Origin: a plasmid
Sequence record: NZ_CP035507.1
Reading direction: 5' to 3' (one strand)
DNA: 64,000 nt
Every line of letters begins with the position of its first letter. The stretch's first letter is position 1. Below, piece after piece: positions 1 to 64,000 of the stretch. The notes under the pieces are model-generated. The model saw only the letters and a program-made list of their open reading frames with translations. It did not search any database and had not been told where the DNA came from. The translations under genes were made by a program, and so were the position numbers.

Positions 1-100
1 CAGATTTAGAAAGTGCTTGCGCGAATCTGATCGGTCAGGCAATAGTCTCGAAAAATACCGCGCGGTCACATAAAAATCGCGCCCACGGATCGAGCAGGGC

Positions 101-1294
101 ATGACCGAGATAGACAAAGACCTCGACGTCGCCATTGGCCACTACGCCGAACTCCTGGCTTCTAACCTGCATGCACAACGCGCAGCGCACTTCCCACCCG
201 ACGCGAAGAAGGTGATGCGCAGCTTGACGAGCGGCGAAGCGGCCGAGTTGCTCGGTGTCGATCATACCTATCTTCGCAAGCTTCATCGGGAAGGCAAGAT
301 CACCGACGTAGAGACGACGGCCGGTAGCCATCGCCGCTACACCCTCGACGATGTCTGGGAGATCAGACAAAGCCTTGAGGCCAACGCCAAGAAGCCGGGA
401 ACCTACGTGCCGGGCCGTCGCAAGGGCGACGAGCTGCAGGTCATCTCTGTTGTGAATTTCAAGGGTGGCTCTGGCAAGACCACGACATCAGCACACCTGG
501 CACAGAGACTTGCGTTCAAGGGTTATCGGGTGCTGGCCATTGATCTGGATCCACAGGCGTCATTGTCCGCCTTGCACGGGATCCAGCCTGAACTGGACCT
601 CATGGAGGGGGGGACGCTGTACGACGCAGTCCGTTATGACGACCCTGTCCCGGTTTCCGACGTCATCAGGAAGACGTACATCCGTGGCTTGGATCTCATT
701 CCTGGCAATCTCGAGCTCATGGAGTTCGAGCATGAGACCCCGGCGGCGATCCAGCGCGGTGGCGCCCGCGCCTTCTTCGCGAGAGTCCGTGACGCCCTCG
801 ACAGCGTCGAAGGCGACTATGATGTCGTCGTGATCGACTGCCCTCCGCAACTGGGCTTCCTGACCATGTCTGCCCTCTCCGCTTCGTCAGGGGTTCTGGT
901 TACTGTCCACCCGCAGATGCTTGACCTCATGTCCATGTCGCAGTTCCTGCGGATGACGGCCGACCTGTTGGGCGTGATCCGTGACGCGGGCGCCAACCTG
1001 CGGTTCGATTGGCTCCGGTTCCTGCCGACCCGTTACAAGGTGGGCGACGCCCCACAGACCGAGGTGATCGCCTTCATCCGCGGGCTCTTCGGGCGTTCGG
1101 TGCTGACGAACCACATGGTCGAGTCGACGGCGATCTCGGATGCCGGGCTGACCAAGCAGACCTTGTATGAGGCGGACAAGAAGGACTTCACGCGCCAGAC
1201 CTTCGACCGCGCCATCGAGTCCATGAATGCCGTCAACGACGAGATCGCTGCGATCATCCAGAGCACGTGGGGACGCAATGGCAAGAAAGCCTAA
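101..1294 (+). CDS. repA: RepA (ParA-family partition ATPase with N-terminal HTH) of a repABC replicon
   Basis: 397 aa. Walker A KGGSGKTT (deviant ParA type). N-terminal MerR-like HTH typical of RepA. Followed by overlapping repB and then repC. Confidence 0.85.
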   Translation: MTEIDKDLDVAIGHYAELLASNLHAQRAAHFPPDAKKVMRSLTSGEAAELLGVDHTYLRKLHREGKITDVETTAGSHRRYTLDDVWEIRQSLEANAKKPGTYVPGRRKGDELQVISVVNFKGGSGKTTTSAHLAQRLAFKGYRVLAIDLDPQASLSALHGIQPELDLMEGGTLYDAVRYDDPVPVSDVIRKTYIRGLDLIPGNLELMEFEHETPAAIQRGGARAFFARVRDALDSVEGDYDVVVIDCPPQLGFLTMSALSASSGVLVTVHPQMLDLMSMSQFLRMTADLLGVIRDAGANLRFDWLRFLPTRYKVGDAPQTEVIAFIRGLFGRSVLTNHMVESTAISDAGLTKQTLYEADKKDFTRQTFDRAIESMNAVNDEIAAIIQSTWGRNGKKA

Positions 1295-2210
1295 ATTGGG
1301 ACTGCCCTTGCAGACCTTGCGCAATGCCCCTGACGCTCTTGAGGGGCGCAGGCTGCGGGGCGGCGTGTTCGAGATCGAGCCTGACCATGTCGAGACCGTG
1401 GGCAGGCTGGATGACCGTCTTCAAATCGAGATTGCCGGGCTGAAGGCATCGATCTCCAGAAGTGGCCAACGGGTGCCGATCCTCGTGCGACCTCTCGAAG
1501 GGGATCGCTACAGCCTGATCTACGGGCGGCGTCGGCTTGAAGCCTGCCGGGATCTCGGGATCAAGGTCCGTGCGATCGTCACCGAAATGGACGGGGATCA
1601 GGCGCTTCGGGATCAGCTGCTCGAGAACCAAGAACGCCGCGACCTGAGCTTCATCGAACGTGCCTTGGTGGCGGCAGCCTTGCTCAATGGCGATCACCTG
1701 GGAGAGGCGGAACGCACCAACAAGGGCGTGGCAGAGGTTCTAGGTCTTACCGAAGCTGGTGTGTCGCAGCTGTTAAGCGTCGTCCGCGCGGTTGGCGAGA
1801 GCCTCGTCCTAGCGATAGGTGCTGCGCCAGGTATCGGCCGGCCTCGTTGGGAGGAACTCAAGAAGTCACTGGGCGATGCATCTGTGGACCGCGAGAACCT
1901 CGCTGCACTAGCGGCAGAGACCAGGTCCTCTCACTCCGGTGGACCTGACGAAAAGTCGGACGCCGCGTTCCTGGCCGTCCTCGCCGCAGTGGTGCAGGCA
2001 GAGCGGCCGACCCGCCCATCAAGCCCCCGAGGGGCACCTAGTGTGGCCATTCCGGGTGTCGGGGCTGCAACCATCGCGACAGGGCGCCGCGGCCGACAGT
2101 TCAAGCTCGAGCTGAAGGCCGAGGACAGAGATTTTGTCAGCTGGCTTGAGGGCAAGGCCCCGCAGCTGATCGCCGAGCTTCACGAGCGCTGGAAGCGCAA
2201 GGAAGACTGA
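1278..2210 (+). CDS. repB: RepB (ParB-family partition protein)
   Basis: ATG at 1278 is in frame with track ORF 1227..2210 and starts MARKPKLG. ParB N-terminal domain motifs are present (GQRVPILVRP, LIYGRRRLEA). It overlaps the repA stop by a few nt (coupled). Confidence 0.8.
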   Translation: MARKPKLGLPLQTLRNAPDALEGRRLRGGVFEIEPDHVETVGRLDDRLQIEIAGLKASISRSGQRVPILVRPLEGDRYSLIYGRRRLEACRDLGIKVRAIVTEMDGDQALRDQLLENQERRDLSFIERALVAAALLNGDHLGEAERTNKGVAEVLGLTEAGVSQLLSVVRAVGESLVLAIGAAPGIGRPRWEELKKSLGDASVDRENLAALAAETRSSHSGGPDEKSDAAFLAVLAAVVQAERPTRPSSPRGAPSVAIPGVGAATIATGRRGRQFKLELKAEDRDFVSWLEGKAPQLIAELHERWKRKED

Positions 2211-2249
2211 GGAAGAGCAACAACCAAAAAGGAGGCACGAGACAGGCAG

Positions 2250-2330
2250 AAAAGAAAAAGGCCCCGAGAAGCAAGCTTCACGAGACCTTTCTTAGGTTTC
2301 GCACGGGACCAGCCCGCTACAAAACTCAGT
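2250..2330 (-). ncRNA. candidate repABC counter-transcribed antisense RNA (ctRNA) in the repB-repC spacer; extent approximate
   Basis: Minus-strand rho-independent terminator: the stem gccccgagaagcaagcttcacgagacc (2261-2287) is followed on the minus strand by a U-run (plus-strand aaaagaaaaa, 2250-2260). repABC operons are known to carry a small antisense RNA exactly here. Confidence 0.4.
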
Positions 2331-2410
2331 TTTCGCACCTCTGAATGTAGCGATCTGGCCCCTTTCCCGCAAGCGCAAAGCGATTCGCGGGCCAGGGAAA
2401 TTTTGCCTTC

Positions 2411-3634
2411 GTGAATGACATCATGGAGTACACACCGATTTCGCCGTTTATGCGGCCGATCTCGCACGCCCATCTGCGCGTGGTCGAGCGGCCTGAGGTA
2501 TCTGTTCCGGGTAAGCCCATCAACAAGTGGGAACTCCTGCGCGAACTATCCAAGGCGCAAGCGGCCTTTGGGGTCACAGAACGTGATTTGACGGTCATGC
2601 AGGGTCTTCTCAGCTTCTTCCCGGACGATGCGCTTGGCGGGAACGCTGAAATGGTCGTCTTCCCGTCCAACAAGGCGATCTGCGAGCGGCTGAATGGCAT
2701 GCCCTGCTCCACCATGCGCAGGCACATTGCCCGCCTGGTGGACGCTGGCTTGCTCATGCGCCGCGATAGCCCCAACGGGAAGAGGTATGTCCGCAAGCAT
2801 GGCGAAGAGCGCGTGGCTTTCGGCTTCGATCTCTCGCCACTCTACTGCCGGTCCGAAGAGGTGGCACGGGCCGCAGAGGCCGTGCGTGAGGCCGAGGACC
2901 GTGTGCGGCGACTGCGGGAGGTCGTGAGCCTGATGCGGCGCGATCTCGCTGCCCTCGCGGAGTTTGGAGAGGAGATCCAGCCCGGCCTTGGCCTGTGGGA
3001 TCAGTTTCGCGACAAGGCTGTCCTCACAGCGCGCGCCCTGCGCCGCAAGCTCACGCTTGAGGAGCTCTCCGCATATCGGACCGACCTTGAAGCCCTTCTC
3101 GATCGCGCACGCAACGTCATTGATGGCCCTGAAACAGAAGAAATGAACACCAATGATGCCAGTTTTGAGCGCCACCATCATAATTCAAACAAAGAATCTA
3201 TAGATCTTGAACCTGCCTTAGAAAAAGACGGGGCGGCGGCCGCCGCGCCAGATGTTGAAACGGATGCACCTGGTGCTGACGTGGAAGAAGCGGACATAAG
3301 ACGCGTGCCAAAGATCCCGCTCCATCTGGTGATCGCTGGCTGCCCGTCGCTCAAAACCTTTTACCAAGGCGACATCCGCCATTGGCATCAGCTTTTCGAC
3401 GCGGCTTGCCATGTACGGCCCGCCATGGGGATCAGCGCGTCCGCTTGGGAAGAAGCGCAACGGTTCATGGGCCTCGAGCAGGCATCGATCGTTGTCGTCG
3501 CTATGCTGGAACGCTTTGCGGACATCCGGTCGCCCGGTGGCTACCTCCGTGCGCTGACATCCAAGGCAGCGGCGGGCGAGTTCTCCTGTGGGCCGATGGT
3601 CATGGCGCTGATGTCCCGGCGAAATGCTGCATAA
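2411..3634 (+). CDS. repC: RepC replication initiator
   Basis: 407 aa. RepC-family N-terminus (FGVTERDLTVMQGLLSFFPDD). Position is directly after repAB. Confidence 0.85.
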   Translation: MNDIMEYTPISPFMRPISHAHLRVVERPEVSVPGKPINKWELLRELSKAQAAFGVTERDLTVMQGLLSFFPDDALGGNAEMVVFPSNKAICERLNGMPCSTMRRHIARLVDAGLLMRRDSPNGKRYVRKHGEERVAFGFDLSPLYCRSEEVARAAEAVREAEDRVRRLREVVSLMRRDLAALAEFGEEIQPGLGLWDQFRDKAVLTARALRRKLTLEELSAYRTDLEALLDRARNVIDGPETEEMNTNDASFERHHHNSNKESIDLEPALEKDGAAAAAPDVETDAPGADVEEADIRRVPKIPLHLVIAGCPSLKTFYQGDIRHWHQLFDAACHVRPAMGISASAWEEAQRFMGLEQASIVVVAMLERFADIRSPGGYLRALTSKAAAGEFSCGPMVMALMSRRNAA

Positions 3635-3694
3635 CAGCTGTTAAGTCTCTTGGAGCGATCATCAAGTTCGGCGCGACTTTACAGCTGTTAAGTC
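3632..3694. repeat. candidate parS/centromere palindromes: TAACAGCTGTTA (perfect 12-bp palindrome overlapping the repC stop) and TTACAGCTGTTAAG ~45 bp downstream; a third half-site CAGCTGTTAAG lies inside repB (~1778)
   Basis: The 13-mer CAGCTGTTAAGTC occurs twice. The central CAGCTG fits the CNGCNG core of the repABC parS consensus GTTNNCNGCNGNNAAC, but the outer arms match only partly. Confidence 0.4.
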
Positions 3695-3803
3695 ACGCGG
3701 CGATGCGTCGGTAGCAGAAGAGAGAAAAAGGTTGGTGGTTGGAGGGGTGACGGGAAGTGAGATCGGGAGAGTGGCTCCTGGCGCCCGTCGCGGAGAAGAT
3801 CTG

Positions 3804-5975
3804 ATGGCGAAAGCAGCCCAGAAAATCACCCTGTCCCCCTCACGGGACATCCCCTTCGACAAGCTGGTGCTGAGCCAGTCCAACGTGCGGGGCATCAAGG
3901 CAGGCGTCTCGGTCGAGGAACTGGCGGAAGACATCGCACGGCGCGGTTTGCTGCAGGGCTTGAACGTCCGGCCCGTGGTCGATGCTGAAGGGGGCGAAAC
4001 CGGCATGTTCGAGATCCCGGCCGGCGGCCGTCGTTTCCAGGCGCTGTCGCTGCTGGTGAAGCAGAAGCGGCTGGCCAAGACCGCGCCGATCCCTTGTATC
4101 GTGCGGGATACGGCGTCGGAGATCCTCGCCGAGGACGACTCGCTGGCGGAGAACATGCAGCGCGTCGCCCTGCACCCGCTGGACCAGTTCCGCGCGTTTC
4201 AGGCCCTGCGCGAAAAGGGTCAGGACGAGGAAGCGATTGCGGCGGCCTTCTTCGTCACGCCGCAGATCGTCAAGCAGCGCCTGAAACTCGCGTCCGTGGC
4301 CCCTGCCCTGCTCGAGGTCTATGCCGAGGATGGCATGACGCTCGAACAACTGATGGCCTTCACCGTGAACCCCGATCATGCGCGTCAGGCGCAGGTCTGG
4401 GAGGCGATCAAGAACTCCTGGAACAAGGAGCCCTATGCCATCCGGCGCATGCTGACCGAGACCTCGGTCCGGGCGTCTGATCGTCGCGCGGTCTTCGTCG
4501 GCGTCGATGCCTATGAGGCGGCGGGCGGTGTCGTGCTACGTGATCTCTTCCAGGGCGACGACGGTGGTTGGCTCGAGAACCCTGCCCTCCTTGACCGGCT
4601 GGTTGCCGAGAAGCTCCAGGCCGAAGCCGAGGCACTGGCCTCCGAGGGCTGGAAGTGGATCGAGGTGGCGACCGACCTGCCCTATGGCTACAGTCACGGT
4701 CTGCGGCGTCTTGCCGGTGATCCCGCGCCGATGACCGACGAGGAAAGCGCGGCCCACGCTTCGCTCCTCGCCGAGTATCGCGGGCTTAAGGAGGAATACT
4801 CCGGCCAAGATGAATATCCCGAGGAGATCGACGCTCGCCTCGGTCAACTCGAGACAGCGATGGAAGCACTCGAACAACGGCCTCTGATCTACGATGATGC
4901 CGAGATCCCGCGCGCGGGCGTCTTCGTCACGCTGGATCGGGATGGCAGCCTTGCGGTCTATCGTGGCTATATCCGGCCCGAGGACGAGCCGCGCGAGGAG
5001 ACCGCGGTCCAGGATGGTGATGGCGCGGATGCCATGGGGCAGGGGGGTGATGTCGGTGTTTCCAACTGGAAATCGTCGGCGACCTCTGCTGGCGGCACCG
5101 TTATTACTTCGGGTGCTCAGTCGAGCGGTGCGGATGCGTCCGATGAGGAAGATGACGGCGCGCTGAAGCCGTTGCCCGAACGGCTGGTCGTGGAATTGAC
5201 CGCCCACCGGACCCTCGCGCTGCGCGAAGCCATCGGTCGGTCGCCCGACGTCGCGCTGACGCTCCTGCTCCTGAAGCTGGTGACGGATACCTTCCGCACC
5301 TCCTCTGCCTCGGGGAGCTGCCTCGAAGCCTCGGTGCGCCATGTCTATATGTCCGTGCAGGCACCCGATCTGAAGGACAGCGTCGTGGCCAAGCTGGTCG
5401 ACGAACGTCACGCGGCCTGGGAAGCCGATCTGCCCCTCGGCGACGATGCTGGGCTCTGGGACTATCTGACAGTGCTCGACCAGGGCAGCCGTCTCGCCCT
5501 GTTGGCGCATTGCCTTAGCTTCGGGATCAATGCACTCCATGAGAAGGTGAACCCCTATGGGGCGGGTATCTCCGCCAGCGGCCTGACCCGTCGCATGGCG
5601 CATGCCGATCTCGTGGCGCGCGCGGTCGATCTCGACATGGTCGAGGCAGGCTGGGAGCCGACGGTAGACGGCTATCTCAACCGCGTGCCCAAGGCCCGAA
5701 TCCTCGAGGCTGTGCGCGAGGCGAAGGGGGAAGGGACCGCGCAGCTTCTCGATCACCTGAAGAAGGGCGAGATGGCCACCGAAGCCGAGCGGCTCCTCAA
5801 GGGCAGCGGCTGGTTGCCCGAGGTCCTGCGTCGCGCTGATCTGGCGGCAGGCGACGGCGAGGAGATCGCAGAAGGGCAGGGGGAGGATGCGGGCGAGCCC
5901 GACGACATCGATCTCCCAGCCTTCCTGACGGCTGATCTGCCGGACACCGTTACGTCGATGATGGCGGCGGAGTGA
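3804..5975 (+). CDS. ParB-like nuclease (ParB/Srx N-terminal domain) large protein, typical of conjugative-element leading regions
   Basis: ParB N-terminal motifs are present (FEIPAGGRRFQALSLL). Start MAKAAQKIT. The product is 724 aa from this start with a long acidic C-terminus. Confidence 0.65.
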   Translation: MAKAAQKITLSPSRDIPFDKLVLSQSNVRGIKAGVSVEELAEDIARRGLLQGLNVRPVVDAEGGETGMFEIPAGGRRFQALSLLVKQKRLAKTAPIPCIVRDTASEILAEDDSLAENMQRVALHPLDQFRAFQALREKGQDEEAIAAAFFVTPQIVKQRLKLASVAPALLEVYAEDGMTLEQLMAFTVNPDHARQAQVWEAIKNSWNKEPYAIRRMLTETSVRASDRRAVFVGVDAYEAAGGVVLRDLFQGDDGGWLENPALLDRLVAEKLQAEAEALASEGWKWIEVATDLPYGYSHGLRRLAGDPAPMTDEESAAHASLLAEYRGLKEEYSGQDEYPEEIDARLGQLETAMEALEQRPLIYDDAEIPRAGVFVTLDRDGSLAVYRGYIRPEDEPREETAVQDGDGADAMGQGGDVGVSNWKSSATSAGGTVITSGAQSSGADASDEEDDGALKPLPERLVVELTAHRTLALREAIGRSPDVALTLLLLKLVTDTFRTSSASGSCLEASVRHVYMSVQAPDLKDSVVAKLVDERHAAWEADLPLGDDAGLWDYLTVLDQGSRLALLAHCLSFGINALHEKVNPYGAGISASGLTRRMAHADLVARAVDLDMVEAGWEPTVDGYLNRVPKARILEAVREAKGEGTAQLLDHLKKGEMATEAERLLKGSGWLPEVLRRADLAAGDGEEIAEGQGEDAGEPDDIDLPAFLTADLPDTVTSMMAAE

Positions 5976-5987
5976 TCTGAGCCATCC

Positions 5988-6009
5988 GAGGGCGGGGAAG
6001 CCCGCCCTC
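5988..6009 (+). terminator. hairpin terminator after the ParB-like gene
   Basis: gagggcggg-gaag-cccgccctc, a perfect 9-bp stem. Confidence 0.5.
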
Positions 6010-6074
6010 ATCTCAACAAAATACAGCAATATCAATATGATGAATGCGAAATCTCGCATTCAGGATGAGGAATC

Positions 6075-6548
6075 ATGTCTGCAACGACCATCATCGACTC
6101 AGCCCCCCTCGGGGCGCTTATCCGCTACACCGACGGCAGTCCCAAGCCGCCGCCACGTTTCACCAAGAAGCTTGCGGCCTGGGAGCGCTCGAACGGCGTC
6201 GGTCGTCTCGTGAAGAAGGAACCGCCCAGGGTCTATCCGACCTGGACCGCTCCGGCCTCCTTCACGCTCCATGAGGGGAATTTCTCCTCGGACGGGGTCA
6301 TTCTCGTCACCATCATGCGCAGTCATTCGGCGGATAGCCGTCTGATCTTCGAGGTGGCCGAGGAACCGAAGCCCGGCCAGGTGCGCGTGCTTCTGGACTT
6401 CGGCGGGAATACCGAACTGCTGCATCTGGCGGAGTCCGTCACCGCAGCGGAGCTCTGGATCGCGCGGGAAGGTTATCGCAACGCGCGGCTTGAAATCGTC
6501 GACACTGAGGACGGCGATAGGGCAGGGGGTGCGGACCTGGCCGCCTGA
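6075..6548 (+). CDS. hypothetical protein
   Basis: 157-aa ORF. Preceded by aggatgagga (SD) and a 7-bp inverted repeat aatgcga-N5-tcgcatt. No recognisable motif. Confidence 0.45.
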   Translation: MSATTIIDSAPLGALIRYTDGSPKPPPRFTKKLAAWERSNGVGRLVKKEPPRVYPTWTAPASFTLHEGNFSSDGVILVTIMRSHSADSRLIFEVAEEPKPGQVRVLLDFGGNTELLHLAESVTAAELWIAREGYRNARLEIVDTEDGDRAGGADLAA

Positions 6549-7095
6549 GCCCTGACACTGCGTGAGGGGCCTGCCCATGGGCGGGCCCCTCACCGACCAC
6601 ATGAACCTCGTCCCGCGATGCCGCGGGGCGCAGAATTATTCATCCCCCAATTCGGAGGTTTTCAACCAAGAGTCTGCCCGGGAGGTTGGCGGCGTTAGAA
6701 ACATCAGCGGGACAATTGGCTCCAGTCGTCAGGGCACCTCCCCCGCTCGCCATACCCTTCCTTGCCCCGAATCATGTCTTCGAGATCAACCCGCATGGGG
6801 TCGGACTACGGGCAAGCCCGTGCCGCCGGATGGATTCGGGCGAGCCGAACGCACCCGGTGATGTCAGCCAGTCTTCGGGCCTGCGGGGTCCTGTCGCGCG
6901 GGGGATGGTCCCCCGCCTCCAAGACAGGAGCCAAACAGATGTCCCGCAAAGATGCACACGCCTTCGCCGCCTCCCTCGCCGCCACGCTTATGGTCTCGAT
7001 CGTCGTCTTCGAGGCAGGGGATGGAACCTTTGGCGCCGTCCCCGCCGATGAAATCGACGGCGACGAGGTTGTGATCGTCTCGGAATACGATCCCT
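6538..7095. repeat. direct repeat R1, copy A (~560 bp, ~90% identical to 22208-22760)
   Basis: Aligned by eye with copy B. It contains a 10-bp-stem hairpin (6562-6593), a CCCGCG-ATGC-CGCGGG hairpin, an almost invariant ~115-nt leader, and a 54-aa ORF. Confidence 0.85.
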
Positions 7096-7103
7096 TCGGG
7101 TGA
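6939..7103 (+). CDS. conserved small protein (54 aa; hydrophobic centre, acidic tail) inside repeat R1-A
   Basis: Strong SD acaggagccaaacag ATG. Differences from its paralog at 22606 are mostly synonymous (gca/gct, gcc/gct, ctc/ctt, ggg/ggc, gga/ggt, ttt/ttc), which indicates purifying selection on the protein. Confidence 0.6.
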   Translation: MSRKDAHAFAASLAATLMVSIVVFEAGDGTFGAVPADEIDGDEVVIVSEYDPFG

Positions 7104-7180
7104 GGCTTCGGCCTCACTTCCCGAGGGCCTGGGAAGGGTAGCGGTGCGCCACATGGCCCACCGTGGCCCGATTGATTTCC

Positions 7181-8014
7181 CTAGAATTGCCGATGGATTG
7201 GGCAGCTTTCATCAGCGGCCCAATCGGCAAAGCTCAGGTAGTAGACGCTGACGCTCGAGCGCCCGGAGACCATGGCCGCAAGGGCGGCAAGTGCGGCGCG
7301 ACCCCCGCCGTTGCAGTGGCTGACGATGGGTTTTCCGCCGTCGAGACCCGTCTCATCCAGCATCCGCGCAATGGTTGCCGCTGGCTTCAGGCGCGTTCCG
7401 TCCAGAAGGTCGGCATGGGAGAGGTTCCGTGCACCAGGCAGGTGTCCGCCTCGGCTATTCCCTTTCAGATCCTCCCCGCGATACTCGGCTTGCGTCCTCG
7501 CGTCGAATATCTGCACCCGGTCGAGTTCGTCCTTCAGCGTATTGCGGTCACGCAATCCGACCGATCCCGAACCCGGAACCAGAACAAGCTGTCCAATGTA
7601 CTCCGGAGCCTGCTGTGGAGACATATCGAGAGCATCCACACCACCGTTCAGCACAGCAGCGGGCAGGCCAAAATATTGCAGCATGAACCAGACGCGCGCC
7701 GCTTCGGTCATGCGGCCGTCGTCTATGACGACTGTCAGAGCGTCAGGCCCCAGTCCGAGCCGGGTGAATGCCTCCAGCCAATATGCGTCGTCATCCAGAC
7801 CCGACCGGCTCTTCAGGGCGTGGCGGACCCAATCGGCAATCGGAACGGTCCTCAGTCCCTCGATCTTTTCGTCTGCTGAGGGTACGTAAAGCAGGCGGAT
7901 CGGGCCGAGACCGGCCAGCTCACTCGCTTCAACCAACGGCCGCTGTTCCATCTGGCTGTGGTCCCCTCCAGTTCTTTCCCAAAAGTCGTCGCCATCATTT
8001 AGGCTTTGCGCCAT
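7181..8014 (-). CDS. thiosulfate sulfurtransferase (tandem rhodanese domains)
   Basis: Active-site CNGGGRAA in the C-terminal rhodanese domain. Two-domain architecture. Start codon uncertain. Confidence 0.7.
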   Translation of the reverse strand: MAQSLNDGDDFWERTGGDHSQMEQRPLVEASELAGLGPIRLLYVPSADEKIEGLRTVPIADWVRHALKSRSGLDDDAYWLEAFTRLGLGPDALTVVIDDGRMTEAARVWFMLQYFGLPAAVLNGGVDALDMSPQQAPEYIGQLVLVPGSGSVGLRDRNTLKDELDRVQIFDARTQAEYRGEDLKGNSRGGHLPGARNLSHADLLDGTRLKPAATIARMLDETGLDGGKPIVSHCNGGGRAALAALAAMVSGRSSVSVYYLSFADWAADESCPIHRQF

Positions 8015-8195
8015 TGGTTTCCAATCGGATCAGCTTCTTGCCCTGCGAACGGAGCTGGCAAGGCTCCGGTTCAAGTGATTGACAATCCGCCACCTTCCCG
8101 CGACAAAAAGGCATGGGGATCCGCGACCTCCCCACGAGGCGTCAGCTGAAGATCGCGTTCCATTCCCGAACGATTACTTCCGAGGAGGAACGCAT

Positions 8196-9029
8196 ATGCC
8201 TGCGCCCGACGCCATGTCTTGTGAACAACTTGCCCGCCTCGTGGGCACACCGAAAGCCCCTACCATCCTCGACGTGCGGCGCGAAGCCGTACGGGCGGGC
8301 GATCCCCGCCTTTTGCCTGGCGCGCGCGCCTTGGCCGAGGCAGACCTGTCGCCCGAGGGACTGGCACGGATTGCCGCCGGGTTCCAAGGCCCCGTGGTCG
8401 TGGTCTGCGCCGAGGGCCACCGTTTGAGCCAAGGCACTGCGGCCTGGCTGAGGCATGAGGGTGTGCATGCCGAGTATCTGCTGGGTGGACAGGCCGCGTG
8501 GACGGCGGCAAATCTTCCGCTCATCGACCCCGGCAAGATCACTGCTCGTGATGCACAGGAGCGGTCAATCTGGGTCACCCGGTCTCGGCCCAAAATCGAC
8601 CGCATCGCCTGTCCATGGCTCATTCGCCGTTTCATCGACCCGCACGCGGTGTTCCTGTTCGTGGCACCCGCCGAGGTGCAGGGCGTAGCCGAACGCTTCG
8701 GCGCCATGCCTTATGACATCGAGGGCGTCTTCTGGAGCCACCGGGACGACCTGTGCACCTTCGATGTGCTGCTGGCCGAGTTTGGCTTGTCGACCCCGGC
8801 GCTGGACCGGCTCGCACTGATCGTGCGGGGCGCAGACACGTCGCGTCCCGATCTTGCACCCGAATGTGCGGGTCTGCTGGCGGCTTCGCTGGGCCTATCG
8901 CGCATGTATTCCGACGACCTCGAACAACTGGAGGCAGGGATCGCACTTTACGACGCCTTCTATCGCTGGGCCCGGGACGCGACCGAAGAACAACACAATT
9001 GGCCGACCAACACAGGCAAACAGAAATGA
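8196..9029 (+). CDS. chrB: chromate resistance protein ChrB-like (rhodanese-like plus ChrB C-terminal domain)
   Basis: Start MPAPD with SD gaggagga. Directly upstream of chrA and translationally coupled to it (ATGA overlap). Confidence 0.6.
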   Translation: MPAPDAMSCEQLARLVGTPKAPTILDVRREAVRAGDPRLLPGARALAEADLSPEGLARIAAGFQGPVVVVCAEGHRLSQGTAAWLRHEGVHAEYLLGGQAAWTAANLPLIDPGKITARDAQERSIWVTRSRPKIDRIACPWLIRRFIDPHAVFLFVAPAEVQGVAERFGAMPYDIEGVFWSHRDDLCTFDVLLAEFGLSTPALDRLALIVRGADTSRPDLAPECAGLLAASLGLSRMYSDDLEQLEAGIALYDAFYRWARDATEEQHNWPTNTGKQK

Positions 9030-10393
9030 ACAACGAGACAACCTATCCCACCCTGTCCGAGGCAACGAAGGTTTGGGCGCGTATCGCCGCGCTGTCATTC
9101 GGCGGTCCGGCAGGCCAGATCGCTGTGATGCACCGCATCCTTGTCGAGGAAAAACGCTGGATCGGCGATGGGCGGTTCCTGCATGCGCTGAACTTTTGCA
9201 TGCTGCTGCCGGGGCCGGAGGCGCAGCAGTTGGCAACCTACATCGGCTGGCTGATGCACGGCGTGCGCGGCGCGCTGGTGGCGGGGCTGTTGTTCATCCT
9301 TCCCGGGATCGTGGCGATCATGGCACTGTCCTGGGTCTATGCGATCTGGGGCGACGTGGGCTTTGTCTCGGCGCTATTTTTCGGGCTGAAGGCGGCGGTG
9401 CTAGCCATCGTCCTGCAGGCCGTGGTGCGGGTGGGCAAGAGGGCGCTGAAGAACGTCGCGATGCAGGCCATCGCGGCGGCATCCTTCGTCGCAATCTTCG
9501 CCTTTGCCGCGCCCTTCCCACTGATCGTCGCAGCAGCGGCGCTGATCGGCTGGGCGGGTGCAAAGGCGGGACTTGCGGCGTTTCAGGGCGGCGGCGGACA
9601 CGGATCGGTCGGCAAGACCCATGTGGATGATGCGACCACGCTTCTGGGCGAGGAACATGGCGACCTCACCGGCGCGGCCCGTGCGAGCGCCTTCCGCGCC
9701 GGGGCAGCCGCGTTGGTTCTGTGGGTTCTGCCCGTGGCCGCGCTGGTCCTGCTGGCGCCCGGCAGTGTCTTTGCCGACATCGCAACCTTCTTTTCGAAAC
9801 TCGCGGTTCTGACCTTCGGCGGCGCCTATGCGGTTCTCGCCTGGGTCGCGCAGGAGGCGGTGGGCACCTATGGCTGGCTGGAACCGGGCGAGATGCTCGA
9901 CGGTCTTGGCATGGCCGAGACGACACCAGGTCCGCTGATCATGGTTCTTCAATTCGTGGGATTCATGGGCGCGCTTCGTGAGGCGGGCTGGGCCGCGCCG
10001 CTTTTGGCCGGAACACTCGGCGGGCTCCTTGCCACCTGGGTCACCTTCGCGCCCTGCTTCGCGTGGATCTTCCTCGGTGCACCGTTCATGGAGCGGCTGC
10101 GCCAAAACCGCGCGCTGTCGGCGGCCCTTTCGGCTGTAACAGCGGCGGTGGTCGGCGTGATCCTCAACCTTGCCATCTGGTTCGCGATCCACGTCGTTTG
10201 GCGCGAGGTGGCGCGTGTGGAGGCCGGCCCACTGTCACTCGAACTGCCGATCATCGCCTCGATCGACTGGGCTGCGGCGATCCTGTCCGCCTTGGCACTG
10301 CTGGCGGTCTTCCGGCTGAAACTCGGGATGGCCACGGTGTTGGGTGGGGCCGCCGCGCTCGGTGTGGCGCTACATTTGGCGGGACTTGTCTAG
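9026..10393 (+). CDS. chrA: chromate transporter ChrA (CHR family)
   Basis: Start MNNETTYP at 9026. CHR signature FGGPAGQIAVMHR. Duplicated-halves architecture; about 455 aa. The upstream part of the track ORF (from 8753) overlaps chrB and is not coding. Confidence 0.8.
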   Translation: MNNETTYPTLSEATKVWARIAALSFGGPAGQIAVMHRILVEEKRWIGDGRFLHALNFCMLLPGPEAQQLATYIGWLMHGVRGALVAGLLFILPGIVAIMALSWVYAIWGDVGFVSALFFGLKAAVLAIVLQAVVRVGKRALKNVAMQAIAAASFVAIFAFAAPFPLIVAAAALIGWAGAKAGLAAFQGGGGHGSVGKTHVDDATTLLGEEHGDLTGAARASAFRAGAAALVLWVLPVAALVLLAPGSVFADIATFFSKLAVLTFGGAYAVLAWVAQEAVGTYGWLEPGEMLDGLGMAETTPGPLIMVLQFVGFMGALREAGWAAPLLAGTLGGLLATWVTFAPCFAWIFLGAPFMERLRQNRALSAALSAVTAAVVGVILNLAIWFAIHVVWREVARVEAGPLSLELPIIASIDWAAAILSALALLAVFRLKLGMATVLGGAAALGVALHLAGLV

Positions 10394-10399
10394 GCGGGA

Positions 10400-11707
10400 T
10401 CAGGCAGCCTTCGGCCAGCGGCGATGCAGGTCGTCGATCACTACGACGTGGGTGTGGTGCTCGCCATGCTCGACCAGATGCGGGTGTCCCGGTGGAAGGT
10501 CCGGGTGGTCATGCGGGAGGACTGACTCGTCGTTCGCGGGCCACAGGTGCCAAACGGCAGCAAGGCCCGCCGTTCCGATCATAGCCAGAGTAACTGCGGC
10601 CGTTGAGAGCCCGGCTCCCGCACCGATCCAGCCAGCAAGAGGATAGGTGACCAGCCAGCAGGCGTGAGAGAGGGCGAATTGCGCGGCAAATACCGCGCCC
10701 CGGTCGGCCTCGCGCGCGGATCGGTTGATGATCCGTCCGATGGGCGTTTGCGTCAGTGAAAAGCCGAAGCCGATCACGGCCCAAAGCGCGATCAGCGCGG
10801 GAAGGCTGCCCACCAGGGGCACCAGCGCGACGCCTGCGACCATCAGGGCAGCGCCACCGATCATCACGGAGCGGTCTTCCAGACGGTTCAGGATGCGCGG
10901 CAGAAGGAAGGCCGCCAGCATCGACCCCGCGCCAAAGCCTGCAAAGGCGAGCGCCACGGCTTCCTCGCCCAGTCCAAGCCGGGCCTGCACCAGAACGACC
11001 GTGTTGACGTAAACCATGGCTCCAGCTGCCGCAACGGCGGCCTCCATCACCATCAGCCCGCGCAAGCGGGGGGTGCGGATGTAGATGCGGATGCCCTTGG
11101 TCACGTCGGCCCAGAAGTGGTCGGGTTCTGCCTTCGCCCGCGCGGGCAGGCGCGCTGTCACGACCAGAAGGGCCGAGGCGATGAAGCCCGCGACCGTGCC
11201 CAGAAACAGCACCGGGAAGCTGACGACCGTCAGCAGGGCCGCTGCCAGCATGGGCGAGGCGAGCTGTTCCAGATCTTCGGCAAGCCGAAGGAGGGACAGG
11301 GCATGGGTGTAGTCATCCTCGTCCTTCAGGACGTCTGGGATGACCGCCTGGAAGGCCGGGGTGAACCCGGCAGAGGCGGCCTGCAGAAAGAAGATCAGTA
11401 CATAGACCTGCCAGACCTGATCCACGAAGGGCAGGAAGGCAATCACGCCCGCCCGGATCAGGTCCAACGCCACAAGGAAGGCCCGACGTGGCAATCGCTC
11501 GGCGATTGCCGCCGCCAACGGGGCCAGCGTCACATAGGCCACCATCTTGATGGCAAGAGCGGTGCCGAGGACCGCCCCCGCATTGTCGCCCGCCAACTGC
11601 CAGGCCAGCAGCCCAAGCGCCACGGTGGCCAGCCCCGTGCCCACCAGCGCCACGATCTGCGCGGCGAAGAGATGGCGGAAGCTCGGGTTTCTCAGCGTGG
11701 ACAGCAT
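10400..11707 (-). CDS. MFS transporter with His-rich C-terminus (NreB-like Ni/Co efflux candidate)
   Basis: MFS N-terminus. C-terminal PHDHPDLPPGHPHLVEHGEHHTH. Immediately downstream of an RcnR/CsoR-family gene. Confidence 0.6.
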   Translation of the reverse strand: MLSTLRNPSFRHLFAAQIVALVGTGLATVALGLLAWQLAGDNAGAVLGTALAIKMVAYVTLAPLAAAIAERLPRRAFLVALDLIRAGVIAFLPFVDQVWQVYVLIFFLQAASAGFTPAFQAVIPDVLKDEDDYTHALSLLRLAEDLEQLASPMLAAALLTVVSFPVLFLGTVAGFIASALLVVTARLPARAKAEPDHFWADVTKGIRIYIRTPRLRGLMVMEAAVAAAGAMVYVNTVVLVQARLGLGEEAVALAFAGFGAGSMLAAFLLPRILNRLEDRSVMIGGAALMVAGVALVPLVGSLPALIALWAVIGFGFSLTQTPIGRIINRSAREADRGAVFAAQFALSHACWLVTYPLAGWIGAGAGLSTAAVTLAMIGTAGLAAVWHLWPANDESVLPHDHPDLPPGHPHLVEHGEHHTHVVVIDDLHRRWPKAA

Positions 11708-11965
11708 TTACAGGAGCTTCGTCAGGGCCTTGATCTCGGCCAGATCATGTGTGCCCTCGCCAGTCAGGCAGTGGTCGATGTGATCGTGGATCAGCGCCCG
11801 CTTCGCCTCGGCCACGGCGCGTTCGACGGCATGCAGTTGGGTCGCCAGATCGACGCAGGGCCGTCCCTCCTCGATCATGCCGATGACGCGGCGCAAATGC
11901 CCCTCGGCGCGCTTCAGCCTAGTGGCGATGGCAGGGTGGCTTGCGTGGGTGTGATCTTCCGGCAT
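11708..11965 (-). CDS. RcnR/CsoR-family metal-sensing transcriptional repressor
   Basis: 85 aa. DUF156-type helix pattern (RLKRAEGHLRRVIGMIEEGRPCVDL...HAVERA) with conserved His/Cys. Confidence 0.7.
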   Translation of the reverse strand: MPEDHTHASHPAIATRLKRAEGHLRRVIGMIEEGRPCVDLATQLHAVERAVAEAKRALIHDHIDHCLTGEGTHDLAEIKALTKLL

Positions 11966-12030
11966 ATACCCATGCTATCCCCCCAGGGGGGATGAGGCAA
12001 GAAGCGAAGCGGGGTCAACCCGGCAGGACA

Positions 12031-12387
12031 ATGATGCGGGCAGCGGAACCAGCATGGCGGGGGGTAAGGACGCTTTGGGCGGTCCTATGCCTTGCTCTGT
12101 CGCTGGCCATTGCCCCCACCGTTGAAGCCGTCAAGCATGGTCCGGGGGCGATGGCGGCAGAGGCCGACCACCGCGCTTATCACGCTGAGCATGGCCATGC
12201 ACATGACATTGCTGGTGCGGATCATCACGATTCAAGCGACCACGACCATGTCGGCGCCGCGCTGCTCGCACCGCCCGGGGCGGAAGTTCCCCCGCCACCC
12301 GAGCGGACGCTGCGCCCGGACTCCCTTGTGGCCTCCGGCACCATCCGTGATGGCCCGCGACGGCCGCCCCGACTGACGTTGATCTGA
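12031..12387 (+). CDS. secreted His-rich small protein (candidate periplasmic metal-binding protein)
   Basis: Signal-peptide-like MMRAAEPAWRGVRTLWAVLCLALSLAIAPTVEA. His clusters follow (HRAYHAEHGHAHD...HHDSSDHDH). Confidence 0.45.
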   Translation: MMRAAEPAWRGVRTLWAVLCLALSLAIAPTVEAVKHGPGAMAAEADHRAYHAEHGHAHDIAGADHHDSSDHDHVGAALLAPPGAEVPPPPERTLRPDSLVASGTIRDGPRRPPRLTLI

Positions 12388-12439
12388 GCCGCCGCCCGGC
12401 ATCCAGGGCGGTCCGATCTCTCACGTCAGGAAACATCAC

Positions 12440-13165
12440 ATGATTCAGTTTTTTCGGGCGCACTGGCGCCCCCCGATGCCATGGCAGGCGCTGATCGCCC
12501 TCGCCACGCTGTTCACCGCCCTGCTGCTTGCAGGCGCGGCCCTTGCCCACAACGTCACCGAAGGCGACGCAGGGTACGTGCAAGAGGTGACGGGCTTTCG
12601 CCCCATCGCCTTCATCTACCTCGGCGCCAAGCACATGGTGACGGGCTATGACCACCTGCTGTTCCTCGCCGGGGTGATATTCTTTCTCTACCGGGCGAAG
12701 GACATCGCCACCTACGTCAGCATCTTCGCCATCGGCCATTCGGTCACGATGATCGCCGGTGTCTGGTGGTCCATCTCGATCAACGCCTACATCATCGATG
12801 CGATCATCGCCTTTTCGGTGGTCTACAAGGCGCTCGACAACCTCGGTGCCTTCCGCCTGTGGTTCGGGGTGCAGCCGAACACCAAGGCCGCGACGCTGAT
12901 CTTCGGCCTGCTGCACGGCTTTGGTCTGGCGACCAAGATTCAGGATTACGACATCTCGGCCGACGGCCTTCTGGGCAACCTCATCGCCTTCAACCTGGGG
13001 GTCGAGCTTGGCCAGTTGATGGCGCTCGCCCTGATCCTGACGGCGATGACCCACTGGCGGGCGCGGCCTGCCTTCGCGCGGCAGGCCTATGCCGCGAATG
13101 TCCTGATGATGGTGGCTGGCTTTGCCCTGATGGGCCTGCAGATCACCGGCTATTTCGTCGCCTGA
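12440..13165 (+). CDS. HupE/UreJ-family Ni/Co transporter
   Basis: HxxxGxDH signature (AKHMVTGYDHLLFLAGV). Polytopic membrane protein of 241 aa. Confidence 0.65.
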   Translation: MIQFFRAHWRPPMPWQALIALATLFTALLLAGAALAHNVTEGDAGYVQEVTGFRPIAFIYLGAKHMVTGYDHLLFLAGVIFFLYRAKDIATYVSIFAIGHSVTMIAGVWWSISINAYIIDAIIAFSVVYKALDNLGAFRLWFGVQPNTKAATLIFGLLHGFGLATKIQDYDISADGLLGNLIAFNLGVELGQLMALALILTAMTHWRARPAFARQAYAANVLMMVAGFALMGLQITGYFVA

Positions 13166-13181
13166 AAGGAGGGCGAGACCG

Positions 13182-14042
13182 ATGACCAACCGTTTCGATA
13201 TCTCGAAAGCCCCCTTGCGGGCCGAACCCCGCCACCCTGCGGCGGCCGCACCTGTCCAGTCGGTTCCGGCCACGCCGGGCGGGCTGATCCGGTCCACCCT
13301 GTTGGCCGCCGGCGCGGCAGGGGCGATCCTTGTCCTGTTCTGGCTGCCCGCCGAATACGGGATCGACCCGACCGGGGTTGGTGCCCTGACCGGGCTGACC
13401 GAGATGGGCGAGATCAAGCAGCAGCTTGCTGGGGAAGCCGCGGCTGATGCACAGGCAGCCGCAGCGGCGCCTGTCGCCGCCGTTGAAGCCACGCCTGCCA
13501 CGGCCGCCCCCGCGCCTGAAATCCTCGCGCGGCTTGACCGGATCGACGCCCAGCTTGCGGCCATCTCTGCCGTGATCGGCACCCCGCCAGGCCTGACCGA
13601 GGCCGCGGAAGCGGCCCCGGTCGCGGCAGAGCCAGCGCCCGACGCGGCGGCAACACCTGCGCCCGACCCGGTCGACGCCGCTGTCGCCGAGGCCGCCGCT
13701 CTGGAACCGACCGCCGAACCCGCCACCCCCGAATGGCGCGACGAGGTCAGCTACACCCTGAACCCTGGCGAGGGGATCGAGGTGAAGCTCTCCATGGAGG
13801 AAGGCCAGACCGCCCGGTTCTTCTGGACGGCGAACGGCAGCGTGGTGAACTTTGATCTTCACGGCGACGGCAGCGGCCAGAAAATCAGCTATGAGCAAGG
13901 TCGCGCCATTCCCGATGCCGCAGGCGACCTCACTGCCGCCTTCACCGGCAACCATGGCTGGTTCTGGCGCAACCGCACCGAGGCGCCGGTCACCGTGACC
14001 CTGCGGACTGGTGGGGATTACGCAGAGATCAAGGCCCCGTAG
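13182..14042 (+). CDS. membrane-anchored hypothetical protein with Ala/Pro-rich linker and a C-terminal beta-rich domain
   Basis: SD aaggaggg. One TM helix. Low-complexity APVAAEPAPDAAATPAP linker. Possibly co-transcribed with hupE. Confidence 0.45.
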   Translation: MTNRFDISKAPLRAEPRHPAAAAPVQSVPATPGGLIRSTLLAAGAAGAILVLFWLPAEYGIDPTGVGALTGLTEMGEIKQQLAGEAAADAQAAAAAPVAAVEATPATAAPAPEILARLDRIDAQLAAISAVIGTPPGLTEAAEAAPVAAEPAPDAAATPAPDPVDAAVAEAAALEPTAEPATPEWRDEVSYTLNPGEGIEVKLSMEEGQTARFFWTANGSVVNFDLHGDGSGQKISYEQGRAIPDAAGDLTAAFTGNHGWFWRNRTEAPVTVTLRTGGDYAEIKAP

Positions 14043-14172
14043 TCACTTCGGCTGGGACAGATCAAATCTGTCTGCCCCAGCCGGGCTCGATGTATCTAGA
14101 TCGCACTCATAAGCCGGACGAAAATTCGCTAGCATCGCTGAAAACTGCCTGTGACAGTTTCCCGTCCTTCGA

Positions 14173-14490
14173 CTAGATCTCCATTTGGTCGGCCGTCTTG
14201 CTTGATGCCAGCGCGTCTGCGAACCACTGCGGTTTTCGGCCGCGGCCAGACCAAGTGATGTCTGCGTTCTCAGGGTGCCGGTACTTCGCCACGGCTGGCG
14301 CACGGGTGGTTTTCACCTCAACACCGATCAGTTCGGCGAGGGAGTAGCCCATCTCCTTGGCGATGGCTTCCAGCTTGGTGCGGGCTTCGGCCTTGTGACG
14401 GTCCTCATAGGTGGAAATCGCCTTGGCGAGGTCCTTCTGCAATTGCCGCAGTTCCTTGAGCGACATCGCCTCGAGATTGAAATCAGCCAT
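14173..14490 (-). CDS. H-NS-family nucleoid-associated protein (copy 1)
   Basis: C-terminal TWSGRGRKPQW DNA-binding motif. Coiled-coil N-terminus. Its paralog is at 24132-24449. Confidence 0.7.
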   Translation of the reverse strand: MADFNLEAMSLKELRQLQKDLAKAISTYEDRHKAEARTKLEAIAKEMGYSLAELIGVEVKTTRAPAVAKYRHPENADITWSGRGRKPQWFADALASSKTADQMEI

Positions 14491-14762
14491 TTGGCCCTCG
14501 TGTCCAGAATGATGCGTCCGGGATAGCCGTCATGTCGCAACATCGCAAATCCCACGGAGGTCACCGCGATAGGGTAGGGGGGTGAGGTCGGTTTGAGTCG
14601 CAGGGTCGGTGTTTTCGTAAATGCTTTAACCCCGTTGCCGTGGCCAGGAAGGCCAAGTTCTGTGAGAGCCTCAGGTCGCCCCCATCTCCGGTGCCATCCC
14701 TTCGACTGACAATCCCCTAAGCCTGTTCGGCCTCTGGCGCGCAACCCCGCGTCAGTCCGGGC
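14250..14762. repeat. direct repeat R2, copy A (5' ~two-thirds of the hns gene plus ~270-nt leader; near-identical to 24210-24722)
   Basis: Positions 14650-14760 versus 24610-24720 are almost identical. Identity ends inside the hns genes (the C-termini diverge) and at 14762/24722. Confidence 0.8.
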
Positions 14763-15127
14763 CGGGTTTGCCTCCAGCCAAGCCGCCTATGATGAGGCGT
14801 TAGCGGGCGTGTTCCAAACGCTCGGCCAGCTGGAGAATCGCCTGACCGGCGAATACCTTTTTGGCTCTCCCTTTTCCGAGGCCGACAACCTTAATCACCC
14901 TAATCCGCTTCGACGCCGCCTACCATGGCCTCTTCAAGACTAACGTGCGCCGCATCGCCGACTACCCGCGCCTTTCCGCCTACATGCAACGCGTCTTGCG
15001 CCTGCCCGGCGTGCAGGAAACCGTCAACCTCGACCACATCAATGCCGGATACTACTCGATGACGGCGCTCAATCCCACCGGCATCGTCCCTGTCGGACCG
15101 GAGCTGCCGGCAGCCTTGGCCGGATGA
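14763..15127 (+). pseudogene. 3' fragment of a xi-class glutathione S-transferase (YqjG/ECM4-like), 5'-truncated and frameshifted
   Basis: Two frames carry consecutive YqjG-like segments (AYDEALAGVFQTLGQLENRLTGEYLFGSPFSEAD, then TLIRFDAAYHGLFKTNVRRIADYP...PGVQETVNLDHI). The fragment begins exactly where repeat R2-A ends. Confidence 0.55.
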
Positions 15128-15161
15128 TGCGGACGCGGTCATCAACTGGCCCGCGCTGAAG

Positions 15162-15635
15162 TCACGCTGCGGCGTAGCTGGCATAGACTTCTGTTGATCC
15201 GTCTCGCCGGATGAGGAACACCTCATAGGCTTCACGTTCGCCTGCCGGCCCCATGCCCGGCGACCCGTAGGGCATGCCGGGCACGGCAATTCCGATGGCG
15301 TCCGGACGCTCGTCCAGCAGACGGCGGATATCGGCAGGCGGAACATGTCCTTCGATCATGTATCCCGCAATCTTGGCGGTGTGGCACGAACCCATGGCCG
15401 GCGGGATACCGTTGTCGAGTTTGTACTGCGCGAGCGCCGCTCCTTCGCTCTCCTCGACCGTTACTTCGAAGCCATCGGCCTGCAGGATGTCGACCCAGGC
15501 CGAGCAACATCCGCAGTTGGGATCCCTGAGGACGTGAAGACCAGGTCTGGACTCGGCCGTGGCCGGCACCGCTGCCGTTACTGAAACAGCGCAGGCGCCA
15601 AGCACGAAACCGCGGCGAGATATCATCAATCGCAT
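15162..15635 (-). CDS. DUF411-family periplasmic metal-binding protein (copper-resistance associated)
   Basis: Start MRLMISRRGFVLG (Tat/Sec-like signal). CGCC motif. GSCHTAKIAGYMIEGHVP...GIAVPGMPYGSPGM. Confidence 0.6.
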   Translation of the reverse strand: MRLMISRRGFVLGACAVSVTAAVPATAESRPGLHVLRDPNCGCCSAWVDILQADGFEVTVEESEGAALAQYKLDNGIPPAMGSCHTAKIAGYMIEGHVPPADIRRLLDERPDAIGIAVPGMPYGSPGMGPAGEREAYEVFLIRRDGSTEVYASYAAA

Positions 15636-15807
15636 TGTAGGCCCTCCTGTTCGCAATAGCGCACCCGCGCCAAGTCGCGTGGTTTTCAGGTCATCGTACC
15701 ACGCCCTGGTTCTTGCTGATTTAGTCGGGAAATCCATCCAGTCGCAACGCAATCGACTTCCTTACACGGAAGCTTGAGCCGAAGTGCGCGGATCAAAGCA
15801 AGGGCAC

Positions 15808-15845
15808 CCTTGACCTTCCACGAACTGGAAGCCCCATCTTCAGGC
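15808..15845 (+). promoter_or_regulatory. CueR-type (MerR-family) copper-responsive promoter upstream of copZ
   Basis: TTGACC, then a 19-bp spacer containing the dyad CCTTCC-ACGAACT-GGAAGC, then a -10-like CATCTT. Same architecture as E. coli PcopA. Confidence 0.6.
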
Positions 15846-15870
15846 CATGCCAGATGCTCGGGAGACTCTC

Positions 15871-16068
15871 ATGCAATTCCAGATCGACAACATGGCATGC
15901 GGCGGCTGTGCCAGGAGCGTCACCAAGGCGATCCATTCAGTCGATCCGCAGGCGAAGGTCGATATCGATCTCGACTTGAAGCGCGTTACAGTAGAGTCGG
16001 GCGCCGATCAATCCGCCGTGGCGGCCGTGCTCGAGGACGCCGGGTTTCCGCCGCGCTGCGCGGCGTGA
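15871..16068 (+). CDS. copZ: copper chaperone CopZ-like (HMA domain)
   Basis: Start MQFQIDNMACGGC, i.e. the MxCxxC motif. The track ORF has an 8-codon 5' extension. Confidence 0.7.
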   Translation: MQFQIDNMACGGCARSVTKAIHSVDPQAKVDIDLDLKRVTVESGADQSAVAAVLEDAGFPPRCAA

Positions 16069-16164
16069 TGTCCTGCCGGCTGCCGGTGACGATGCCAGGA
16101 GGAACGTGCTGATGGCGAGCGGGTTGTCTTTACTGGCACAGCGGTTTCCCTCGATGGACCAGTA

Positions 16165-16545
16165 TTGATGAAAAAGGCGGCGTGGGTCTGGAGAATGGGA
16201 TTGGCAGCGTTACTGACGCTGGCCTTCGTCCTTGTCTGGCCACCAGTCTACACAGGGAGCGCGTCTGCCGAAGATCACGTAGTGCAGACAGAAATGCATG
16301 GCAACCATCCGCGCATGGAGCAGGATGACCAGGTCGGCTATCTCAACGTCAAGTCGAATGCTGACTGTGACGCTTCCGCAATGGCCTGTTGCACGATGGC
16401 GCATTGCTGTCCGGGCATTTCGGTCGGACCGCAAGACCTGCCCGTGTCTGCCCGCGACAACGGGGCGACTGCCGCATCAGCCGTCTATTGCACAGGCAGC
16501 GATCCGGGAATGGTGCTGCCGCCGCCCCGACGCTTGCCTGTCTGA
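16165..16545 (+). CDS. secreted Cys/Met-rich hypothetical protein
   Basis: Signal peptide (MMKKAAWVWRMGLAALLTLAFVLV). CC pairs (MACCTMAHCC). Lies inside the copper gene cluster. Confidence 0.4.
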   Translation: MMKKAAWVWRMGLAALLTLAFVLVWPPVYTGSASAEDHVVQTEMHGNHPRMEQDDQVGYLNVKSNADCDASAMACCTMAHCCPGISVGPQDLPVSARDNGATAASAVYCTGSDPGMVLPPPRRLPV

Positions 16546-16581
16546 CCGCCCATGAAATTCACACAATCAGGAGAACTCAAG

Positions 16582-17076
16582 ATGAACATCGCAAAGACGA
16601 TCTTCGCCGCGGCACTCGCCGCAACCGCCTTCTCGGCGCCCGCTTTTGCGCAGGATGCGGAGTTCAAGCTCCCCGAGCAGTGCACGACAGCGTCTGCCGC
16701 AGGCGGCATGGACCATTCGGCCATGGGTCATGGCGGCATGCATGGCAATCAGGGCGGCGCCATGGGCTCGGCCATGATGGGCATGATGGGCATGGGAGGC
16801 GTGGACCTCGAAAGCATGCCCGAGCATGTGCAGGAGAACATGCGCCGGATGATGGTCACCATGCCGGCCATGCACGACGGCATGATGATGGAGGATGCCG
16901 ACGTGGCCTTCGCCTGCGGGATGATCGCCCACCATCAGGGCGCCATCGACATGGCGGAGGTGCTGCTGGCGTATGGAGACGATCCGCAGATGCGCGCACT
17001 CGCCGAGGAGATCATCGCGGCGCAGGGCCCCGAGATCGAGCGGATGACCGCCTGGCTGGCCGAGAACGCCAACTGA
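16582..17076 (+). CDS. DUF305-family Met/His-rich periplasmic protein (copper-resistance associated)
   Basis: Start [23 protein letters not shown] with SD caggag. Met-rich [13 protein letters not shown] repeats. DUF305 core [12 protein letters not shown]. Confidence 0.65.
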
Positions 17077-17193
17077 GACCCGGATGGCCGCGCGGTTCAG
17101 CCGCGCGGCCACGTCCGTTTGTCGCCTCGAAATTTCTTGAGCGTCCAGTGACTGGAACCCCTATACTGGAACGGCGAGGTCAGGAGATGCTCC

Positions 17194-17592
17194 ATGAACA
17201 TCGGGACAGCCGCCAGGCAATCGGGCCTGCCGCCCAAGACGATCCGCTACTACGAGGAGATCGGTCTGCTGACCGCCGACCGGGCTGCCCAAGGGTACCG
17301 CGACTATTCCAGCGAGGACATCCACCGGCTGCGCTTCGTCCAGCGGTCCCGCAGCCTCGGGTTTTCGGTCGAGGAATGTCGGCAGCTGCTCTCCCTCTAT
17401 ACCGACCGCGACCGCGCCAGCGCGGATGTGAAGGCGATCGCCACCGAGAAGCTTGGCGAGATCGACCGCAAGATCGCGGAACTGACCGGGTTGCGGGAGA
17501 TGCTCGGGCATCTTGTCGAGAATTGTCACGGCGACGCCCGCCCGGACTGCCCGATCATCGACGGGCTCTCGGGAAGGTCGCGCGACCACTAG
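17194..17592 (+). CDS. cueR: Cu(I)-responsive MerR-family regulator CueR/HmrR
   Basis: MerR HTH. C-terminal metal-binding loop CHGDARPDCPI with the two Cys positions diagnostic of CueR. Confidence 0.85.
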   Translation: MNIGTAARQSGLPPKTIRYYEEIGLLTADRAAQGYRDYSSEDIHRLRFVQRSRSLGFSVEECRQLLSLYTDRDRASADVKAIATEKLGEIDRKIAELTGLREMLGHLVENCHGDARPDCPIIDGLSGRSRDH

Positions 17593-17611
17593 GCGTCAGG
17601 AGATCGGAACG

Positions 17612-17719
17612 ATGATGGGCGACGGCATGATGTGGAGAATGGGGCTGTGGGGCGTGGTGGTCGCCATTCTCGTGGTGCTCGTCGTTGCGGCTCTGGTCAA
17701 AAACGTCTTCTTTCGCTGA
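17612..17719 (+). CDS. possible small membrane peptide (35 aa)
   Basis: SD caggagatcggaacg ATG. Single hydrophobic helix MMGDGMMWRMGLWGVVVAILVVLVVAALV. Confidence 0.25.
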   Translation: MMGDGMMWRMGLWGVVVAILVVLVVAALVKNVFFR

Positions 17720-18219
17720 TGGCAGAGTCGTGGCGCAGTCGGGGGCACCGGATGCCGGTCAAACCGCTCTTGCCCGGTCGGCATCCGTTGCCTGCATTCT
17801 CCCTGATGATCGGGCTCATGCCGGTTCCGGCTGCGGCGTTCCTCCACGCGTCCGAGACGGACACCGAGTCCGGCCGCGCGCTTTACGTCGAGCACCGCGC
17901 GGCCTGTCACGGCGTCGATCTGCAGGGACAGCCCGGCTGGCGCAGCCCCGACGCCAACGGCCTCTATCCGGCGCCGCCCCATGACGAGACGGGCCACACC
18001 TGGCATCACGACGACGCGATGCTCATCGACTACATCGCCCGAGGCGGTCAGGCCGTTCTGGACGACATGGGCGTGACCTTCACGTCGGGCATGCCGGGCT
18101 TCGGCTCCGTGCTGGACCAAGGCGAGATCGAAGCCATCCTGGAGTACATCAAATCAACCTGGCCCCAGCACATTCGCGACGCGCAGGCGCAGCGGTCGAA
18201 CGCGGCCTCCGCTGATTGA
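17719..18219 (+). CDS. cytochrome c-like protein with a degenerate haem-binding motif (RAACH instead of CxxCH); start uncertain (17719 or 17752)
   Basis: Class-I cytochrome c context GRALYVEHRAACHGVDLQG. Codon CGC sits where TGC is expected. Confidence 0.4.
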   Translation: MAESWRSRGHRMPVKPLLPGRHPLPAFSLMIGLMPVPAAAFLHASETDTESGRALYVEHRAACHGVDLQGQPGWRSPDANGLYPAPPHDETGHTWHHDDAMLIDYIARGGQAVLDDMGVTFTSGMPGFGSVLDQGEIEAILEYIKSTWPQHIRDAQAQRSNAASAD

Positions 18220-18235
18220 TCGCCATCGGATTGAG

Positions 18236-18847
18236 TCAGACCTTCCGGAAGAGCGAGAAGTGGAACCGCTGCACGCTGTCCCACGGCGTGCGGTGTTCGT
18301 GGCCCAGCGATCGGACGAGCCGGTATCCGCTGCCCAGCCGTTCCGAAAGCAGGGCCGCGTCAAAGCGCGCGACCGGCAGGCCGCTGCATTGCGTCGGGCC
18401 GTCGGGCGCGAAGGTTCCGATGATGGCGTGGCCGCCGGGGAGCAGGGCGCGATCCATGACCCGCAGATAGGCGTCCTGGTCGGCGGCCCCCGTCAGGAAG
18501 TGGAACGCGGCCCGATCATGCCAGACGTCGAAGCGGACGGTAGGCTGCCAGTGCAGGATGTTCGCCACCACCCATTCGACCGGCGCATCCTGAGGCAGTC
18601 GCGAGCGGGCTTTCGCAAGAGCGGTGTCTGAGAGGTCGAGCATAGTTATCCCGCGGAACCCCTGTTCCAGCAGGCAGTCCACCAGCCGAGAGGATCCCGC
18701 GCCGACATCGACGATGGCCGCGTCCTTGCCCACGCCCGTCGCGGCGATGAGATCGAGCGAGACCTGCGGCCGGTCCTCGAACCAGCTTGTCTCGGCCTCC
18801 TCCTTGCTCTGGTAGACGCCTTCCCAGCGGTTCGGTGTTTCGGCCAT
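18236..18847 (-). CDS. class I SAM-dependent methyltransferase (TPMT/TehB-like)
   Basis: Motif I VDVGAGSS. 203 aa. Confidence 0.65.
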   Translation of the reverse strand: MAETPNRWEGVYQSKEEAETSWFEDRPQVSLDLIAATGVGKDAAIVDVGAGSSRLVDCLLEQGFRGITMLDLSDTALAKARSRLPQDAPVEWVVANILHWQPTVRFDVWHDRAAFHFLTGAADQDAYLRVMDRALLPGGHAIIGTFAPDGPTQCSGLPVARFDAALLSERLGSGYRLVRSLGHEHRTPWDSVQRFHFSLFRKV

Positions 18848-18857
18848 CGTCAGGCCC

Positions 18858-21224
18858 TCACAACTCGATCCGCCTGAGCCGCAGCGCGTTGGTGATCACC
18901 GAGACGGAGGACAAGCTCATCGCCGCCGCTGCGATCATGGGCGACAGCAACATCCCAGTGAGGGGGTAAAGCAGCCCGGCCGCGACCGGCACCCCGAGCG
19001 TGTTGTAGGCGAAGGCAAAGAACAGGTTCTGCTTGATGTTGCGCAGGGTGGCGCGGGCGAGCTTGCGGGCCCGGACGATGCCCATGAGGTCGCCACCCAG
19101 CAGGGTAATCCCGGCGCTTTCCATCGCCACATCCGCGCCGGTGCCCATGGCGATGCCGACATCGGCGGCGGCCAGCGCGGGCGCGTCGTTCACCCCGTCG
19201 CCCGCCATGGCGATCTTGTGGCCATCGCGGCGCAACTGCTCAATCAGGTCCTTCTTGCCCTCGGGCAGGATGCCCGCGCGCACCTCGTCGATGCCGAGCT
19301 TGCCCGCCACCGCCTGCGCCGTGCGCTCGTTGTCGCCCGTCGCCATGAGCACCCGCAGCCCCTGGGCATGAAGTTCCCTGATGGCCTGGGCGGTGGAGTC
19401 CTTGATCGGGTCGGCTACCGCCACAATCCCGGCAAGCGCGCCATCGACCGCGACGAACATCGCCGTCTTCCCCTCGGCCCGCAGCGTGTCCGCCTTCACC
19501 TCGGCCGCACCCGTGTCCAGCCCCATCTCCCGCATCATCGCGGAATTGCCGAGCGCCACCGAGCGTCCGCCGACCTTACCGCGCACGCCCTTGCCGGTGA
19601 CCGCCTCGAAGTCGGCTGCATCCTGACGCGACGCACCCTGCGCCTCGGCGCCCTCGACGATCGCCTCGGCGAGCGGGTGTTCCGAACCGCGTTCCAGCGC
19701 GGTGGCCAACGACAGCAGCTCTGTCTGCGGCAGGTCCGCAAGCACCACGGTATCCGTCAGCTTCGGCTTGCCCATGGTCAGCGTGCCGGTCTTGTCCACG
19801 ATCAGGGTATCGGCGCCCGCCATGCGCTCCAGAGCCTCAGCGTCCTTGATCAACACACCCGCCTGTGCCCCGCGCCCGGCCGCCGTTGTGATCGAGATCG
19901 GCGTCGCCAGTCCCAGCGCGCAGGGACAGGCGATGATGAGGACCGACACGGCCGAGGCGATGGCGAAGACCAGCGCGGGTTCCGGGCCCACGGTCAGCCA
20001 GACGACGAAGGCGACGATGGCGATGACCACCACGGTTGGCACGAACACCGCCGACACGCGGTCGGCCATGCCCTGGATCGGCGCGCGCGACCGGCGCGCG
20101 TTCGCCACCATCGCCACGATCTGTGCGAGCACAGTGTCGGACCCGACCTTGCCCGCCTCGATCACGAGAGAGCCGTTCTTGTTGATCGTGGCCCCGGTCA
20201 CCGCATCGCCCGGGCCTTTCTCGACCGGCATCGACTCGCCGGTCAGCATGCTCTCGTCCAGTGCCGATCGCCCCTCTATTACCGTCCCGTCGACCGGGAC
20301 CGCATCGCCGGGGCGGACGCGCAGCCTGTCGCCTGCCATGATGTTTTCCAGCGGCGCGTCGTATTCGGTACCGTCCGGCAAGATGCGCCGCGCGGTCTTG
20401 GGCGCGAGGTCCAGAAGGGCGCGGATCGCGTCGCCGGTTCGTTCTCGCGCGCGCAGCTCTAGCACCTGGCCCACGAAGACCAGCGCCACGATCACCACTG
20501 CCGCCTCGTAGTAGGTGCCGACCCCGTGGCCCATCCGGTAGGCGTCCGGGAACACGCCGGGCAGGAAGGTCGCGACCAGCGAATAGAGATACGCCGCGCC
20601 CACCCCGAGGCTGATCAGCGTCCACATGTTGGGCGACCTGTTCACAACCGACTCCCAGCCGCGCCGGAAGAACGGCAGCGCCGCCCAGAGGATGATCGGC
20701 GTCGCCAGCACGAACTCGAGATAGCTGGCCGTCTGGTGGCCGACCCAGTCACGCACCGGCAGCGCCACCAGCTCGCCCATCGTCAGAATGATGAGCGGCA
20801 CCGCCGCGGCGGCCGAGATCCACATCCGCCGCGTGAAGTCTGTCAGTTCCTCGCTCGGCTCGTCCGAGGGGACCATCGGCTCCAGCGCCATGCCGCAGAT
20901 CGGGCAGGCTCCCGGCGCATCTCGGACGATCTCCGGATGCATCGGGCAGGTGTACTGGACGTTAACCGGGGCGGCCTTCTTGCGGCCAGCGGCGCGGCCC
21001 GAGGCGTAGAACCACGGATCGGCCCTGAACTTCGTCTGGCACTTGCCCGAGCAGAAATGGAAGTCCTTGCCGCCGAAGTTCTCGGTCCGAATGTCCGGCT
21101 TCAGGGTCACCGTCATGCCGCAGACGGGGTCGATGTCCGTCGGGCCGGTTGCAGGCGCATCGTGTTGCGTCGGCATTTCGTCGTCGGTGCGGACGTGGCT
21201 TGCGTGGGGATCGACGGTGGACAT
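18858..21224 (-). CDS. copA: Cu+-translocating P1B-type ATPase CopA
   Basis: Start MSTVD with SD gaaaggagaacgtc. Motifs CPC ([13 protein letters not shown]), [18 protein letters not shown]-terminal YHS/TRASH (VCGM...HFCSGKC) and CPMHP...CPICGM metal-binding modules. Confidence 0.9.
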
Positions 21225-21284
21225 GACGTTCTCCTTTCGCGGACCGTGCCGCGCGAAGGCCAAGGCATGGCCTTCGATGCCAAT

Positions 21285-21316
21285 GTGGACCTTCCCGCGA
21301 CTGGAAGGTCAAGGCC
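21285..21316 (-). promoter_or_regulatory. CueR-box promoter upstream of copA
   Basis: The minus strand reads TTGACC-TTCCAGTCGCGGGAAGG: a -35 element followed by a perfect CCTTCC-N7-GGAAGG dyad, ~60-90 nt upstream of the copA start. Confidence 0.6.
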
Positions 21317-21425
21317 AGATGAGACCTGACCCCGAGCATTGCGCGACGAAGCTGATGGGCTATCGTCTGATGGCCCCGCTATCGTAACGCATACGCACGA
21401 TTGCGGCTCGGAAAGGTTTTCTCTG

Positions 21426-22127
21426 ATGAGTCGTCTGTCGCATTCAGAAATCCACATGGTGCATCGCATCGGCTGGTTGCGGGCTGCCGTTCTCGGGGCG
21501 AATGACGGCCTCGTCTCAACTGCGAGCCTGGTCGTAGGGGTCGCCGCGGCCGGATCTGGTCGTCCCGAAATCCTGATCGCCGGACTTGCCGGCCTCGTCG
21601 CCGGAGCGATGTCGATGGCTGCCGGCGAATACGTCTCTGTCAGTTCGCAGACCGATGCGGAACAGGCCGACATCGCCCGCGAGACGCGCGAGCTGAAGAA
21701 TACGCCCAAGGCCGAGCTCGACGAGCTCACACGTATCTATGTCGGGCGCGGGCTTGACGAAGGTCTCGCACGGCAGGTCGCGCTTCAGCTGACCGAGAAG
21801 GACGCGCTTGGCGCCCATTCGCGTGACGAGTTGGGCATCTCGGAAACTGTGACTGCGCATCCGATCCAGGCCGCCCTCGTTTCGGCGGCAACCTTCGCCG
21901 TCGGCGCGGTCGTTCCCCTTATCATCTCGGCCCTCGTGCCTGCCGCTCAGATAACTCTCATCGTCGCGGTCACTACTTTGATCGCGCTGTCGGTGCTGGG
22001 CGGGCTCGGTGCCTCAGCCGGCGGTGCGGGGATCGTCAAGGGAGCCGTCCGCGTCACCTTCTGGGGCGCGCTCGCCATGGCAGCGACAGCAGCAGTCGGT
22101 ATGCTCTTCGGCGTGACGGTCGGGTAG
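21426..22127 (+). CDS. VIT1/CCC1-family (vacuolar iron transporter-like) Fe/Mn transporter
   Basis: Start MSRLSH. VIT motif GANDGLVSTASLVVGV. Five TM helices. Confidence 0.65.
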   Translation: MSRLSHSEIHMVHRIGWLRAAVLGANDGLVSTASLVVGVAAAGSGRPEILIAGLAGLVAGAMSMAAGEYVSVSSQTDAEQADIARETRELKNTPKAELDELTRIYVGRGLDEGLARQVALQLTEKDALGAHSRDELGISETVTAHPIQAALVSAATFAVGAVVPLIISALVPAAQITLIVAVTTLIALSVLGGLGASAGGAGIVKGAVRVTFWGALAMAATAAVGMLFGVTVG

Positions 22128-22207
22128 AGGATGTCGTGAGAAGAACTGTCGGCCTTGATGATGCGCTCTTGCACCGCATCCGGTTCCTAATGCCAGGGGC
22201 GCAGACA

Positions 22208-22760
22208 TGGCCGCCTGAGCCCTGACAAGGCGTGAGAGGCCTGCCAACCGGCGGGCCTCTCACCTACCACACCCTCGTCCCGCGATGCCGCGGGGCACCA
22301 AGGATCCATCCCCCAAGACGGAGGTATTCAACCAAGAGCCTGCCCAGGAGGCTGGCGGCGTTCGAAGCATCAGCCGGACAACCGGCTCCAGTCTTCAGGG
22401 CACCATCCCCCGCTCGCCATTCCCTTCCTTGCCCCGAATCCCGCCTTCGAGATCAACCCGCGAGGGGTCGGACTACGGGCAAGCCCGTGCCGCCGGGTGG
22501 ATTCGGGCGAGCCGAACGCACCCGGTGATGTCAGCCAGTCTTCGGGCCTGCGGGGTCCTGTCGCGCGGGGGATGGTCCCCCGCCTCCAAGACAGGAGCCA
22601 AACAGATGTCCCGCAAAGATGCTTACGCTTTCGCCGCCTCCCTTGCCGCCACGCTCATGGTCTCGATCGTCGTCTTCCAGGCAGGCGATGGTACCTTCGG
22701 CGCCGTCCCCGCTGATGAAATCGACGGCGACGAGGTTCAAGTGATCGCTGAGGTCGACCC
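22208..22760. repeat. direct repeat R1, copy B
   Basis: Same architecture as R1-A. The hairpin at 22232-22263 carries a compensatory G-C to A-T pair change. Confidence 0.85.
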
Positions 22761-22770
22761 GTGGGCATAA
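22606..22770 (+). CDS. conserved small protein, paralog of 6939..7103 (R1-B)
   Basis: Same SD and leader. 54 aa. Mostly synonymous differences from copy A. Confidence 0.6.
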   Translation: MSRKDAYAFAASLAATLMVSIVVFQAGDGTFGAVPADEIDGDEVQVIAEVDPWA

Positions 22771-22917
22771 GGCCCACGGTTTGTCCCGAGAGCTCGGCAT
22801 CGGGGCAGGGTCCCCGATCCGGTCCGTTCGGCTTTCAGACCTCTCGGTGGCCCGGAAATCTGAGCCGACGCGGAGGTCGGCACGACTGCCCAAGGAGCCG
22901 AACGCCCGGTGTCGAGT

Positions 22918-24012
22918 TTACGGTCCGCCCGAAACTTCGAGGAAGAGTTTCACCAGGGCGACGTTGATGAAGTAGTTGTGCTTTCCAGAGCGATGCTTTT
23001 CGACAAAGCCCTGCTCAGCCAAAGTATCGAGATACTTCGCGGCCGTCTGCCGACTGACATCCAGATCGTTTTGCAGATATTCGATCCGGGTGTAGGGATG
23101 GCGAAACAAGTTGTTCAGAAGTTCCTGGCTGTAAATCTTCGGCAAGTCTTCACGTAGCCGATGCTTCACGTCCGCCATTTGCTGTCGGATGCCGGTGACG
23201 ATCTCGACTGTTGTGGCAGAAGTCTCTGCAACGGCCTCCAGCATGTAGATGACCCAGGGTTCCCAATCGCCCGTGTCGCGCACCGCCTGAAGGTGCCTGT
23301 AGTAGTCCGCTTTGTTACGGGTGATGAACCGCGACAGGTAGAGCACCGGGATGTCGAGCAACCCCGTTCTGGTCAGATAAAGTACGTTGAGGATGCGCCC
23401 GATACGTCCGTTCCCATCCGGAAACGGGTGGATGCTTTCGAACTGATGATGGATCAAAGCCATCTTGATGAGCGGATCGAGATCGCTGAGTTCATCGTCG
23501 TTGATGAACCGTTCGAGCGCTGTCATGTGGCGGACAATTTCATGCGCATCCTGGGGGGGAACGAAGACGATCTCCCCTGTTTGCTCGTTCTTGAGCGCGG
23601 TGCCCGGTGTCACGCGAAATCCGTCACTGCGGCCCTTCAGCAAGCGGAACATGTCGATGAGCGCCGAATTCGGGATGAGGCCGCCGGTTTCGCCCAAACG
23701 TGCGTATCCAAGACGCAAGGCGTCGCGATACAGCGCTACTTCTTTGGCCGCCGGGGACTGCGGATCGTCAGGGAAAACATCCGCCTGAAACAGTTCATCC
23801 TGCGTAGTGACGATGTTTTCGACTTCCGACGAAGCTTTGGCTTCCTGAAGAGCCAGCGTGTCGATCAGGATGCCTTGGTTCGGAATGGTCTTGGCCTGAC
23901 CCTTCAGATCCGCAAGCGCGCGGCTGGCGCGAGCGAGCGCCTTCAGGACCGGAACGGTTTCGATCTCGGCCGGGGGTGGCAGGGCGGGAATGGCGTAGGT
24001 CGGCTTTAACAT
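22918..24012 (-). CDS. Fic-family protein (AMPylase/Doc fold) with C-terminal wHTH
   Basis: Fic motif HPFPDGNGRIGR. 364 aa. Confidence 0.85.
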   Translation of the reverse strand: MLKPTYAIPALPPPAEIETVPVLKALARASRALADLKGQAKTIPNQGILIDTLALQEAKASSEVENIVTTQDELFQADVFPDDPQSPAAKEVALYRDALRLGYARLGETGGLIPNSALIDMFRLLKGRSDGFRVTPGTALKNEQTGEIVFVPPQDAHEIVRHMTALERFINDDELSDLDPLIKMALIHHQFESIHPFPDGNGRIGRILNVLYLTRTGLLDIPVLYLSRFITRNKADYYRHLQAVRDTGDWEPWVIYMLEAVAETSATTVEIVTGIRQQMADVKHRLREDLPKIYSQELLNNLFRHPYTRIEYLQNDLDVSRQTAAKYLDTLAEQGFVEKHRSGKHNYFINVALVKLFLEVSGGP

Positions 24013-24131
24013 GTGCTCCGCGTTGTGTTAAGAAATCATCGTTTTTGTAACATGATCGAACGGTCGTGTCAGCAAAAACCGCTTTCCTTAACTTGGGCCA
24101 TGCTTCGCCCGGGCGGGGTCACCCAACTCCG

Positions 24132-24449
24132 TCAGACCGCCAGAGCGCTCGGGTCCTTGCCGGCGTTGATGTGGTCTGCTAACCACTGCGGTTTCCGGGC
24201 TCGGCCAGACCAGGTGATGCCTGCGTTCTCAGGGTGACGGTATTTCGCCACGGCTGGTGCACGGGTCTTCTTCACCTCAATACCGATCAGTTCGGCAAGG
24301 GAGTAGCCCATCTCCTTGGCGACGGCTTCCAGCTTGGTGCGGGCTTCGGCCTTGTGACGGTCCTCATAGGTGGAAATCGCTTTGGCGAGGTCCTTCTGCA
24401 ATTGCCGCAGTTCCTTGAGCGACATCGCTTCGAGATTGAAATCAGCCAT
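24132..24449 (-). CDS. H-NS-family nucleoid-associated protein (copy 2)
   Basis: TWSGRARKPQW motif. The N-terminal 60 aa are almost identical to copy 1. Confidence 0.7.
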   Translation of the reverse strand: MADFNLEAMSLKELRQLQKDLAKAISTYEDRHKAEARTKLEAVAKEMGYSLAELIGIEVKKTRAPAVAKYRHPENAGITWSGRARKPQWLADHINAGKDPSALAV

Positions 24450-24722
24450 TGGGCCCTCGTGTCCTGAATGATGCGTCCGGGATAGCCGTCAGGTTGCAGC
24501 ATCGCAACTCCCGTGGAGGTCACCGCAATAGGGCAGGGGGATGAGGTTGGCTTGAGTCGCCGGGTCGATGCTCTCGAAAGGGCTTCAACCCCGTTACCTT
24601 GGCCAGGAAGGTCGAGTTCTGCGAGAGCCCCAGGTCGCCCCTATCCCCGGTGCCATCCCTTCGACTGACAATCCCCTAAGCCTGTTCGGCCTCTGGCGCG
24701 CAACCCCGCGTCAGTCCGGGCC
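24210..24722. repeat. direct repeat R2, copy B
   Basis: See R2 copy A (14250-14762). Confidence 0.8.
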
Positions 24723-24871
24723 GTGTTGCCCTTTCAGGGCTGCCCGCTCCACCCCGGCCCTCTGGAGGTTTCCGGTCGACGTTCCTTCTCCCGTGCACGC
24801 CTCAGCCGACAGGCTTTTTCCGGGTCTTGTCGAAGGGACGGTCCCAGGGACAGGAAAAACAGGAGCTTACC

Positions 24872-25276
24872 ATGCAGAACATCGTCATCCTCGCCGGCAA
24901 CATCGGTCAGAAGCCCGAAGTGCGCTCGACCCAAAGCGGCACGAAGATCACCAACTTCACCCTGGCCACCTCGCGGCCGCGCCTCTCGGAAGGTCGCGTG
25001 ATGCGCGACGAGAACGGCTACCGGGTCATGGACACCGAATGGCACCGCATCACCTGCTTCAACGGTCTCGGCAAGACCGTCGCAGAACACTGCGAAAAGG
25101 GCATGAAGGTCCTCGTCCACGGGCGCATCCACTACACCAAGTGGACCGACGCAACGGGCACTGACCGCTATGGCTGCGAGATCATCGCCGAGAAGGTCGA
25201 CTTCCTGAGCCGCCCGAAGTCGGCCGAGAACGAAAACCCCGAGCTGGTCGATCGAGACGACGAGATTCCGTTCTGA
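24872..25276 (+). CDS. ssb: single-stranded DNA-binding protein
   Basis: OB-fold N-terminus (MQNIVILAGNIGQKPEVR). Acidic C-terminal tail DDEIPF. SD caggag. Confidence 0.85.
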   Translation: MQNIVILAGNIGQKPEVRSTQSGTKITNFTLATSRPRLSEGRVMRDENGYRVMDTEWHRITCFNGLGKTVAEHCEKGMKVLVHGRIHYTKWTDATGTDRYGCEIIAEKVDFLSRPKSAENENPELVDRDDEIPF

Positions 25277-25298
25277 GGATCGGGGTCTCCCCCTTGGG

Positions 25299-25320
25299 CC
25301 CGGCGGGGAAACCCGCCGGG
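25299..25320. terminator. bidirectional hairpin between the convergent ssb and esterase genes
   Basis: ccggcgggg-gaaa-cccgccgg, a 9-bp GC stem. Confidence 0.45.
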
Positions 25321-25329
25321 TTCATTTCA

Positions 25330-26523
25330 TTAAGCTGCGGCCTTGATCGCGTTGCGGTAGACGGCCGTTTCGAAGTCCACATAGCCCCCGACCGACGCCG
25401 GGTCGGCAAAGGGCAGGATCTGCGTGGCCCAGAAGCCGCCAATGCCATTCTTGCGGTCGATCCAGTAGTAGAGATTGGCCAGCCCCGCCCACGCCAGCGC
25501 GCCTGCGGGGCGGCCGGTCGGGGCGTCTTCCTCGTTCACCATAAAGGTCAGCGCCCAGGATTTCGGCATGCCGGGGAAGAACTCGGCATAGTTCGACAGG
25601 CTAGGGATGACGCCGGGCAAGCCCTTGATCTTCAACTCGCCAAGGCCGTTCTTTTCAGCCATCGCAACGGTTTCAGGTTTCAGGACGCGGCCGTTTGGGC
25701 CGTTGCCGTCGTTCAGCCACATGCGGATGAACTTGGCGTAGTCGAGCGCCGTCGAATACAAGCCGTGCCCGCCCATGTCGATCTCGGGCGGCTGCGGCAG
25801 GGTCCAGTCCACCAGCGGCGACAGCACCCCTGCGGCATCGCGCTGGTGCATGGTTGCCATACGCGCCCGCATGTCGGGGCGCATCGCAAAGGCGCTGTCG
25901 GTCATGCCCAGCCTGTCGAACACGCGGTCCTGCATGGCGACACCCAGACGTTGGCCGAGGATACCTTCGACGACCTGTCCCGCCCAGTCGATGTTCGATC
26001 CATATTCCCAGTCTTCGCCGGGATCGAACAGGATGGGCGTGGTGATCGCCGCGCGCGATGCCGTCACGACCGACGGCTGCCCGTGGTCGGTGGCCAACCG
26101 ATTGTAGGTTTCGTTGAAGAAGTCATAGGCAAACCCGGCCGTGTGCAACAGCAACATGCGCGTGGTGATTTCGCGCTTGGGCGGGCGGAAGGTCGGATTG
26201 CCCGACGCGTCGAACCCGGTGATGACCTGGCATTTGGCGATTTCGGGGGCATAGGTGCTGGCCGGCGCGTCAAGGTCCAGCTTGCCCTCTTCGACCAGTT
26301 GCAGGCACACGGTGCCGGTGATGGCCTTGGTGGTGGAAAAGATGGCGCAGACCGAGTCAGTCGTCATGTCAACCGATCCGTCGAGTTGCCGTTTCCCGGC
26401 GGCGCCTTCATAGATGTTGCCCTTTGCGTCTGTCGCAACGGCAACCACGCCGGGAACGCCGGGTGTGCCGGAAACCGCCCGCGCCAGAACCGCGTCAGCG
26501 GCTGATTTCAGCGATGTGTTCAT
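25330..26523 (-). CDS. beta-lactamase-family serine hydrolase/esterase
   Basis: S-x-x-K motif ([10 protein letters not shown]). Start chosen at MNTSLK, which has better SD spacing (gggagga). The track ORF extends further 5'. Confidence 0.65.
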
Positions 26524-26657
26524 GTTCATCCTCCCAAATGACCACTCCGCCATCATCTTCGCCGCCACGCTTTGGTCGGCTGCCGAGATGGCCGAGTGCG
26601 TTTGCCCGTCCTCCTCGACGGGATGCACCAGAATTAGGAAGGGAACGGCAGCCCGTC

Positions 26658-26690
26658 TGTCTGCCATCGGAAAGCCCTGTCTGCCATCGG
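26658..26690. promoter_or_regulatory. two 13-bp direct repeats TGTCTGCCATCGG spaced 20 bp apart between araC and the esterase gene (candidate AraC-family binding sites)
   Basis: Exact repeat seen in the sequence. AraC/XylS activators bind direct repeats about 21 bp apart. Confidence 0.4.
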
Positions 26691-26697
26691 CAGATAT

Positions 26698-27711
26698 TCA
26701 GCGACGCAGGGTATCGGAAGGACGTTCCCCGAACCGCGCCTTGTAGGCTTTGGCGAATTCACCAAGCGAAATGTAGCCCCAGCGATACGCAACCATCGAG
26801 ACGGTTTTCCCTGCCTCGGACGAAATCAGGTCGCGCCGCACGCCTTGCAGCCGCTGTTCGCGCAGAAAGTCTGACGGTGCATAGTTGCGAAACTTGCGAA
26901 AGGCCGCCGTCAGGCTGCGGATTGACGTGCCGGCCGCCGCGGCGACCTCGCCCATGGTTGGCAGGCTGGCCGCGTGATCGGTCATGTATTGCTCGGCCAA
27001 ACGCACAGTCTTTGGTGCGAGGGTCTGGGCCGGATCGTCCAGACCAAGCCCGGCCCTTGCGGCCCATTCGTTCAGCAGATGGATGCAGATCGTCTGTTCC
27101 AGATGCCGCCCGGCCCGGTCATGCGCCAGGCGGTCCGGCGCTTCGGCAAGGCAGGCCACGACATAGTGCATCAATGCCAGCCAACTGGAATTCTCGCCGC
27201 CGATCCGGCACTTGTGCTGCCAGAGTGCATCGCCGGGTACAAAGCCGAACCAGTCCTTGCAGACCTGTTCCAGCACCCGGTGGGGGATGGTCAGGTTCAG
27301 TTGCAGGTGGTCGGGATCGAAATCAACGTTGTAGTCGGTGCGGCTGCAATCCACCACGAACGACCCGCCGATCGGTGTTTCCACCGCGTTGTCGGTATCT
27401 ACCCAGTGCCGCGCGGTGCCCCCGATCGTCGTAAGCACCACGGCGTTTCCGGCATCCTGCGACCAGTCGCGGATGTTGACCGGGATGCCATAGGCAAAGC
27501 GCGTGACGGTGATCCGGCCGATCATCGCTGAGTGCATTGTGGAAAGCGGCCGGTCGAATTTGCCCGTCGGTGAAACGTCATAAGGCATGTAGACCTTGCT
27601 CGACCAATCCTTGATCTCATCCCAGTCATCGGAAAGCACCTTGTAATCCTGGTGGATCGGGTTTCCCTTGGCGTCCAGCAGCAAAGCGTTCCTGAGCATA
27701 CTGCTCCCCAT
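26698..27711 (-). CDS. AraC/XylS-family transcriptional regulator
   Basis: C-terminal double HTH (SIRSLTAAFRKFRNYAPSDFLREQRL...). N-terminal ligand domain. Confidence 0.8.
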   Translation of the reverse strand: MGSSMLRNALLLDAKGNPIHQDYKVLSDDWDEIKDWSSKVYMPYDVSPTGKFDRPLSTMHSAMIGRITVTRFAYGIPVNIRDWSQDAGNAVVLTTIGGTARHWVDTDNAVETPIGGSFVVDCSRTDYNVDFDPDHLQLNLTIPHRVLEQVCKDWFGFVPGDALWQHKCRIGGENSSWLALMHYVVACLAEAPDRLAHDRAGRHLEQTICIHLLNEWAARAGLGLDDPAQTLAPKTVRLAEQYMTDHAASLPTMGEVAAAAGTSIRSLTAAFRKFRNYAPSDFLREQRLQGVRRDLISSEAGKTVSMVAYRWGYISLGEFAKAYKARFGERPSDTLRR

Positions 27712-27987
27712 TCTACCTAAGACCCAAACCGCCCACTCAACTTCATTTTTCGTCCAATTGGCTTCGAAAGTCTATGATTACGCACCGCCGATGGGCAGTT
27801 GCGACGAAAGCATCTAGTGGCACACAGTGTGAAGGTTGGCGCCGGACAGCAAGCGCAGGAGTTTTCCATTTTGGCCATGAAACAAACGTTTGCGTCCTGC
27901 GTCTGAGAGTCCGAGTTTGACCGGTTTCCCGGTGACGGGTTGATGGTTGGGAGAGTGGCTCCCGGCGCCCGTCGCGGGAGATAACCG

Positions 27988-29187
27988 ATGGGCGTTGTGG
28001 AAGTTCTGGATCCGGTCGCACCGGCGCGGGCGGGTGGCTGGAAGGTTGATGTGAGTCGGGGTGAGCGGAACGGGCGGGTGTCGTCCGAATGGTTCAACCG
28101 GCCCGATGACGAGCGGTATCTGTCGCTCGACGATCTCTGGGCATCTGTGAAGGGCCGGTCCGAGCGCAGCCGCAGCCGGGTGGTGCAGACGGCGGATATC
28201 CGGGTCGAGGCCGCGGGCGACAACCCCGAGCGGTTGCACCTGATGTTGCCGAAGGCGCAAGAACCGGTCGCGCCCACACATTGGGCCTTTGGCCAGCTTG
28301 CCAGCATCGTCGGCGCGCCGGCCTCCTACCTGCGGCAGCTGCCTGCGCCGCTGGCCGGGATCAACCTGCAGTATGGCCTGACCAATCACCGTGCCGAGCA
28401 GGTGAAGACCTTCGAGACCGAAGACGGCCGCACCGAACTGCGCGCCGTGACCGGCCCCGACTATGGCCGCATCCATGACCACGAGTTGGTCGAGGCGGTG
28501 CAGCGCATCGCGGGCAATGGCACCGGCGATACGCGCTGGAAGGTGCCGGGTGTGCTCGACTGGTCGACCGGGGTCTACAACCCCGATGTCGAGATCAGCC
28601 GCGACACAACCACCCTCTATGCCTCGGACCGCGATGTCTTCCTGTTTCTGGTCGACGACCACAACCCGATCGAGGCGGGCCGCCTGCCCGACGGCTCCCC
28701 CGATCTCTACTTCCGGGGCTTCTACTGCTGGAACTCCGAGGTTGGTGCGAAGACGCTCGGCATGGCGAGCTTCTACCTCCGTGCCGTGTGCCACAACCGC
28801 AACCTCTGGGGCGTCGAGGATTTCCAGGAGATCAAGATTCGCCACTCGAAATACGCCGCTTCGCGCTTCGCCCACGAAGCGTCACCGGCGCTGACGCGCT
28901 TTGCCAATTCATCGCCGCAAGGCTTCGTGAATGGCATCAAGGCGGCGCGGCAGCAGATCGTCGCGCGGACGGATGAGGACAGGGATGACTTCCTGCGCAA
29001 GCGGGGCTTCTCGAAAGCCGAAGCCGGCAAGATCATCGAGAAGGTGCTGATGGAAGAGGGCCGCCCGCCCGAGAGCATCTTCGACTTCGTGCAGGGCATC
29101 ACGCGGCTTGCGCGTGATAAGACCCAGCAGGATGCGCGGCTCGACATGGAAGGGCGCGCCAAGAAGCTCCTCGACCGGGTTGGCTGA
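27988..29187 (+). CDS. DUF932-family protein (conjugative-element leading-region protein)
   Basis: 399 aa. Motifs are reminiscent of DUF932 (YFRGFYCWNSEVGAKTLGMASFYLRAVCHNRNLWG). It shares a conserved ~45-nt leader with the ParB-like gene. Confidence 0.45.
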   Translation: MGVVEVLDPVAPARAGGWKVDVSRGERNGRVSSEWFNRPDDERYLSLDDLWASVKGRSERSRSRVVQTADIRVEAAGDNPERLHLMLPKAQEPVAPTHWAFGQLASIVGAPASYLRQLPAPLAGINLQYGLTNHRAEQVKTFETEDGRTELRAVTGPDYGRIHDHELVEAVQRIAGNGTGDTRWKVPGVLDWSTGVYNPDVEISRDTTTLYASDRDVFLFLVDDHNPIEAGRLPDGSPDLYFRGFYCWNSEVGAKTLGMASFYLRAVCHNRNLWGVEDFQEIKIRHSKYAASRFAHEASPALTRFANSSPQGFVNGIKAARQQIVARTDEDRDDFLRKRGFSKAEAGKIIEKVLMEEGRPPESIFDFVQGITRLARDKTQQDARLDMEGRAKKLLDRVG

Positions 29188-29312
29188 CGCCGGGCCCGAC
29201 AACGCGACCGCCCTCGAGCGCGGCGGTCGCACTTTCCCTTTCCACACGCATGCCACTGGCCCCGCCCCGAGAGGGCAGGGGGCTTTGGCATGGGCAATTC
29301 AGAGAGACCCCC

Positions 29313-29753
29313 ATGACCCCCCAGGAAGAAACCGTCATCCTCGAGGCCCGCGACATCCTCGGCCGCTACCTCAGCCAGAACCCGGTCATCGGCAGTTGGC
29401 AGGCGCTCATGGACTATTGCGCGCTGACCGTCCGCGGGCCCATCGAGCGCTTCCACGTGCTCTACCTCGACCGCAAGAACCGCATCATGTGCGATGAGCT
29501 TCTCTCGACTGGCACGGTCGATCATGTCCCGGTCTATCCGCGCGAGGTGATCAAGCGGGCGCTGATGCTGAACGCCAGCGCCCTGATCCTGATCCACAAC
29601 CACCCGTCAGGCGATCCGACGCCGTCTGAGTCCGATCTCAGCATGACCAAGGAGATCCAGAAAGGCTGCAAGTACCTCGGCTTGACGCTGCATGACCACA
29701 TCATCGTGGGTGCCGGAACGGAGCTGAGCCTGCGGGCCATCGGCAAGCTCTGA
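29313..29753 (+). CDS. radC: RadC-like JAB/MPN-domain protein
   Basis: JAMM-like motif HNHPSGDPTPSESD. Start MTPQEE. Confidence 0.8.
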   Translation: MTPQEETVILEARDILGRYLSQNPVIGSWQALMDYCALTVRGPIERFHVLYLDRKNRIMCDELLSTGTVDHVPVYPREVIKRALMLNASALILIHNHPSGDPTPSESDLSMTKEIQKGCKYLGLTLHDHIIVGAGTELSLRAIGKL

Positions 29754-29802
29754 TGGTCCCAGCAGACCTGCCGTCGCCCCTTCAAGGAAGAGGGCGGCGG
29801 TT

Positions 29803-30378
29803 TTGTCTTTGACGGATGAGGCGGAGAGAGAGGCTTCCCGCGCCGTCGGAGATTTTCCTATGTTCGACTTGCCCCTGCCCATCCACCCGACCACCGGCCC
29901 GCGAGGCTGCTCGCCGGTTTTCGCTGTGGGCGATGCTGATACCAACCACCCCTTTGCCCTGACCCTGTCGCGCCGCACGCCTGCGGATCTGATGTCGGGC
30001 CGGGCCGCACCCTTGGTTCTCGCGCGCTTTGCGACGCTGGCCGATGCCATGCTGGGCGCGATCGACCATGCGGAGGCGATGACCACGGACGCCTCGCCGC
30101 AGCTTCTGGCGATCCTCGACCGCGACGAGCGCCTTGTGCTGGCTGGGGCCGCCAGCGACCACGCTGTCGCATGGTGCCACCCGGTGACGAGCGCGGCCGA
30201 GGCGCGCGGCGTGGTGACCGAGGCAAGCCAGCTGCGCGCGCAGGCGGGCCGGGCGGCAACCTGGGGTGAACCCGATCTTGCGCAGCGGCTGCGCCACCGC
30301 GCCGATCTTCTGGATGCGCGTCTCGTCGACCCGCTCTGGCGCGCCTTCGCCGCCCGCGCGCTGCAGGTCGCTGCTTGA
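29803..30378 (+). CDS. hypothetical protein (start uncertain)
   Basis: Track ORF with no recognisable motif. Co-oriented in the leading-region-like block. Confidence 0.35.
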   Translation: MSLTDEAEREASRAVGDFPMFDLPLPIHPTTGPRGCSPVFAVGDADTNHPFALTLSRRTPADLMSGRAAPLVLARFATLADAMLGAIDHAEAMTTDASPQLLAILDRDERLVLAGAASDHAVAWCHPVTSAAEARGVVTEASQLRAQAGRAATWGEPDLAQRLRHRADLLDARLVDPLWRAFAARALQVAA

Positions 30379-30481
30379 AGTCTGAGAGACAGAGAAGGGC
30401 ATGGGGGGGGTTTGGAGCTTGTCCGGGGGAGAGAGATCGCCCGGCCGGGCTCCGATCCCTTCCCCTTACCGGAGACACCCG

Positions 30482-30973
30482 ATGAACCTGACTGAACCTA
30501 CCCTCGCACCGCCGATGGCGCCCCCGACTGTCGACATGGCCCAGATCTTCGCGGCGCATGTCGCGCGCGCGGCCCGGATCGAAGCGCTGCGCCCGGGCAA
30601 CAAGGACCGCCTCTTCGACGGCCTCACGGCCGCCGGCATCACCCATGTCACCGTGACCTTCGATGGTGCCGTTGACAGTGGTCAGATTGAAAGCATCGGC
30701 GCATGGTCAGGCGAGACCGCCGTCGATTCTCCCTCGACTGAGATCGCCTATGCGGCGCTGACCTGGGACGACCCGGAGGTCGAGATGCGGAAGCTCTCGC
30801 TGGAAGATGTCGTCGAGCAGCTGGCCTATGACTTCCTCTCCGACACCCATGGCGGCTGGGAGAACAACGACGGCGCCTGGGGAGAGTTCTGCTTCGACGC
30901 CACGGCCCGCTGCATCCATCTCGATTTCAACGAGCGCGTCACCTCGTCCGAACTCTACACACACGATTTCTGA
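30482..30973 (+). CDS. hypothetical protein
   Basis: Start MNLTEP. 163 aa. Acidic. Confidence 0.4.
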   Translation: MNLTEPTLAPPMAPPTVDMAQIFAAHVARAARIEALRPGNKDRLFDGLTAAGITHVTVTFDGAVDSGQIESIGAWSGETAVDSPSTEIAYAALTWDDPEVEMRKLSLEDVVEQLAYDFLSDTHGGWENNDGAWGEFCFDATARCIHLDFNERVTSSELYTHDF

Positions 30974-30983
30974 GGAGGAGGCG

Positions 30984-31285
30984 ATGGCACATCCCTACCA
31001 CCACGCCCTGTCCTCGGTGAAGAAGTGGGGCGGCACGGTCGACGATACGTTGGCCTTGCACGCCTGGCCGAGACGATTTTCGGGCCGACCCTTACGCTCT
31101 CGACCGGGCGCATCATCCCGACCCGCTGGGTCGGTGAGCAGCATGTGAAGGAAGACCTCGGTTTCATCCCGAGTTTCGCCGACTGGGTGAAGGCCATCCG
31201 GCCCGAGCCCTGGATGGGCCGGGCCGAGCGGATCGAGGCGCTGGTCGATCCGCATCTTGCTTCGCCCGTGGTCGAGGTCACCTGA
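30984..31285 (+). pseudogene. possible frameshifted/disrupted small gene (MAHPYHHALSSVKKWGGTVDDTLALHAW in one frame, continuing ...AETIFGPTLTLSTGRIIPTRWVGEQHVKEDLGFIPSFADW in another)
   Basis: Two adjacent ORF-track frames (30807..31148 and 31025..31285) each carry a plausible half. Confidence 0.3.
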
Positions 31286-31557
31286 TATGACCGACCCGGC
31301 CTATCAGCACCTCGGCTTGCCCGCGGCGGCGTCGCCCTATGCCGTCCTGCGCGCGGCGATCCGGGCGCTCCACCCCGACACGCGCGCCGTTCGCGGCTTC
31401 CGGGCCGCGCGCAAGCGCTTCTACAGGCAGATGCTCTGCGCACATGCCGCGCGACAGGCGGCGGGCGACAGTTCCACAGGCTGATCGCCCCGAACCACCC
31501 TTCATCCCAATCCAGTGCCCGGCCTCTCGGTCGGGTCTTCACATTCAGGAGGTCCCC

Positions 31558-31977
31558 ATGGCGGATTACTTCACCCATTTCTCGTGCCTGCTCGACGTTG
31601 GCACCCCCGACAAAGCTGCCCGCGCGCTCGCCTTGTTCCAGAGCTTGCGCGAAGCCGATCAGGATGCCGAGGACCCGGAGGTCGCAGGCTTCGACCTCGT
31701 GCGCCAGGACGCGCCCGAGGACAGCACCCTCTGGATCCATGACGACGAGCACGGCGATGTCGAAGCTGTCATCCGCTTCGTGCTGCGCCTTGCAGCAGAG
31801 CTCGACCTCACTGGTCTCTGGGGGTTCGAGTACGCCCTGACCTGCTCCCGGCATCGCCTCGACGCCTTCGGCGGCGGCGCGCATGTCATCGATCTCGGTA
31901 CCCGCAAATCCATCGGTTGGACCAGCAGTCAGGAATGGCTGGCCGCCGCGGTCAACGGGGAGGACCCCCATGCCTGA
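31558..31977 (+). CDS. hypothetical protein
   Basis: SD caggagg. Start MADYFTHFS. 139 aa. Confidence 0.45.
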   Translation: MADYFTHFSCLLDVGTPDKAARALALFQSLREADQDAEDPEVAGFDLVRQDAPEDSTLWIHDDEHGDVEAVIRFVLRLAAELDLTGLWGFEYALTCSRHRLDAFGGGAHVIDLGTRKSIGWTSSQEWLAAAVNGEDPHA

Positions 31978-32614
31978 GATCATCTGCACCACCGTCTACC
32001 AGTTCCCCGAACTCTCGGATGCGGCCAAGGCAAAGGCGCGCAGCTGGTATCGCGAACTCGGCCCACAAGACGATTGGTGGGGCGCGGTCTATGACGATTT
32101 CGAAAGGGTCTGCGAAATCCTCGGCCTCCGCCTGAAGGCCACGCCCGTCCGCCTGATGGGCGGCGGGACGCGGGCCAAGCCCTGCATCTGGTTCTCCGGG
32201 TTCTGGAGCCAGGGCGACGGGGCCTGTTTTGAGGGCTACTGGTCCCACGCCAAGGGCGTGAACGCGCGCATCCGGGACTACGCCCCGACGGATGCCACTC
32301 TGCATTGCATCGCCGACCGGCTGCAGGCGATCCAGCGGCGGAACTTCTACCAGCTCGCTGCCGAGGTCAGCCACCGTGGCCGCTACTACCACGAATACAC
32401 CATGTCGATCGACGTCACGCGCGACAGCCTGACCTGGCAGCCGCCCACCGAGGACGCCGAGGAGATCGTGACCGAAGCGCTGCGCGATCTGGCCCGCTGG
32501 CTCTACCGCCAGCTTGAGGCGGAATACGACCACCTCACCTCGGACGAGGCCATCGTGGAGGGGATCATCGTCAACGAGTACACCTTCACCGAAGCCGGGC
32601 GGCGGTTCGGGTGA
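31970..32614 (+). CDS. hypothetical protein (Trp-rich: WFSGFWSQGDGACFEGYW)
   Basis: Start MPEIICTT. Overlaps the upstream stop (coupled). Confidence 0.45.
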   Translation: MPEIICTTVYQFPELSDAAKAKARSWYRELGPQDDWWGAVYDDFERVCEILGLRLKATPVRLMGGGTRAKPCIWFSGFWSQGDGACFEGYWSHAKGVNARIRDYAPTDATLHCIADRLQAIQRRNFYQLAAEVSHRGRYYHEYTMSIDVTRDSLTWQPPTEDAEEIVTEALRDLARWLYRQLEAEYDHLTSDEAIVEGIIVNEYTFTEAGRRFG

Positions 32615-32684
32615 GAGCGTAGGCAGTTCATTTGATCTTTACAATGAGGCCATATGATCTATAATTAGGGCAGTGGAGGACGCC

Positions 32685-33074
32685 ATGTACGTTGCTGAGA
32701 AAATCCGGGAACCCGCACAGGTCAACGCGGTCGCGTTGAAGGCCTACGCGCGCGTGGCTGATGCCTGGGGTCTCAGCCTCAAGGAAGCGGCAGGCCTTGC
32801 CGATATGTCAGAGAGCACCTGGAAGCGCGCCAAGAAGCCGGATTTCGCGGGGGAGCTTACCAAGGATCAGTTACTGCGGCTCAGTGCGGTGATCGGCATC
32901 TACAAGTCGCTCGAGCTCTACTTCTCCGAGCCGCTCGCGCGAAGCTGGTTCACCCGACCGAACACCGGCCCGCTGTTTGGGGGCAGCCGTCCGGTTGACA
33001 CCGCCATCGACGGGGGCTTGCCGCAGATCCTGGCGGTGCGGACCTATCTCGATGCGTTGCGTGGTGGGGCATGA
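32685..33074 (+). CDS. Xre/MbcA/ParS-type antitoxin (DUF2384 family)
   Basis: 130 aa. Conserved C-terminal block. Its stop overlaps the start of the RES toxin gene. Confidence 0.7.
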   Translation: MYVAEKIREPAQVNAVALKAYARVADAWGLSLKEAAGLADMSESTWKRAKKPDFAGELTKDQLLRLSAVIGIYKSLELYFSEPLARSWFTRPNTGPLFGGSRPVDTAIDGGLPQILAVRTYLDALRGGA

Positions 33075-33772
33075 AGCAGACCGAGATTTCTGATCGCGGT
33101 CTCGTTCGTCTACTGCCCGCCACCTACCACAAGCCGCCATCCCTGCGCGGTCTCGTCGATACTGATGACGAGATGGAGATCCTCGCAGAGATCGAGGGCC
33201 TGACCAGCGGCCGCCTTCTGGCCGAACGTGGCCGCAATCCCCATCTGGACCCGCGCGAGCTTGCTTGGCAGCGCCGCAGCCGCGATCTGCGCATCTATGG
33301 CGACAGTCATGTCAACGCCGCCTTCACCTATACCCGCGCCGGCGGGAACCGCTTCAACACCGAAGAGCGCGGTGCCTGGTATTGCGCATGGGATGTGATG
33401 GTGTCCGTCAGCGAAGTGGCCTGGCACCGCACACGTGAACTCGGCTTTACCGGCAGCTTCCATGACAGCGCCCGCTATGTGGAACTGCTGGCGGATTTCA
33501 TCGGCATCTTCGACGACATGACCGACGAGCCGGGCCATCCGGCTCTGCATCCCGCTCCGGCTGTCGGATATCCCGAGGGCCAAAGCCTGGCCCAACATCT
33601 CCGCCGGGCTGGATCGCGTAGCCTGATCTATCCCTCGGTCCGGGCTCCTTCGCCGGGCGGGAATTGCCTCGTCTGCTTCGAGCCCCACGCCATCCAGAAC
33701 GTCCGGCCGGGTGCGTCTTGGGATCTTGTTTGGGACGGGACACCGCACTACTCGATTACGGCCGTCGGCTGA
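33071..33772 (+). CDS. RES-domain toxin (NAD+-targeting)
   Basis: R-E-S signature residues (GGNRFNTEERGAWYCA ... YPSVR). Paired with the upstream DUF2384 antitoxin. Confidence 0.8.
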   Translation: MKQTEISDRGLVRLLPATYHKPPSLRGLVDTDDEMEILAEIEGLTSGRLLAERGRNPHLDPRELAWQRRSRDLRIYGDSHVNAAFTYTRAGGNRFNTEERGAWYCAWDVMVSVSEVAWHRTRELGFTGSFHDSARYVELLADFIGIFDDMTDEPGHPALHPAPAVGYPEGQSLAQHLRRAGSRSLIYPSVRAPSPGGNCLVCFEPHAIQNVRPGASWDLVWDGTPHYSITAVG

Positions 33773-34386
33773 CGAGTCACGGCGCATGCGCTTCTTGGAG
33801 GGACGAAGACATGAAACCGGCAAACGACAACAGCCTGAATGTCACAACCTTGAAGCCATGCGACCATCAGGCATTCTTCGAGGTTTTGGAATCTCCGCCC
33901 TCACCGACGGAAGCGTTACGAGCAGCATTTCGCCGGACGAAAGAGAGGTCATTCCGGCAAAACACATGGCTTCCAAAGATGAACTGAGTCCGCCGGTCTT
34001 CTGGGCTTCCCATAGACGCGCTGAGGGCGGCGACGCCTCTGCCCCAAGAGACCGCTATAGTTGTCTTTGATCAGGATGCTTTTCCAGCGTTATAGACGCT
34101 CCAATATCACCATTTTCAAAGAACTGAGGGACAAGCCCGAAGTGGAGGGAGATCTGAAGACGCTGGGTCGAGAGACGGCTACGACTGGTGGTGGTTGCAA
34201 AAGGCCGCAGCGGTGTACCTCCCAGCGTGCCGTCGGGACCAGGTCTTGATACTTCGGACGGGAGTTTGACCAAGGCTGATGTCCCGAAGGGCTAATCTGC
34301 CAACCTATAGGTTGGCAACTACGCTCGGTTTGCCAAGCCACGGTATGGCAGAAGCTCCGGAAGGCCGGAGCCAGCCGGTGCCGGGA

Positions 34387-34683
34387 TCACTTGTTCCCGT
34401 CGATCCACTTCGACATCAGGCCCTTGTCGCGGAAGCATTCGTCCGGAACGGCGCGCCGTTTGATCCGGGCGAGCTTCTCCGCGAAGGCCACCTGCTTCGA
34501 TGTCGGCAGCCGGTCCATGGCCGACACCGGCTTCAGCTGGGCCTGCGCCTCGATCCAGGCACTCAACGACCGGCGATCTTGCTGAACCTCCCAGGGCAGG
34601 AGGGTCTGGTTACGCAGGGCCAGAGACCGCGCATAGGCGATCTGCTTGGGCGTCACGGGCAGGGCGTATGTAGTGCTGTCCAT
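34387..34683 (-). CDS. small hypothetical protein (DUF3072-like)
   Basis: 98 aa. Two KQ(I/V)A(Y/F)A repeats. Confidence 0.35.
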   Translation of the reverse strand: MDSTTYALPVTPKQIAYARSLALRNQTLLPWEVQQDRRSLSAWIEAQAQLKPVSAMDRLPTSKQVAFAEKLARIKRRAVPDECFRDKGLMSKWIDGNK

Positions 34684-34860
34684 CGGGAAACTCCCTAGCT
34701 GGCTTGGTCTTCAATATAGAACATAACAGGAACAAAATCAAGCCAAGCGTCCGCACTGTGCCGGTTCGAGAGGGAGAGATGGGCGGAGGAAGATCAGGCC
34801 TGAGGGTGCTCGAGAGAGGGTGTCCGGGCTTGATCCTGTCCCCTATTCCGGAGCTTCCCG

Positions 34861-37800
34861 ATGACCTATCTCGCACCCGTTGCGCCTCCCGTTCCTGTGC
34901 CTGCTCGCGATCACGCCCCCGCGATCCTCGCCGTGGCCGAGGCGCTGCAGCCCGATCTCGCTCAAGGCTTCCAGATCGACGCGCTGCGTCTGCGGCTTGA
35001 GATGGAGCGCGCCTTTGGCGGCTCCGATGCCGATGGCGCCTGGAATTGGAAGCTCGCCTATGAGGCGGGCGAGGTGGCGCTCGTCCTCTTCCTCCGGAAA
35101 TTCGGCCGCGCGCTTCTGGCCCGGGCCGGTTCGCCCGCTGCCCTGCTGCCGATCCTCGCCAAGGTGGCGGGCCTCTTGCCGACGCATACCCGGCGCTCGG
35201 AGGAAATGGAGCGCTTCCAGCAATTCTCGACCCCGCTGCCTATGGGACTCGCTGCAATGGCGGCGGCGCAGATCACTCCGTGTGACCTGGTCCTCGAACC
35301 TTCGGCCGGGACCGGGCTTCTCGCGATCCTCGCCGAGATCGCGGGCGGCAGTCTCGCGCTGAACGAACTCGCCGAGACCCGCGCCGATCTTCTGCGTCAC
35401 CTTTTCCCGGGGCGGCATGTCACCATCTTCGACGCCGCGCAAATCGACGATCATCTGGACGCCGGCGTTCGCCCGAGCGTCATCCTGATGAACCCGCCGT
35501 TTTCGGCTATGGCCAATGTCGATGGCCGGACGACCGAGGCGACGGCGCGGCATCTGCGCTCGGCGCTTGCCCGGCTGGCCCCCGGCGGGCGACTGGTCGC
35601 AATCACCGGCGCAAGCTTCGCACCTGATGCGCCCGCCTGGTCCGAGACCTTCGCCCGCCTTACCGAGACCGCACATCTGGTATTCACTGGCGCTGTGTCG
35701 GGCGCTGCTTTCGCCAAGCACGGGACCAGCTTCGAGACCCGGATCTCGGTCTTTGACAAATGCCGCGGCGGCGAGCCGGGCGGCATCACAGCCGATCTGG
35801 CACGCCCGACTTCGCCGGATGTGGCCCACCTCCTTGCCCGGATCACCGCCGAGGTCCCGCCACGCCTCGAGTTGGATGCGGGTGTGGGCGCATGCTCCCA
35901 GCCCATTTCCTCTTTCCGGGGAATTCCCGGCCGTTCCTCCGGCCTCACCGCTCGACCCTTGCGGTCGACGGCAGCGGCCAAGACGGATGCGCATGTCACC
36001 ACGCTCGATGCCGAGGACCTCGCCTACACCCTACGCGAGACGGCGGACGACCTCGGCTCCACGCGTCTGTCCGACGCGATCTACGAGACCTTCCGCCTGC
36101 AAGCCATCGACATCCCCGGCGCGGCCCCGCACCCGACAAAGCTCGTGCAGTCGGCGGCCATGGCCTCAGTCGCGCCCCCGAAGTCCACCTACCGGCCGAA
36201 GCTTCCAGCCGCCGTCTTGCGCGACGGCCTTCTGTCTGACGCGCAACTTGAGACCGTGATCTACGCGGGCGAGGCCCACGGCGCCCATCTCGCCGGATCG
36301 TGGTGCGTCGATGACACCGGCGACATAGTCTCGGCCGCGCCCGTTGATGGCGCAGACGCCGTCTGCTTCCGCCGCGGTTTCTTCCTTGGCGACGGCACTG
36401 GCGCGGGCAAAGGCCGTCAGTCGGCCGGGATCCTGCTCGACAACTGGGCCCAAGGCCGCCGCAAGGCGCTCTGGATTTCGAAGAGCGACAAGCTGTTGGA
36501 AGATGCGCAGCGCGACTGGTCGGCGCTTGGCCAGGAGCGGTTACTCGTCACACCGCTCTCGCGCTTTGCGCAGGGGCGCGACATCCCGCTTTCTGAGGGC
36601 ATCCTCTTCACCACCTACGCCACCCTGCGCTCCGAAGAGCGGGGCGCCAAGAAATCCCGCGTCGACCAGATCGTTGACTGGCTGGGGGCGGATTTCGACG
36701 GGGTGATCCTCTTCGATGAAAGTCACGCCATGGCCAATGCCGCCGGATCGAAGGGTGAGCGCGGTGACGCGGAAGCCTCGCGGCAGGGCAGGGCGGGCCT
36801 GCGCCTGCAGCACAAACTGCCCAATGCCCGCGTGGTCTATGTCTCGGCGACCGGTGCGACGACGGTTCACAACCTCGCCTATGCGCAGCGCCTTGGGCTC
36901 TGGGGCGGGGAGGACTTTCCCTTCGCGACGCGGGCGGAGTTCGTACAAGCCATCGAGGCCGGCGGCGTCGCCGCGATGGAGGTCCTCGCCCGCGACCTGC
37001 GATCGCTCGGGCTCTACACCGCTCGGTCGCTTTCTTACGATGGTGTCGAGTACGAGATGCTGGAACATGCGCTGACGCCCGAGCAGCGCCGCATCTACGA
37101 TGCCTATGCCGGGGCCTTCGCCATCATTCACAACAACCTCGCCGCTGCGATGGAGGCGGCCAATATCACGGGTGAGAACGGCACGCTGAACCGCCAGGCG
37201 AAGTCCGCTGCGCGTTCGGCCTTTGAATCCGCCAAGCAGCGCTTCTTCGGCCATCTGCTGACGTCGATGAAAACCCCCACCCTCATTTCCAGCATCAAGG
37301 CCGATCTGGCGGCAGGCCATGCTGCCGTCGTCCAGATCGTCTCGACTGGCGAAGCACTGATGGAGCGCCGCCTGTCGGAGATCCCGACCGAGGAGTGGAA
37401 CGACATCCGCGTCGACATCACCCCGCGGGAATATGTCCTGGACTATCTCGCCCATTCCTTTCCGGTGCAGCTCTACGAGCCCTTCACCGACAGCGAAGGC
37501 AATCTGTCATCCCGGCCCGTCGTGCGCGACGGCCAGCCGGTCGAATGCCGCGAAGCCGTGCGGCGGCGCGACGCGCTGATCGAGAAGCTGGCGTCGCTCC
37601 CGCCCGTCCCGGGGGCGCTCGACCAAATCGTCCAGCGCTTCGGCACCGATCTCGTGGCCGAAGTTACGGGCCGGTCGCGCCGCATCGTGCGCAAGGGCGA
37701 GGGGCACGCCGCGCGGCTTGTCGTCGAAAGCCGTGCCGGCTCGGCCAACCTGTCCGAGACCGCCGCCTTCATGGATGATCAGAAGCGCGTCCTGGTCTTC

Positions 37801-39222
37801 TCTGATGCTGGCGGCACGGGTCGCAGCTATCACGCCGATCTCGGCGCCAAGAACCAGCGCCTGCGGGTCCATTACCTTCTGGAGCCCGGTTGGAAGGCCG
37901 ACGCGGCCATCCAAGGCCTCGGGCGGACCAATCGCACCAATCAGGCGCAACCACCCTTGTTCCGTCCGGTAGCCACCGATGTGAAAGCGGAGAAGCGGTT
38001 CCTCTCGACCATCGCGCGCCGCCTCGACACGCTGGGGGCGATCACGCGGGGTCAGCGCCAGACCGGCGGGCAGGGGCTTTTCCGGCCCGAGGATAACCTC
38101 GAGTCGCCTTATGCCCGTGATGCTTTGCGCCAGCTTTACCGTCGCATCTATCGCGGCGATGTCGCGGGCTGTTCGCTCGGGGCCTTCGAGGATGCCACCG
38201 GCCTCAGCCTGACCGATGACAACGGGCTGAAGGACGAGTTGCCGCCGATCACGACTTTCCTCAATCGCTTGCTGGCGTTGACGATCGACATGCAGGCCGT
38301 GCTCTTCTCGGCCTTCGAGGAATTGCTCGACCAGCGCATCGAGGGGGCCATCGCGGCCGGGGTCTACGACCTCGGGCTCGAGACGCTGCGCGCCGAGAGC
38401 TTCCGCGTCACGGATGCGCGCGTTATCTACACCCATCCCGGCTCCGGCGCGGAAACCCAGCTCCTGACCATCGCGGAGAAGCGGCGGAACACGCCGACGT
38501 CACTCGCAGATGCGCTCGACTGGCTCGACGACCCGAAGGCGCGGCTTCTGGTCAACAGCCGCTCGGGCCGGGCCGCGGTGCAGGTGCCCGCCACCAGCCT
38601 GATGCTGGATGATGGCACCATCGAGCCACGCCTCAGGCTGATCCGGCCGACCGAGGCCAGCACTGTCCCGGCCAAGCTGATGGAGGACACCCATTGGCTC
38701 GAGGCCGACCGCGCGGCCTTCACCGCCGCATGGAATTCCGAACTGGCTGAAGTGCCCGAGTTCTCGGAATCCACGCTGCACATCGTGGCGGGTCTCCTGC
38801 TGCCGATCTGGAAGCAGCTCCCCCAGGACGAAACCCGCGTCTACCGGCTGCAGACAGACGACGGCCAGCGCATCATCGGTCGCCGGGTGTCGCCCGGCTG
38901 GGTCGCGACCACGCTGGCCAATGACGCGCCGCAACTCACGGCGGCGCAAGTCCATGCCATGGTTCTCGAAGGCAAGACCGTCGTGCGCCTAGCCGAGGGG
39001 ATGGAGTTGCACCGGTCCCGCGTTATGGGTGTGAACCGGGTAGAACTGTCGGGCTTCTCCGAGGCCGCCAAAGACCGCCTCAAAGCCGATGGCTTCTTCT
39101 CGGAGATCATCAGCTGGAAGCTGCGCCTGTTCTGCCCGACGGATGCCAGCGGCATCGCCGTTCTCGAGCGGCTTCTTGCACGTTGTCCTGTGGCGGGACT
39201 ACAGGCGCGCGGAGGTTGCTAA
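34861..39222 (+). CDS. fused N6-adenine DNA methyltransferase-like domain plus SNF2/strawberry-notch-like helicase (large conjugative-element protein)
   Basis: Amino-MTase motif IV VILMNPPFS. Helicase motifs (ILFDESHAMANAAG as DExH; VLVFSDAGGTGRSYHAD helicase-C). 1453 aa. Confidence 0.7.
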   Translation: MTYLAPVAPPVPVPARDHAPAILAVAEALQPDLAQGFQIDALRLRLEMERAFGGSDADGAWNWKLAYEAGEVALVLFLRKFGRALLARAGSPAALLPILAKVAGLLPTHTRRSEEMERFQQFSTPLPMGLAAMAAAQITPCDLVLEPSAGTGLLAILAEIAGGSLALNELAETRADLLRHLFPGRHVTIFDAAQIDDHLDAGVRPSVILMNPPFSAMANVDGRTTEATARHLRSALARLAPGGRLVAITGASFAPDAPAWSETFARLTETAHLVFTGAVSGAAFAKHGTSFETRISVFDKCRGGEPGGITADLARPTSPDVAHLLARITAEVPPRLELDAGVGACSQPISSFRGIPGRSSGLTARPLRSTAAAKTDAHVTTLDAEDLAYTLRETADDLGSTRLSDAIYETFRLQAIDIPGAAPHPTKLVQSAAMASVAPPKSTYRPKLPAAVLRDGLLSDAQLETVIYAGEAHGAHLAGSWCVDDTGDIVSAAPVDGADAVCFRRGFFLGDGTGAGKGRQSAGILLDNWAQGRRKALWISKSDKLLEDAQRDWSALGQERLLVTPLSRFAQGRDIPLSEGILFTTYATLRSEERGAKKSRVDQIVDWLGADFDGVILFDESHAMANAAGSKGERGDAEASRQGRAGLRLQHKLPNARVVYVSATGATTVHNLAYAQRLGLWGGEDFPFATRAEFVQAIEAGGVAAMEVLARDLRSLGLYTARSLSYDGVEYEMLEHALTPEQRRIYDAYAGAFAIIHNNLAAAMEAANITGENGTLNRQAKSAARSAFESAKQRFFGHLLTSMKTPTLISSIKADLAAGHAAVVQIVSTGEALMERRLSEIPTEEWNDIRVDITPREYVLDYLAHSFPVQLYEPFTDSEGNLSSRPVVRDGQPVECREAVRRRDALIEKLASLPPVPGALDQIVQRFGTDLVAEVTGRSRRIVRKGEGHAARLVVESRAGSANLSETAAFMDDQKRVLVFSDAGGTGRSYHADLGAKNQRLRVHYLLEPGWKADAAIQGLGRTNRTNQAQPPLFRPVATDVKAEKRFLSTIARRLDTLGAITRGQRQTGGQGLFRPEDNLESPYARDALRQLYRRIYRGDVAGCSLGAFEDATGLSLTDDNGLKDELPPITTFLNRLLALTIDMQAVLFSAFEELLDQRIEGAIAAGVYDLGLETLRAESFRVTDARVIYTHPGSGAETQLLTIAEKRRNTPTSLADALDWLDDPKARLLVNSRSGRAAVQVPATSLMLDDGTIEPRLRLIRPTEASTVPAKLMEDTHWLEADRAAFTAAWNSELAEVPEFSESTLHIVAGLLLPIWKQLPQDETRVYRLQTDDGQRIIGRRVSPGWVATTLANDAPQLTAAQVHAMVLEGKTVVRLAEGMELHRSRVMGVNRVELSGFSEAAKDRLKADGFFSEIISWKLRLFCPTDASGIAVLERLLARCPVAGLQARGGC

Positions 39223-39225
39223 GCC

Positions 39226-40257
39226 ATGTATTCCGAGACTGAAGATGTGATCCGCGCTCTGGCGGAGAACGCAGAGAGCGTGTGTCGCGCCTACCTTCCC
39301 GCCGGACGGCGGGAAGGATCCTACTGGATCGTGGGCGACCTGCAGAACAATCCCGGCCGGTCGCTCTTTGTGCGGCTGACCGGGCCAGCATCCGGGCCGG
39401 GTGCTGCTGGCAAGTTCACCGACGGCGCCACGGGCGAGCATGGCGATCTTCTCGACATCATCCGCGAAAGGACCGGGATCTCCCGATTTCCCGATCTTCT
39501 GGCCGAGGCCCGATCGCATCTGGGCCGTCCGCAGCCGGTCCTCCCGGATGCATCAGTGCCGAAGAAGGCCAAAGCCCCTGGTGGCACACCAGCGGCGGCG
39601 GCGCGTCTGTTCGCAGCCTCGGTGCCGATCGCAGGCACGCTTGCCGACATCTACCTCCGATCCCGTGGCCTCACCCAAGGTGGCATGATGAGCGCCCTTC
39701 GCTTCCACCCGAAGTGCTGGCATCGGGATGAGGGCCAGACCCGCGGCATCCCCAGGCCGGCGCTGATCGCCGCGGTCACCGATGGGGCAGGGGCCCTGCA
39801 GGGCGTACATCGTACTTGGCTGGCGCCTGACGGACAGGGAAAGGCGCGGGTCGAGACGCAGCGGCGTGCCATGGGTCACCTCTTGGGCAATGCCGTCAGG
39901 CTGACCCCGCATGACGACTTCCTCGTGGTCGGCGAAGGCATCGAGACCATGCTGTCCCTCGTTGAGGCCGTGCCCGGTCTTCCCGTTTGGGCGGCGCTGT
40001 CATCGGGTCACCTTGGGGCGGTCCTGCTGCCGGAGGGGCTGCAGCGCCTCTACATCGCCATCGACCGCGATCAGGCCGGGCAACGCGCGGCAGAGAGGTT
40101 GAGCGCCAGAGCTCTTGAAGCCGGGATTGCCGTGCGGGTGCTGGAACCGCGGCTCGGGGATTTCAACGATGATCTCCGAGCGAACGGCAAGGAGGCGCTG
40201 CGCCAGCATCTGGCAGGGCAGATCGGGCCCGAGGATTGGCATCGCCTGACAGGCTGA
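39226..40257 (+). CDS. Toprim-domain protein (primase-like)
   Basis: Toprim E...G..D region (VVGEGIETMLSL ... AIDRDQAG). Coupled to the upstream giant gene (4-nt gap). Confidence 0.55.
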   Translation: MYSETEDVIRALAENAESVCRAYLPAGRREGSYWIVGDLQNNPGRSLFVRLTGPASGPGAAGKFTDGATGEHGDLLDIIRERTGISRFPDLLAEARSHLGRPQPVLPDASVPKKAKAPGGTPAAAARLFAASVPIAGTLADIYLRSRGLTQGGMMSALRFHPKCWHRDEGQTRGIPRPALIAAVTDGAGALQGVHRTWLAPDGQGKARVETQRRAMGHLLGNAVRLTPHDDFLVVGEGIETMLSLVEAVPGLPVWAALSSGHLGAVLLPEGLQRLYIAIDRDQAGQRAAERLSARALEAGIAVRVLEPRLGDFNDDLRANGKEALRQHLAGQIGPEDWHRLTG

Positions 40258-40426
40258 GCAGCGTCGCGCAGGGGGCGGTCGGGGATAGCGGGGCAGGGGT
40301 CACGGCTCCCTGTCGTGGCTCTGGACCGTCGCCTTGCCTATTCCTGGGTAATCTCATCCACCCGTCACCCGAGCGGCCTTCAAGAGATGGGCAGGCGGCC
40401 GTCAAAGGGGCCGCCCCTTCAAGGAC

Positions 40427-40498
40427 GGGGGGCAACTGATTTCCGCCGGCGGGGACGAGCCCCGCCTTTGCATCGCGAAGAAAATCAGCTGCCCCCCG
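40427..40498. repeat. 18-bp near-perfect inverted repeat (ggggggcaactgatttcc ... gaagaaaatcagctgcccccc) with a 32-nt spacer
   Basis: Seen directly in the sequence. It lies in the intergenic region after the toprim gene. An aaggggccgcccctt palindrome sits just upstream. Confidence 0.5.
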
Positions 40499-40623
40499 TC
40501 CTCCTCCACATGCGTTCCGGCCCCGAAAGGGGGTGAAGGGGCGTCCCCTCCCACGGCTTTCGCAGCCCATGAAGGCCGCGCGGGATGACGCGCGGACGAG
40601 ACAGGCCAGGAGGCAAGAAACCA

Positions 40624-41556
40624 ATGACGATCCACACCCACGACGACGCCTATGAACCCGCCCACACCGCATCCCAGACCGCCCATGCGCTCGACGAGCT
40701 GCAGCTCTATGGCTACCGCCCCTTTGACGAGCCCGATCCACGCCCGATGCCCGATGGGCAGCGCCTCGCGGTCGCCGTCGCCGACATCTTCGATGCCCTC
40801 GTCGCTACCCTGGAAGACACCCGCATGGAACCCGATCTCGAAGAGGTGCTCTGGGGCCAGGTCAACCTCTTCCACCGCGCCACGGCCCGGATAGAGCGGT
40901 CGCTCGACGAGAACGAGCAGGCACAGCGCCGCCTCCAGCGTGAGCAGGACGGCTCCGAGGTGAAATCCACCGAGCTCGAGCGCCTGACGGCCGAAGGCCT
41001 GACGCTGATCGAACGTCGGAACTGCATGGACATGATGCGCGATCACGCCGCGACCGAGTTCGTCCATCACACGGGCTCCACCTGGCGTCCCCGCACCGGC
41101 TCGATGGCGAACCGCCAGCACATGACCGCAGCGCTGATCGACAGCCGCGATTTCCTGGCTGCCAAGCGCCGTGCAGAAACCGAGGTGATGCTCCCCGCAG
41201 GTCCCAAGGTCGCCCTCACCGGTGGGACCGACTTCAACGATCACCGTCTGATCTGGGGCAAGCTCGACCAGGTCCGGACCAAGTATTCCGATATGGTCCT
41301 TCTGCACGGGGGAAGCCCCAAGGGCGCAGAGCTCATCGCCGCCAAATGGGCCGAATCCCGCGGCGTGACGCAGGTGGCCTTCAAGCCCGACTGGACCAAG
41401 CACGCCAAGGCCGCGCCCTTCAAGCGCAACGACGCCATGCTGGACGTGCTCCCCGTGGGTGTCCTCGTCTTCCCAGGCAATGGCATCCAGGAGAACCTCG
41501 CCGACAAGGCTAAGAAGCTCGGTATCCCGGTCATGAAGTTCGAGAAGGGGGCGTGA
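40624..41556 (+). CDS. DUF2493/SLOG-like Rossmann-fold protein
   Basis: C-terminal GG...LLHGGSPKGAELIAAKWA block. Start MTIHTHDD. Confidence 0.45.
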   Translation: MTIHTHDDAYEPAHTASQTAHALDELQLYGYRPFDEPDPRPMPDGQRLAVAVADIFDALVATLEDTRMEPDLEEVLWGQVNLFHRATARIERSLDENEQAQRRLQREQDGSEVKSTELERLTAEGLTLIERRNCMDMMRDHAATEFVHHTGSTWRPRTGSMANRQHMTAALIDSRDFLAAKRRAETEVMLPAGPKVALTGGTDFNDHRLIWGKLDQVRTKYSDMVLLHGGSPKGAELIAAKWAESRGVTQVAFKPDWTKHAKAAPFKRNDAMLDVLPVGVLVFPGNGIQENLADKAKKLGIPVMKFEKGA

Positions 41557-41613
41557 GCCCCCTTTCCCCTCGCGGGGAAATCAAGGTGGAAGCGCAGGCC
41601 TCCACCTGATATT

Positions 41614-41901
41614 GTGGTGAAAACCTCAGTCGATCACTACATGTACCACAGTCCGATCCAGCTCGATGTCTTCCCGACCGAATTGCAGATGCGCCGGATC
41701 GATCCCGCGCGCAACATGCGTCGCTTCTATCGGCTGAGTGTGCAACGCGACCTTTTCGGTCGCGCCAGCCTTGTGCGCGAATGGGGCCGGATCGGTTTTC
41801 GGGGGCAGATGATGGTCGAGACCCACCCCGATGAAGGCAAGGCCATCACCGCGTTGATGAAGCTCGCAGCGGTGAAGAAGCGGCGCGGGTACGTCGACTG
41901 A
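41614..41901 (+). CDS. WGR-domain protein
   Basis: RRFYRLSVQRDLFGRASLVREWGRIG... is the WGR signature. Confidence 0.65.
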   Translation: MVKTSVDHYMYHSPIQLDVFPTELQMRRIDPARNMRRFYRLSVQRDLFGRASLVREWGRIGFRGQMMVETHPDEGKAITALMKLAAVKKRRGYVD

Positions 41902-42017
41902 CGCTGAAACCAGACGAGCGCGCCATGAAGCACTGACGGTTCATTATCGTCATGTGCTCGCCCGATTTGCGTTGAAAAACCGAAGCCTAAGCCATAGGGT
42001 CAGCGGAGGCCCAGTTA

Positions 42018-42926
42018 TTGGGCGCGCATAGTTTTAATGCGCACGGTTATGCTTGGGGGGAAGTCGTGTCGAACGACAAGTCGGATCTACGCTGGGGAGT
42101 CGAGCAACGTCTCGAGTTCATCGAGTTCCGCCTGTTCTGGGAGGGGCACGTGAACCGCATTGATCTGATGGATCAATTCGGGGTTTCGGTGAACCAGGCA
42201 TCAATGGACCTTAATCGCTATATCGGTTTTGCCCCCGAGAACATGGTCTATGACAAGAGTGCCCGGACCTACGTGCGCGGGCCAGGGTTCAAGCCACAGT
42301 TTCTAGAGCCTGACGCAAGCCGGTATCTGGCCCAGCTGCGGTCTGTAGCTGACGGTATCCTCGATAGAGAAGACTCTTGGATAGCCGACTTGCCGCCCTA
42401 CGCAGCCTCGCCTACGCCCGTGCGTGGCGTTGACCCTATCACCCTCCGGTCAGTCGTTGGGGCAATCCGGCGTTCGGAGGCGATCGAGGTCAAATATCAG
42501 TCCTTGTCGAACCCTGAGCCACGTTGGCGCTGGATTGCGCCCCATGCCATCGCTTTTGATGGCTTCAGGTGGCATGCGCGCGCCTATTGTCTCTCCGACG
42601 AAGTCTTCAAGGATTTCCTACTCTCTCGGATGATCGAAATTCGTGGGTGCACTGAGAGCGCCGCGGTGCCTTCGGCGGACGCGGATTGGAATGATAACGT
42701 GGTCCTCGAGATAGGCCCGCATCCTGATCTTTCCCCGACACAGGCAAAGGTCATTGCGCTCGACTACGGCATGGATGGGGGAAAGGCGGCGATCAAGGTT
42801 AGGCGCGCCCTTCTCTATTACGCATTGCGACGGCTTGGACTGGATACCGATCCAAGCGCGCGACCGCCCCAAGATCAGCAAATCGTGCTGCTTAACCGAG
42901 AGACACTGGAGGCGACAGCGCCATGA
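42018..42926 (+). CDS. WYL-domain transcriptional regulator (BrxR/CapW-like wHTH-WYL)
   Basis: TTG start with GGAGG 9 nt upstream. N-terminal wHTH (RLEFIEFRLFWEGHVNRIDLMDQFGVSVNQASMDL). WYL-like block (RWRWIAPHAIAFDGFRWHARAYC). Confidence 0.7.
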   Translation: MGAHSFNAHGYAWGEVVSNDKSDLRWGVEQRLEFIEFRLFWEGHVNRIDLMDQFGVSVNQASMDLNRYIGFAPENMVYDKSARTYVRGPGFKPQFLEPDASRYLAQLRSVADGILDREDSWIADLPPYAASPTPVRGVDPITLRSVVGAIRRSEAIEVKYQSLSNPEPRWRWIAPHAIAFDGFRWHARAYCLSDEVFKDFLLSRMIEIRGCTESAAVPSADADWNDNVVLEIGPHPDLSPTQAKVIALDYGMDGGKAAIKVRRALLYYALRRLGLDTDPSARPPQDQQIVLLNRETLEATAP

Positions 42927-42999
42927 GAAAAATGGTTCTCTCGTCTGCTGTCGAACACTTACGGCTCGCCAGGTTTGGATTGAAAAGAGTGCGTCTCAA

Positions 43000-45951
43000 A
43001 TGAGTTCAGCAATCCCCACCCCCGGGTCCGTCATCAGCCTCCGCTCCGCCACCTGGAAGGTGCTGGGCACCTCGACGCTGAAGCGCGGATTCCGGGAGGT
43101 CCACTGTCGGGGCCTGAACGGTCTGGTTCGTGACAAGGAGGCCCGGTTCGTCTGGGATCTCGAGAAGGGTGCGCGCGTCCTTGACCCCGCGGCGGTCGGG
43201 CTCGTCCCGGACACGTCCCCCGGTCTGATCGACACGAAGCTGCACCTAGCAGCCGCGTTCCGGGCGACACCGACGACGACGCGTCGCCCCCTGACGCTCG
43301 GCCGGGCCGCGATTGACGATCTGACGTTCCAGCACCTACCGGTCGAGCGGGCGCTGGCCCAGGACCGTGTGCGCCTCCTAATCGCGGATGATGTCGGCCT
43401 CGGGAAGACCCTTGAAGCGGGCCTGATCACCTCGGAGCTTGCCCTGCGCGGCCGGGCGGACCGGATCCTCGTAGTCACGACCCGTGCCATGCTTACTCAG
43501 TTCCAGAAAGAATTCTGGACGCGGTTTTCGATCCCGCTTTCCCGGCTCGACAGCGCCGCTATCCGACGGATGCGGAACAAGATCCCGGCCCATTACAACG
43601 TGTTCGACCAGTTCGACCGGTCCATCGTCTCGATCGACACCCTGAAAAGGGACAACCAGATCAGGGACGCGCTGAAACATTCCTATTGGGATCTGATCAT
43701 CATCGACGAGGCGCACAACGCCGCCGAACGGAAGTCGGCCGCCGGGTCGAACTCGCAGCGGGCGGAACTGGCGCAGCTACTGTCTCGCCGGACCGACTCC
43801 CTGCTCCTACTGACCGCGACCCCGCATGATGGGTCGCAGGAAAGCTTCGCAAGTCTTATCAAGATGCTGGACCCGACCAGGGTTCCAGACCCGACGCGGC
43901 TGCACCGGTCTGACATCGAGGATCTTGTTGTACGCCGGTTCCGCTCGTCGCCGGAGGTGGTCGCCGATATCGGCCGAGAGGTTCCAAAACGGCAGCTGTT
44001 CCCGCGCCGCTTCCCGCTCAGCCCGCAGGAGGAGGTGGCCTATCAGGCGATCGCGGACCTCCACCTCGATCTTGATGAGGAACAGACCCGAGGGCGCGCA
44101 ATCGATCTGTTCCGGACTACGATCGCCAAAGCGATCTTTTCCAGCCCGGCCGCTTGCTACGAGACGCTCTCACGCCGGATACGTGGAATTGAAAACAAAA
44201 CTGCCCGTGGCAGCGAGGCGGACCTGCATCGACTGCGGGCGTTGGCAGAGCAAGTAGATGCGATCGATACGGGTGCTTTCAGCAAGTATCAGGAACTTCT
44301 TCGCCTGCTGCGCCAGTTGAACTGGACCGGGCGGGCAGCGCGGGATCGGCTGGTCATCTTTTCGGAACGGATCGCAACTGTGTCCTGGCTCGCGGACCGG
44401 TTGCGCGAGGACCTTGGGCTCTCGGCCGACCAGGTAGCGCGGGTGGATGGGGGGAGCGTCGAGGCTGACGTGCGGACCCAGGAGGTGATTGAGGCGTTCG
44501 GTCAGGAGCGGTCACCGATCCGGATCCTGATCGCCTCCGACATGGCGTCCGAGGGGCTCAACCTCCACTTCCAGTGCCACCGGCTCATCCATTTCGACCT
44601 CCCCTGGTCCCTTCTGCGGTTCCAGCAGCGCAACGGGCGGATCGACCGGTACGGGCAGGACCGGCCCCCGCAGATCAGCTACTTCGTTGGCGAGAGCACG
44701 CATCCGAAGGTGCGTCAGATGTGGGTGCTCGAGAAGCTTGTCGCGAAGGACGAAGCGGCTCAGGCGGGCGTCGGTGATCCGGCTGTGTTCCTCGGCGCGG
44801 GGGACGCGGACGGGGAGGAGGCGGTCGTCGCGGAGGCGGTCGCCGCCGGCATAGGCGCGGAGGAGTTCGAGCGCCAGATGGACGACCGGGCCGCGGAGGC
44901 CGTGACCCATTTGTCGATCGACGATGAGTTTGCGGCCCTATTCGGGGATTACGCAGCCCCGGCAACGGCCGACGCGGCTCCCCCGACGGATCAGGCCCCG
45001 CCTCGCCTGTACCCGGACACCTTCACTTACGCTCAGGCGATGATCGAGCGGCTGTCCAGACCGGAGGAGAAAGCCTTCCCGGAGCTGCCGAAGATCCAAG
45101 CTGCCGACCGTCTCATCCAGCTCGCCATCCCTGATGATATGCGCGCGCGCGATGGGTTTGGCTACGCGAGCGAAGGGGCGGTGGATGGGCGATTCATGCC
45201 GGAGGAGGCGGTCGGCCCCGGAGGCCGGATCGAGCTGACCGACCAACCCGAAGTGATCAACCAAGCTATCAACAATGCGAAAGCGCAGGAGCGTGCCTGG
45301 CCTACCGTCCAATATCTCTGGGACGGGCACCCGATCCTGCAATGGTTCGCAGACCGGGCCAGCACCTTCTTCCCGGAGCATGCCGCCCCGGTGGCGTCCC
45401 TCCACGGACGCATGCCTCCGGGGGAGGTGGCCGTGGTCCTGCATGGGGCGATCCCGAACGCGAACGGGGCCCCGGTCGTGGACCGGTGGGCCGTGGTGAT
45501 CCGGTCGGCTGATGGGACCGTGCGGATCGAGGAGGTGGGCACATTTCTGGAACGGACCCGGCTCGCCGGGGACACCCCGAGCCGCCCATTGGAGGACCTC
45601 TCGGCGGCGCAGGCAGCGATCCCGGTCGCGGTGGACCGGTTTCAGACGCATCTTGTCGAGCTGCGGAAGGCACGAGAGGCGGATATCCAGCGGGACCTCG
45701 ACGCGGTTCTTGACCGGCTGACCACCCTGGAGACGCGTTTCCGAGCCCAGCTTACGCTTGATCTTGGCGACGTGCCCGGCGCTGATGAAGGGCTCAGCCC
45801 GGTTGAGAAGAGACGCCTGACAATCCGCCGCAGGCGGGAACAGGAGATCGAAAAGCTGTTCCACGACTGGACAGACTGGTTCGAGCGGACCCGGAAGATG
45901 ATTCCGGACCCGAACCCGCATGTCGACGTCAAAGCTGTGTTTGTGGGGTGA
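43000..45951 (+). CDS. SNF2-family helicase (DISARM DrmD-like)
   Basis: Motifs: I DDVGLGKTLEAG; II IIIDEAHNAA; III LLLTATPHDG; VI QRNGRIDRYGQ. Confidence 0.75.
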   Translation: MSSAIPTPGSVISLRSATWKVLGTSTLKRGFREVHCRGLNGLVRDKEARFVWDLEKGARVLDPAAVGLVPDTSPGLIDTKLHLAAAFRATPTTTRRPLTLGRAAIDDLTFQHLPVERALAQDRVRLLIADDVGLGKTLEAGLITSELALRGRADRILVVTTRAMLTQFQKEFWTRFSIPLSRLDSAAIRRMRNKIPAHYNVFDQFDRSIVSIDTLKRDNQIRDALKHSYWDLIIIDEAHNAAERKSAAGSNSQRAELAQLLSRRTDSLLLLTATPHDGSQESFASLIKMLDPTRVPDPTRLHRSDIEDLVVRRFRSSPEVVADIGREVPKRQLFPRRFPLSPQEEVAYQAIADLHLDLDEEQTRGRAIDLFRTTIAKAIFSSPAACYETLSRRIRGIENKTARGSEADLHRLRALAEQVDAIDTGAFSKYQELLRLLRQLNWTGRAARDRLVIFSERIATVSWLADRLREDLGLSADQVARVDGGSVEADVRTQEVIEAFGQERSPIRILIASDMASEGLNLHFQCHRLIHFDLPWSLLRFQQRNGRIDRYGQDRPPQISYFVGESTHPKVRQMWVLEKLVAKDEAAQAGVGDPAVFLGAGDADGEEAVVAEAVAAGIGAEEFERQMDDRAAEAVTHLSIDDEFAALFGDYAAPATADAAPPTDQAPPRLYPDTFTYAQAMIERLSRPEEKAFPELPKIQAADRLIQLAIPDDMRARDGFGYASEGAVDGRFMPEEAVGPGGRIELTDQPEVINQAINNAKAQERAWPTVQYLWDGHPILQWFADRASTFFPEHAAPVASLHGRMPPGEVAVVLHGAIPNANGAPVVDRWAVVIRSADGTVRIEEVGTFLERTRLAGDTPSRPLEDLSAAQAAIPVAVDRFQTHLVELRKAREADIQRDLDAVLDRLTTLETRFRAQLTLDLGDVPGADEGLSPVEKRRLTIRRRREQEIEKLFHDWTDWFERTRKMIPDPNPHVDVKAVFVG

Positions 45952-45955
45952 TCGA

Positions 45956-48900
45956 ATGGACCTGATCGGGATCGAAAACGAAGCCGAGTTCTTCCCGTCC
46001 GGGACCCTTTCGGACGTGCTGAAGGAGGAGCTTCAGGACATCACCGCCCGCTGGGCCGGTCTGGACCGGGCCGCCCATCCGGTCGAGCGGCTGGCCCGCG
46101 TCGCCGGCCCGACCGTCGAGGCGCTGCGCCAGGTGCGTAACAGTTCGGATCGGTCCCGGCGCGCCGAACTGGTCAGGGACGCGCACCACGACGTGCTGAC
46201 CGCCCTCGGCTACGTGTGGCGGCGCGAGGGGGCCTACACGGCTCTCGACGGGGCGCCGGTAATCCCACTCGTGTCCCGCGCAGCAGATACCAGCGGTCGT
46301 GATGCGCTCTGGGTGATCGAGGCGCCGATCCCGGCCCCGGAGGACGAGGCGTCGGACCCGCTGGGGACCTGCTTCACGGAGGAGCAGCTTCCACCGGACC
46401 AGCGCGAGGCAGCCCTGACCGACCGGACCATCGAGTCCGTCCTCGCCGAGGGGGTGTTCGAGCTGTCCGACGGCCCTCGTCACGTGCTTGTCCTCGGCCT
46501 GTCGCAGATCGTGCTGATCGACAAGAGGAAATGGCCGGCCCGGTCCGTCCTCCGGTTCGACCTTCAAGAAATCTTCGCCCGGGCGGACCGGGACACGCTC
46601 ACCGTGATGGCCTGCCTGATCTCCCGAGAGGCGCGCGTCCCGGATCAGGGGGCGCCGATCTCGGATCGGCTCGAGGAGGAGGCGCAGCGGAACGCAAACG
46701 CAGTCACGACCTCCCTGAAGCGAACCGTCCGGGACGCGATCGAGCTGCTCGGCCAGGAGGTGATTGCGGTCACCGGCGGGAAGTACCCGTCCAGCTTCCC
46801 GGACCCGGCCCGGCGCGGGGTCTGGATCGACGGGCCGGAATTGTCGCGCGAATGCCTGCGTTACATGTACCGGCTGTTGTTCCTGTTCTACGCGGAGGCG
46901 AACCCCCGTCTGAACCTGCTCGACATGCGGAACCCGATCTACGCGACCGGATATTCGCTTGAGGCGCTGCGAGAACTGGAATCCGTTCCGCTCCGGACCA
47001 CGGCGGACCGGGAGGGGACGTTCCTCTGGGAAAGCCTTCAGCGGACCCTCGACCTCCTCTACACTGGGCTCGACCTCGCCGATGAGGAACGGGGGTCCGG
47101 TCTTCGCCTACCGGCCGTGAAGGTTTCCCTGCTCGACCCGGAGAGCACGCCACTCCTGAACGGGCTGCGGCTGCGGAACGAGGCAGTTCAACAGGTGATC
47201 CGCCTGCTGTCGCTCCGGTCCACCGGCAAGAGCACGGGCCGGATATCTTACGCGAAGCTTGGGATCGGCCAGTTGGGCGCGGTCTATGAGACCCTGATTT
47301 CGTTCACCGGAGTGGTCGCCAAGACCGACCTCATCGAGCTGAAACCCCGGAAGGGCCGGTCGAATGACGCGGCCGAGGACGGGGAGGAGGCCGAAGCCAC
47401 CGAACCGGAAGAGGACGGCGAGGAGGACCTGTTCGGTGAGGAAGAGGCCGAACAGGAGGACGCGTTCCGCCGTGATAAGGTGGACAAGCTGGCGCCCAGC
47501 TGGTTCGTCCCCCGCAGCCGGATCAACGAATTCGCCCCGGAAGAGATCGTCTTCAACGGGTCCGAGGCGCTCGTCTATGAAAAGGGGACCTTCATCTACC
47601 GCCTCGCCGGCCGGGACCGGGAGAAGTCCGCCTCCTACTACACGCCCGAACCCCTCGCCCGGTTGCTGGTCAAGCACGCGCTGATGGAGCGGTGCCGGGA
47701 CCTGACCGCCGATCAGCTTCTGGACCTGAAGATCCTCGAACCCGCGATGGGCTCTGCGGCCTTCCTCGTGGAGACCACGAACCAGCTGGCCGACCTCTAC
47801 CTCGAGCGGAAACAGAAGGCGACGGGCCGGACCATCCCGCAGGAGGACATCGTCCTCGAGAAGCAGCGGGTCCGGGCCTACATCGCAGACCGGAACTGCT
47901 TCGGGGTAGACCTCAACCCGATCGCCGTCGAACTGGGGGCGATCTCGCTGTGGCTGAACAGCCTGCACGGGAGCGAGTTCTCGCCCTGGTTCGGGGACCA
48001 GCTTCACGCCGGGAACTCCCTGATCGGCGCGCGCCGGGCCGCCTATGCCCCCGCGCTTCTCAGCGCCAAGGCGCAGGGCGACCTGTGGTTCAACGGGAAG
48101 CCCGATGAGATCGGCTGGCGCAAACGCCTGCCGGACGGGCACGTCTGGCAGTGGCTCCTCCCCGCCAAGGACATGGCGAACTTCGACAAGGACAAGTCGA
48201 TCGCCCCCTTCGCGAAATCCGCGCAGGATCAGATCAAGGCGTGGCGCAAGGACGGCTTCTTCAAGAAGCTCGAACCCCACGAGATCAAGCTGGTCCAGAA
48301 GCTCAGCCGGGTCGCCGAGGCGCTGTTCGAGCAGGTGGCCGAGGACCTCGCCAAGACGCGCGCAGCCGCGAATGACGAGATCACGCTCTGGCCGAACAAG
48401 GTCATGCCGGGGAACAAGCGGCTAGACTTCCACGAAAAGGCTCGCCTGAACGCCCACCTGACCGGGGCTGACCACGCGACCAACACGCTCCCCTACAAGC
48501 GGCTGAAAACAGCGATGGACGCGTGGTGCGCCCTCTGGCTCTGGCCGCTGGACAAGGCGGACCTTCTGCCCGGCCGGGCGGAGTTCCTTCAGGGGATGGC
48601 GATGATCCTTGAGGGCGGGTTCACCGCTGACGGATCGCTGGCCGCGCCGAGCGTGTCGGAGTTCGCCGATCCGGCCCCGGACTTCCTCGACCTGCTGGAA
48701 CCCGACGCCCCCGCCCGCGACCTGTTCAAGGCCGCCGCCAAGCGGCAGGACGGGCTGTTCCGGGAAACGAATGTCGAGGCGCTGATCGAGAATTTCGACT
48801 GGCTGAAGACGGCGGTCGAGGTGGCCGAGCGCGAGCGCTTCGTGCATTTCGACCTGATCTTCGCCGACGTGATGAAGGCGCGCGGCGGCTTTGACGTCAT

Positions 48901-50908
48901 CGTCGGAAACCCGCCCTGGGCCAAGCCCTCGTGGAACGAGGGGCTGGTGTTGGCGGATATCGACCCGCTTCATGCGGGGCTGTCGGCGTCGGACGCGAAG
49001 AAGGTCCTGCCCGAGGCGCTGCCTAAGGCCCCGCCCGTGCGGCGCGAGGGGAGGACGGTTCCGGCCGTCGAGGCGTTCCTACAGGATTTCGTGTCGACTC
49101 GGGGGGCGATGGAGGTAACTTCGTCCGAGGTGATGAACCCCTTTGCCGGGGGCGGGTCGAACAACCTCTATCGCTGCTTCATCGACCTGTCGTTCCGGTT
49201 GGTCGCGCAGCAGGGTTATGCGGCGCTGATCCATCAGGACGGGCATCTGGGCGACCCGAAGTCGGGGGTGTTCCGGCGGCACTGGTATGCGCGGATCGCG
49301 AAGCATTTCGAATTCATCAACCGGATGAAATCGCGGAACTTCATGGAGGTTGATCACAACGTCAGATTCAGCCTGAACATCTATCGCGGCGAGCAGCGCG
49401 CGCCAGATTTCGAGAAATTCACTTACGCCTTCACAGCCGCACAGGTCGAAGATTCGTATGCGGATCAGGACGGGATCGGCCCGGTCCCCAGTATCAAGAA
49501 TTCAGAAGGGAACTGGGACACCCGCGGCCATCGTGACCGCGTGATGCGGATCGACCGCGATGCGCTGGCGGTGATCCATGCCCTTTCTGAAGATGAGACG
49601 GTCGCGGTTGAAGAGGCCCGGTTCATTCAGCCTTATTCGGCCCGAACCCTGGACGTCTTCCGCCAGATGGCGCGGTTTCCAAAACTCGACGCCGCGATCC
49701 CACGGATCGAGCGTTCGGTGAGCGCGGGTGCTGGAGAGCGGATAATTGAAATTCCGTTGTGGCAACAGTCGCCCCACTGGCATGAAACGGCTGCCCAAAA
49801 AGACGGGACAATCCGGCGTGAGACTGGCTTCCGAGCAGCGGATCAGATGATACTTCAGGGACCGCTGTTTCACGTCGGGAACCCGATTTACAAGACGCCC
49901 AAGGCGATCTCACGGACAAATGCGGATTACCTCGTTGTCGACCTGACCACCGCGCCTGAAGACTATCTGCCGCGCACGAATTACGGTCCGGCGCTGGAGA
50001 TGAAAGATTACCGGAGCCGGATGACCCAGTGCCGCTGGGACCCGACGAAAGGCCACGCCGATTTCTATCGCGTGGCGTTTCGGAACATGATTGCTCTAAA
50101 CGGAGAGCGCAGCTTGATCGGTGCGATGATCCCGCCGGGCGCGGCGCACATACACAAGGTTGAAAGCATCGCTTGTGCGGACGTTTCAGTTTCTCTCGCA
50201 ATACACTCGTTCGCTTGTTCGATCCCGTTCGACTATTTGGTCAAGGCAAACGGACGCGGTGATCTTTTTGCCTCTGATATAGGCCGATGGCCGTTTCCAG
50301 AACTGGAGGATACCGCCAGGCACCGCTCCCTGCGACTCGCCTGTATCACCTCGGCCTACGCCGACCTCTGGAACTGCCACGCTACCACACTTGATGTCCT
50401 CCCGTGGTCCTCCCCTGACCCCCGACTCCACCTCGAAGGTCCGGTCGAAGGCCCGGTCACTTGGGACCGAACCGCAGGCCTCCGGACCGAATTCGCCCGC
50501 CGCATGGCGCTTGTCGAGATTGACGTGCTGGTCGCGCAGGCGCTCGGCCTGACCCTCGACCAGTTGATCGAGATCTATCGGATCTACTTCCCGGTCCTTC
50601 AGGAGAACGAGGCGGGCACCTGGTATGACCAGAAGGGCCGGATCGTCTGGACCTGCTCCAAGGGCCTGCCCGGCGTCGGCTGGCTCGACGACCGCGGCAA
50701 AAGCCCCGGCCGCGCCGCCTGGGAGCGTATCCTCGCCGACAACCCGACGGAACTGACCTGCACCGCCATCGACGACACGATGCCCGGCGGCCCCCGCACC
50801 GTCACCCGCCACTTCGTCGGCCCCTTCACCCGGTGCGACCGGATCGAGGACTACCGCCGCGCCTGGGCCCATTTCGAGCGGCTGAAATCCGAAGAGGCCG
50901 CTGAATGA
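45956..50908 (+). CDS. giant N6-adenine DNA methyltransferase (Eco57I/PglX/DrmMI-like), ~1650 aa
   Basis: Motif I LKILEPAMGSAAFLV. Motif IV VIVGNPPWAKP. Starts 5 nt after the SNF2 stop. Confidence 0.75.
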   Translation: MDLIGIENEAEFFPSGTLSDVLKEELQDITARWAGLDRAAHPVERLARVAGPTVEALRQVRNSSDRSRRAELVRDAHHDVLTALGYVWRREGAYTALDGAPVIPLVSRAADTSGRDALWVIEAPIPAPEDEASDPLGTCFTEEQLPPDQREAALTDRTIESVLAEGVFELSDGPRHVLVLGLSQIVLIDKRKWPARSVLRFDLQEIFARADRDTLTVMACLISREARVPDQGAPISDRLEEEAQRNANAVTTSLKRTVRDAIELLGQEVIAVTGGKYPSSFPDPARRGVWIDGPELSRECLRYMYRLLFLFYAEANPRLNLLDMRNPIYATGYSLEALRELESVPLRTTADREGTFLWESLQRTLDLLYTGLDLADEERGSGLRLPAVKVSLLDPESTPLLNGLRLRNEAVQQVIRLLSLRSTGKSTGRISYAKLGIGQLGAVYETLISFTGVVAKTDLIELKPRKGRSNDAAEDGEEAEATEPEEDGEEDLFGEEEAEQEDAFRRDKVDKLAPSWFVPRSRINEFAPEEIVFNGSEALVYEKGTFIYRLAGRDREKSASYYTPEPLARLLVKHALMERCRDLTADQLLDLKILEPAMGSAAFLVETTNQLADLYLERKQKATGRTIPQEDIVLEKQRVRAYIADRNCFGVDLNPIAVELGAISLWLNSLHGSEFSPWFGDQLHAGNSLIGARRAAYAPALLSAKAQGDLWFNGKPDEIGWRKRLPDGHVWQWLLPAKDMANFDKDKSIAPFAKSAQDQIKAWRKDGFFKKLEPHEIKLVQKLSRVAEALFEQVAEDLAKTRAAANDEITLWPNKVMPGNKRLDFHEKARLNAHLTGADHATNTLPYKRLKTAMDAWCALWLWPLDKADLLPGRAEFLQGMAMILEGGFTADGSLAAPSVSEFADPAPDFLDLLEPDAPARDLFKAAAKRQDGLFRETNVEALIENFDWLKTAVEVAERERFVHFDLIFADVMKARGGFDVIVGNPPWAKPSWNEGLVLADIDPLHAGLSASDAKKVLPEALPKAPPVRREGRTVPAVEAFLQDFVSTRGAMEVTSSEVMNPFAGGGSNNLYRCFIDLSFRLVAQQGYAALIHQDGHLGDPKSGVFRRHWYARIAKHFEFINRMKSRNFMEVDHNVRFSLNIYRGEQRAPDFEKFTYAFTAAQVEDSYADQDGIGPVPSIKNSEGNWDTRGHRDRVMRIDRDALAVIHALSEDETVAVEEARFIQPYSARTLDVFRQMARFPKLDAAIPRIERSVSAGAGERIIEIPLWQQSPHWHETAAQKDGTIRRETGFRAADQMILQGPLFHVGNPIYKTPKAISRTNADYLVVDLTTAPEDYLPRTNYGPALEMKDYRSRMTQCRWDPTKGHADFYRVAFRNMIALNGERSLIGAMIPPGAAHIHKVESIACADVSVSLAIHSFACSIPFDYLVKANGRGDLFASDIGRWPFPELEDTARHRSLRLACITSAYADLWNCHATTLDVLPWSSPDPRLHLEGPVEGPVTWDRTAGLRTEFARRMALVEIDVLVAQALGLTLDQLIEIYRIYFPVLQENEAGTWYDQKGRIVWTCSKGLPGVGWLDDRGKSPGRAAWERILADNPTELTCTAIDDTMPGGPRTVTRHFVGPFTRCDRIEDYRRAWAHFERLKSEEAAE

Positions 50909-51753
50909 CGGGGCGGCAGGGCGAACTTCCCTTCGAGGAAGGGATCGACGCGATCCTGCGCGATACGGCGGACCGGATCGACGAGCTTTACCGCGCCGCC
51001 AGCGAACCAGGCGCCCGCCCGCCGTGGGTGGACCTGTTCGACAGGATCGCGGGTCAAACCCACATGGCCCCGTTCAACCTGATGCTGGCCGACCTCCAGC
51101 GCCCGGGCGCGCGCTACATTGCGTTCCCCGACAAATGGCGGGAGATTGGACGGACGGTGAAACCGGCTTCGATCCCGATCGTCGTCCTGTGGCCGTTCTG
51201 CCCGGTGCGCTGCGCCTATGAACTGGCGGATACAACCGGGGACCCGGTCGACGACGCCCTTCTGGACAAGGTCTTCGGCGAGCCCGTCGAGGTTCGGGAT
51301 GGCCTCATCGACCGTGTAGCGCGCCGCGCCCTGAAGGAGGACCGGATCGACGTGAAATCGGTGAGCCTCGCCTCTACCCTTGCCGGTGATGCCCGCGCGG
51401 TTCCGGTGGATCCGACGGCCAAGGGTAAACCCATAGGACCGGGCTGGGTCGTCCGGGTCAACTCGAACCTCAATACGAACGCGCAATTCACAACGCTCGT
51501 CCACGAACTGGGCCATGTCTACCTCGGCCATCTGGGCGGGAACGGGAAGAAGTGGCCGGATCGGCGGCCCCCTCAATTGGATGTACGGGAGTTCGAAGCA
51601 GAGGCGGTGACATACATCGTCTGCAAGCGATTTGGCTTGCAGTCGAACTCGGCTGAATATCTGAATGGTTATTTGAAAGAGAAAACCATTGAATTTGTAA
51701 GTCATTCTGCGATCGCACGGGCTGCGGGAAGGATTGAACAACATGCCCGTTAG
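50905..51753 (+). CDS. HExxH zinc metallopeptidase (ImmA/IrrE-like) embedded in the defence operon
   Basis: HELGHVYLGH motif. ATGA overlap with the MTase stop. SD gaagagg. Confidence 0.55.
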   Translation: MTGRQGELPFEEGIDAILRDTADRIDELYRAASEPGARPPWVDLFDRIAGQTHMAPFNLMLADLQRPGARYIAFPDKWREIGRTVKPASIPIVVLWPFCPVRCAYELADTTGDPVDDALLDKVFGEPVEVRDGLIDRVARRALKEDRIDVKSVSLASTLAGDARAVPVDPTAKGKPIGPGWVVRVNSNLNTNAQFTTLVHELGHVYLGHLGGNGKKWPDRRPPQLDVREFEAEAVTYIVCKRFGLQSNSAEYLNGYLKEKTIEFVSHSAIARAAGRIEQHAR

Positions 51754-51779
51754 TGCAGGTTTGGCGGAGTGATGACAGT

Positions 51780-54700
51780 ATGAACCCGATCCTCCTCGCC
51801 CGTCATGTGCAGGACAGCCTGCGCGAACTGGTCCACACGACGCTGAACAGCACCAGCCCCGCCTTTGAGGGAATGGTGGACCGGTTCATCACCGAGCCCG
51901 CGAACTTCCTGAAGGGGCCGTGGATCTCGGTCGACATGCCGTTCCGGCAGATCGACGGGGCGAAGGAGGGGACGTGGGCGCAGCCCTTCCCGGAGGTTCC
52001 GCTGAAATTCGCGCCCTACCAGCACCAGACGGACGCCTTTGCCCGGCTGAGCGGGACGGCGATGCGCTCGACCCTGGTCGCGACCGGGACCGGGTCGGGG
52101 AAAACTGAATCCTACCTGTGGCCGATCCTGGACCACTGTCGGCGGAACAAGGGGAAGCCCGGGATCAAGGCGATCCTGATCTACCCGATGAACGCGCTGG
52201 CGACGGACCAGGCGCGCCGCATTGCGGATGCGCTGACCCGGATCCCGTCGCTGAACGGGGTGCGGGCCGGGATCTATGCGGACGCGGAGCCGCAGAACCC
52301 GGCGCATGAGGTGACCGAGGACAGCGTGATCACGCATCGCGAGACGATGCGGAAGAACCCGCCGGACATCCTGCTCACGAACTACAAGATGTTGGATTAC
52401 CTGCTTCTACGCGGCCGGGACAAGCCGCTCTGGGCGCAGAACGACCCGGAAACGCTCCGGTTTCTGGTGGTCGACGAGATGCACACCTTCGACGGGGCGC
52501 AGGGGGCGGACCTGGCCCTGCTGCTGCGCCGCCTGAAGTACCGGCTGAACACCCCGGAAGGACACCTGATCTGCGTGGGGTCGTCGGCAACGCTTGGCTC
52601 CGGGGAAGAGGCGGCGACGGACTTGCGCCAATACGCCGAGACAATCTTCGGCGAGCCGTTCGACGCGGGCGCGGTGGTCCGGGAGACCCGGAAATCCCCC
52701 AACGAGGTGTTCGGCGACGCGGAGTATCTGGACCGGCCGGATCCCGCCGATATCCACGGCGCCTTGAGAGCGGCGACGGAAATGGACCAGCCGGGTGCCG
52801 CGCGACGGCTCGCTGTCTGTCTGTTCCCGGATCGGACCGACCCCGACCTCGCCTTTCTGGACACAGGTGATCCAGCGGACCCGGCTTGGCGGATCGCACT
52901 CGGGGACCGGCTTGTCCAGCATCACCTGTGTCAGCGGACCCTGAAGATCATCGCCGAGCACAAGGGACCCGCTTCGCTTGAGGCGATTGCGGCTGGGCTG
53001 GGACAAGTCCGGGTCCTTCGTGACTGGCCCGAGGCAGACCTGACTGCGCTCGCCGAGCTGGTCGTAGGGCTGGTCGCCTGGGCCCGGTCCGGGTCGGCTG
53101 AGAGCCCGCGCCCTCTATTCAACGTCAGGCTCCAGCTCTGGATCCGGGAGATGGCCCGGATGGTGACAACCCTGCCGCGACTCGAGGCGGGCGGGGTCCG
53201 TTCACAGATCGACCTTTTCCATGAAATGGACCTGGAAAGGGACCAGCTTTGCCGGGCCCTTCCGGTCGTGAACTGCAACCGGTGCGGGGCGACCGCGCAT
53301 CTCGGACGGCAGGACGCCCGGTCGAAGTCGCTACATGCGGACCTGGAGCAGCTCTACCAGGAGTTCTTCGACGAGAACGGGGCGGACCGGATCCGGCTCA
53401 TCTATCACGAGTCGATCGACCGGATGGTCCCGGCCAGCGGCGCCGGTGGTCAGATCGTGAAGGGGGTCCTGAACGCGGAAACGGTCGAGTTCACCCCGGC
53501 CGATCACAAGGATCTCGGCCCGGGACCGGCCTCACAGGTCTGGTTGTACAACCCGACCGACGCGAACGGACGGATCGACCGGACCTGCCCTGCCTGCGGG
53601 CAGGCGCGCGGGCTTCTCCTCTTCGGGATGCGGGCGGCGCGTTTGACGACCGGCATCACCGGTACCCTTTACACCTCCGAACAGAACGAAGAGAGCCCCG
53701 AGGCAAAACCGCGCTTCCTGATGTTCTCGGATTCGGTTCAGGACGCGGCGCACCGGGCGGCGGTGGCCGAAACCCGGAACGCACTGTCGGTCTACCAGAA
53801 GGCACTCTACGGGGCGCTTCGGTCCGCGGAAACGGGCGCGATGAGCCTGAAAGAGGTGATCGAGGACGTCCCGCGCGCCCAGTTGAACGACCTCGGCCCG
53901 GACGGGTTCACAGCGCTGTTCATCCCGAAGGAGTTGACCTGGCGGCGGCGCTACCGGGAGCTGGTCGAAAGCGGGGCCACCATCACCGACCCGGTGTTTC
54001 TCGACCATATCCGGATCCGGCTCGGCTGGGAGTATTTCGTCGACCTGAGCTACAGGGCGCATTTCAACCACACGCTTGAATTGAACGGCATGGCGGCGGC
54101 GGATGTGCCCACGGATCTGCTGCGCCTGTCCGCGGAGCGGCTGGCACGGGAGCTGCGAAACGATCTGCCGGGCGCGCCGGAGTTCGACCCGGCCCTTCTG
54201 ACCCGGCTCCTCGCCGGGGTGACGCAGCGGATGCGGCGGCAGGGGTCCGTGGCGCACCCCTATCTCGAGAGCGCGATCGCGAACGGGAAAGGGAACTACG
54301 GGCTGAACTGGTACGCGGCCGCCATCCAGGTGGGCGTGGGGAAGACCGGTTCCCTGCCAAGCCCGGACAGCCGGCGGGGCCTCGCGCCGATCCCGGTGAC
54401 CCTCGGCGCCGCCCCGACCGGGTTTGAGAAGATCACCCGGACCGGCCCCGCGAGCTGGTACCGGGACTGGCTGTTCCGGCTGATCGGACCGTCCGACCTG
54501 CGCTACGGCGCGGACCCTGACGCGATCTATCCGCTCCTCCTGCGCCGACTTGAGGCCGACGACATCGTCCGACGCGTGAACGGGCCCGAGGGGCAGAACC
54601 GGCATGCCTGGCTTCTCGTGCCGGAACGGGTCACCGTCTCCACCGCGACGATCGGGCTGTGCTGCGACTTGTGCGGTCGGCGCGAGACCGGGCTTTCGGA

Positions 54701-57700
54701 AAACGCAGGTGTCCTGATCGGCTCCCCCTGTACGCGGATCGGTTGTGACGGGCACCTAGCAGCGGTTGAGCAGGCTGACCGGCCCGCCCTGCGCCGCGCC
54801 CTTCGCTCGGACCGAAACCACCGGGTGGTGGCGCGAGAACATACCGGCATCCTCGAAACGGATGAGCGGCTGCGGATCGAGACCGGGTTCATCAAGAGCG
54901 AAACCCGCTGGGCCCCGAACCTGATCTCGGCCACTCCGACCCTGGAGATGGGGATCGATATCGGGGACCTGTCCACCCTGCTTCTGAGCTCGGTCCCCCC
55001 GGAGGAGGCGAATTACGTCCAGCGGATGGGGCGGAGCGGGCGGCGCGACGGGAACGCGCTGAACATTGTGCTGGCGAATGCGCGTGCCCATGACCTCCAG
55101 TTCTGGGAAGACCCAACCCCGATGCTGGCAGGCCAGGTCCGGCCGCCGGGCGTGTTCCTCGCGGCCGAAGAGGTGCTGCTTCGTCAGGTGACCGCCTATA
55201 CCCTCGACGCCTATGTCGCGGCCACGAAGGAGAGCGGGGATTACGGGAAGGTCCGGGACGTGCTGAAACGCCGGGCCTCCGGCGCGACCGAAGGGTTCCC
55301 GGTTGAGTGGCTTGAACTGGTTCGCGAAACCGGGCCGGAACTGGCAGACCGGTTCCTGTCTGGCCTGCCGCAAGAGGTGCAGGACCGGACGGATCTGGCC
55401 GACCGGATCCGATCTTACCTGACCGGAACGGACCCGAAATCGATCGGCTGGCGCGTCGGGGAGGCCTTCGACGGAGCTGCCACCGAACGGGCCCGGCTGG
55501 TGGAAAAGCGCGAGGAAGCGACCAAGGAACTTGGTCGGCTCAAGAAGCGCCGGGCCGAGCTGACCGATGAAGAATATGAGCGTCGTGAACAGGACCTGAC
55601 CCGGGACCGGACCGAGATCAACCGTCTGATCCGAAGCGGGATCGACGATGTGCCGGTGATCAAGTTTCTGACCGACAAGGGAATCTTGCCGAACTACGCC
55701 TTCCCCGAAGAAGGGGTGAAGCTGACGTCGATCCTGTCGCGGCGCAACGATGGCGCGACAGCACGGGACGAGGACGGGCTTCTGCACGTCGAATACTCCC
55801 GGCCCGCCAGCTCCGCCCTGTCGGAATTCGCGCCGGGCCAGTTCTTCTACGCCAACGGGCGCCAGGTGCAGATCGACCGGATCGAGATCGGCAAGGAAGA
55901 TTTGGCCCGCTGGACCTTTTGCCCAGCCTGTTCGCATGTCGCGCACCGGATTGAGGGCGCCGAGACCCGCACCTGCCCGCAATGCGGGGACGAGATGTGG
56001 TCGGATAGCGGCTCCGCGCATGACGTGGTCCAGCTCAAGTCTGTCATCGCGATCGACAGCGAGGAAAAGGCGGCGATCCGGGACGGGGATCAGCGGGACC
56101 AGCGTCAGTTCGACCGGGTTCTCATGCCCTTCCATGGACCGGAAGACATCGCCGCCTCCTGGTTCACCAGCCGGGAGAACGGTGCCCCGTTCGGGTTTGA
56201 ATTCCTGCCCAGTTGCACGTTCCGCGACTTCAACTTCGGGACGAAGTCCACCCTCCCCGGGCCGCGGATCGCGGGCGAGCGTCGGCCCGCACAGCCGTTC
56301 CGGATCTGTCGCCACTGCGGGTCCCTTCAGGGTCCCCCACGCGGCGAGGACGATCGCGGAACGCACCCGCCGAACTGTCTTGTCATGCGGGATGAGGACC
56401 TGCTTCGCGAGCAGTGGGAAACCGGCGTGTTCCTGATGCGAAAGTTCGACACGGAGGCGATCCGGATCGTGATCCCGGTGGTCGGGGACGCGGATGATGA
56501 TGACCTGAAAAGCTTCGTCGCGGCGATCAACCTCGGGATGCGGCGTCACTTCGCGGGGAAGGTCGACCATATCCGGTCCACCATCTTCCAGGCGCAGCTG
56601 AACGGAATGACCACGGTTCGCAGCCTTTACCTCTACGATTCCGTGCCGGGCGGATCAGGCTATCTGCGTCAGATCGCGGAACATCCGAACACGATGCGCG
56701 AGGTTGTCAGCCGCGCGGCGGAGGCGCTCCGGGACTGCCCCTGCAACCAGGAGCCGGACCGGAACGGGTGCTTCCGCTGTGTGAAGCCCTACCGGTCACA
56801 GTTCGGGCCCGGCGAGCCAGATCGGGACCGGGCGCGGCAGATGATGGAGGCGATCCTCGAGAAATGGGACAGCCTGACCCAGACCGAGACCGGGATCGAC
56901 GCGTCAATTCGGGGCGCGCTGGTCGAGAGCGTGCTGGAGAAGCGGTTGCTGCGCGCCCTTTCCGGCTTCTATGGAGACGGGGCGCTGACGCCGCAGGTGC
57001 TGCCGGGTGGACGGCGTGGGTTCGTCCTGCGCGCGGGTCGGCCGGACGCGCCGCGCCTCTGGACGATCGAGCCGCAGGTGCAGATTGACGCGCGGTTCCG
57101 GGGCCTGCCCCGCAAGCGTGTCGACTTCCTGCTCACCCCGGTTGGCCGCAGCAGCGGCCTGCCGATCGTCATCGAAATGGACGGGATCGAGTATCACGCG
57201 GGTACGGTCGCCCAGGACCTGTTGGACCGGATGTTGATGATCAGGTCCGGGCAGGTGCGGGTCTGGACCCTGTCCTGGCGCGATCTTGACCCGGAGGACA
57301 AGGGCTACCTGAACCCGCTCTCTGAAACCGCCCTCGGGGCGCAGATGACCGGGCCCCTTGGGCGTGCGCTGGCGCATCCGCTGCTCGCCCCACATGCAGA
57401 GGCGGTCCGGACGCTTCAGACAATCAGCACGCTCGATGCACTGAGGCGCCTTCTGGACGGGGATGCGGACGGGGATGCGGTGATCCGGTCCGTCCTGATC
57501 CGGGGCCTCGTGAAGGGCGGTCGCCCCATCGACCAGCTTCCCCGGCAGGCGGCCCTTTCAGAGGCGGGGCGCCTGTTTCTCTCCGGTACACAGGCGGTGG
57601 AACAGGTCGGGGTCGGGGCGCTCGATCTCTATCTGGCCTGTGAGAAGATCTCGCCCACCGAATGGGCCCAATCGGTTCGCGACCTTCGTCTTCTCCTGCG

Positions 57701-58181
57701 TTCGGTCCTGCCCGATCCGGGCGAGGTTCCGGCCGCGAAAACCCTCTACACGGAGGCCTGGCGCGGGCTCTGGCGGATCGTGAACCTGTTCCAGGGCGTG
57801 CGTGGTCTTCATGTCGAGTTCGACGGGCTGGACACGTTGGCCCCACCCGATATGGTGGAACCCGTCGACCAGGGGGACCAGGGCCCCGGCTTGGCCGCTT
57901 GGGAAGAGGTGCGGGCGCTGTGCGACGACGCGTTCCACCCGTTGATTGACGCGTTGATCGCGGCCGAGGCGCCCGGGCCGGACCACTTCGGGGACGATCT
58001 GGTTGCGGGCGGACGCGTGGTGGGCGCTATGGAATTCGGATGGTCGGATACCCGCGTCGCGGTTGCCGAAACATCCCTTGAGGGGGTCGGCTGGGCGCTG
58101 ATCCCGTTTGATCCGGAAACCGATCAGATGGGGGAGACGGTCTCGCGAATTATCACGGCCCTTCAGGAGGCACGGACATGA
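51780..58181 (+). CDS. ~2130-aa DEAD/DEAH-box helicase with C-terminal Cys4 zinc-ribbon (DUF1998-like) modules; candidate DrmA-DrmB fusion
   Basis: Motif I ATGTGSGKTE. Motif II VVDEMHTFDG. Motif VI QRMGRSGRR about 750 aa downstream. Zinc ribbon CPACSHV-x17-CPQCG. Additional clusters CRHCG..C and CPC..CFRC. The track ORF starts at GTG 51753; the first ATG is 51780. Confidence 0.6.
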   Translation: MNPILLARHVQDSLRELVHTTLNSTSPAFEGMVDRFITEPANFLKGPWISVDMPFRQIDGAKEGTWAQPFPEVPLKFAPYQHQTDAFARLSGTAMRSTLVATGTGSGKTESYLWPILDHCRRNKGKPGIKAILIYPMNALATDQARRIADALTRIPSLNGVRAGIYADAEPQNPAHEVTEDSVITHRETMRKNPPDILLTNYKMLDYLLLRGRDKPLWAQNDPETLRFLVVDEMHTFDGAQGADLALLLRRLKYRLNTPEGHLICVGSSATLGSGEEAATDLRQYAETIFGEPFDAGAVVRETRKSPNEVFGDAEYLDRPDPADIHGALRAATEMDQPGAARRLAVCLFPDRTDPDLAFLDTGDPADPAWRIALGDRLVQHHLCQRTLKIIAEHKGPASLEAIAAGLGQVRVLRDWPEADLTALAELVVGLVAWARSGSAESPRPLFNVRLQLWIREMARMVTTLPRLEAGGVRSQIDLFHEMDLERDQLCRALPVVNCNRCGATAHLGRQDARSKSLHADLEQLYQEFFDENGADRIRLIYHESIDRMVPASGAGGQIVKGVLNAETVEFTPADHKDLGPGPASQVWLYNPTDANGRIDRTCPACGQARGLLLFGMRAARLTTGITGTLYTSEQNEESPEAKPRFLMFSDSVQDAAHRAAVAETRNALSVYQKALYGALRSAETGAMSLKEVIEDVPRAQLNDLGPDGFTALFIPKELTWRRRYRELVESGATITDPVFLDHIRIRLGWEYFVDLSYRAHFNHTLELNGMAAADVPTDLLRLSAERLARELRNDLPGAPEFDPALLTRLLAGVTQRMRRQGSVAHPYLESAIANGKGNYGLNWYAAAIQVGVGKTGSLPSPDSRRGLAPIPVTLGAAPTGFEKITRTGPASWYRDWLFRLIGPSDLRYGADPDAIYPLLLRRLEADDIVRRVNGPEGQNRHAWLLVPERVTVSTATIGLCCDLCGRRETGLSENAGVLIGSPCTRIGCDGHLAAVEQADRPALRRALRSDRNHRVVAREHTGILETDERLRIETGFIKSETRWAPNLISATPTLEMGIDIGDLSTLLLSSVPPEEANYVQRMGRSGRRDGNALNIVLANARAHDLQFWEDPTPMLAGQVRPPGVFLAAEEVLLRQVTAYTLDAYVAATKESGDYGKVRDVLKRRASGATEGFPVEWLELVRETGPELADRFLSGLPQEVQDRTDLADRIRSYLTGTDPKSIGWRVGEAFDGAATERARLVEKREEATKELGRLKKRRAELTDEEYERREQDLTRDRTEINRLIRSGIDDVPVIKFLTDKGILPNYAFPEEGVKLTSILSRRNDGATARDEDGLLHVEYSRPASSALSEFAPGQFFYANGRQVQIDRIEIGKEDLARWTFCPACSHVAHRIEGAETRTCPQCGDEMWSDSGSAHDVVQLKSVIAIDSEEKAAIRDGDQRDQRQFDRVLMPFHGPEDIAASWFTSRENGAPFGFEFLPSCTFRDFNFGTKSTLPGPRIAGERRPAQPFRICRHCGSLQGPPRGEDDRGTHPPNCLVMRDEDLLREQWETGVFLMRKFDTEAIRIVIPVVGDADDDDLKSFVAAINLGMRRHFAGKVDHIRSTIFQAQLNGMTTVRSLYLYDSVPGGSGYLRQIAEHPNTMREVVSRAAEALRDCPCNQEPDRNGCFRCVKPYRSQFGPGEPDRDRARQMMEAILEKWDSLTQTETGIDASIRGALVESVLEKRLLRALSGFYGDGALTPQVLPGGRRGFVLRAGRPDAPRLWTIEPQVQIDARFRGLPRKRVDFLLTPVGRSSGLPIVIEMDGIEYHAGTVAQDLLDRMLMIRSGQVRVWTLSWRDLDPEDKGYLNPLSETALGAQMTGPLGRALAHPLLAPHAEAVRTLQTISTLDALRRLLDGDADGDAVIRSVLIRGLVKGGRPIDQLPRQAALSEAGRLFLSGTQAVEQVGVGALDLYLACEKISPTEWAQSVRDLRLLLRSVLPDPGEVPAAKTLYTEAWRGLWRIVNLFQGVRGLHVEFDGLDTLAPPDMVEPVDQGDQGPGLAAWEEVRALCDDAFHPLIDALIAAEAPGPDHFGDDLVAGGRVVGAMEFGWSDTRVAVAETSLEGVGWALIPFDPETDQMGETVSRIITALQEART

Positions 58182-60349
58182 CAGACACAATGACCAAGCG
58201 GGTCTCCTACGACATCGGCTGCATGAAGAGCCTGCGGAAACTGCCGGACCGGGTTGCGCTCCGGTTCATGGACCTGATGACCAAGTATATGTCGGACCCG
58301 TCCGCGAATGGGCTGAACCTGGAAACGGTGGAAGGATCGAGGGACAGCTCGATCAAGTCCATGCGGGTCGACCAGGGGTATCGGGCCATCGCCTTCGAGG
58401 TCGGCCGCGACATCATGTTCGTGCATGTCAACGAGCACGACAAGGCCTACCGCTGGGCGGCAGGGCGCCGGGTCAAGCTCGACCCGGAAACGAACCGGAT
58501 CCGGGTGATTGAGGAGGTGGACGCGGTTGTCGAACCGGTGGCGACGCCGGATACCTACGCTCCTCGCCTCTTCGACGAGGTGACGGATGCAAGGCTGCGC
58601 GCCCTCGGCGTGCCGGAGGAGGAGCTGACGGCCGTTCGTCAGATCCCCACGATCGAGGCGCTGGAAGGCGCGGAGGACCGGTTCGATCCGCTCACCTATC
58701 AGATCCTTTACGCGGTCGCGGCCGGTTATGCGGATGAGGAAATCCAGTCCCTGACCGGGGTCGGCGCGGAACCGGACGCGGAACCGCAGCAGCCCGCCGC
58801 GGAGCTGACCTTCGGAAAGCTGATCGAGACCGAGCAGAGCCGCCAGACCATCTTCATTCCCGAAAGCGAGGAGGAGCTGCGCCGCGTTTTCGAGGAGGGG
58901 CTTGAGGGCTGGCGCGTGTTCCTGCACCCCGAACAGCGCAAGATCGCCTACCGGGACTACAACGGGCCGGTTCTGGTCCGGGGCGGGGCTGGTACCGGCA
59001 AGACTGTCGTCGCGATGCACCGGGCCAAGCACCTTGCAGACCAGATCAAAAACGATCCGACCCGATCCGGCCAGCGGGTCCTTCTGACCACCTTCACGAC
59101 CAGCCTCGCGCATGACATCGAGGCGAACCTCCGGACCCTGTGCCCTGACCATCTGGACGCCCGCCCGCCCCGGATCGAGGTGATCAACCTCGACCGCTGG
59201 GTCTCTCAGTTCCTCAAGCGCAAGAGCTTCGCCCGCGAGGTCGCCTTCTTCGGCGAGGCGCGGGACCGGCTGGACCAGGTGTGGAAGGAGGTCTTCGATG
59301 ATCACGAGCTGCCCGAGGGGCTGTCTGAGCCGTTCGTTCGCGCGGAATGGGCGCAGATCGTCCAGGCGAAGGGGCTGACCGATCAGAAGGGATACCTGAA
59401 GGCGTCCCGGGCCGGCCGGGGCACCCCTCTCGACCGCAAGAAGCGGGCGGTGCTGTGGGACATCTTCGCCGATTACCGGGCCCGGCTGATCAGCGAAGGG
59501 CTCGCGGAGCCTGACGACGCTTACCGCGAGGCGACCGAGATCCTGACCTCCGAAGCGCCGAACCTGCCCTACAGCGCGGTCATCGTCGATGAGGCGCAGG
59601 ACATGGGCGAACAGGCGTTCCGGCTGATCCGCGCGATCATGCCCGAGACCCCGGCGGGGGACCGGAACTCCCTCTTCATCGTGGGCGACGCGCATCAGCG
59701 GATCTATGGGCGGCGGGCCGCCATGTCCGCCTGCGGGATCAACGTGCGCGGCCGCTCGAAGCGCCTCCGCCTGAACTACCGGACCACGCAGGAGATCCGG
59801 GCCTGGGCGGTCTCGGTTCTCGAGGGGGTCAGCGTTGACGATCTTGATGAAGGGACGGATACCCTACGCGGTTATGTCAGCCTCATGCGCGGGGCCGCCC
59901 CCGAGCTGGTCGGGTGCCGGACAGAGGCGGAGGAGCTGGACGGGCTGGTGGCCTGGGTCCGGGCCCTGCCGCCCGACCAGATCCGCCTCTCCGACATCGG
60001 GGTCCTGTGCGCGCGTCGCGCCGACGCGGACCGGGTTCAGGCGGCGCTCCGCGCGGCCGGTATCGAGACGGTGATGCTCCAGTCCGGTGCGGACGACCGG
60101 TCCGTTCCGGGGATTCGGATCACCACGATGCACCGGGCGAAGGGGCTCGAGTTCTTCGCCGTGGCGATCCCCTTCCTGTCCGAGGCGGCCTTCCCGCCAC
60201 CGGGTGCGCTCCGGGCCGCCGTGGATCCGGCAGATAAGGAGGACATTATCATGCAGTACCGGTCCCTCCTGCATGTCGCTGCGACCCGGGCGAAAAAAGC
60301 TCTCCGCATTTCATGGTCGGGGACGCCAACTGGCATTTTCACGGTCTGA
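58178..60349 (+). CDS. RelE/ParE-fold N-terminal domain fused to an SF1 UvrD/Rep-like helicase
   Basis: N-terminus RVDQGYRAIAFEVGRDIMFVHVNEHDKAY (RelE-like). Helicase motifs GGAGTGKT, VIVDEAQD, ITTMHRAKGLEF. ATGA overlap with the upstream gene. Confidence 0.6.
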   Translation: MTDTMTKRVSYDIGCMKSLRKLPDRVALRFMDLMTKYMSDPSANGLNLETVEGSRDSSIKSMRVDQGYRAIAFEVGRDIMFVHVNEHDKAYRWAAGRRVKLDPETNRIRVIEEVDAVVEPVATPDTYAPRLFDEVTDARLRALGVPEEELTAVRQIPTIEALEGAEDRFDPLTYQILYAVAAGYADEEIQSLTGVGAEPDAEPQQPAAELTFGKLIETEQSRQTIFIPESEEELRRVFEEGLEGWRVFLHPEQRKIAYRDYNGPVLVRGGAGTGKTVVAMHRAKHLADQIKNDPTRSGQRVLLTTFTTSLAHDIEANLRTLCPDHLDARPPRIEVINLDRWVSQFLKRKSFAREVAFFGEARDRLDQVWKEVFDDHELPEGLSEPFVRAEWAQIVQAKGLTDQKGYLKASRAGRGTPLDRKKRAVLWDIFADYRARLISEGLAEPDDAYREATEILTSEAPNLPYSAVIVDEAQDMGEQAFRLIRAIMPETPAGDRNSLFIVGDAHQRIYGRRAAMSACGINVRGRSKRLRLNYRTTQEIRAWAVSVLEGVSVDDLDEGTDTLRGYVSLMRGAAPELVGCRTEAEELDGLVAWVRALPPDQIRLSDIGVLCARRADADRVQAALRAAGIETVMLQSGADDRSVPGIRITTMHRAKGLEFFAVAIPFLSEAAFPPPGALRAAVDPADKEDIIMQYRSLLHVAATRAKKALRISWSGTPTGIFTV

Positions 60350-60368
60350 TGATTGTAGCGGTTTTATC

Positions 60369-61469
60369 TCAAACCATGAGCCAATACCGCGTATGGCGCC
60401 GCTCCCCGGTACGGCTAAGCGCGCCCATCTCCACCAGGTCCTGCAGGTCCCGCGTTGTGGTGGCGCGTGACGTGCCGGTTATGGCGATGTAGTTCTCGGC
60501 GCTGAGGCCGCCTTTGAACCCGTCGGGCCCCTCGCGGAACATGCGCTCAATCACCTTGGCTTGTCGCTCGTTCAGTCGATCACGGAACTGGTCGTAGAAC
60601 TTCGCCTTGGCGATGAAGAACGCGACCCGTGTCAGCGTTACCTGCTGCGCCTTCAGAACGATCTCGGCGAACCAGATCAGCCAGCCGGTTACGTCCAGCG
60701 TCTTCTGGTGGGTTTCGAGCTGGTCGTAGTAGGCTTTCCGGTCCCGTTCGATCGTATAGGCCAGCGCGATTAGGCTCGGCTGGCCGATGTTCTGCGCAAG
60801 GGACTTTTCCGCCAAGGCGCGGCCGAGGCGACCATTGCCGTCCTCGAAGGGATGGATGCTTTCGAACCAGAGGTGCCCAAGCGCCGCGCGGGTTAGTGCT
60901 GGCAGGGGCGTTGTGCCGTCTGGCGCCGTTCGGTTGAACCAGTCGACGAACACGTCCATCTCGCCCTGGACCTGCGCGGAGGGCGGCGCCTCGAAATGCA
61001 CCGTCGGCCGGTCGATGCGACCGGAGACGATCTGCATCGCGTCGGCATGTCGCCGGTAGGCCCCGATGGTTTCGAGCCCGCGGTCATGTGCCAGGAGCAT
61101 CCCGTGCCATCGGCTGAGGGTCTCGTGGGTCAGAGGCGCGCCGTAGGTCGAGTAGACGTCGACCATCATCTCTGCGACGCCCTGTTCCTTGGGCTTCGAT
61201 GGCGCACCGTCAGTGATCAGACCGAATTGCCGCCGGAGGGAGGATTGCACACTGCCCCTGTCTAGCACCTCGCCTTCGATGGCGCTTGTCCGCATCGCCT
61301 CTTCACTCAGAAGTTCGATGCGCAGGCGGTCGCGTTCATTGCCGGTCACATGGCGGACGGCGCCGAGAATCTCGCCGGATGACAGTAGGAACCGCCGCTC
61401 GAGAGGTTCGATGGCAGCGCTGTCATAGACGAAATTCGGCCAGTCGGGTTGATTCCAGTTCCAGCGCAT
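60369..61469 (-). CDS. Fic-family protein with N-terminal DUF4172-like domain
   Basis: Fic motif HPFEDGNGRLGR. N-terminus MRWNWNQPDWPNF. Confidence 0.8.
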   Translation of the reverse strand: MRWNWNQPDWPNFVYDSAAIEPLERRFLLSSGEILGAVRHVTGNERDRLRIELLSEEAMRTSAIEGEVLDRGSVQSSLRRQFGLITDGAPSKPKEQGVAEMMVDVYSTYGAPLTHETLSRWHGMLLAHDRGLETIGAYRRHADAMQIVSGRIDRPTVHFEAPPSAQVQGEMDVFVDWFNRTAPDGTTPLPALTRAALGHLWFESIHPFEDGNGRLGRALAEKSLAQNIGQPSLIALAYTIERDRKAYYDQLETHQKTLDVTGWLIWFAEIVLKAQQVTLTRVAFFIAKAKFYDQFRDRLNERQAKVIERMFREGPDGFKGGLSAENYIAITGTSRATTTRDLQDLVEMGALSRTGERRHTRYWLMV

Positions 61470-61583
61470 GAGCTATAGGATCCATTTCTATAACTCACAA
61501 TAATGGCGACTCATGATGCATGAAAGCGAATTCTATGCATCATCCCGAGCGCTGGCGTTTAACCAGCGGGGCGTCTCCCCGCT

Positions 61584-61754
61584 TCAGGCGGCCTGTACCA
61601 TGGGCTCGTAGCGGACCTCGGCCATGGCCTCGTTGATCCATGCCGGTTGGAGGTCGCCGTTGTTCCACTGGTAAAGATAGCCCACAAGGGCGTCGGTCTT
61701 CTTGCAGAGGATGCGCATGATGGGTTCGCCTGTCAGGCGGGCTGTGTTGGACAT
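61584..61754 (-). CDS. small ORF (56 aa) upstream of and co-oriented with fic; not in the supplied ORF track
   Basis: SD GAGGAG 6 nt before ATG. Followed by the hairpin agcgggg-agac-ccccgct. Product MSNTARLTGEPIMRILCKKTDALVGYLYQWNNGDLQPAWINEAMAEVRYEPMVQAA. Confidence 0.35.
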   Translation of the reverse strand: MSNTARLTGEPIMRILCKKTDALVGYLYQWNNGDLQPAWINEAMAEVRYEPMVQAA

Positions 61755-61911
61755 AATCTGCTCCTCTACCTGGACCTCTGCACCGGGAAAAAGGAGGCCA
61801 CTCTATCCTTGGCAGGGTTGTTAATGACTGGTTTCTGCAACTGCAAGATGAACAGGTGCTTTCGGGAAAATTGTGATCGGATGCTTGTCGGAAACGCGCC
61901 TAAACAATGGG

Positions 61912-62559
61912 TTAGACTTCGTCATCTCCGTGCGGCACCGCAGCATAGGCGGCGATCTCGCTCAGGATAGCGTCGATCTCGGCCCAGACTCGGGGCTCCA
62001 ACTGCCCGCGGATCAGGGTCCATTTGCTCATCACGTTGAGCGGGTCGTGGGCGCGCAGGAGGGTGGTCACAGTGGCGTCATCGACTGCCAGCGAGGTTCG
62101 TGCACGCCATTCGGTGATCCGCGTGCGCCGCTCCTCGGCGGGAGGGATGAAGTCGGGCCCGAGCTCCCAGTTCTTCACTGCACGGCGCAGGGCGGCGCGG
62201 ATGACATGGGCCGGATCGACGCCGCAGTCGATCAGGGCTTCCTCCTGCCGTTCCAGCGCGTTCACCCGGATGTCGATCTTGCGCGTCGCCGGAATTCGGC
62301 GTGGGCGGATGGGAGATACCATGGCAGCGGATGCTGCACGCCCGGCTGTCTCCTGGCTGGGCTGAGAAGCGGGCGCAGGCTGCGTACTTGGCGGCGAAAC
62401 AGCGTGACTGTCCAAGACCACAGGCTCGACGTTTGCAGGTTCTGCCTTCGTCTCAGTTCGCAGAACCTTTTCCCTTCCCGAGTCTTCTCCCACCTCTGGA
62501 CGCAGGGATGCAGCATAAGCCGGGTCGGGCCGTGTGATGGTCGGGATCTTCTTCCTCAC
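61912..62559 (-). CDS. ribbon-helix-helix (ParG/CopG-like) partition partner with a Pro/Ser/Ala-rich N-terminal tail; GTG start assumed
   Basis: C-terminal IDIRVNALERQEEALIDCGVDPAHVIRAALRRAV (RHH-like). Directly downstream of parA. SD gaggacgggg before GTG. Confidence 0.45.
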   Translation of the reverse strand: MRKKIPTITRPDPAYAASLRPEVGEDSGREKVLRTETKAEPANVEPVVLDSHAVSPPSTQPAPASQPSQETAGRAASAAMVSPIRPRRIPATRKIDIRVNALERQEEALIDCGVDPAHVIRAALRRAVKNWELGPDFIPPAEERRTRITEWRARTSLAVDDATVTTLLRAHDPLNVMSKWTLIRGQLEPRVWAEIDAILSEIAAYAAVPHGDDEV

Positions 62560-62569
62560 AACCCCGTCC

Positions 62570-63289
62570 TCACGCGGCCAGGATGTTGTTGAGGATGTCG
62601 GTCGCCTCTTCGAGGGCCTCCACCACATGGCGCACATGGGGGCGCATGAGGGGGTTCGGATCGGCCTGCTTTTGCAAGGCCACAGCGTGCAGGAGGCCCT
62701 TCTCGTCCATCTCCTTGTAGACGTTCCGCCGCATCATCACCGTCTCGACTACCGGAAACCGCGCGATCGCCGCCTCAATGAGGGTAGCATCGGCACGGGT
62801 GGTCTTGGGGTCGACCATGTTCAGGACCACGTGGTGGCGGGGCAGGCTGTCGGGGTCATCGACGCGGGCGCGGAGCTTCTCGAACCAGTCGGCGGTCTGC
62901 GCGCCGACATCGAGATCCGAAGTCGAGAGCATCACAGGCGTCACGATGTGATCGGCCAGAATGGCGATCCCGTCCGACCACTCAGCCCCGACGCCGGCCG
63001 TGTCGATGAAGATGAAATCGGCCGATCCCGCCGCATAGACCTGCTCGATCCGGCGATCCACGGCCCCCACGCTTTCGACGGTTGCCGAGCGCAGGAGCGG
63101 TGATCCCAGCCCCGCGGCTTCAGCCCGCTTGTGCCAGGTGCCAAGCACGCCGGTGCTGTCGGTATCGATCAGAAGGACGCGACGGCCAGCGGCAACAGCA
63201 GCGCTGATCAGGGCGCGCGAGAGCGTGGTCTTGCCACTCCCCCCTTTCCGGGCCATCGCGGCGATCACCACGAGATTGTCGTTCGGCAT
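62570..63289 (-). CDS. parA: small ParA/MinD-family partition ATPase (type Ib)
   Basis: Walker A KGGSGKTT. 239 aa. Confidence 0.8.
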   Translation of the reverse strand: MPNDNLVVIAAMARKGGSGKTTLSRALISAAVAAGRRVLLIDTDSTGVLGTWHKRAEAAGLGSPLLRSATVESVGAVDRRIEQVYAAGSADFIFIDTAGVGAEWSDGIAILADHIVTPVMLSTSDLDVGAQTADWFEKLRARVDDPDSLPRHHVVLNMVDPKTTRADATLIEAAIARFPVVETVMMRRNVYKEMDEKGLLHAVALQKQADPNPLMRPHVRHVVEALEEATDILNNILAA

Positions 63290-63439
63290 GGGGGCGGACC
63301 TCTCACAAGAATAGTGAAACGCAGCAAAGATGTTTCATCGTCGCTAACCCCCGCGCGCGACGGCGTCAAGCAGAAGACGGGATGCGGGCTGCCTCAGGCG
63401 GAATGCGGGGTCCATGGTGCATCGCGCAGGGAGCGAAAA

Positions 63440-63720
63440 GCACCACGCTCGTGACACCTGACGTTCTCCCGTCCGCGCGATGCGGTCCCCAGATGACGCG
63501 CGACATGCCACATCGGCCATAGTGCGCGACGCAGGAAGCGTGACGCATACCGCACGGGACGTGGACCATCGGGCACCACGCGCGATGCGGGCAGCACGGG
63601 CCATCTGACACTTGCCAGAAGCCGTGCTGCAGGGCGCGCAAGACGCAGTCCAAAGGACGCGATGCGCGGTGCAGGCAACGCGGGACGCGTTGCATTGAGC
63701 GCCTTGCGCGCTGCATTTGC
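63440..63720. repeat. array of degenerate GCGCGA(T/C)GC-type repeats upstream of parA (candidate centromere or iteron region)
   Basis: At least six copies of cgcgcgatgcgg, gcgcgacatgcc, gcgcgacgcagg, gcgcgatgcggg, gcgcgatgcgcgg within ~280 bp. No credible CDS. Confidence 0.35.
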
Positions 63721-63764
63721 CAAAGGACGTCAAATCGGCCCGAGAGGCCGATTTTCTACATTGA

Positions 63765-63817
63765 GTACAAGCCCTTGGTGCCTTCTCCGCTTGTGCTGGG
63801 AGAAGGCGGGCTTGTAC
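63765..63817. repeat. long hairpin / possible IS terminal inverted repeat (gtacaagccc...gggcttgtac with inner ccttctcc/ggagaagg)
   Basis: Nested 10-bp and 8-bp inverted repeats. Immediately upstream of a transposase-like ORF. Confidence 0.35.
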
Positions 63818-63850
63818 GAAGTTGGCAAGAAATAGGAACGTATACTTCAC

Positions 63851-64000
63851 ATGGGTAGCACCCGCCGACTGACCGATCAGGAGCGCCGTCAGATCGTCCG
63901 GGAACGGGCGAAAGGCGTCTCAGTCAGTGCGATCAGTGCAGCGCTGAAGGTCTCCCCGAAGACCGTCTACAACGTGCTGAGCCGGGGTCGTTCCGCCGTC
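63851..64000 (+). mobile_element. 5' end of an IS transposase gene (HTH N-terminus; IS630/Tc1-like by resemblance), truncated by the window end
   Basis: MGSTRRLTDQERRQIVRERAKGVSVSAISAALKVSPKTVYNVLSRG is a typical transposase N-terminal HTH. Confidence 0.45.

Follow-up and report, generated by a model that had tools for sequence, protein, structure and literature searches.

Enterobacterial plasmids are known to control their establishment regions by special devices, among them single-strand promoters and killers of the hok type. To our knowledge, no comparable device has been reported from the large pool of repABC / type IV secretion plasmids and integrative elements of Alphaproteobacteria, and such elements carry metal-resistance, catabolic and symbiosis genes among marine and soil bacteria. 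Structured RNA motifs of mobile elements, i.e., STAXI and radC (the latter being Rfam RF01754), were described by Weinberg et al. (2010; PMC2864571). In this work, we analyzed a repeated module located in a 64,000-nt stretch of DNA (sequence record NZ_CP035507.1; hereafter the window), which is a Rhodobacterales repABC conjugative plasmid. Folding predictions and the comparison of homologs suggest that this module is probably a default-off translational lock on a mini-gene of the establishment region, i.e., a self-contained, heavily folded small mRNA. In the literature searched, no mention of its sequence or of the motif described here was found.

The module is present in two direct copies on the plus strand, at positions 6526–7117 (copy A) and 22196–22778 (copy B), both composed of the tail of a gene encoding a 157-aa protein, a leader, a 54-aa open reading frame (ORF) and a 3′ hairpin. 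The original prediction of a twice-repeated, about 90% identical module proved to be correct, as the overall identity of the copies is 87–90% and their spacing is 15,667–15,670 nt. The nucleotide homology was expected to run to position 7105, but it extends from ~6526 to ~7072 and from ~22196 to ~22739, respectively, and ends there because the last 10 codons of the ORF are only 50% identical, with seven non-synonymous differences. Its left edge (~6526/22196) is placed within the final 23 nt of the 157-aa gene, of which copy B retains the tail alone (the last ~23 nt). The identity of the two copies amounts to 83% in the 5′ leader, 96% in the 3′ leader and 90% in codons 1–45 of the ORF. As for the ~115 nt upstream of the ATG that were thought to be identical, a long identical run does exist, but it comprises 125 nt (6831–6955), of which 108 nt precede the ATG and 17 nt are the initial nucleotides of the ORF. 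Both hairpins assigned previously to this stretch are real; GGGGGA-TGG-TCCCCC (6900–6914) is located inside it, whereas CCCGCG-ATGC-CGCGGG (6612–6627) lies outside, ~310 nt upstream of the ATG.

Judging from its codon-position variability, the 54–55-codon ORF (6939–7103 in copy A, MSRKDAHAFAASLAATLMVSIVVFEAGDGTFGAVPADEIDGDEVVIVSEYDPFG; 22606–22770 in copy B) is clearly coding. For its product, 313 homologs were found, and the variability at codon positions 1, 2 and 3 equals 0.007, 0.004 and 0.093, respectively. The differences between the copies are mainly synonymous, as anticipated, in codons 1–44 (eight synonymous and two non-synonymous), but not in the last 10 codons. The protein has no match among Pfam, NCBIfam or PADLOC families, and its profile matches to large repeat proteins were rejected, as they look like acidic low-complexity similarity. 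It is very acidic (net charge −7 to −10), with a conserved acidic C-terminal half, and carries a single N-terminal hydrophobic helix (Kyte-Doolittle 19-residue maximum 1.3–2.1), whose hydrophobic stretch spans 17 residues, contains Glu or Pro mid-helix in about 10% of the homologs and is weaker in the distant ones (1.3–1.6). The AlphaFold model (overall pLDDT 70) places the helix at residues 3–26 (pLDDT 82–89) and finds no fold match in PDB. Designation of this product as a membrane-type protein agrees with the presence of one hydrophobic helix but stays unproven in view of the net charge and the mid-helix Glu/Pro residues of some homologs.

The last ~200 nt of the leader (its core) vary less (0.025) than synonymous sites, and the variability at third positions of the neighboring gene is 0.205. 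Few non-coding sequences on these elements are as strongly constrained as the leader. In principle, this sequence could itself be coding, either as a gene missed by annotation or as an extension of the ORF at its N-terminus, given the open frame that precedes the ATG in each copy (113 aa counted from 6762 and 161 aa from 22285), yet chance open frames are expected at 67% G+C. Moreover, a 1-nt indel between the copies shifts this frame, the indels that distinguish the clades have lengths not divisible by three, in-frame stop codons occur within 150 nt upstream of the ATG in 36 of 82 homologous leaders, and the variability of the core by position (0.036/0.027/0.010) has no wobble-position peak. 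We give the coding interpretation a negligible probability.

The module is a part of the plasmid backbone, not of the cargo. We detected it in more than 80 plasmids, 437 genome loci and more than 120 metagenome contigs, and the gene order repABC – ParB-like – 157-aa gene – leader – small ORF is shared by 82 plasmids and the 437 genome loci. More distant versions (72% identity), hosted by Rhodobacterales, Sphingomonadales and Hyphomicrobiales, are found in the context ArdC – DUF2958 – ParB … strawberry-notch/toprim/DUF2493/DUF736. The 157-aa protein has neither a family match nor a solved relative and is not homologous to the product of the upstream gene of the distant clade. The family-wide unit, which begins near position 6690, consists of the ~250-nt leader, the 54–55-codon ORF and the 3′ hairpin engulfing the stop codon. 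It is also worth mentioning that the leader preceding ssb is conserved and folded as well and contains a related motif. In the explanation favored here, to which as a whole, including the translational lock described below, we give moderate confidence, the module belongs to the establishment/anti-restriction backbone that conjugative plasmids and integrative elements of Alphaproteobacteria have in common. Within the window, the first module is followed by chromate cargo and H-NS, then by copper cargo, and the second by Fic, H-NS and ssb. The window looks like a recombination product joining backbone segments of two diverged relatives, with cargo accreted after the module. The location of the module at the left edge of each cargo slot, pointed out earlier, is true of the window, but nothing shows a site-specific or cargo-capture role.

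The 5′ part of the leader contains two hairpins specific to the window-type clade. Hairpin 1 (14 bp, GUGAGGGGCCUGCC-CAUG-GGCGGGCCCCUCAC, at 6562–6593 and 22232–22263) begins 14 nt past the stop codon of the 157-aa gene and is not followed by a U-tract. Its variable pair is G-C in copy A and A-U in copy B, which upholds the compensatory change proposed for the 5′ hairpin, and G·U is the commonest state across 70 homologs. Hairpin 2 (CCCGCG-AUGC-CGCGGG, at 22279–22294 in copy B) is identical in both copies. These hairpins, emphasized in the original prediction, are present but limited to one clade and placed just past the upstream gene.

Further downstream lies the 5′ arm of helix P0 (CAUCAGCGGGACAAUUGGCUCCAGUC, 6702–6727; 22370–22395 in copy B), which is complementary to the translation-initiation region at 6923–6954 (22590–22621), i.e., to the Shine-Dalgarno sequence (AGGAG, 6926–6930), the AUG (6939–6941) and codons 2–6. 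In the window-type clade, the predicted P0 duplex has a mean energy of −39 kcal/mol (z −5.3), and in all of the 43 sequences both the Shine-Dalgarno sequence and the AUG are paired. Considering 118 sequences, the duplex of the upstream arm has a mean z of −4.35; the arm differs among clades yet matches its own spacer and codons. In sphingomonad-type sequences, the P0 duplex is weak (z −1.0). The 5′ arm of P1, an upstream C-run (CC(A)UCCCCCGC, 6737–6746; 22403–22413), pairs with the G-run in 97.7% of cells, with one-sided variation in 7 of 11 pairs, and is less clean than B2 (18 wobble versus 19 unpaired cells). The inner domain (6766–6879; 22433–22546) includes helix Ha (CCCGAA 6766–6771 with UUCGGG 6874–6879), an irregular stem and helix Hb (AUCA 6785–6788 with UGAU 6858–6861), which closes a four-way junction with three hairpins. 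Each of the six Ha pairs is changed on both sides, and further covariation was observed in the CGG/CCG, ACG../..CGU, CCGGGU/ACCCGG and UUCGG/CCGAA helices; the stems next to the junction do not vary, and it is the peripheral helices that covary. Within the window-type clade, the two pairs flanking GGCUCC/GGAGCC show no clean covariation, and a helix named P2 (ACCC/GGGU) was dropped due to the inconsistent alignment between clades. The local platform (6890–6928; 22557–22595) is formed by B1 (CCUGUC 6890–6895 with GACAGG 6923–6928) enclosing B2 (GCGGGGGA 6898–6905 with UCCCCCGC 6909–6916), whose G-run is common to B2 and P1. Finally, the 3′ hairpin (GUGAGGC-UUCG-GCCUCAC, 7100–7117) contains the UGA stop codon; its counterpart at 22760–22778 carries a UAA stop in the loop. 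A stop codon within a stable hairpin was found in 143 of 144 distinct 3′ ends, with the loops GAAA (39), UUCG (20) and GCAA (6), GNRA and UUCG together making up 45%.

Plain RNAalifold on MAFFT alignments yielded fragmentary structures, and in mutual information with average-product correction the clade signal was dominant; both were replaced by averaged base-pair probabilities and subsequent covariance-model realignment. In the resulting alignment of 82 leaders, fitted to a model that already contains B1 and B2, 92% of cells are paired versus 86.8% in shuffles, the covariation score is 0.144–0.151 versus 0.07, and 21 pairs are changed on both sides versus 13.1 in shuffles (0 of 500 as high), a comparison inflated by kinship among the sequences. 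Slid controls gave 33–47% paired cells and 8–10 pairs changed on both sides. The homologs display structure-preserving covariation, as expected of the cis-acting structure, and the alignment favors a long stem with a four-way junction at its top. Concerning the strand, B1 and B2 contain 24 G·U versus 6 A·C cells, and the 3′ arm of B2 shows C-to-U changes only (37 of 158 sequences, four positions), 120 of the sequences having been gathered with a 22-nt pattern that fixes part of both helices. Over all helices, the ratio is 146 to 113; this count is balanced in the inner domain and uninformative for it, and helix Ha has one wobble and one mismatch on each strand. Raw folding energy is misleading for strand assignment, as the minus strand always scores better because of the G-rich composition, and the z-scores (plus −3.3, minus −3.9) do not favor the plus strand. 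The wobble-only changes, the states of hairpin 1 and the GNRA/UUCG loops point to a plus-strand RNA rather than DNA, the UUCG loop having been used as an argument for RNA versus single-stranded DNA before (PMC2864571). Together with the nucleotide constraint, these features fit the predicted cis-acting RNA structure in the long 5′ leader of a conserved small ORF, and complete pairing of the Shine-Dalgarno sequence and AUG is predicted.

In the proposed lock, a long closing helix would be built of P0, joining the far-upstream arm with the Shine-Dalgarno sequence, AUG and codons 2–6, and of P1, joining the C-run with the invariant G-run, and it would surround the irregular stem capped by the four-way junction. 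Alternatively, the G-run and the GACAGG of the Shine-Dalgarno region would form the local hairpins, B2 inside B1. The closed form is the predicted minimum-free-energy fold (−121.2 and −128.3 kcal/mol for the two copies), compared with −110.4 and −115.9 kcal/mol for folds with the local hairpins enforced, and the predicted probability of an unpaired GGAG in the full leader is about 0. The ORF would be translationally off by default, because the Shine-Dalgarno sequence is paired in every low-energy fold; its product would be made only once the upstream arm is removed or occupied and B1 is opened. Candidate triggers comprise 5′ processing, a trans-acting RNA or protein, a junction ligand, or a transcription time window, and the "on" state is hypothetical since no predicted fold has a free Shine-Dalgarno sequence. 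What the analysis shows is the repeat, the coding selection, the nucleotide constraint, the covariation with its wobble pattern, the predicted energetics, the distribution and the synteny; production of the RNA as a single unit, its switching, the trigger and the protein function are inferred.

A part of these features would also be expected of a hok-like type I toxin-antitoxin (killer) mRNA, in which the ORF encodes a membrane-active toxin and the folded, inert and stable message, controlled by an unseen antisense or trans RNA or by slow processing, serves plasmid maintenance. The protein is similar in size to Hok (54 versus 52 aa) and has an N-terminal hydrophobic helix (residues 3–26 in AlphaFold, Kyte-Doolittle 19-residue maximum ~2.0), the module is conserved at the nucleotide level and is apparently a stand-alone unit with its own 3′ hairpin, and long-range pairing is predicted to occlude the Shine-Dalgarno sequence and AUG. 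This hiding of the ribosome-binding site, which renders hok-type mRNA inert, was found here by prediction and through the clade-wise complementary arms. The module adjoins replication/partition genes and ssb, and hok, flm and pnd loci occupy similar positions on enterobacterial plasmids. Yet the product matches neither Hok/Gef nor another Pfam family, its net charge is −7 to −10 versus +4 for Hok with the acidic C-terminal half conserved, and its 17-residue hydrophobic stretch, interrupted by Glu/Pro in about 10% of homologs, reaches 1.3–2.07 versus 2.52 for Hok and only 1.3–1.6 in distant homologs. No conserved ORF overlaps it on the upstream side, a promoter scan that is weak for Alphaproteobacteria detected none in antisense orientation, and in the annotated loci examined the ORF is co-stranded with its ParB, ArdC, toprim and helicase neighbors, which an addiction module does not need. 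A killer function seems quite unlikely to us.

The module could instead be a single-stranded DNA element of the transferred strand, i.e., an Frpo-like promoter or priming site that folds on the minus strand at entry and drives early expression or complementary-strand synthesis. The synteny with Martelella pMM259 places mobC, relaxase and coupling protein genes just past the right end of the window, and therefore the minus strand is likely the transferred strand and the template for the ORF, ssb, methylase and helicase genes (for the orientation logic, see PMC11541004). The minus strand folds equally well (z −3.9), and the folded leader of ssb, with its related motif, suits such an element too. 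Against this, the inferred oriT is outside the window, ~41–57 kb from the module, variation near the Shine-Dalgarno sequence is G·U on the plus but A·C on the minus strand, UUCG and GNRA loops stabilize RNA, not DNA, and the Shine-Dalgarno sequence, AUG and first codons are all part of the structure. No similarity was detected in 5426 complete E. coli genomes with their F-like plasmids (blastn, word 11, E ≤ 0.01), and no −35/−10 hexamers were found on either strand of either copy. Promoter-like sites were not found on either strand of 6400–7250 and 22080–22930 (the scan being weak for Alphaproteobacteria), nor did inspection of the two arms by eye reveal an AT-rich −10. A candidate sigma-54-like motif (TGGC-N-GC, near 6685) was rejected because its spacing varies from 9 to 11 nt among homologs. 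Terminator-like sites were absent from either strand as well, the stems of hairpins 1 and 2 and of the 3′ hairpin being followed by only two to three U. The Rfam scan suggested earlier returned no family at gathering threshold for the module: Rfam 15 gave only chrB-a (8110–8198) in the whole window, and at E ≤ 10 only chance miRNA or ROSE_3 matches, far below the gathering threshold, in 6400–7300. We regard the module as not Frpo-like because it has no Rfam match and no sigma-70 hexamers, and consider the single-stranded DNA interpretation very unlikely. A slightly smaller chance still is given to a riboswitch, with the four-way junction as an aptamer for a small molecule or ion and P1 versus B2 as the expression platform. 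The conserved domain with covarying helices was indeed found, its junction-proximal stems are invariant, it is placed like an aptamer between the closing helix and the Shine-Dalgarno sequence, and a single G-run has two alternative partners (P1 and B2); what disagrees is the regulated gene, which encodes a tiny mobile-element protein with no metabolic link, the pairing of the Shine-Dalgarno sequence in both alternative folds, the junction nearly devoid of unpaired conserved joining nucleotides, and the lack of an Rfam match.

Returning to the translational lock, it may correspond in Alphaproteobacteria, although we think this rather unlikely, to the switches that are triggered by entry or act post-segregationally. 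In an established plasmid, the full-length transcript would be locked. Translation would be confined to fresh transconjugants or plasmid-free segregants and would use a shorter or processed transcript without the upstream arm, which could start on the entering single strand or arise by cleavage within the ~45-bp P0/P1 duplex. If true, this would define a new family of establishment or killer genes that are gated by RNA and common to hundreds of plasmids and integrative elements, with a related platform employed by the ssb leader, and opening of the lock upon transfer or plasmid loss would show the timing of the plasmids' early genes. The leader, absent from Rfam, would gate a predicted protein seen only on such elements, and it is a testable RNA, as its helices are clear, its compensatory mutants can be predicted and the same replicon carries two natural alleles.

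Among known systems, the hok/sok family (R1 hok, F flm/srnB, pnd) resembles the module in being a plasmid-borne gene of ~50 codons with a long, nucleotide-conserved, covarying mRNA fold, located near plasmid maintenance and leading-region genes, whose primary transcript is inert (here by prediction) due to a ribosome-binding site hidden by long-range pairing. It differs in the lack of sequence or Pfam relation, the strongly acidic, not basic, product of the module, the absence of a detected mok-like overlapping frame or antisense gene, the closing helix, which joins the 5′ arm with the start region and not the 5′ with the 3′ end, and the alphaproteobacterial hosts. With Frpo/ssi elements of F-like and IncI leading regions, the module shares several hundred nucleotides of conserved non-coding sequence that folds and is located directly 5′ of establishment genes, for which the transferred strand is the template (in the module only probably so, as judged by synteny), and a second element 5′ of ssb. 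Unlike them, it is very G+C-rich, has no −35/−10/UP elements and no sequence similarity (as judged by the E. coli genome/plasmid search, not for each Frpo one by one), exhibits a wobble pattern and loops indicating a plus-strand RNA, and takes the Shine-Dalgarno sequence, AUG and first codons into its structure. In leaders sequestering the ribosome-binding site and in riboswitch platforms, there are similarly an anti-Shine-Dalgarno strand, mutually exclusive helices with a common strand and a structured sensor-like domain upstream; the module, in contrast, has no known ligand or factor, keeps the Shine-Dalgarno sequence paired in both folds and serves a mobile-element mini-gene. As regards the STAXI and radC motifs, no Rfam model scores on the module, which forms a four-way junction with a long closing helix rather than tandem pseudoknots and is bound to one specific small ORF. 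It resembles them in being structured and situated beside ssb, anti-restriction, ParB and integrase genes on mobile elements, and the question of RNA versus single-stranded DNA, together with the UUCG argument, applies equally to both (PMC2864571).

The predicted repeat is present in the window as two direct copies of a stretch of about 550 nt, module A (about 6526-7117) and module B (about 22196-22778), each composed of a leader, a 54-aa ORF and a 3' hairpin. Pairwise alignment (copy A coordinates) gave identities of 87% for the final 23 nt of the preceding gene (6526-6548), 83% for the 5' leader (6549-6734), 96% for the 3' leader (6735-6938), 90% for ORF codons 1-45 and 50% for the last ten codons, and the flanks on both sides of the repeat are 31-37% identical. 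The longest identical run has 125 nt (6831-6955), i.e., 108 nt upstream of the ATG and 17 nt of the ORF, and codons 1-44 differ at eight synonymous and two non-synonymous sites. The compensatory change of the original prediction was found in hairpin 1 (6562-6593), whereas the hairpin CCCGCG-ATGC-CGCGGG, which it had placed in the identical stretch, is actually located far upstream (6612-6627).

Module A follows repA (101-1294), repB (1227-2210), repC (2411-3634) and the genes of a 747-aa ParB-like protein (3732-5975) and a 157-aa protein without a family (6075-6548); after it come a rhodanese gene (7181-8014, minus strand), chrB and genes of chromate and MFS transporters, and the first H-NS-family gene lies at 14173-14490 (minus). 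Module B is preceded by copper-type cargo (DUF411, cytochrome c, P-type ATPase (18858-21263) and VIT protein (21339-22127)) and followed by Fic (22918-24012, minus), the second H-NS-family gene (24132-24449, minus) and ssb (from 24873). The remaining part shares its gene order with Martelella pMM259 and encodes methylase/helicase, toprim, DUF2493, further helicases, UvrD, Fic and ParA; in pMM259, mobC, relaxase and coupling protein genes directly follow the collinear region. The two Fic-family genes (22918-24012 and 60369-61469, both minus) share a 49-nt segment (23395-23443/60819-60867) with 76% identity. Since relatives keep the module in its place (repABC, ParB, 157-aa gene, module, (Fic), H-NS, ssb), with variable cargo 3' of it, e.g., heavy-metal genes (Haematobacter pOT1-5) or a DUF262 gene (Martelella), the module is a part of the plasmid backbone.

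Two such backbone segments, one running from the module to H-NS and the other of module, Fic and H-NS, are separated by cargo, and the repeat covering the H-NS genes (14215-14514 vs. 24174-24473) is 94% identical. Together, the doublings of the module and H-NS indicate that two backbone segments, derived from related plasmids, have come together in the window. As these segments are about 10% diverged, copies A and B are best regarded as alleles that recombination brought together from two plasmid lineages, not as products of a recent duplication. The 157-aa gene and the module occur twice (34-41 kb and 185-191 kb) also in plasmid p1 of Tabrizicola sp. M-4 (NZ_CP128607.1; loci L005 and L017), and therefore the doubling is not unique to the window.

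Several relatives carry rearrangements here. In L081 (3457-5096) and L014 (3457-5100), TetR-like and membrane-protein genes are inserted after hairpin 1, between the 157-aa gene and the leader, and are bordered by a duplication of about 100 nt; an IS110-family element has entered the end of the 157-aa gene in L060 (3457-4848), in L082 (3922-5308) the small ORF is interrupted by an insertion of about 1.4 kb, and the inner domain of L031 (1852-1855) has a deletion of about 160 nt. The insertions that separate the leader from the 157-aa gene are ordinary accretion, and nothing in the gene orders and insertions of the window and its relatives pointed to a site-specific role of the module.

Megablast found the module in 82 plasmid records, mostly of Rhodobacterales, and the 157-aa gene occupies 437 loci in one-genome-per-species contigs. 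The leader core, at about 72% identity, extends to plasmids of Paracoccus, Ketogulonicigenium, Novosphingobium, Sphingobium (pCHQ1), Methylocystis and Nitrobacter, and its 22-nt pattern to at least 120 stretches of metagenome contigs among the matches listed, almost all of which, where the flank suffices, have the ORF. The small protein has 313 homologs in a word-indexed search, 217 clusters (at 50% identity) in a profile search and 84 plasmid records in tblastn, the named genera being Alphaproteobacteria without exception. On the distant plasmids (context: ArdC, DUF2958, ParB or strawberry-notch, toprim, DUF2493 ... DUF736), an ORF of 54-58 codons always lies directly 3' of the leader core. 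The upstream gene is non-homologous between clades, and therefore the conserved unit is the leader with the ORF.

Among 70 window-type homologs, mean variability at the three codon positions of the ORF is 0.007, 0.004 and 0.093, which is the pattern of a genuine gene kept by purifying selection. The leader core (6735-6938) has a value of 0.025 without a wobble-position peak in these homologs, the 5' leader (6549-6734) 0.128, and third positions of the 157-aa gene 0.205. In-frame stops precede the ATG in 36 of 82 leaders, and indels between copies and between clades are not multiples of three. The leader is thus non-coding, with nucleotide constraint stronger than at synonymous sites.

Simple consensus folding gave unstable structures and was set aside; instead, pair probabilities of single sequences were averaged over 122 sequences, a covariance model was built and 82 leaders were realigned. 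In the fold that this supports, the inner domain (6766-6879) is closed by helix Ha (CCCGAA 6766-6771/UUCGGG 6874-6879), above which an irregular stem leads to helix Hb (AUCA 6785-6788/UGAU 6858-6861). Hb closes a four-way junction, whose three hairpins are ACCC-loop-GGGU, CGG...ACGGG-CAAG-CCCGU...CCG and CCGGAU...UUCGG-GCGAG-CCGAA...ACCCGG. The covariation check on homologs revealed structure-preserving changes above shuffles and slid controls in these related sequences: with the alignment fitted to the covariance model itself and the shuffle test inflated by kinship, 91-92% of cells are paired (shuffles 85-87%, slid controls 33-47%), both sides changed in 21 pairs (shuffles 13, 0/500 as high; slid controls 8-10), and the covariation score is 0.144-0.151 (0.07 and 0.027-0.055, respectively). 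Ha has both-sided changes in 6/6 pairs; the stems nearest to the junction are invariant and hence uninformative either way, and helix CCGGGU/ACCCGG is only 72% paired, with two mid-helix mismatches in one clade.

Outside this domain, a far-upstream arm (6702-6727, CAUCAGCGGGACAAUUGGCUCCAGUC) has its complement in 6923-6954, which comprises GACAGGAGCCAA, the AUG and codons 2-6, up to GAUG. Compared with shuffled arms, the duplex energy reaches z = -5.3 in the window-type clade (Shine-Dalgarno sequence and AUG paired in 43/43 sequences), -4.7 and -4.3 in the two other Rhodobacterales-type clades and only -1.0 in the sphingomonad type. The arm is clade-specific, yet matched to its own spacer and codons; in the alignments, the Paracoccus-type arm GCAUCUGC pairs with GCAGAUGC, and the Nitrobacter homolog (L090) has an arm C opposite the G replacing A in GACGGGAG. 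Just inside the arm helix lies a further helix, P1 (97.7% paired), formed by an upstream C-run (6737-6746) and GCGGGGGAUGG (6898-6908). Local hairpins near the Shine-Dalgarno sequence (the platform) are the alternatives: B2 pairs the same G-run with the downstream UCCCCCGC, and B1 pairs GACAGG with the nearby CCUGUC. Since the closed form is the minimum-free-energy fold (-121.2 kcal/mol in A and -128.3 in B, vs. -110.4 and -115.9 kcal/mol with B1 and B2 enforced), and GGAG has a predicted unpaired probability of about 0 in the full leader, the default translational state is predicted to be off. Removal of the arm is predicted to open the AUG (0.6-0.99), with the Shine-Dalgarno sequence mostly still paired in B1, and neither the energetics of both copies nor arm removal yielded a convincing "on" fold.

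By synteny with pMM259, gene orientation makes the minus strand the likely transferred one, and in other plasmids leading-region genes are driven by single-strand promoters (PMC11541004), and therefore the possibility that the leader is a single-stranded DNA element of the transferred strand was tested. However, -35/-10 hexamers are absent from both strands of both copies, and a comparison with complete E. coli genomes, plasmids included, gave no similarity. Moreover, the downstream C-run varies from C to U only (37/158 sequences, four positions), giving G.U on the plus and A.C on the minus strand, and hairpin 1 occurs as G-C, G.U (majority) and A-U. The stop codon lies within a stable hairpin in 143/144 distinct 3' ends, and GAAA, UUCG or GCAA constitute 45% of the loops; such loops stabilize RNA, not DNA, as was also argued for the STAXI motif (PMC2864571). 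Folding z-scores, alike for both strands (plus -3.3, minus -3.9), and the balanced wobble and mismatch cells of the inner domain are not decisive. On this evidence, we conclude that the platform and flanking hairpins probably act as plus-strand RNA, and the inner domain may have a second role on the other strand.

The small protein has the conserved pattern A.A.SLA.TLM..IVVFQAGDG...P..E.DGD....E.DP(W/F). In the AlphaFold model (80 homologs; mean pLDDT 70), residues 3-26 form a single helix (pLDDT 82-89) and the tail is of low confidence; there were no fold matches in PDB and no family in Pfam, NCBIfam and PADLOC. For a membrane span, the hydrophobicity is borderline, and distant homologs have lower values; the net charge is -7 to -10 vs. 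+4 for Hok. Both a small membrane protein and a small acidic soluble factor are possible; the latter are common among anti-restriction proteins. The profile (residues ~20-53) also matches 6-20 tandem stretches of large Ig/PKD-repeat surface proteins (P0161, P0178, P0198, P0216 and P0251), which have weak DUF1292 matches too; this is probably acidic low-complexity similarity.

Other leaders were noted in the window. The ssb gene has its own leader of about 180 nt (24690-24872; in L002, 10200-10391), conserved in 23 retrieved relatives, which ends with CUUGUCG-AAGGGAC-GG-UCCC-AGG-GACAGGA, AAAAACAGGAGC and ATG, and shares the layout "YUGUC ... small G/C hairpin ... GACAGGA" with the small-ORF platform; an upstream CGACAGG is a possible competitor for CUUGUCG, and the covariance model scored weakly (21.9 bits) on the Martelella ssb leader. 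The chromate-resistance cargo has a chrB-a RNA (RF03078; 8110-8198, plus strand; 62 bits vs. threshold 43.9) where its ChrB-domain ORF (8079-9029) starts. A 43-nt stretch, GGGAGAGUGGCUCC.GGCGCCCGUCGCGG...AUGG (3765-3807 and 27949-27991, 84% identical), precedes the starts of the ParB-like gene and of a 399-aa ORF (27988-29187), and is a candidate for a further common leader or ribosome-binding region.

The leader is a genuine, widespread and strongly constrained structured element. The Rfam scan gave no family match, the literature search found no description of it, and it did not pass the tests for membership in the hok, Frpo and Rfam families. In line with the original prediction of an RNA structure controlling the small ORF, the modeled folds suggest that it acts as a gate on a mini-gene confined to mobile elements. 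In its logic, the leader is similar to hok-type mRNAs, and it would work like the known leaders that occlude the ribosome-binding site.

Follow-up and report, generated by a model that had tools for sequence, protein, structure and literature searches.

The window analysed here, a 64,000-nt stretch of a plasmid (record NZ_CP035507.1), is the replication-proximal start of a Paracoccaceae/Rhodobacterales plasmid of the RepABC type. Its only long repeats are two interleaved pairs, R1 and R2, both direct, as found by self-BLAST (a self-comparison that the first-pass annotation had proposed) and by a repeat search, which returned no long inverted repeats in the window. R1-A (6526-7077, plus strand), the left flank of slot 1, is 90.3% identical to R1-B (22196-22747, plus strand), the left flank of slot 2, over 556 aligned columns that include 8 gap columns. 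R2-A (14215-14768) and R2-B (24174-24727), the plus-strand right flanks of slots 1 and 2, share 91.5% identity over 554 nt with 0 gaps. The longest identical runs between copies are 125 nt (R1) and 77 nt (R2), and chance matching is excluded because the matches extend over about 550 nt at E = 0.

Pfam assignments bear out the order that had been read from the letters alone, namely R1-A, chromate and Ni-Co genes, R2-A, copper genes, R1-B, fic and R2-B. Cargo X in slot 1 (7104-14172; Pfam, Rfam and gene calls on an identical JGI contig) comprises a rhodanese (7181-8014, minus strand), a chrB-a RNA motif (8110-8198; Rfam), chrB (8196-9029), chrA (9026-10393), an MFS gene (10400-11707, minus strand), an RcnR-like repressor (11708-11965, minus strand), HupE/UreJ (12476-13165) and a 286-aa protein (13182-14042). 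Cargo Y (15162-22195; Pfam and gene calls on identical contigs) is a copper/metal module with genes for DUF411 (15162-15635, minus strand), HMA (15871-16068), a 125-aa protein (16168-16545), DUF305 (16552-17076), CueR/MerR (17194-17592), cytochrome c (17752-18219), a methyltransferase (18236-18847, minus strand), a P-type ATPase (18858-21224, minus strand) and VIT (21426-22127). The cargo of slot 2 is a single 364-aa gene of the Fic/DOC family (22918-24012, minus strand; Pfam Fic_N, Fic and SoFic-like_C). Pfam detects no transposase or recombinase gene in 6526-24727, and cargo Y holds no backbone relic.

On the left, R1-A starts just inside a backbone gene, hyp157 (6075-6548, plus strand, 157 aa in the ORF list; the JGI record lists a precomputed Pfam match, UCP036055), 23 nt before its stop codon, and R1-B is preceded only by those last 23 nt (translated as ‘GADMAA*’). 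Both the position of the boundary and the survival of a mere relic in copy B had been recognized previously. Within R1, a non-coding core (6709-6945, plus strand) is predicted to fold into a long imperfect hairpin that takes in the ribosome-binding site and ATG of a small ORF. The minus-strand DNA of the core folds with z = -3.4, the profile of the core also matches its own reverse complement, and two different insertions at the apex of the predicted hairpin both keep the pairing. The core matches no Rfam family. The small ORF (plus strand, 54 aa on translation) occurs here as an A-type allele (6939-7103) and a B-type allele (22606-22770), and its last 8-9 codons lie outside the R1 repeat. It is a real gene: among 103 distinct sequences, variation at codon positions 1, 2 and 3 is 0.6, 0.8 and 10.0%, and the protein combines a single hydrophobic segment with an acidic tail. 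The adjoining core is better conserved than the synonymous sites of this gene (mean minor-allele fraction of 2.5-2.8%, compared with 10% at third codon positions).

On the right, the two genes of the H-NS family, each of 105 aa, are hns1 (14173-14490; Pfam Histone_HNS, E = 1.3e-15) with an A-type C-terminal tail and hns2 (24132-24449; translation) with a B-type tail; homologues of hns2 are annotated as H-NS in Fuscovulum and Neotabrizicola. Both lie on the minus strand, which is why the first-pass annotation misplaced them at 14250-14762 and 24210-24722. R2 therefore consists of the first ~92 codons of hns and, on the ssb side, 278 nt of the sequence upstream of it. The ssb gene (24872-25276, plus strand; annotated as SSB in relatives and, on the identical contig, matched by Pfam SSB) is the backbone gene that usually comes next after R2. 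As had been noticed, R2 identity ends inside the hns coding sequence, so that the last 13-14 codons differ (...ADALASSKTADQMEI in one gene and ...ADHINAGKDPSALAV in the other). R2-B is continuous with ssb; R2-A is cut off before it, and in relatives the same sequence continues into ssb.

Searches of public genomes place these flanks in a plasmid family. The order hyp157, R1, small ORF, slot, hns and ssb occurs at more than 120 places; R1 matches 95 and R2 76 PLSDB plasmids, and a match to a 29-mer of the R1 core is present in more than 120 genome contigs, almost exclusively from Rhodobacterales. Full-length hyp157 lies upstream of the core in 109 of 126 cases on other replicons. As read from these alignments, the family backbone is a parB-like gene, hyp157, the structured non-coding element, the 54-aa ORF, the slot, hns and ssb, and the accessory-gene hot spot of the family is the gap left between the small ORF and hns, whose 3' ends converge on it. 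Single-slot versions, for which a comparison with related plasmids had been suggested, were found, as were empty ones (loci L076, L097, L038 and L065). Slot length ranges from ~200 nt when empty to 13.5 kb, and the contents are unrelated from plasmid to plasmid. In Martelella plasmid CP020332, R1 and R2 enclose a slot of 2.6 kb, and a Tabrizicola MAG has an X-like module inverted within the slot. The region is a clear but fairly ordinary case of accessory-gene shuffling between plasmids.

The fic cassette records how such shuffling proceeds. It is 98-99.6% identical to that of a Fuscovulum ytuae plasmid, compared with 87-94% for the flanks: there are ~30 mismatches in total over ~22500-24180, as against 10-20 per 100 nt outside, and the identity break at 24180 is the edge of R2. 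Because the cassette is so much closer to Fuscovulum than its flanks are, it bears the mark of exchange by flank crossovers. As judged by such comparisons, homologous recombination in the conserved flanks carries cargo from one family plasmid to another, and the recombination tracts extend into the small ORF and hns at their 3' ends, giving the A-type and B-type allelic tails. We see no sign of a dedicated exchange mechanism.

The proposal that homologous recombination between conserved flanks around a variable cargo site built this region accounts for the shared flanks and the exchange signature of fic. It does not extend to the tandem form, because a double crossover in shared flanks swaps cargo only and two junctions here, J3 and J4, are non-homologous. 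At J3 (14768/14769), where homology to R2-B stops at 14768, R2-A meets a 5'-truncated and frameshifted pseudogene of a yqjG-type glutathione S-transferase (GST; 14769-15127, plus strand; six-frame translation, weak GST_C_2). At J4 (22195/22196), 68 nt past the VIT gene, the copper module ends and intergenic DNA meets the last 23 nt of hyp157.

Could the arrangement be an assembly artefact, which the first-pass annotation had named as grounds for rejecting the duplication, with a repeat joined wrongly or two plasmids that occur together fused into a chimera? Many short-read contigs of the plasmid do end inside R1 or R2 (L132-L134, L139 and L140), and one contig (L135) follows a different path through R1. 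Against this, the copies differ by 9-10%, J3 and J4 lie in unique rather than repeat sequence, and both junctions recur on contigs from different samples: a 41.6-kb JGI contig (100% identical over 11426-32127), an NCBI MAG contig (95.9%) and a Logan contig (95.2%). Since the same junctions are found in at least three other samples, some of them 4-5% diverged, we give an artefact practically no credence and treat it as excluded.

Several comparisons bear on whether the two units share an origin within this plasmid. R1-A is most closely related to loci L110 and L055 (95.7%); 28 loci are nearer to R1-A than R1-B is, and 55 are nearer to R1-B than R1-A is. The A-type and B-type C-terminal alleles of the small ORF are each common to other plasmids, the B-type also occurring in plasmids of Fuscovulum, Neotabrizicola and R. 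xanthinilyticus. We infer from these relationships that the A and B units have separate origins. Tandem duplication in situ of R1, slot and R2, followed by divergence and cargo replacement, would fit direct repeats in the same order and the fact that R2-A and R2-B are nearly each other's closest relatives. It is nevertheless very improbable: it is contradicted by the dozens of other plasmids nearer to each R1 copy, the tails of the small ORF and of hns fall into different allelic classes that other plasmids also have, the B unit matches a Fuscovulum plasmid at 94-99% identity and the A unit a Gemmobacter denitrificans plasmid at 89%, and duplication would leave no truncated GST and 7.4-kb copper module between the copies. 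Later gene conversion may explain the kinship of the R2 copies, whose identical run of 77 nt lies directly at J3; the kinship blurs the case for separate origins of R2.

We consider it likely that the double slot is a recombinant of two family plasmids, joined through the copper module by non-homologous junctions. One parent would have carried metal cargo with an A-type hns, as in G. denitrificans, in which R1, MFS/rcnR/hupE/p286, hns(A) and ssb follow one another and the single slot matches the right half of X (89% over 10404-14768). The other would have carried fic with a B-type hns, as in F. ytuae, in which R1, fic, hns(B) and ssb are 94.3% identical to 22196-25321 and the alignment (L001) starts exactly at 22196, the left edge of R1-B. 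As J3 and J4 are non-homologous, joining the parents through the 7.4-kb copper module would also require one of two steps. A single crossover in shared backbone could have formed a cointegrate from which the redundant replication/establishment backbone was then deleted, a route that would need two deletions unless one junction pre-existed in a parent; or a one-step insertion could have been anchored by homology on the left and completed on the right by illegitimate joining 23 nt ahead of the hyp157 stop codon. The path cannot be traced from the relatives found, none of which has just one of the two junctions J3 and J4. PLSDB contains no close relative of the copper module in a backbone setting, and left-backbone identity is too mosaic for placing a left crossover.

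Integrative elements at tRNA and other genes bring their own copy of the target 3' end. Had a site-specific recombinase placed a mobile element in R1 or in the hyp157 3' end, this would likewise explain why the repeat starts inside a gene end and why copy B holds only a relic. Five other genomes (G. denitrificans and four MAGs) have a second R1 after a 98-108-nt hyp157 relic, directly following a large tyrosine-recombinase-like gene and a Fic gene, and the identical JGI contig encodes a tyrosine recombinase and a resolvase upstream of repA. We find this origin quite improbable here, given that 6526-24727 lacks a recombinase gene, that R1 repeats of 552 nt at 90% are unlike short identical att cores, that the relic varies in length (23 versus 98-108 nt), that J3 falls inside a truncated pseudogene and that the edges of slot homology differ among plasmids (query starts 43, 50, 60, 100, 152 and 163).

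The ~550-bp direct repeats should be able to recombine again in the present plasmid: R1-A with R1-B would delete 15.67 kb and leave a fic-only form, and R2-A with R2-B would delete 9.96 kb and leave a metal-only form. The sole candidate read-out of such events is L135, an ENA contig of 2454 nt that matches the end of Y, J4 and the left part and core of R1-B at 100% identity, continues through a mosaic small ORF and then matches the start of X, again at 100%. This joint is the one expected of a circle or tandem array, and the 15.67-kb R1–X–R2–Y segment might accordingly be a self-contained unit that can circularise and enter family plasmids through a single RecA-dependent crossover in either R1 or R2, with its two backbone fragments as mobile homology arms. 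One such crossover into R1–fic–R2 would yield the observed order, and the segment is kept with both junctions in samples 4-5% apart. Even so, this origin seems unlikely: the segment has no replication or excision function and has been seen in one context only, always beside the same B unit. L135 itself could be chimeric. Its source is a short-read assembly at k=119, and with an identical run of 125 nt common to both R1 copies, a chimeric or bubble-merged assembly path is plausible.

The region has parallels elsewhere. IncP-1 plasmids have two insertion regions, oriV-trfA and tra-trb, that serve as accessory hot spots of the backbone. There, as here, family members carry unrelated cargo at one fixed site flanked by two conserved backbone genes, empty and multiply loaded versions exist and metal resistance is frequent cargo. 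IncP-1 cargo, however, is mostly transposon-borne with recognisable ends, whereas the cargo in the window has no transposase and the clearest signal is homologous flank exchange reaching the 3' ends of both flanking genes. Cointegration through homologous recombination with subsequent deletion, and the homology-facilitated illegitimate recombination reportedly described by de Vries and Wackernagel in 2002, likewise leave xenologous direct repeats around an inserted segment, with one side explicable by homology and other junctions non-homologous (here the truncated GST and the 23-nt relic), although the replication or transfer backbone of a second replicon has left no remnant in this case.

The small ORF and its leader also invite comparison with hok/sok-type loci, which are plasmid type I toxin–antitoxin systems. 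They differ in that there is no Rfam match and no recognised antisense RNA here and in the long acidic tail of the peptide; the apparent likeness lies in a peptide of ~50 aa with one hydrophobic segment, a long structured leader predicted to pair with the ribosome-binding site and start codon, and nucleotide conservation above the synonymous-site level.

Plasmid fusion and modular composition are documented for pMM259 of Martelella mediterranea, a composite RepABC plasmid of the Rhodobacterales and of the same plasmid family (PMC5613091). That study concerns whole-replicon fusion rather than a tandem slot, and a term search of its text found no mention of H-NS or a hot spot. Conjugative plasmids have repeated copies of single-stranded-DNA promoters (Frpo/ssi) in their leading regions (PMC11541004). 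R1 departs from them in that search and inspection found no -35/-10 consensus in its stem, that the window has no oriT or relaxase to set a leading strand and that more than half of the R1-carrying PLSDB records are typed as non-mobilizable. It resembles them in that the core is a predicted long imperfect intergenic hairpin upstream of an ORF, present in two direct copies and on the same strand as ssb and other backbone genes.

Self-comparison of the 64-kb window (GC 64.4%) revealed only two long repeat pairs, both direct. R1, the left flank of each slot, lies at 6526-7077 and 22196-22747 (R1-A and R1-B; 552 nt, 90.3% identity with 8 gap columns), and R2, the right flank, at 14215-14768 and 24174-24727 (R2-A and R2-B; 554 nt, 91.5% identity, ungapped). 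Slot 1 holds genes for a rhodanese, ChrB, ChrA, an MFS transporter, an RcnR-like repressor, HupE/UreJ and a 286-aa protein (p286). The interval between R2-A and R1-B carries a copper module with DUF411, HMA, DUF305, CueR, cytochrome c, methyltransferase, P-type ATPase and VIT genes, and the cargo of slot 2 is fic. The repeat order and gene content proposed in the first-pass annotation were confirmed by this comparison and by domain matches; its hns coordinates were wrong, as both hns genes lie on the minus strand, at 14173-14490 and 24132-24449. R1 is made up of the last 23 nt of a 157-aa backbone gene (hyp157), a hairpin, ~390 nt of non-coding sequence and the initial ~46 codons of a 54-aa open reading frame (ORF), and includes runs of 125 and 33 nt that are identical between the copies. 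R2 is made up of hns codons 1-92 and the 278 nt upstream of hns, with identical runs of 77, 57, 47, 26 and 25 nt.

The product of hns1 has a C-terminal H-NS DNA-binding domain (PF00816, E = 1.3e-15, residues 68-105), and the motif TWSGR(G/A)RKPQW is common to hns2 and hns1. The two paralogues are ~94% identical across the first ~92 residues (6 differences), a stretch that includes the N-terminal oligomerisation part, and differ in C-terminal tails of 13-14 residues; they could form mixed oligomers. An Rfam scan of the whole window gave a single match, to the chrB-a RNA motif (RF03078) at 8110-8198 (62 bits, exceeding the gathering score). The match ends 2 nt inside chrB (8196-9029, as called on an identical JGI contig), as expected of a cis-regulatory leader.

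The repeats belong to the backbone of a widespread plasmid family. The window starts with repA, and its repABC part is 99-100% identical to plasmids of Neotabrizicola shimadae and Gemmobacter fulvus. Downstream of repABC, the plus strand encodes a 747-aa ParB-like protein and then hyp157; after slot 2, it continues with ssb, a DUF932-type gene, RadC, DUF6878, an Xre/RES toxin-antitoxin pair, a strawberry-notch helicase and a Toprim protein. The annotations of complete plasmids from Fuscovulum, Haematobacter, Celeribacter, Neotabrizicola, Gemmobacter, Thioclava and Rhodobacter follow the order repABC – parB-like – hyp157 – small ORF – variable cargo – hns – ssb. In PLSDB, R1 matches 95 plasmids and R2 matches 76, and a 29-mer of the R1 core matches at least 120 genome contigs, nearly all from Rhodobacterales. 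Among the matches listed, full-length hyp157 lies upstream of 109 of 126 R1 cores. The shared order and the many matches across replicons indicate that R1 and R2 are conserved backbone flanking a variable site.

Slot length, taken from the small-ORF end to hns, ranges from ~200 nt to 13.5 kb (48 cases with the R1 core and hns in one stretch, among the matches listed). Empty slots, with ~200 nt between the two stop codons, were found in Tabrizicola sp. M-4 plasmid p1 (L076) and at three other loci (L097, L038 and L065), and the commonest slot size, ~1.3-1.45 kb, is that of a slot with fic alone. At the other end of the range are an 11-kb slot of metal genes (P-type ATPase/Nramp/SCO) in Haematobacter pOT1-5, an 11-kb Celeribacter slot (two-component/PepSY/ATPase/VIT) whose P-type ATPase–VIT end adjoins a truncated hns, and a 13.6-kb slot in G. 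fulvus p4 with oleate hydratase, CDF, catalase, VIT and two IS elements. Cargo is thus unrelated between replicons, comprising fic, metal, two-component/PepSY, oleate hydratase and Ni-Co modules; TIR, DUF262, ThiF/E2, ImmA/IrrE and nucleotidyltransferase/HNH occur as annotation names beneath further joined R1/R2 matches. With flanks in many replicons, an empty site and unrelated cargo, the slot is an accessory-gene hot spot, and this places to the base the hot spot of a widespread marine and freshwater Rhodobacterales plasmid family.

Close relatives of the slot 1 chromate/Ni-Co cargo or of the copper module in this backbone context were not found in PLSDB; the best matches were 74-87% identical over single genes only, so the donors are not identifiable there. 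Two plasmids considered as further tandem examples were rejected. The Thioclava GXIMD4215 plasmid has a single fic slot and a degraded hns. Rhodobacter xanthinilyticus pEJ01, which has multiple R1 and R2 copies and is typed with two replicons, has a single ordinary slot in the region examined; its other copies lie elsewhere and are not in tandem at that slot.

The unit formed by R1-B, fic and R2-B provides a view of how cargo may be exchanged. Relative to a Fuscovulum ytuae plasmid, it has ~30 mismatches across ~22500-24180 (0-3 per 100 nt over most of this stretch), which covers fic and, on either side, the B-type tails of the small ORF and hns. Mismatches in the flanks reach 13-14 per 100 nt in the left part of R1 (10-21 with R2 included) and 10-21 per 100 nt in R2-B, and the right identity break, at 24180, coincides with the left edge of R2. 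The small ORF and hns each have two C-terminal alleles, every one of them shared with other plasmids; those of the small ORF (…VVIVSEYDPFG and …VQVIAEVDPWA) travel with the neighbouring cargo. Near-identical cargo between diverged flanks is the pattern that would be expected of cargo swapping by crossovers inside conserved flanks. The identity discontinuity and the shared tail alleles together support this idea, which was the core of the first-pass annotation.

The two units of the window appear to have come from different plasmids, as R1-A and R1-B are not mutual closest relatives: among the matches listed, at least 28 loci are closer to R1-A than R1-B is (best 95.7%), and at least 55 are closer to R1-B than R1-A is (best ~94%). 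Single-slot versions in related plasmids, suggested earlier as a check, exist for both units. Gemmobacter denitrificans JM10B15 has the order hyp157 – R1 – MFS – rcnR – hupE – p286 – hns (A-type) – ssb and is 89% identical to 10404-14768; compared with it, the window has an insertion, the chromate part at 7133-10403. In Fuscovulum, R1 – fic – hns (B-type) – ssb is 94.3% identical to 22196-25321, and the alignment begins exactly at 22196.

Both joints between the units are non-homologous. At the first (J3, 14768/14769), R2-A is cut at 14768, before ssb, and joined to a yqjG-type glutathione S-transferase pseudogene (14769-15127) that lacks its 5' half, is frameshifted and starts where the R2-A backbone homology stops. 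At the second (J4, 22195/22196), the copper module stops 68 nt past the stop codon of VIT and abuts the final 23 nt of hyp157. A simple Campbell-type cointegrate was rejected: only the 7.4-kb copper module, without backbone genes, separates R2-A from R1-B, and with J3 and J4 non-homologous and the backbone absent, such a cointegrate would need extra deletion or illegitimate steps. We found no transposase, recombinase, long inverted repeat or backbone relic in 6526-24727. A composite transposon or IS-mediated translocatable unit was set aside on the lack of a transposase domain, of any inverted repeat of at least 60 nt and of anything recognisable at J3 or J4. An integrative element with a site-specific recombinase was likewise set aside, as no recombinase is encoded in this interval and the repeats, at 552-554 nt and 90-91.5% identity, are not short identical att sites. 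Rather than a pure product of flank recombination, the tandem form is a recombinant whose junctions J3 and J4 are both illegitimate; recombination between shared flanks, as proposed, is supported for the swapping of cargo and does not by itself account for the tandem arrangement.

Two histories would be the simplest. A single crossover between two family plasmids may have been followed by deletion of the redundant backbone, or donor DNA may have been inserted in one step, with a homology anchor in parB, hyp157 or R1 and an illegitimate join at 22196. Here the two routes are indistinguishable because left-backbone identity is too mosaic and none of the relatives has only one of J3 and J4. The left crossover could not be placed for the same mosaicism, seen in tiled identity against seven relatives.

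Second copies of R1 occur elsewhere in the family, downstream of ssb in G. denitrificans (NZ_JBALHR010000006.1, 112001-128000; L026+L095) and in four metagenome-assembled genomes (L018, L101, L125 and L015). The arrangement is ssb, an 813-aa tyrosine-recombinase-like gene, a 400-aa Fic gene, the last 98-108 nt of hyp157 and then the second R1 with its small ORF; in G. denitrificans, the cargo that follows is found in the primary slot of other plasmids. Duplicated, 5'-truncated R1 units thus recur in this plasmid family, with breakpoints that vary by case. Their recurrence beside a tyrosine-recombinase-like gene makes a recombinase-mediated route a minor rival explanation for the second R1 copies in those five genomes. 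This route does not fit the window, as 6526-24727 contains no such gene, and we keep to the recombinant with illegitimate J3 and J4 as the explanation for the window. In Haematobacter pOT1-5, the recombinase-like and Fic genes follow ssb without a second R1. The plus-strand 400-aa Fic gene shows no relationship at the DNA level to the fic of the window.

The tandem form is present in other samples. A 41.6-kb JGI metagenome contig encodes the exact VIT and rhodanese proteins and is 100% identical to 11426-32127; its left part matches back to repABC and continues into a toxin-antitoxin pair, a resolvase and an integrase. The NCBI contig VFQR01001553.1 (L131), from a metagenome-assembled genome, is 95.9% identical over 11414-22663 and has both J3 and J4; an IS110-family element at 11239-12763 of this contig (at window position 22663) lies within the small ORF of R1-B and disrupts it. 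For Logan contigs of other runs, identity is 95.2% and 99.9%, and several short-read contigs terminate inside R1 or R2, as expected for a repeat. The suspicion that the duplication was an assembly artefact was not borne out, as the same junctions are found on independent JGI, NCBI and Logan contigs. The tandem form is neither an artefact nor new in the population.

One 2454-nt contig (L135; ENA ERZ27263055 k119_5547) matches the end of the copper module, J4, and the left part and core of R1-B at 100% identity; it continues through a mosaic small ORF in which A and B sites are mixed and then matches the start of the slot 1 cargo, also at 100% identity. Such a joint is as expected of a circle excised by R1-A × R1-B crossover, a tandem array or a circular donor unit, and we regard it as no more than a lead. 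A chimeric path of the k = 119 assembly would explain it equally well, as the R1 copies have a 125-nt run in common and bubble merging at small k can yield mosaics. Given the identical runs in R1 and R2, RecA-dependent deletion of 15.67 kb (through R1) or 9.96 kb (through R2) from the window plasmid is plausible, and either deletion would return it to one of the natural forms with a single slot.

The finding is real, and the first-pass annotation interpreted it largely correctly. Accessory-gene hot spots, mosaic plasmids and cointegration with deletion are textbook plasmid biology, and the understanding of plasmid evolution is unchanged. The empty, single-loaded and double-loaded slots are natural examples of the swapping and stacking of metal-resistance and Fic modules. 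They are of use for annotating such plasmids and predicting unstable regions, with the ~550-bp direct repeats predicting losses of 15.7 or 10 kb. Rhodobacterales RepABC plasmids are known to be modular and able to fuse (PMC5613091, PMC5513947); a limited term search of papers on these plasmids found no description of the slot, the hns/ssb flank or the R1 element. The part that could matter more, and is most worth follow-up, is the R1 element.

R1 contains a non-coding core (6709-6945 and 22376-22612), and nhmmer found only these two copies in the window. The core is followed on the plus strand by the 54-aa small ORF (6939-7103 and 22606-22770), annotated only as ‘hypothetical’, whose product has one hydrophobic segment, FAASLAATLMVSIVVF, and an acidic tail. 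Across 103 distinct sequences among the matches listed, variation per site in the small ORF is 0.6%, 0.8% and 10.0% at codon positions 1, 2 and 3; the low values at the first two positions indicate a real gene under strong purifying selection. The 199-nt upstream core has a minor-allele fraction of 2.5-2.8% (2.8% without the retrieval 29-mer; 103 distinct sequences, many genera) and, compared with 10% at third positions, is more constrained than synonymous sites. Conservation on this scale (~4-fold above third codon positions, in more than 100 replicons of many genera) suggests that the core must have a function. An imperfect hairpin of ~230 nt is predicted for the core on either strand, in which the ribosome-binding site and start codon are paired; the DNA fold of the minus strand scores z = -3.4, and the core profile matches its own reverse complement. 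Among 110 sequences, 1 of 50 predicted pairs has a double change (covariation term -0.28 kcal/mol), a measure that is uninformative here since the sequences are nearly invariant; only two different apex insertions, of 14-16 nt, bear on the structure, and both lengthen the stem.

By analogy, there are two candidate functions. The small hydrophobic peptide gene under purifying selection resembles hok/sok, and the core and small ORF may be a hok-like type I toxin locus with a structured leader. An Rfam scan of R1 at permissive thresholds gave no family match, only chance microRNA hits. The core may also be an Frpo/ssi-like single-stranded-DNA promoter, a class described for leading regions (PMC11541004), as it is a long imperfect intergenic hairpin directly upstream of an ORF on the backbone strand. 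Such promoters have -35/-10 elements reconstituted in the stem. A consensus scan of both strands of R1 found no sigma-70-like pair; alphaproteobacterial promoters deviate from that consensus. The window has no relaxase or oriT, and 53 of the 95 R1-bearing PLSDB records are typed non-mobilizable, a majority that does not favour the promoter reading. A broader reading, to which we give little credence, is that the R1 hairpin and the 54-aa membrane-peptide gene form an undescribed functional module of alphaproteobacterial plasmids that, through its extreme constancy of sequence, serves as a universal homology arm for RecA-dependent cassettes, including the 15.67-kb unit. If so, the module could act in plasmid stability, as a type I toxin-antitoxin-like locus, or as a single-stranded-DNA promoter, R1 with hns would let the 15.67-kb metal unit and other cargo hop between family plasmids, and circular or tandem intermediates, as hinted at by the 2454-nt contig, would be part of cassette movement.

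Between ssb and the DUF932-type gene, at 25330-27711, the backbone has a second variable spot. In the window it is occupied by two minus-strand genes, one for a beta-lactamase-family protein (445 aa) and one for an AraC regulator; Neotabrizicola and Haematobacter have ChrB/MFS/TauE at this spot, along with as much as ~13 kb of other genes. A Rhizorhabdus plasmid match that ended at the R2 boundary was a query-limit effect, as the homology runs on into ssb. In Rhizorhabdus wittichii DC-6, the sphingomonad catabolic plasmid pDC03 (CP021184.1, L005) carries at 12001-12521 a 521-nt fragment that is 97.7% identical to 24406-24924 (the 5' ends of hns and ssb with the intergenic region between them), closer over this stretch than any Rhodobacterales relative. 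Farther along, the plus strand has a series of very large genes (42754-60349) resembling a defence island of the DISARM type; they encode an SNF2/ResIII helicase (1065 aa), an Eco57I/N6 methylase (1662 aa), a 282-aa protein without a Pfam match, a DEAD helicase with MZB/DUF1998 (2142 aa) and a UvrD-like helicase (723 aa).
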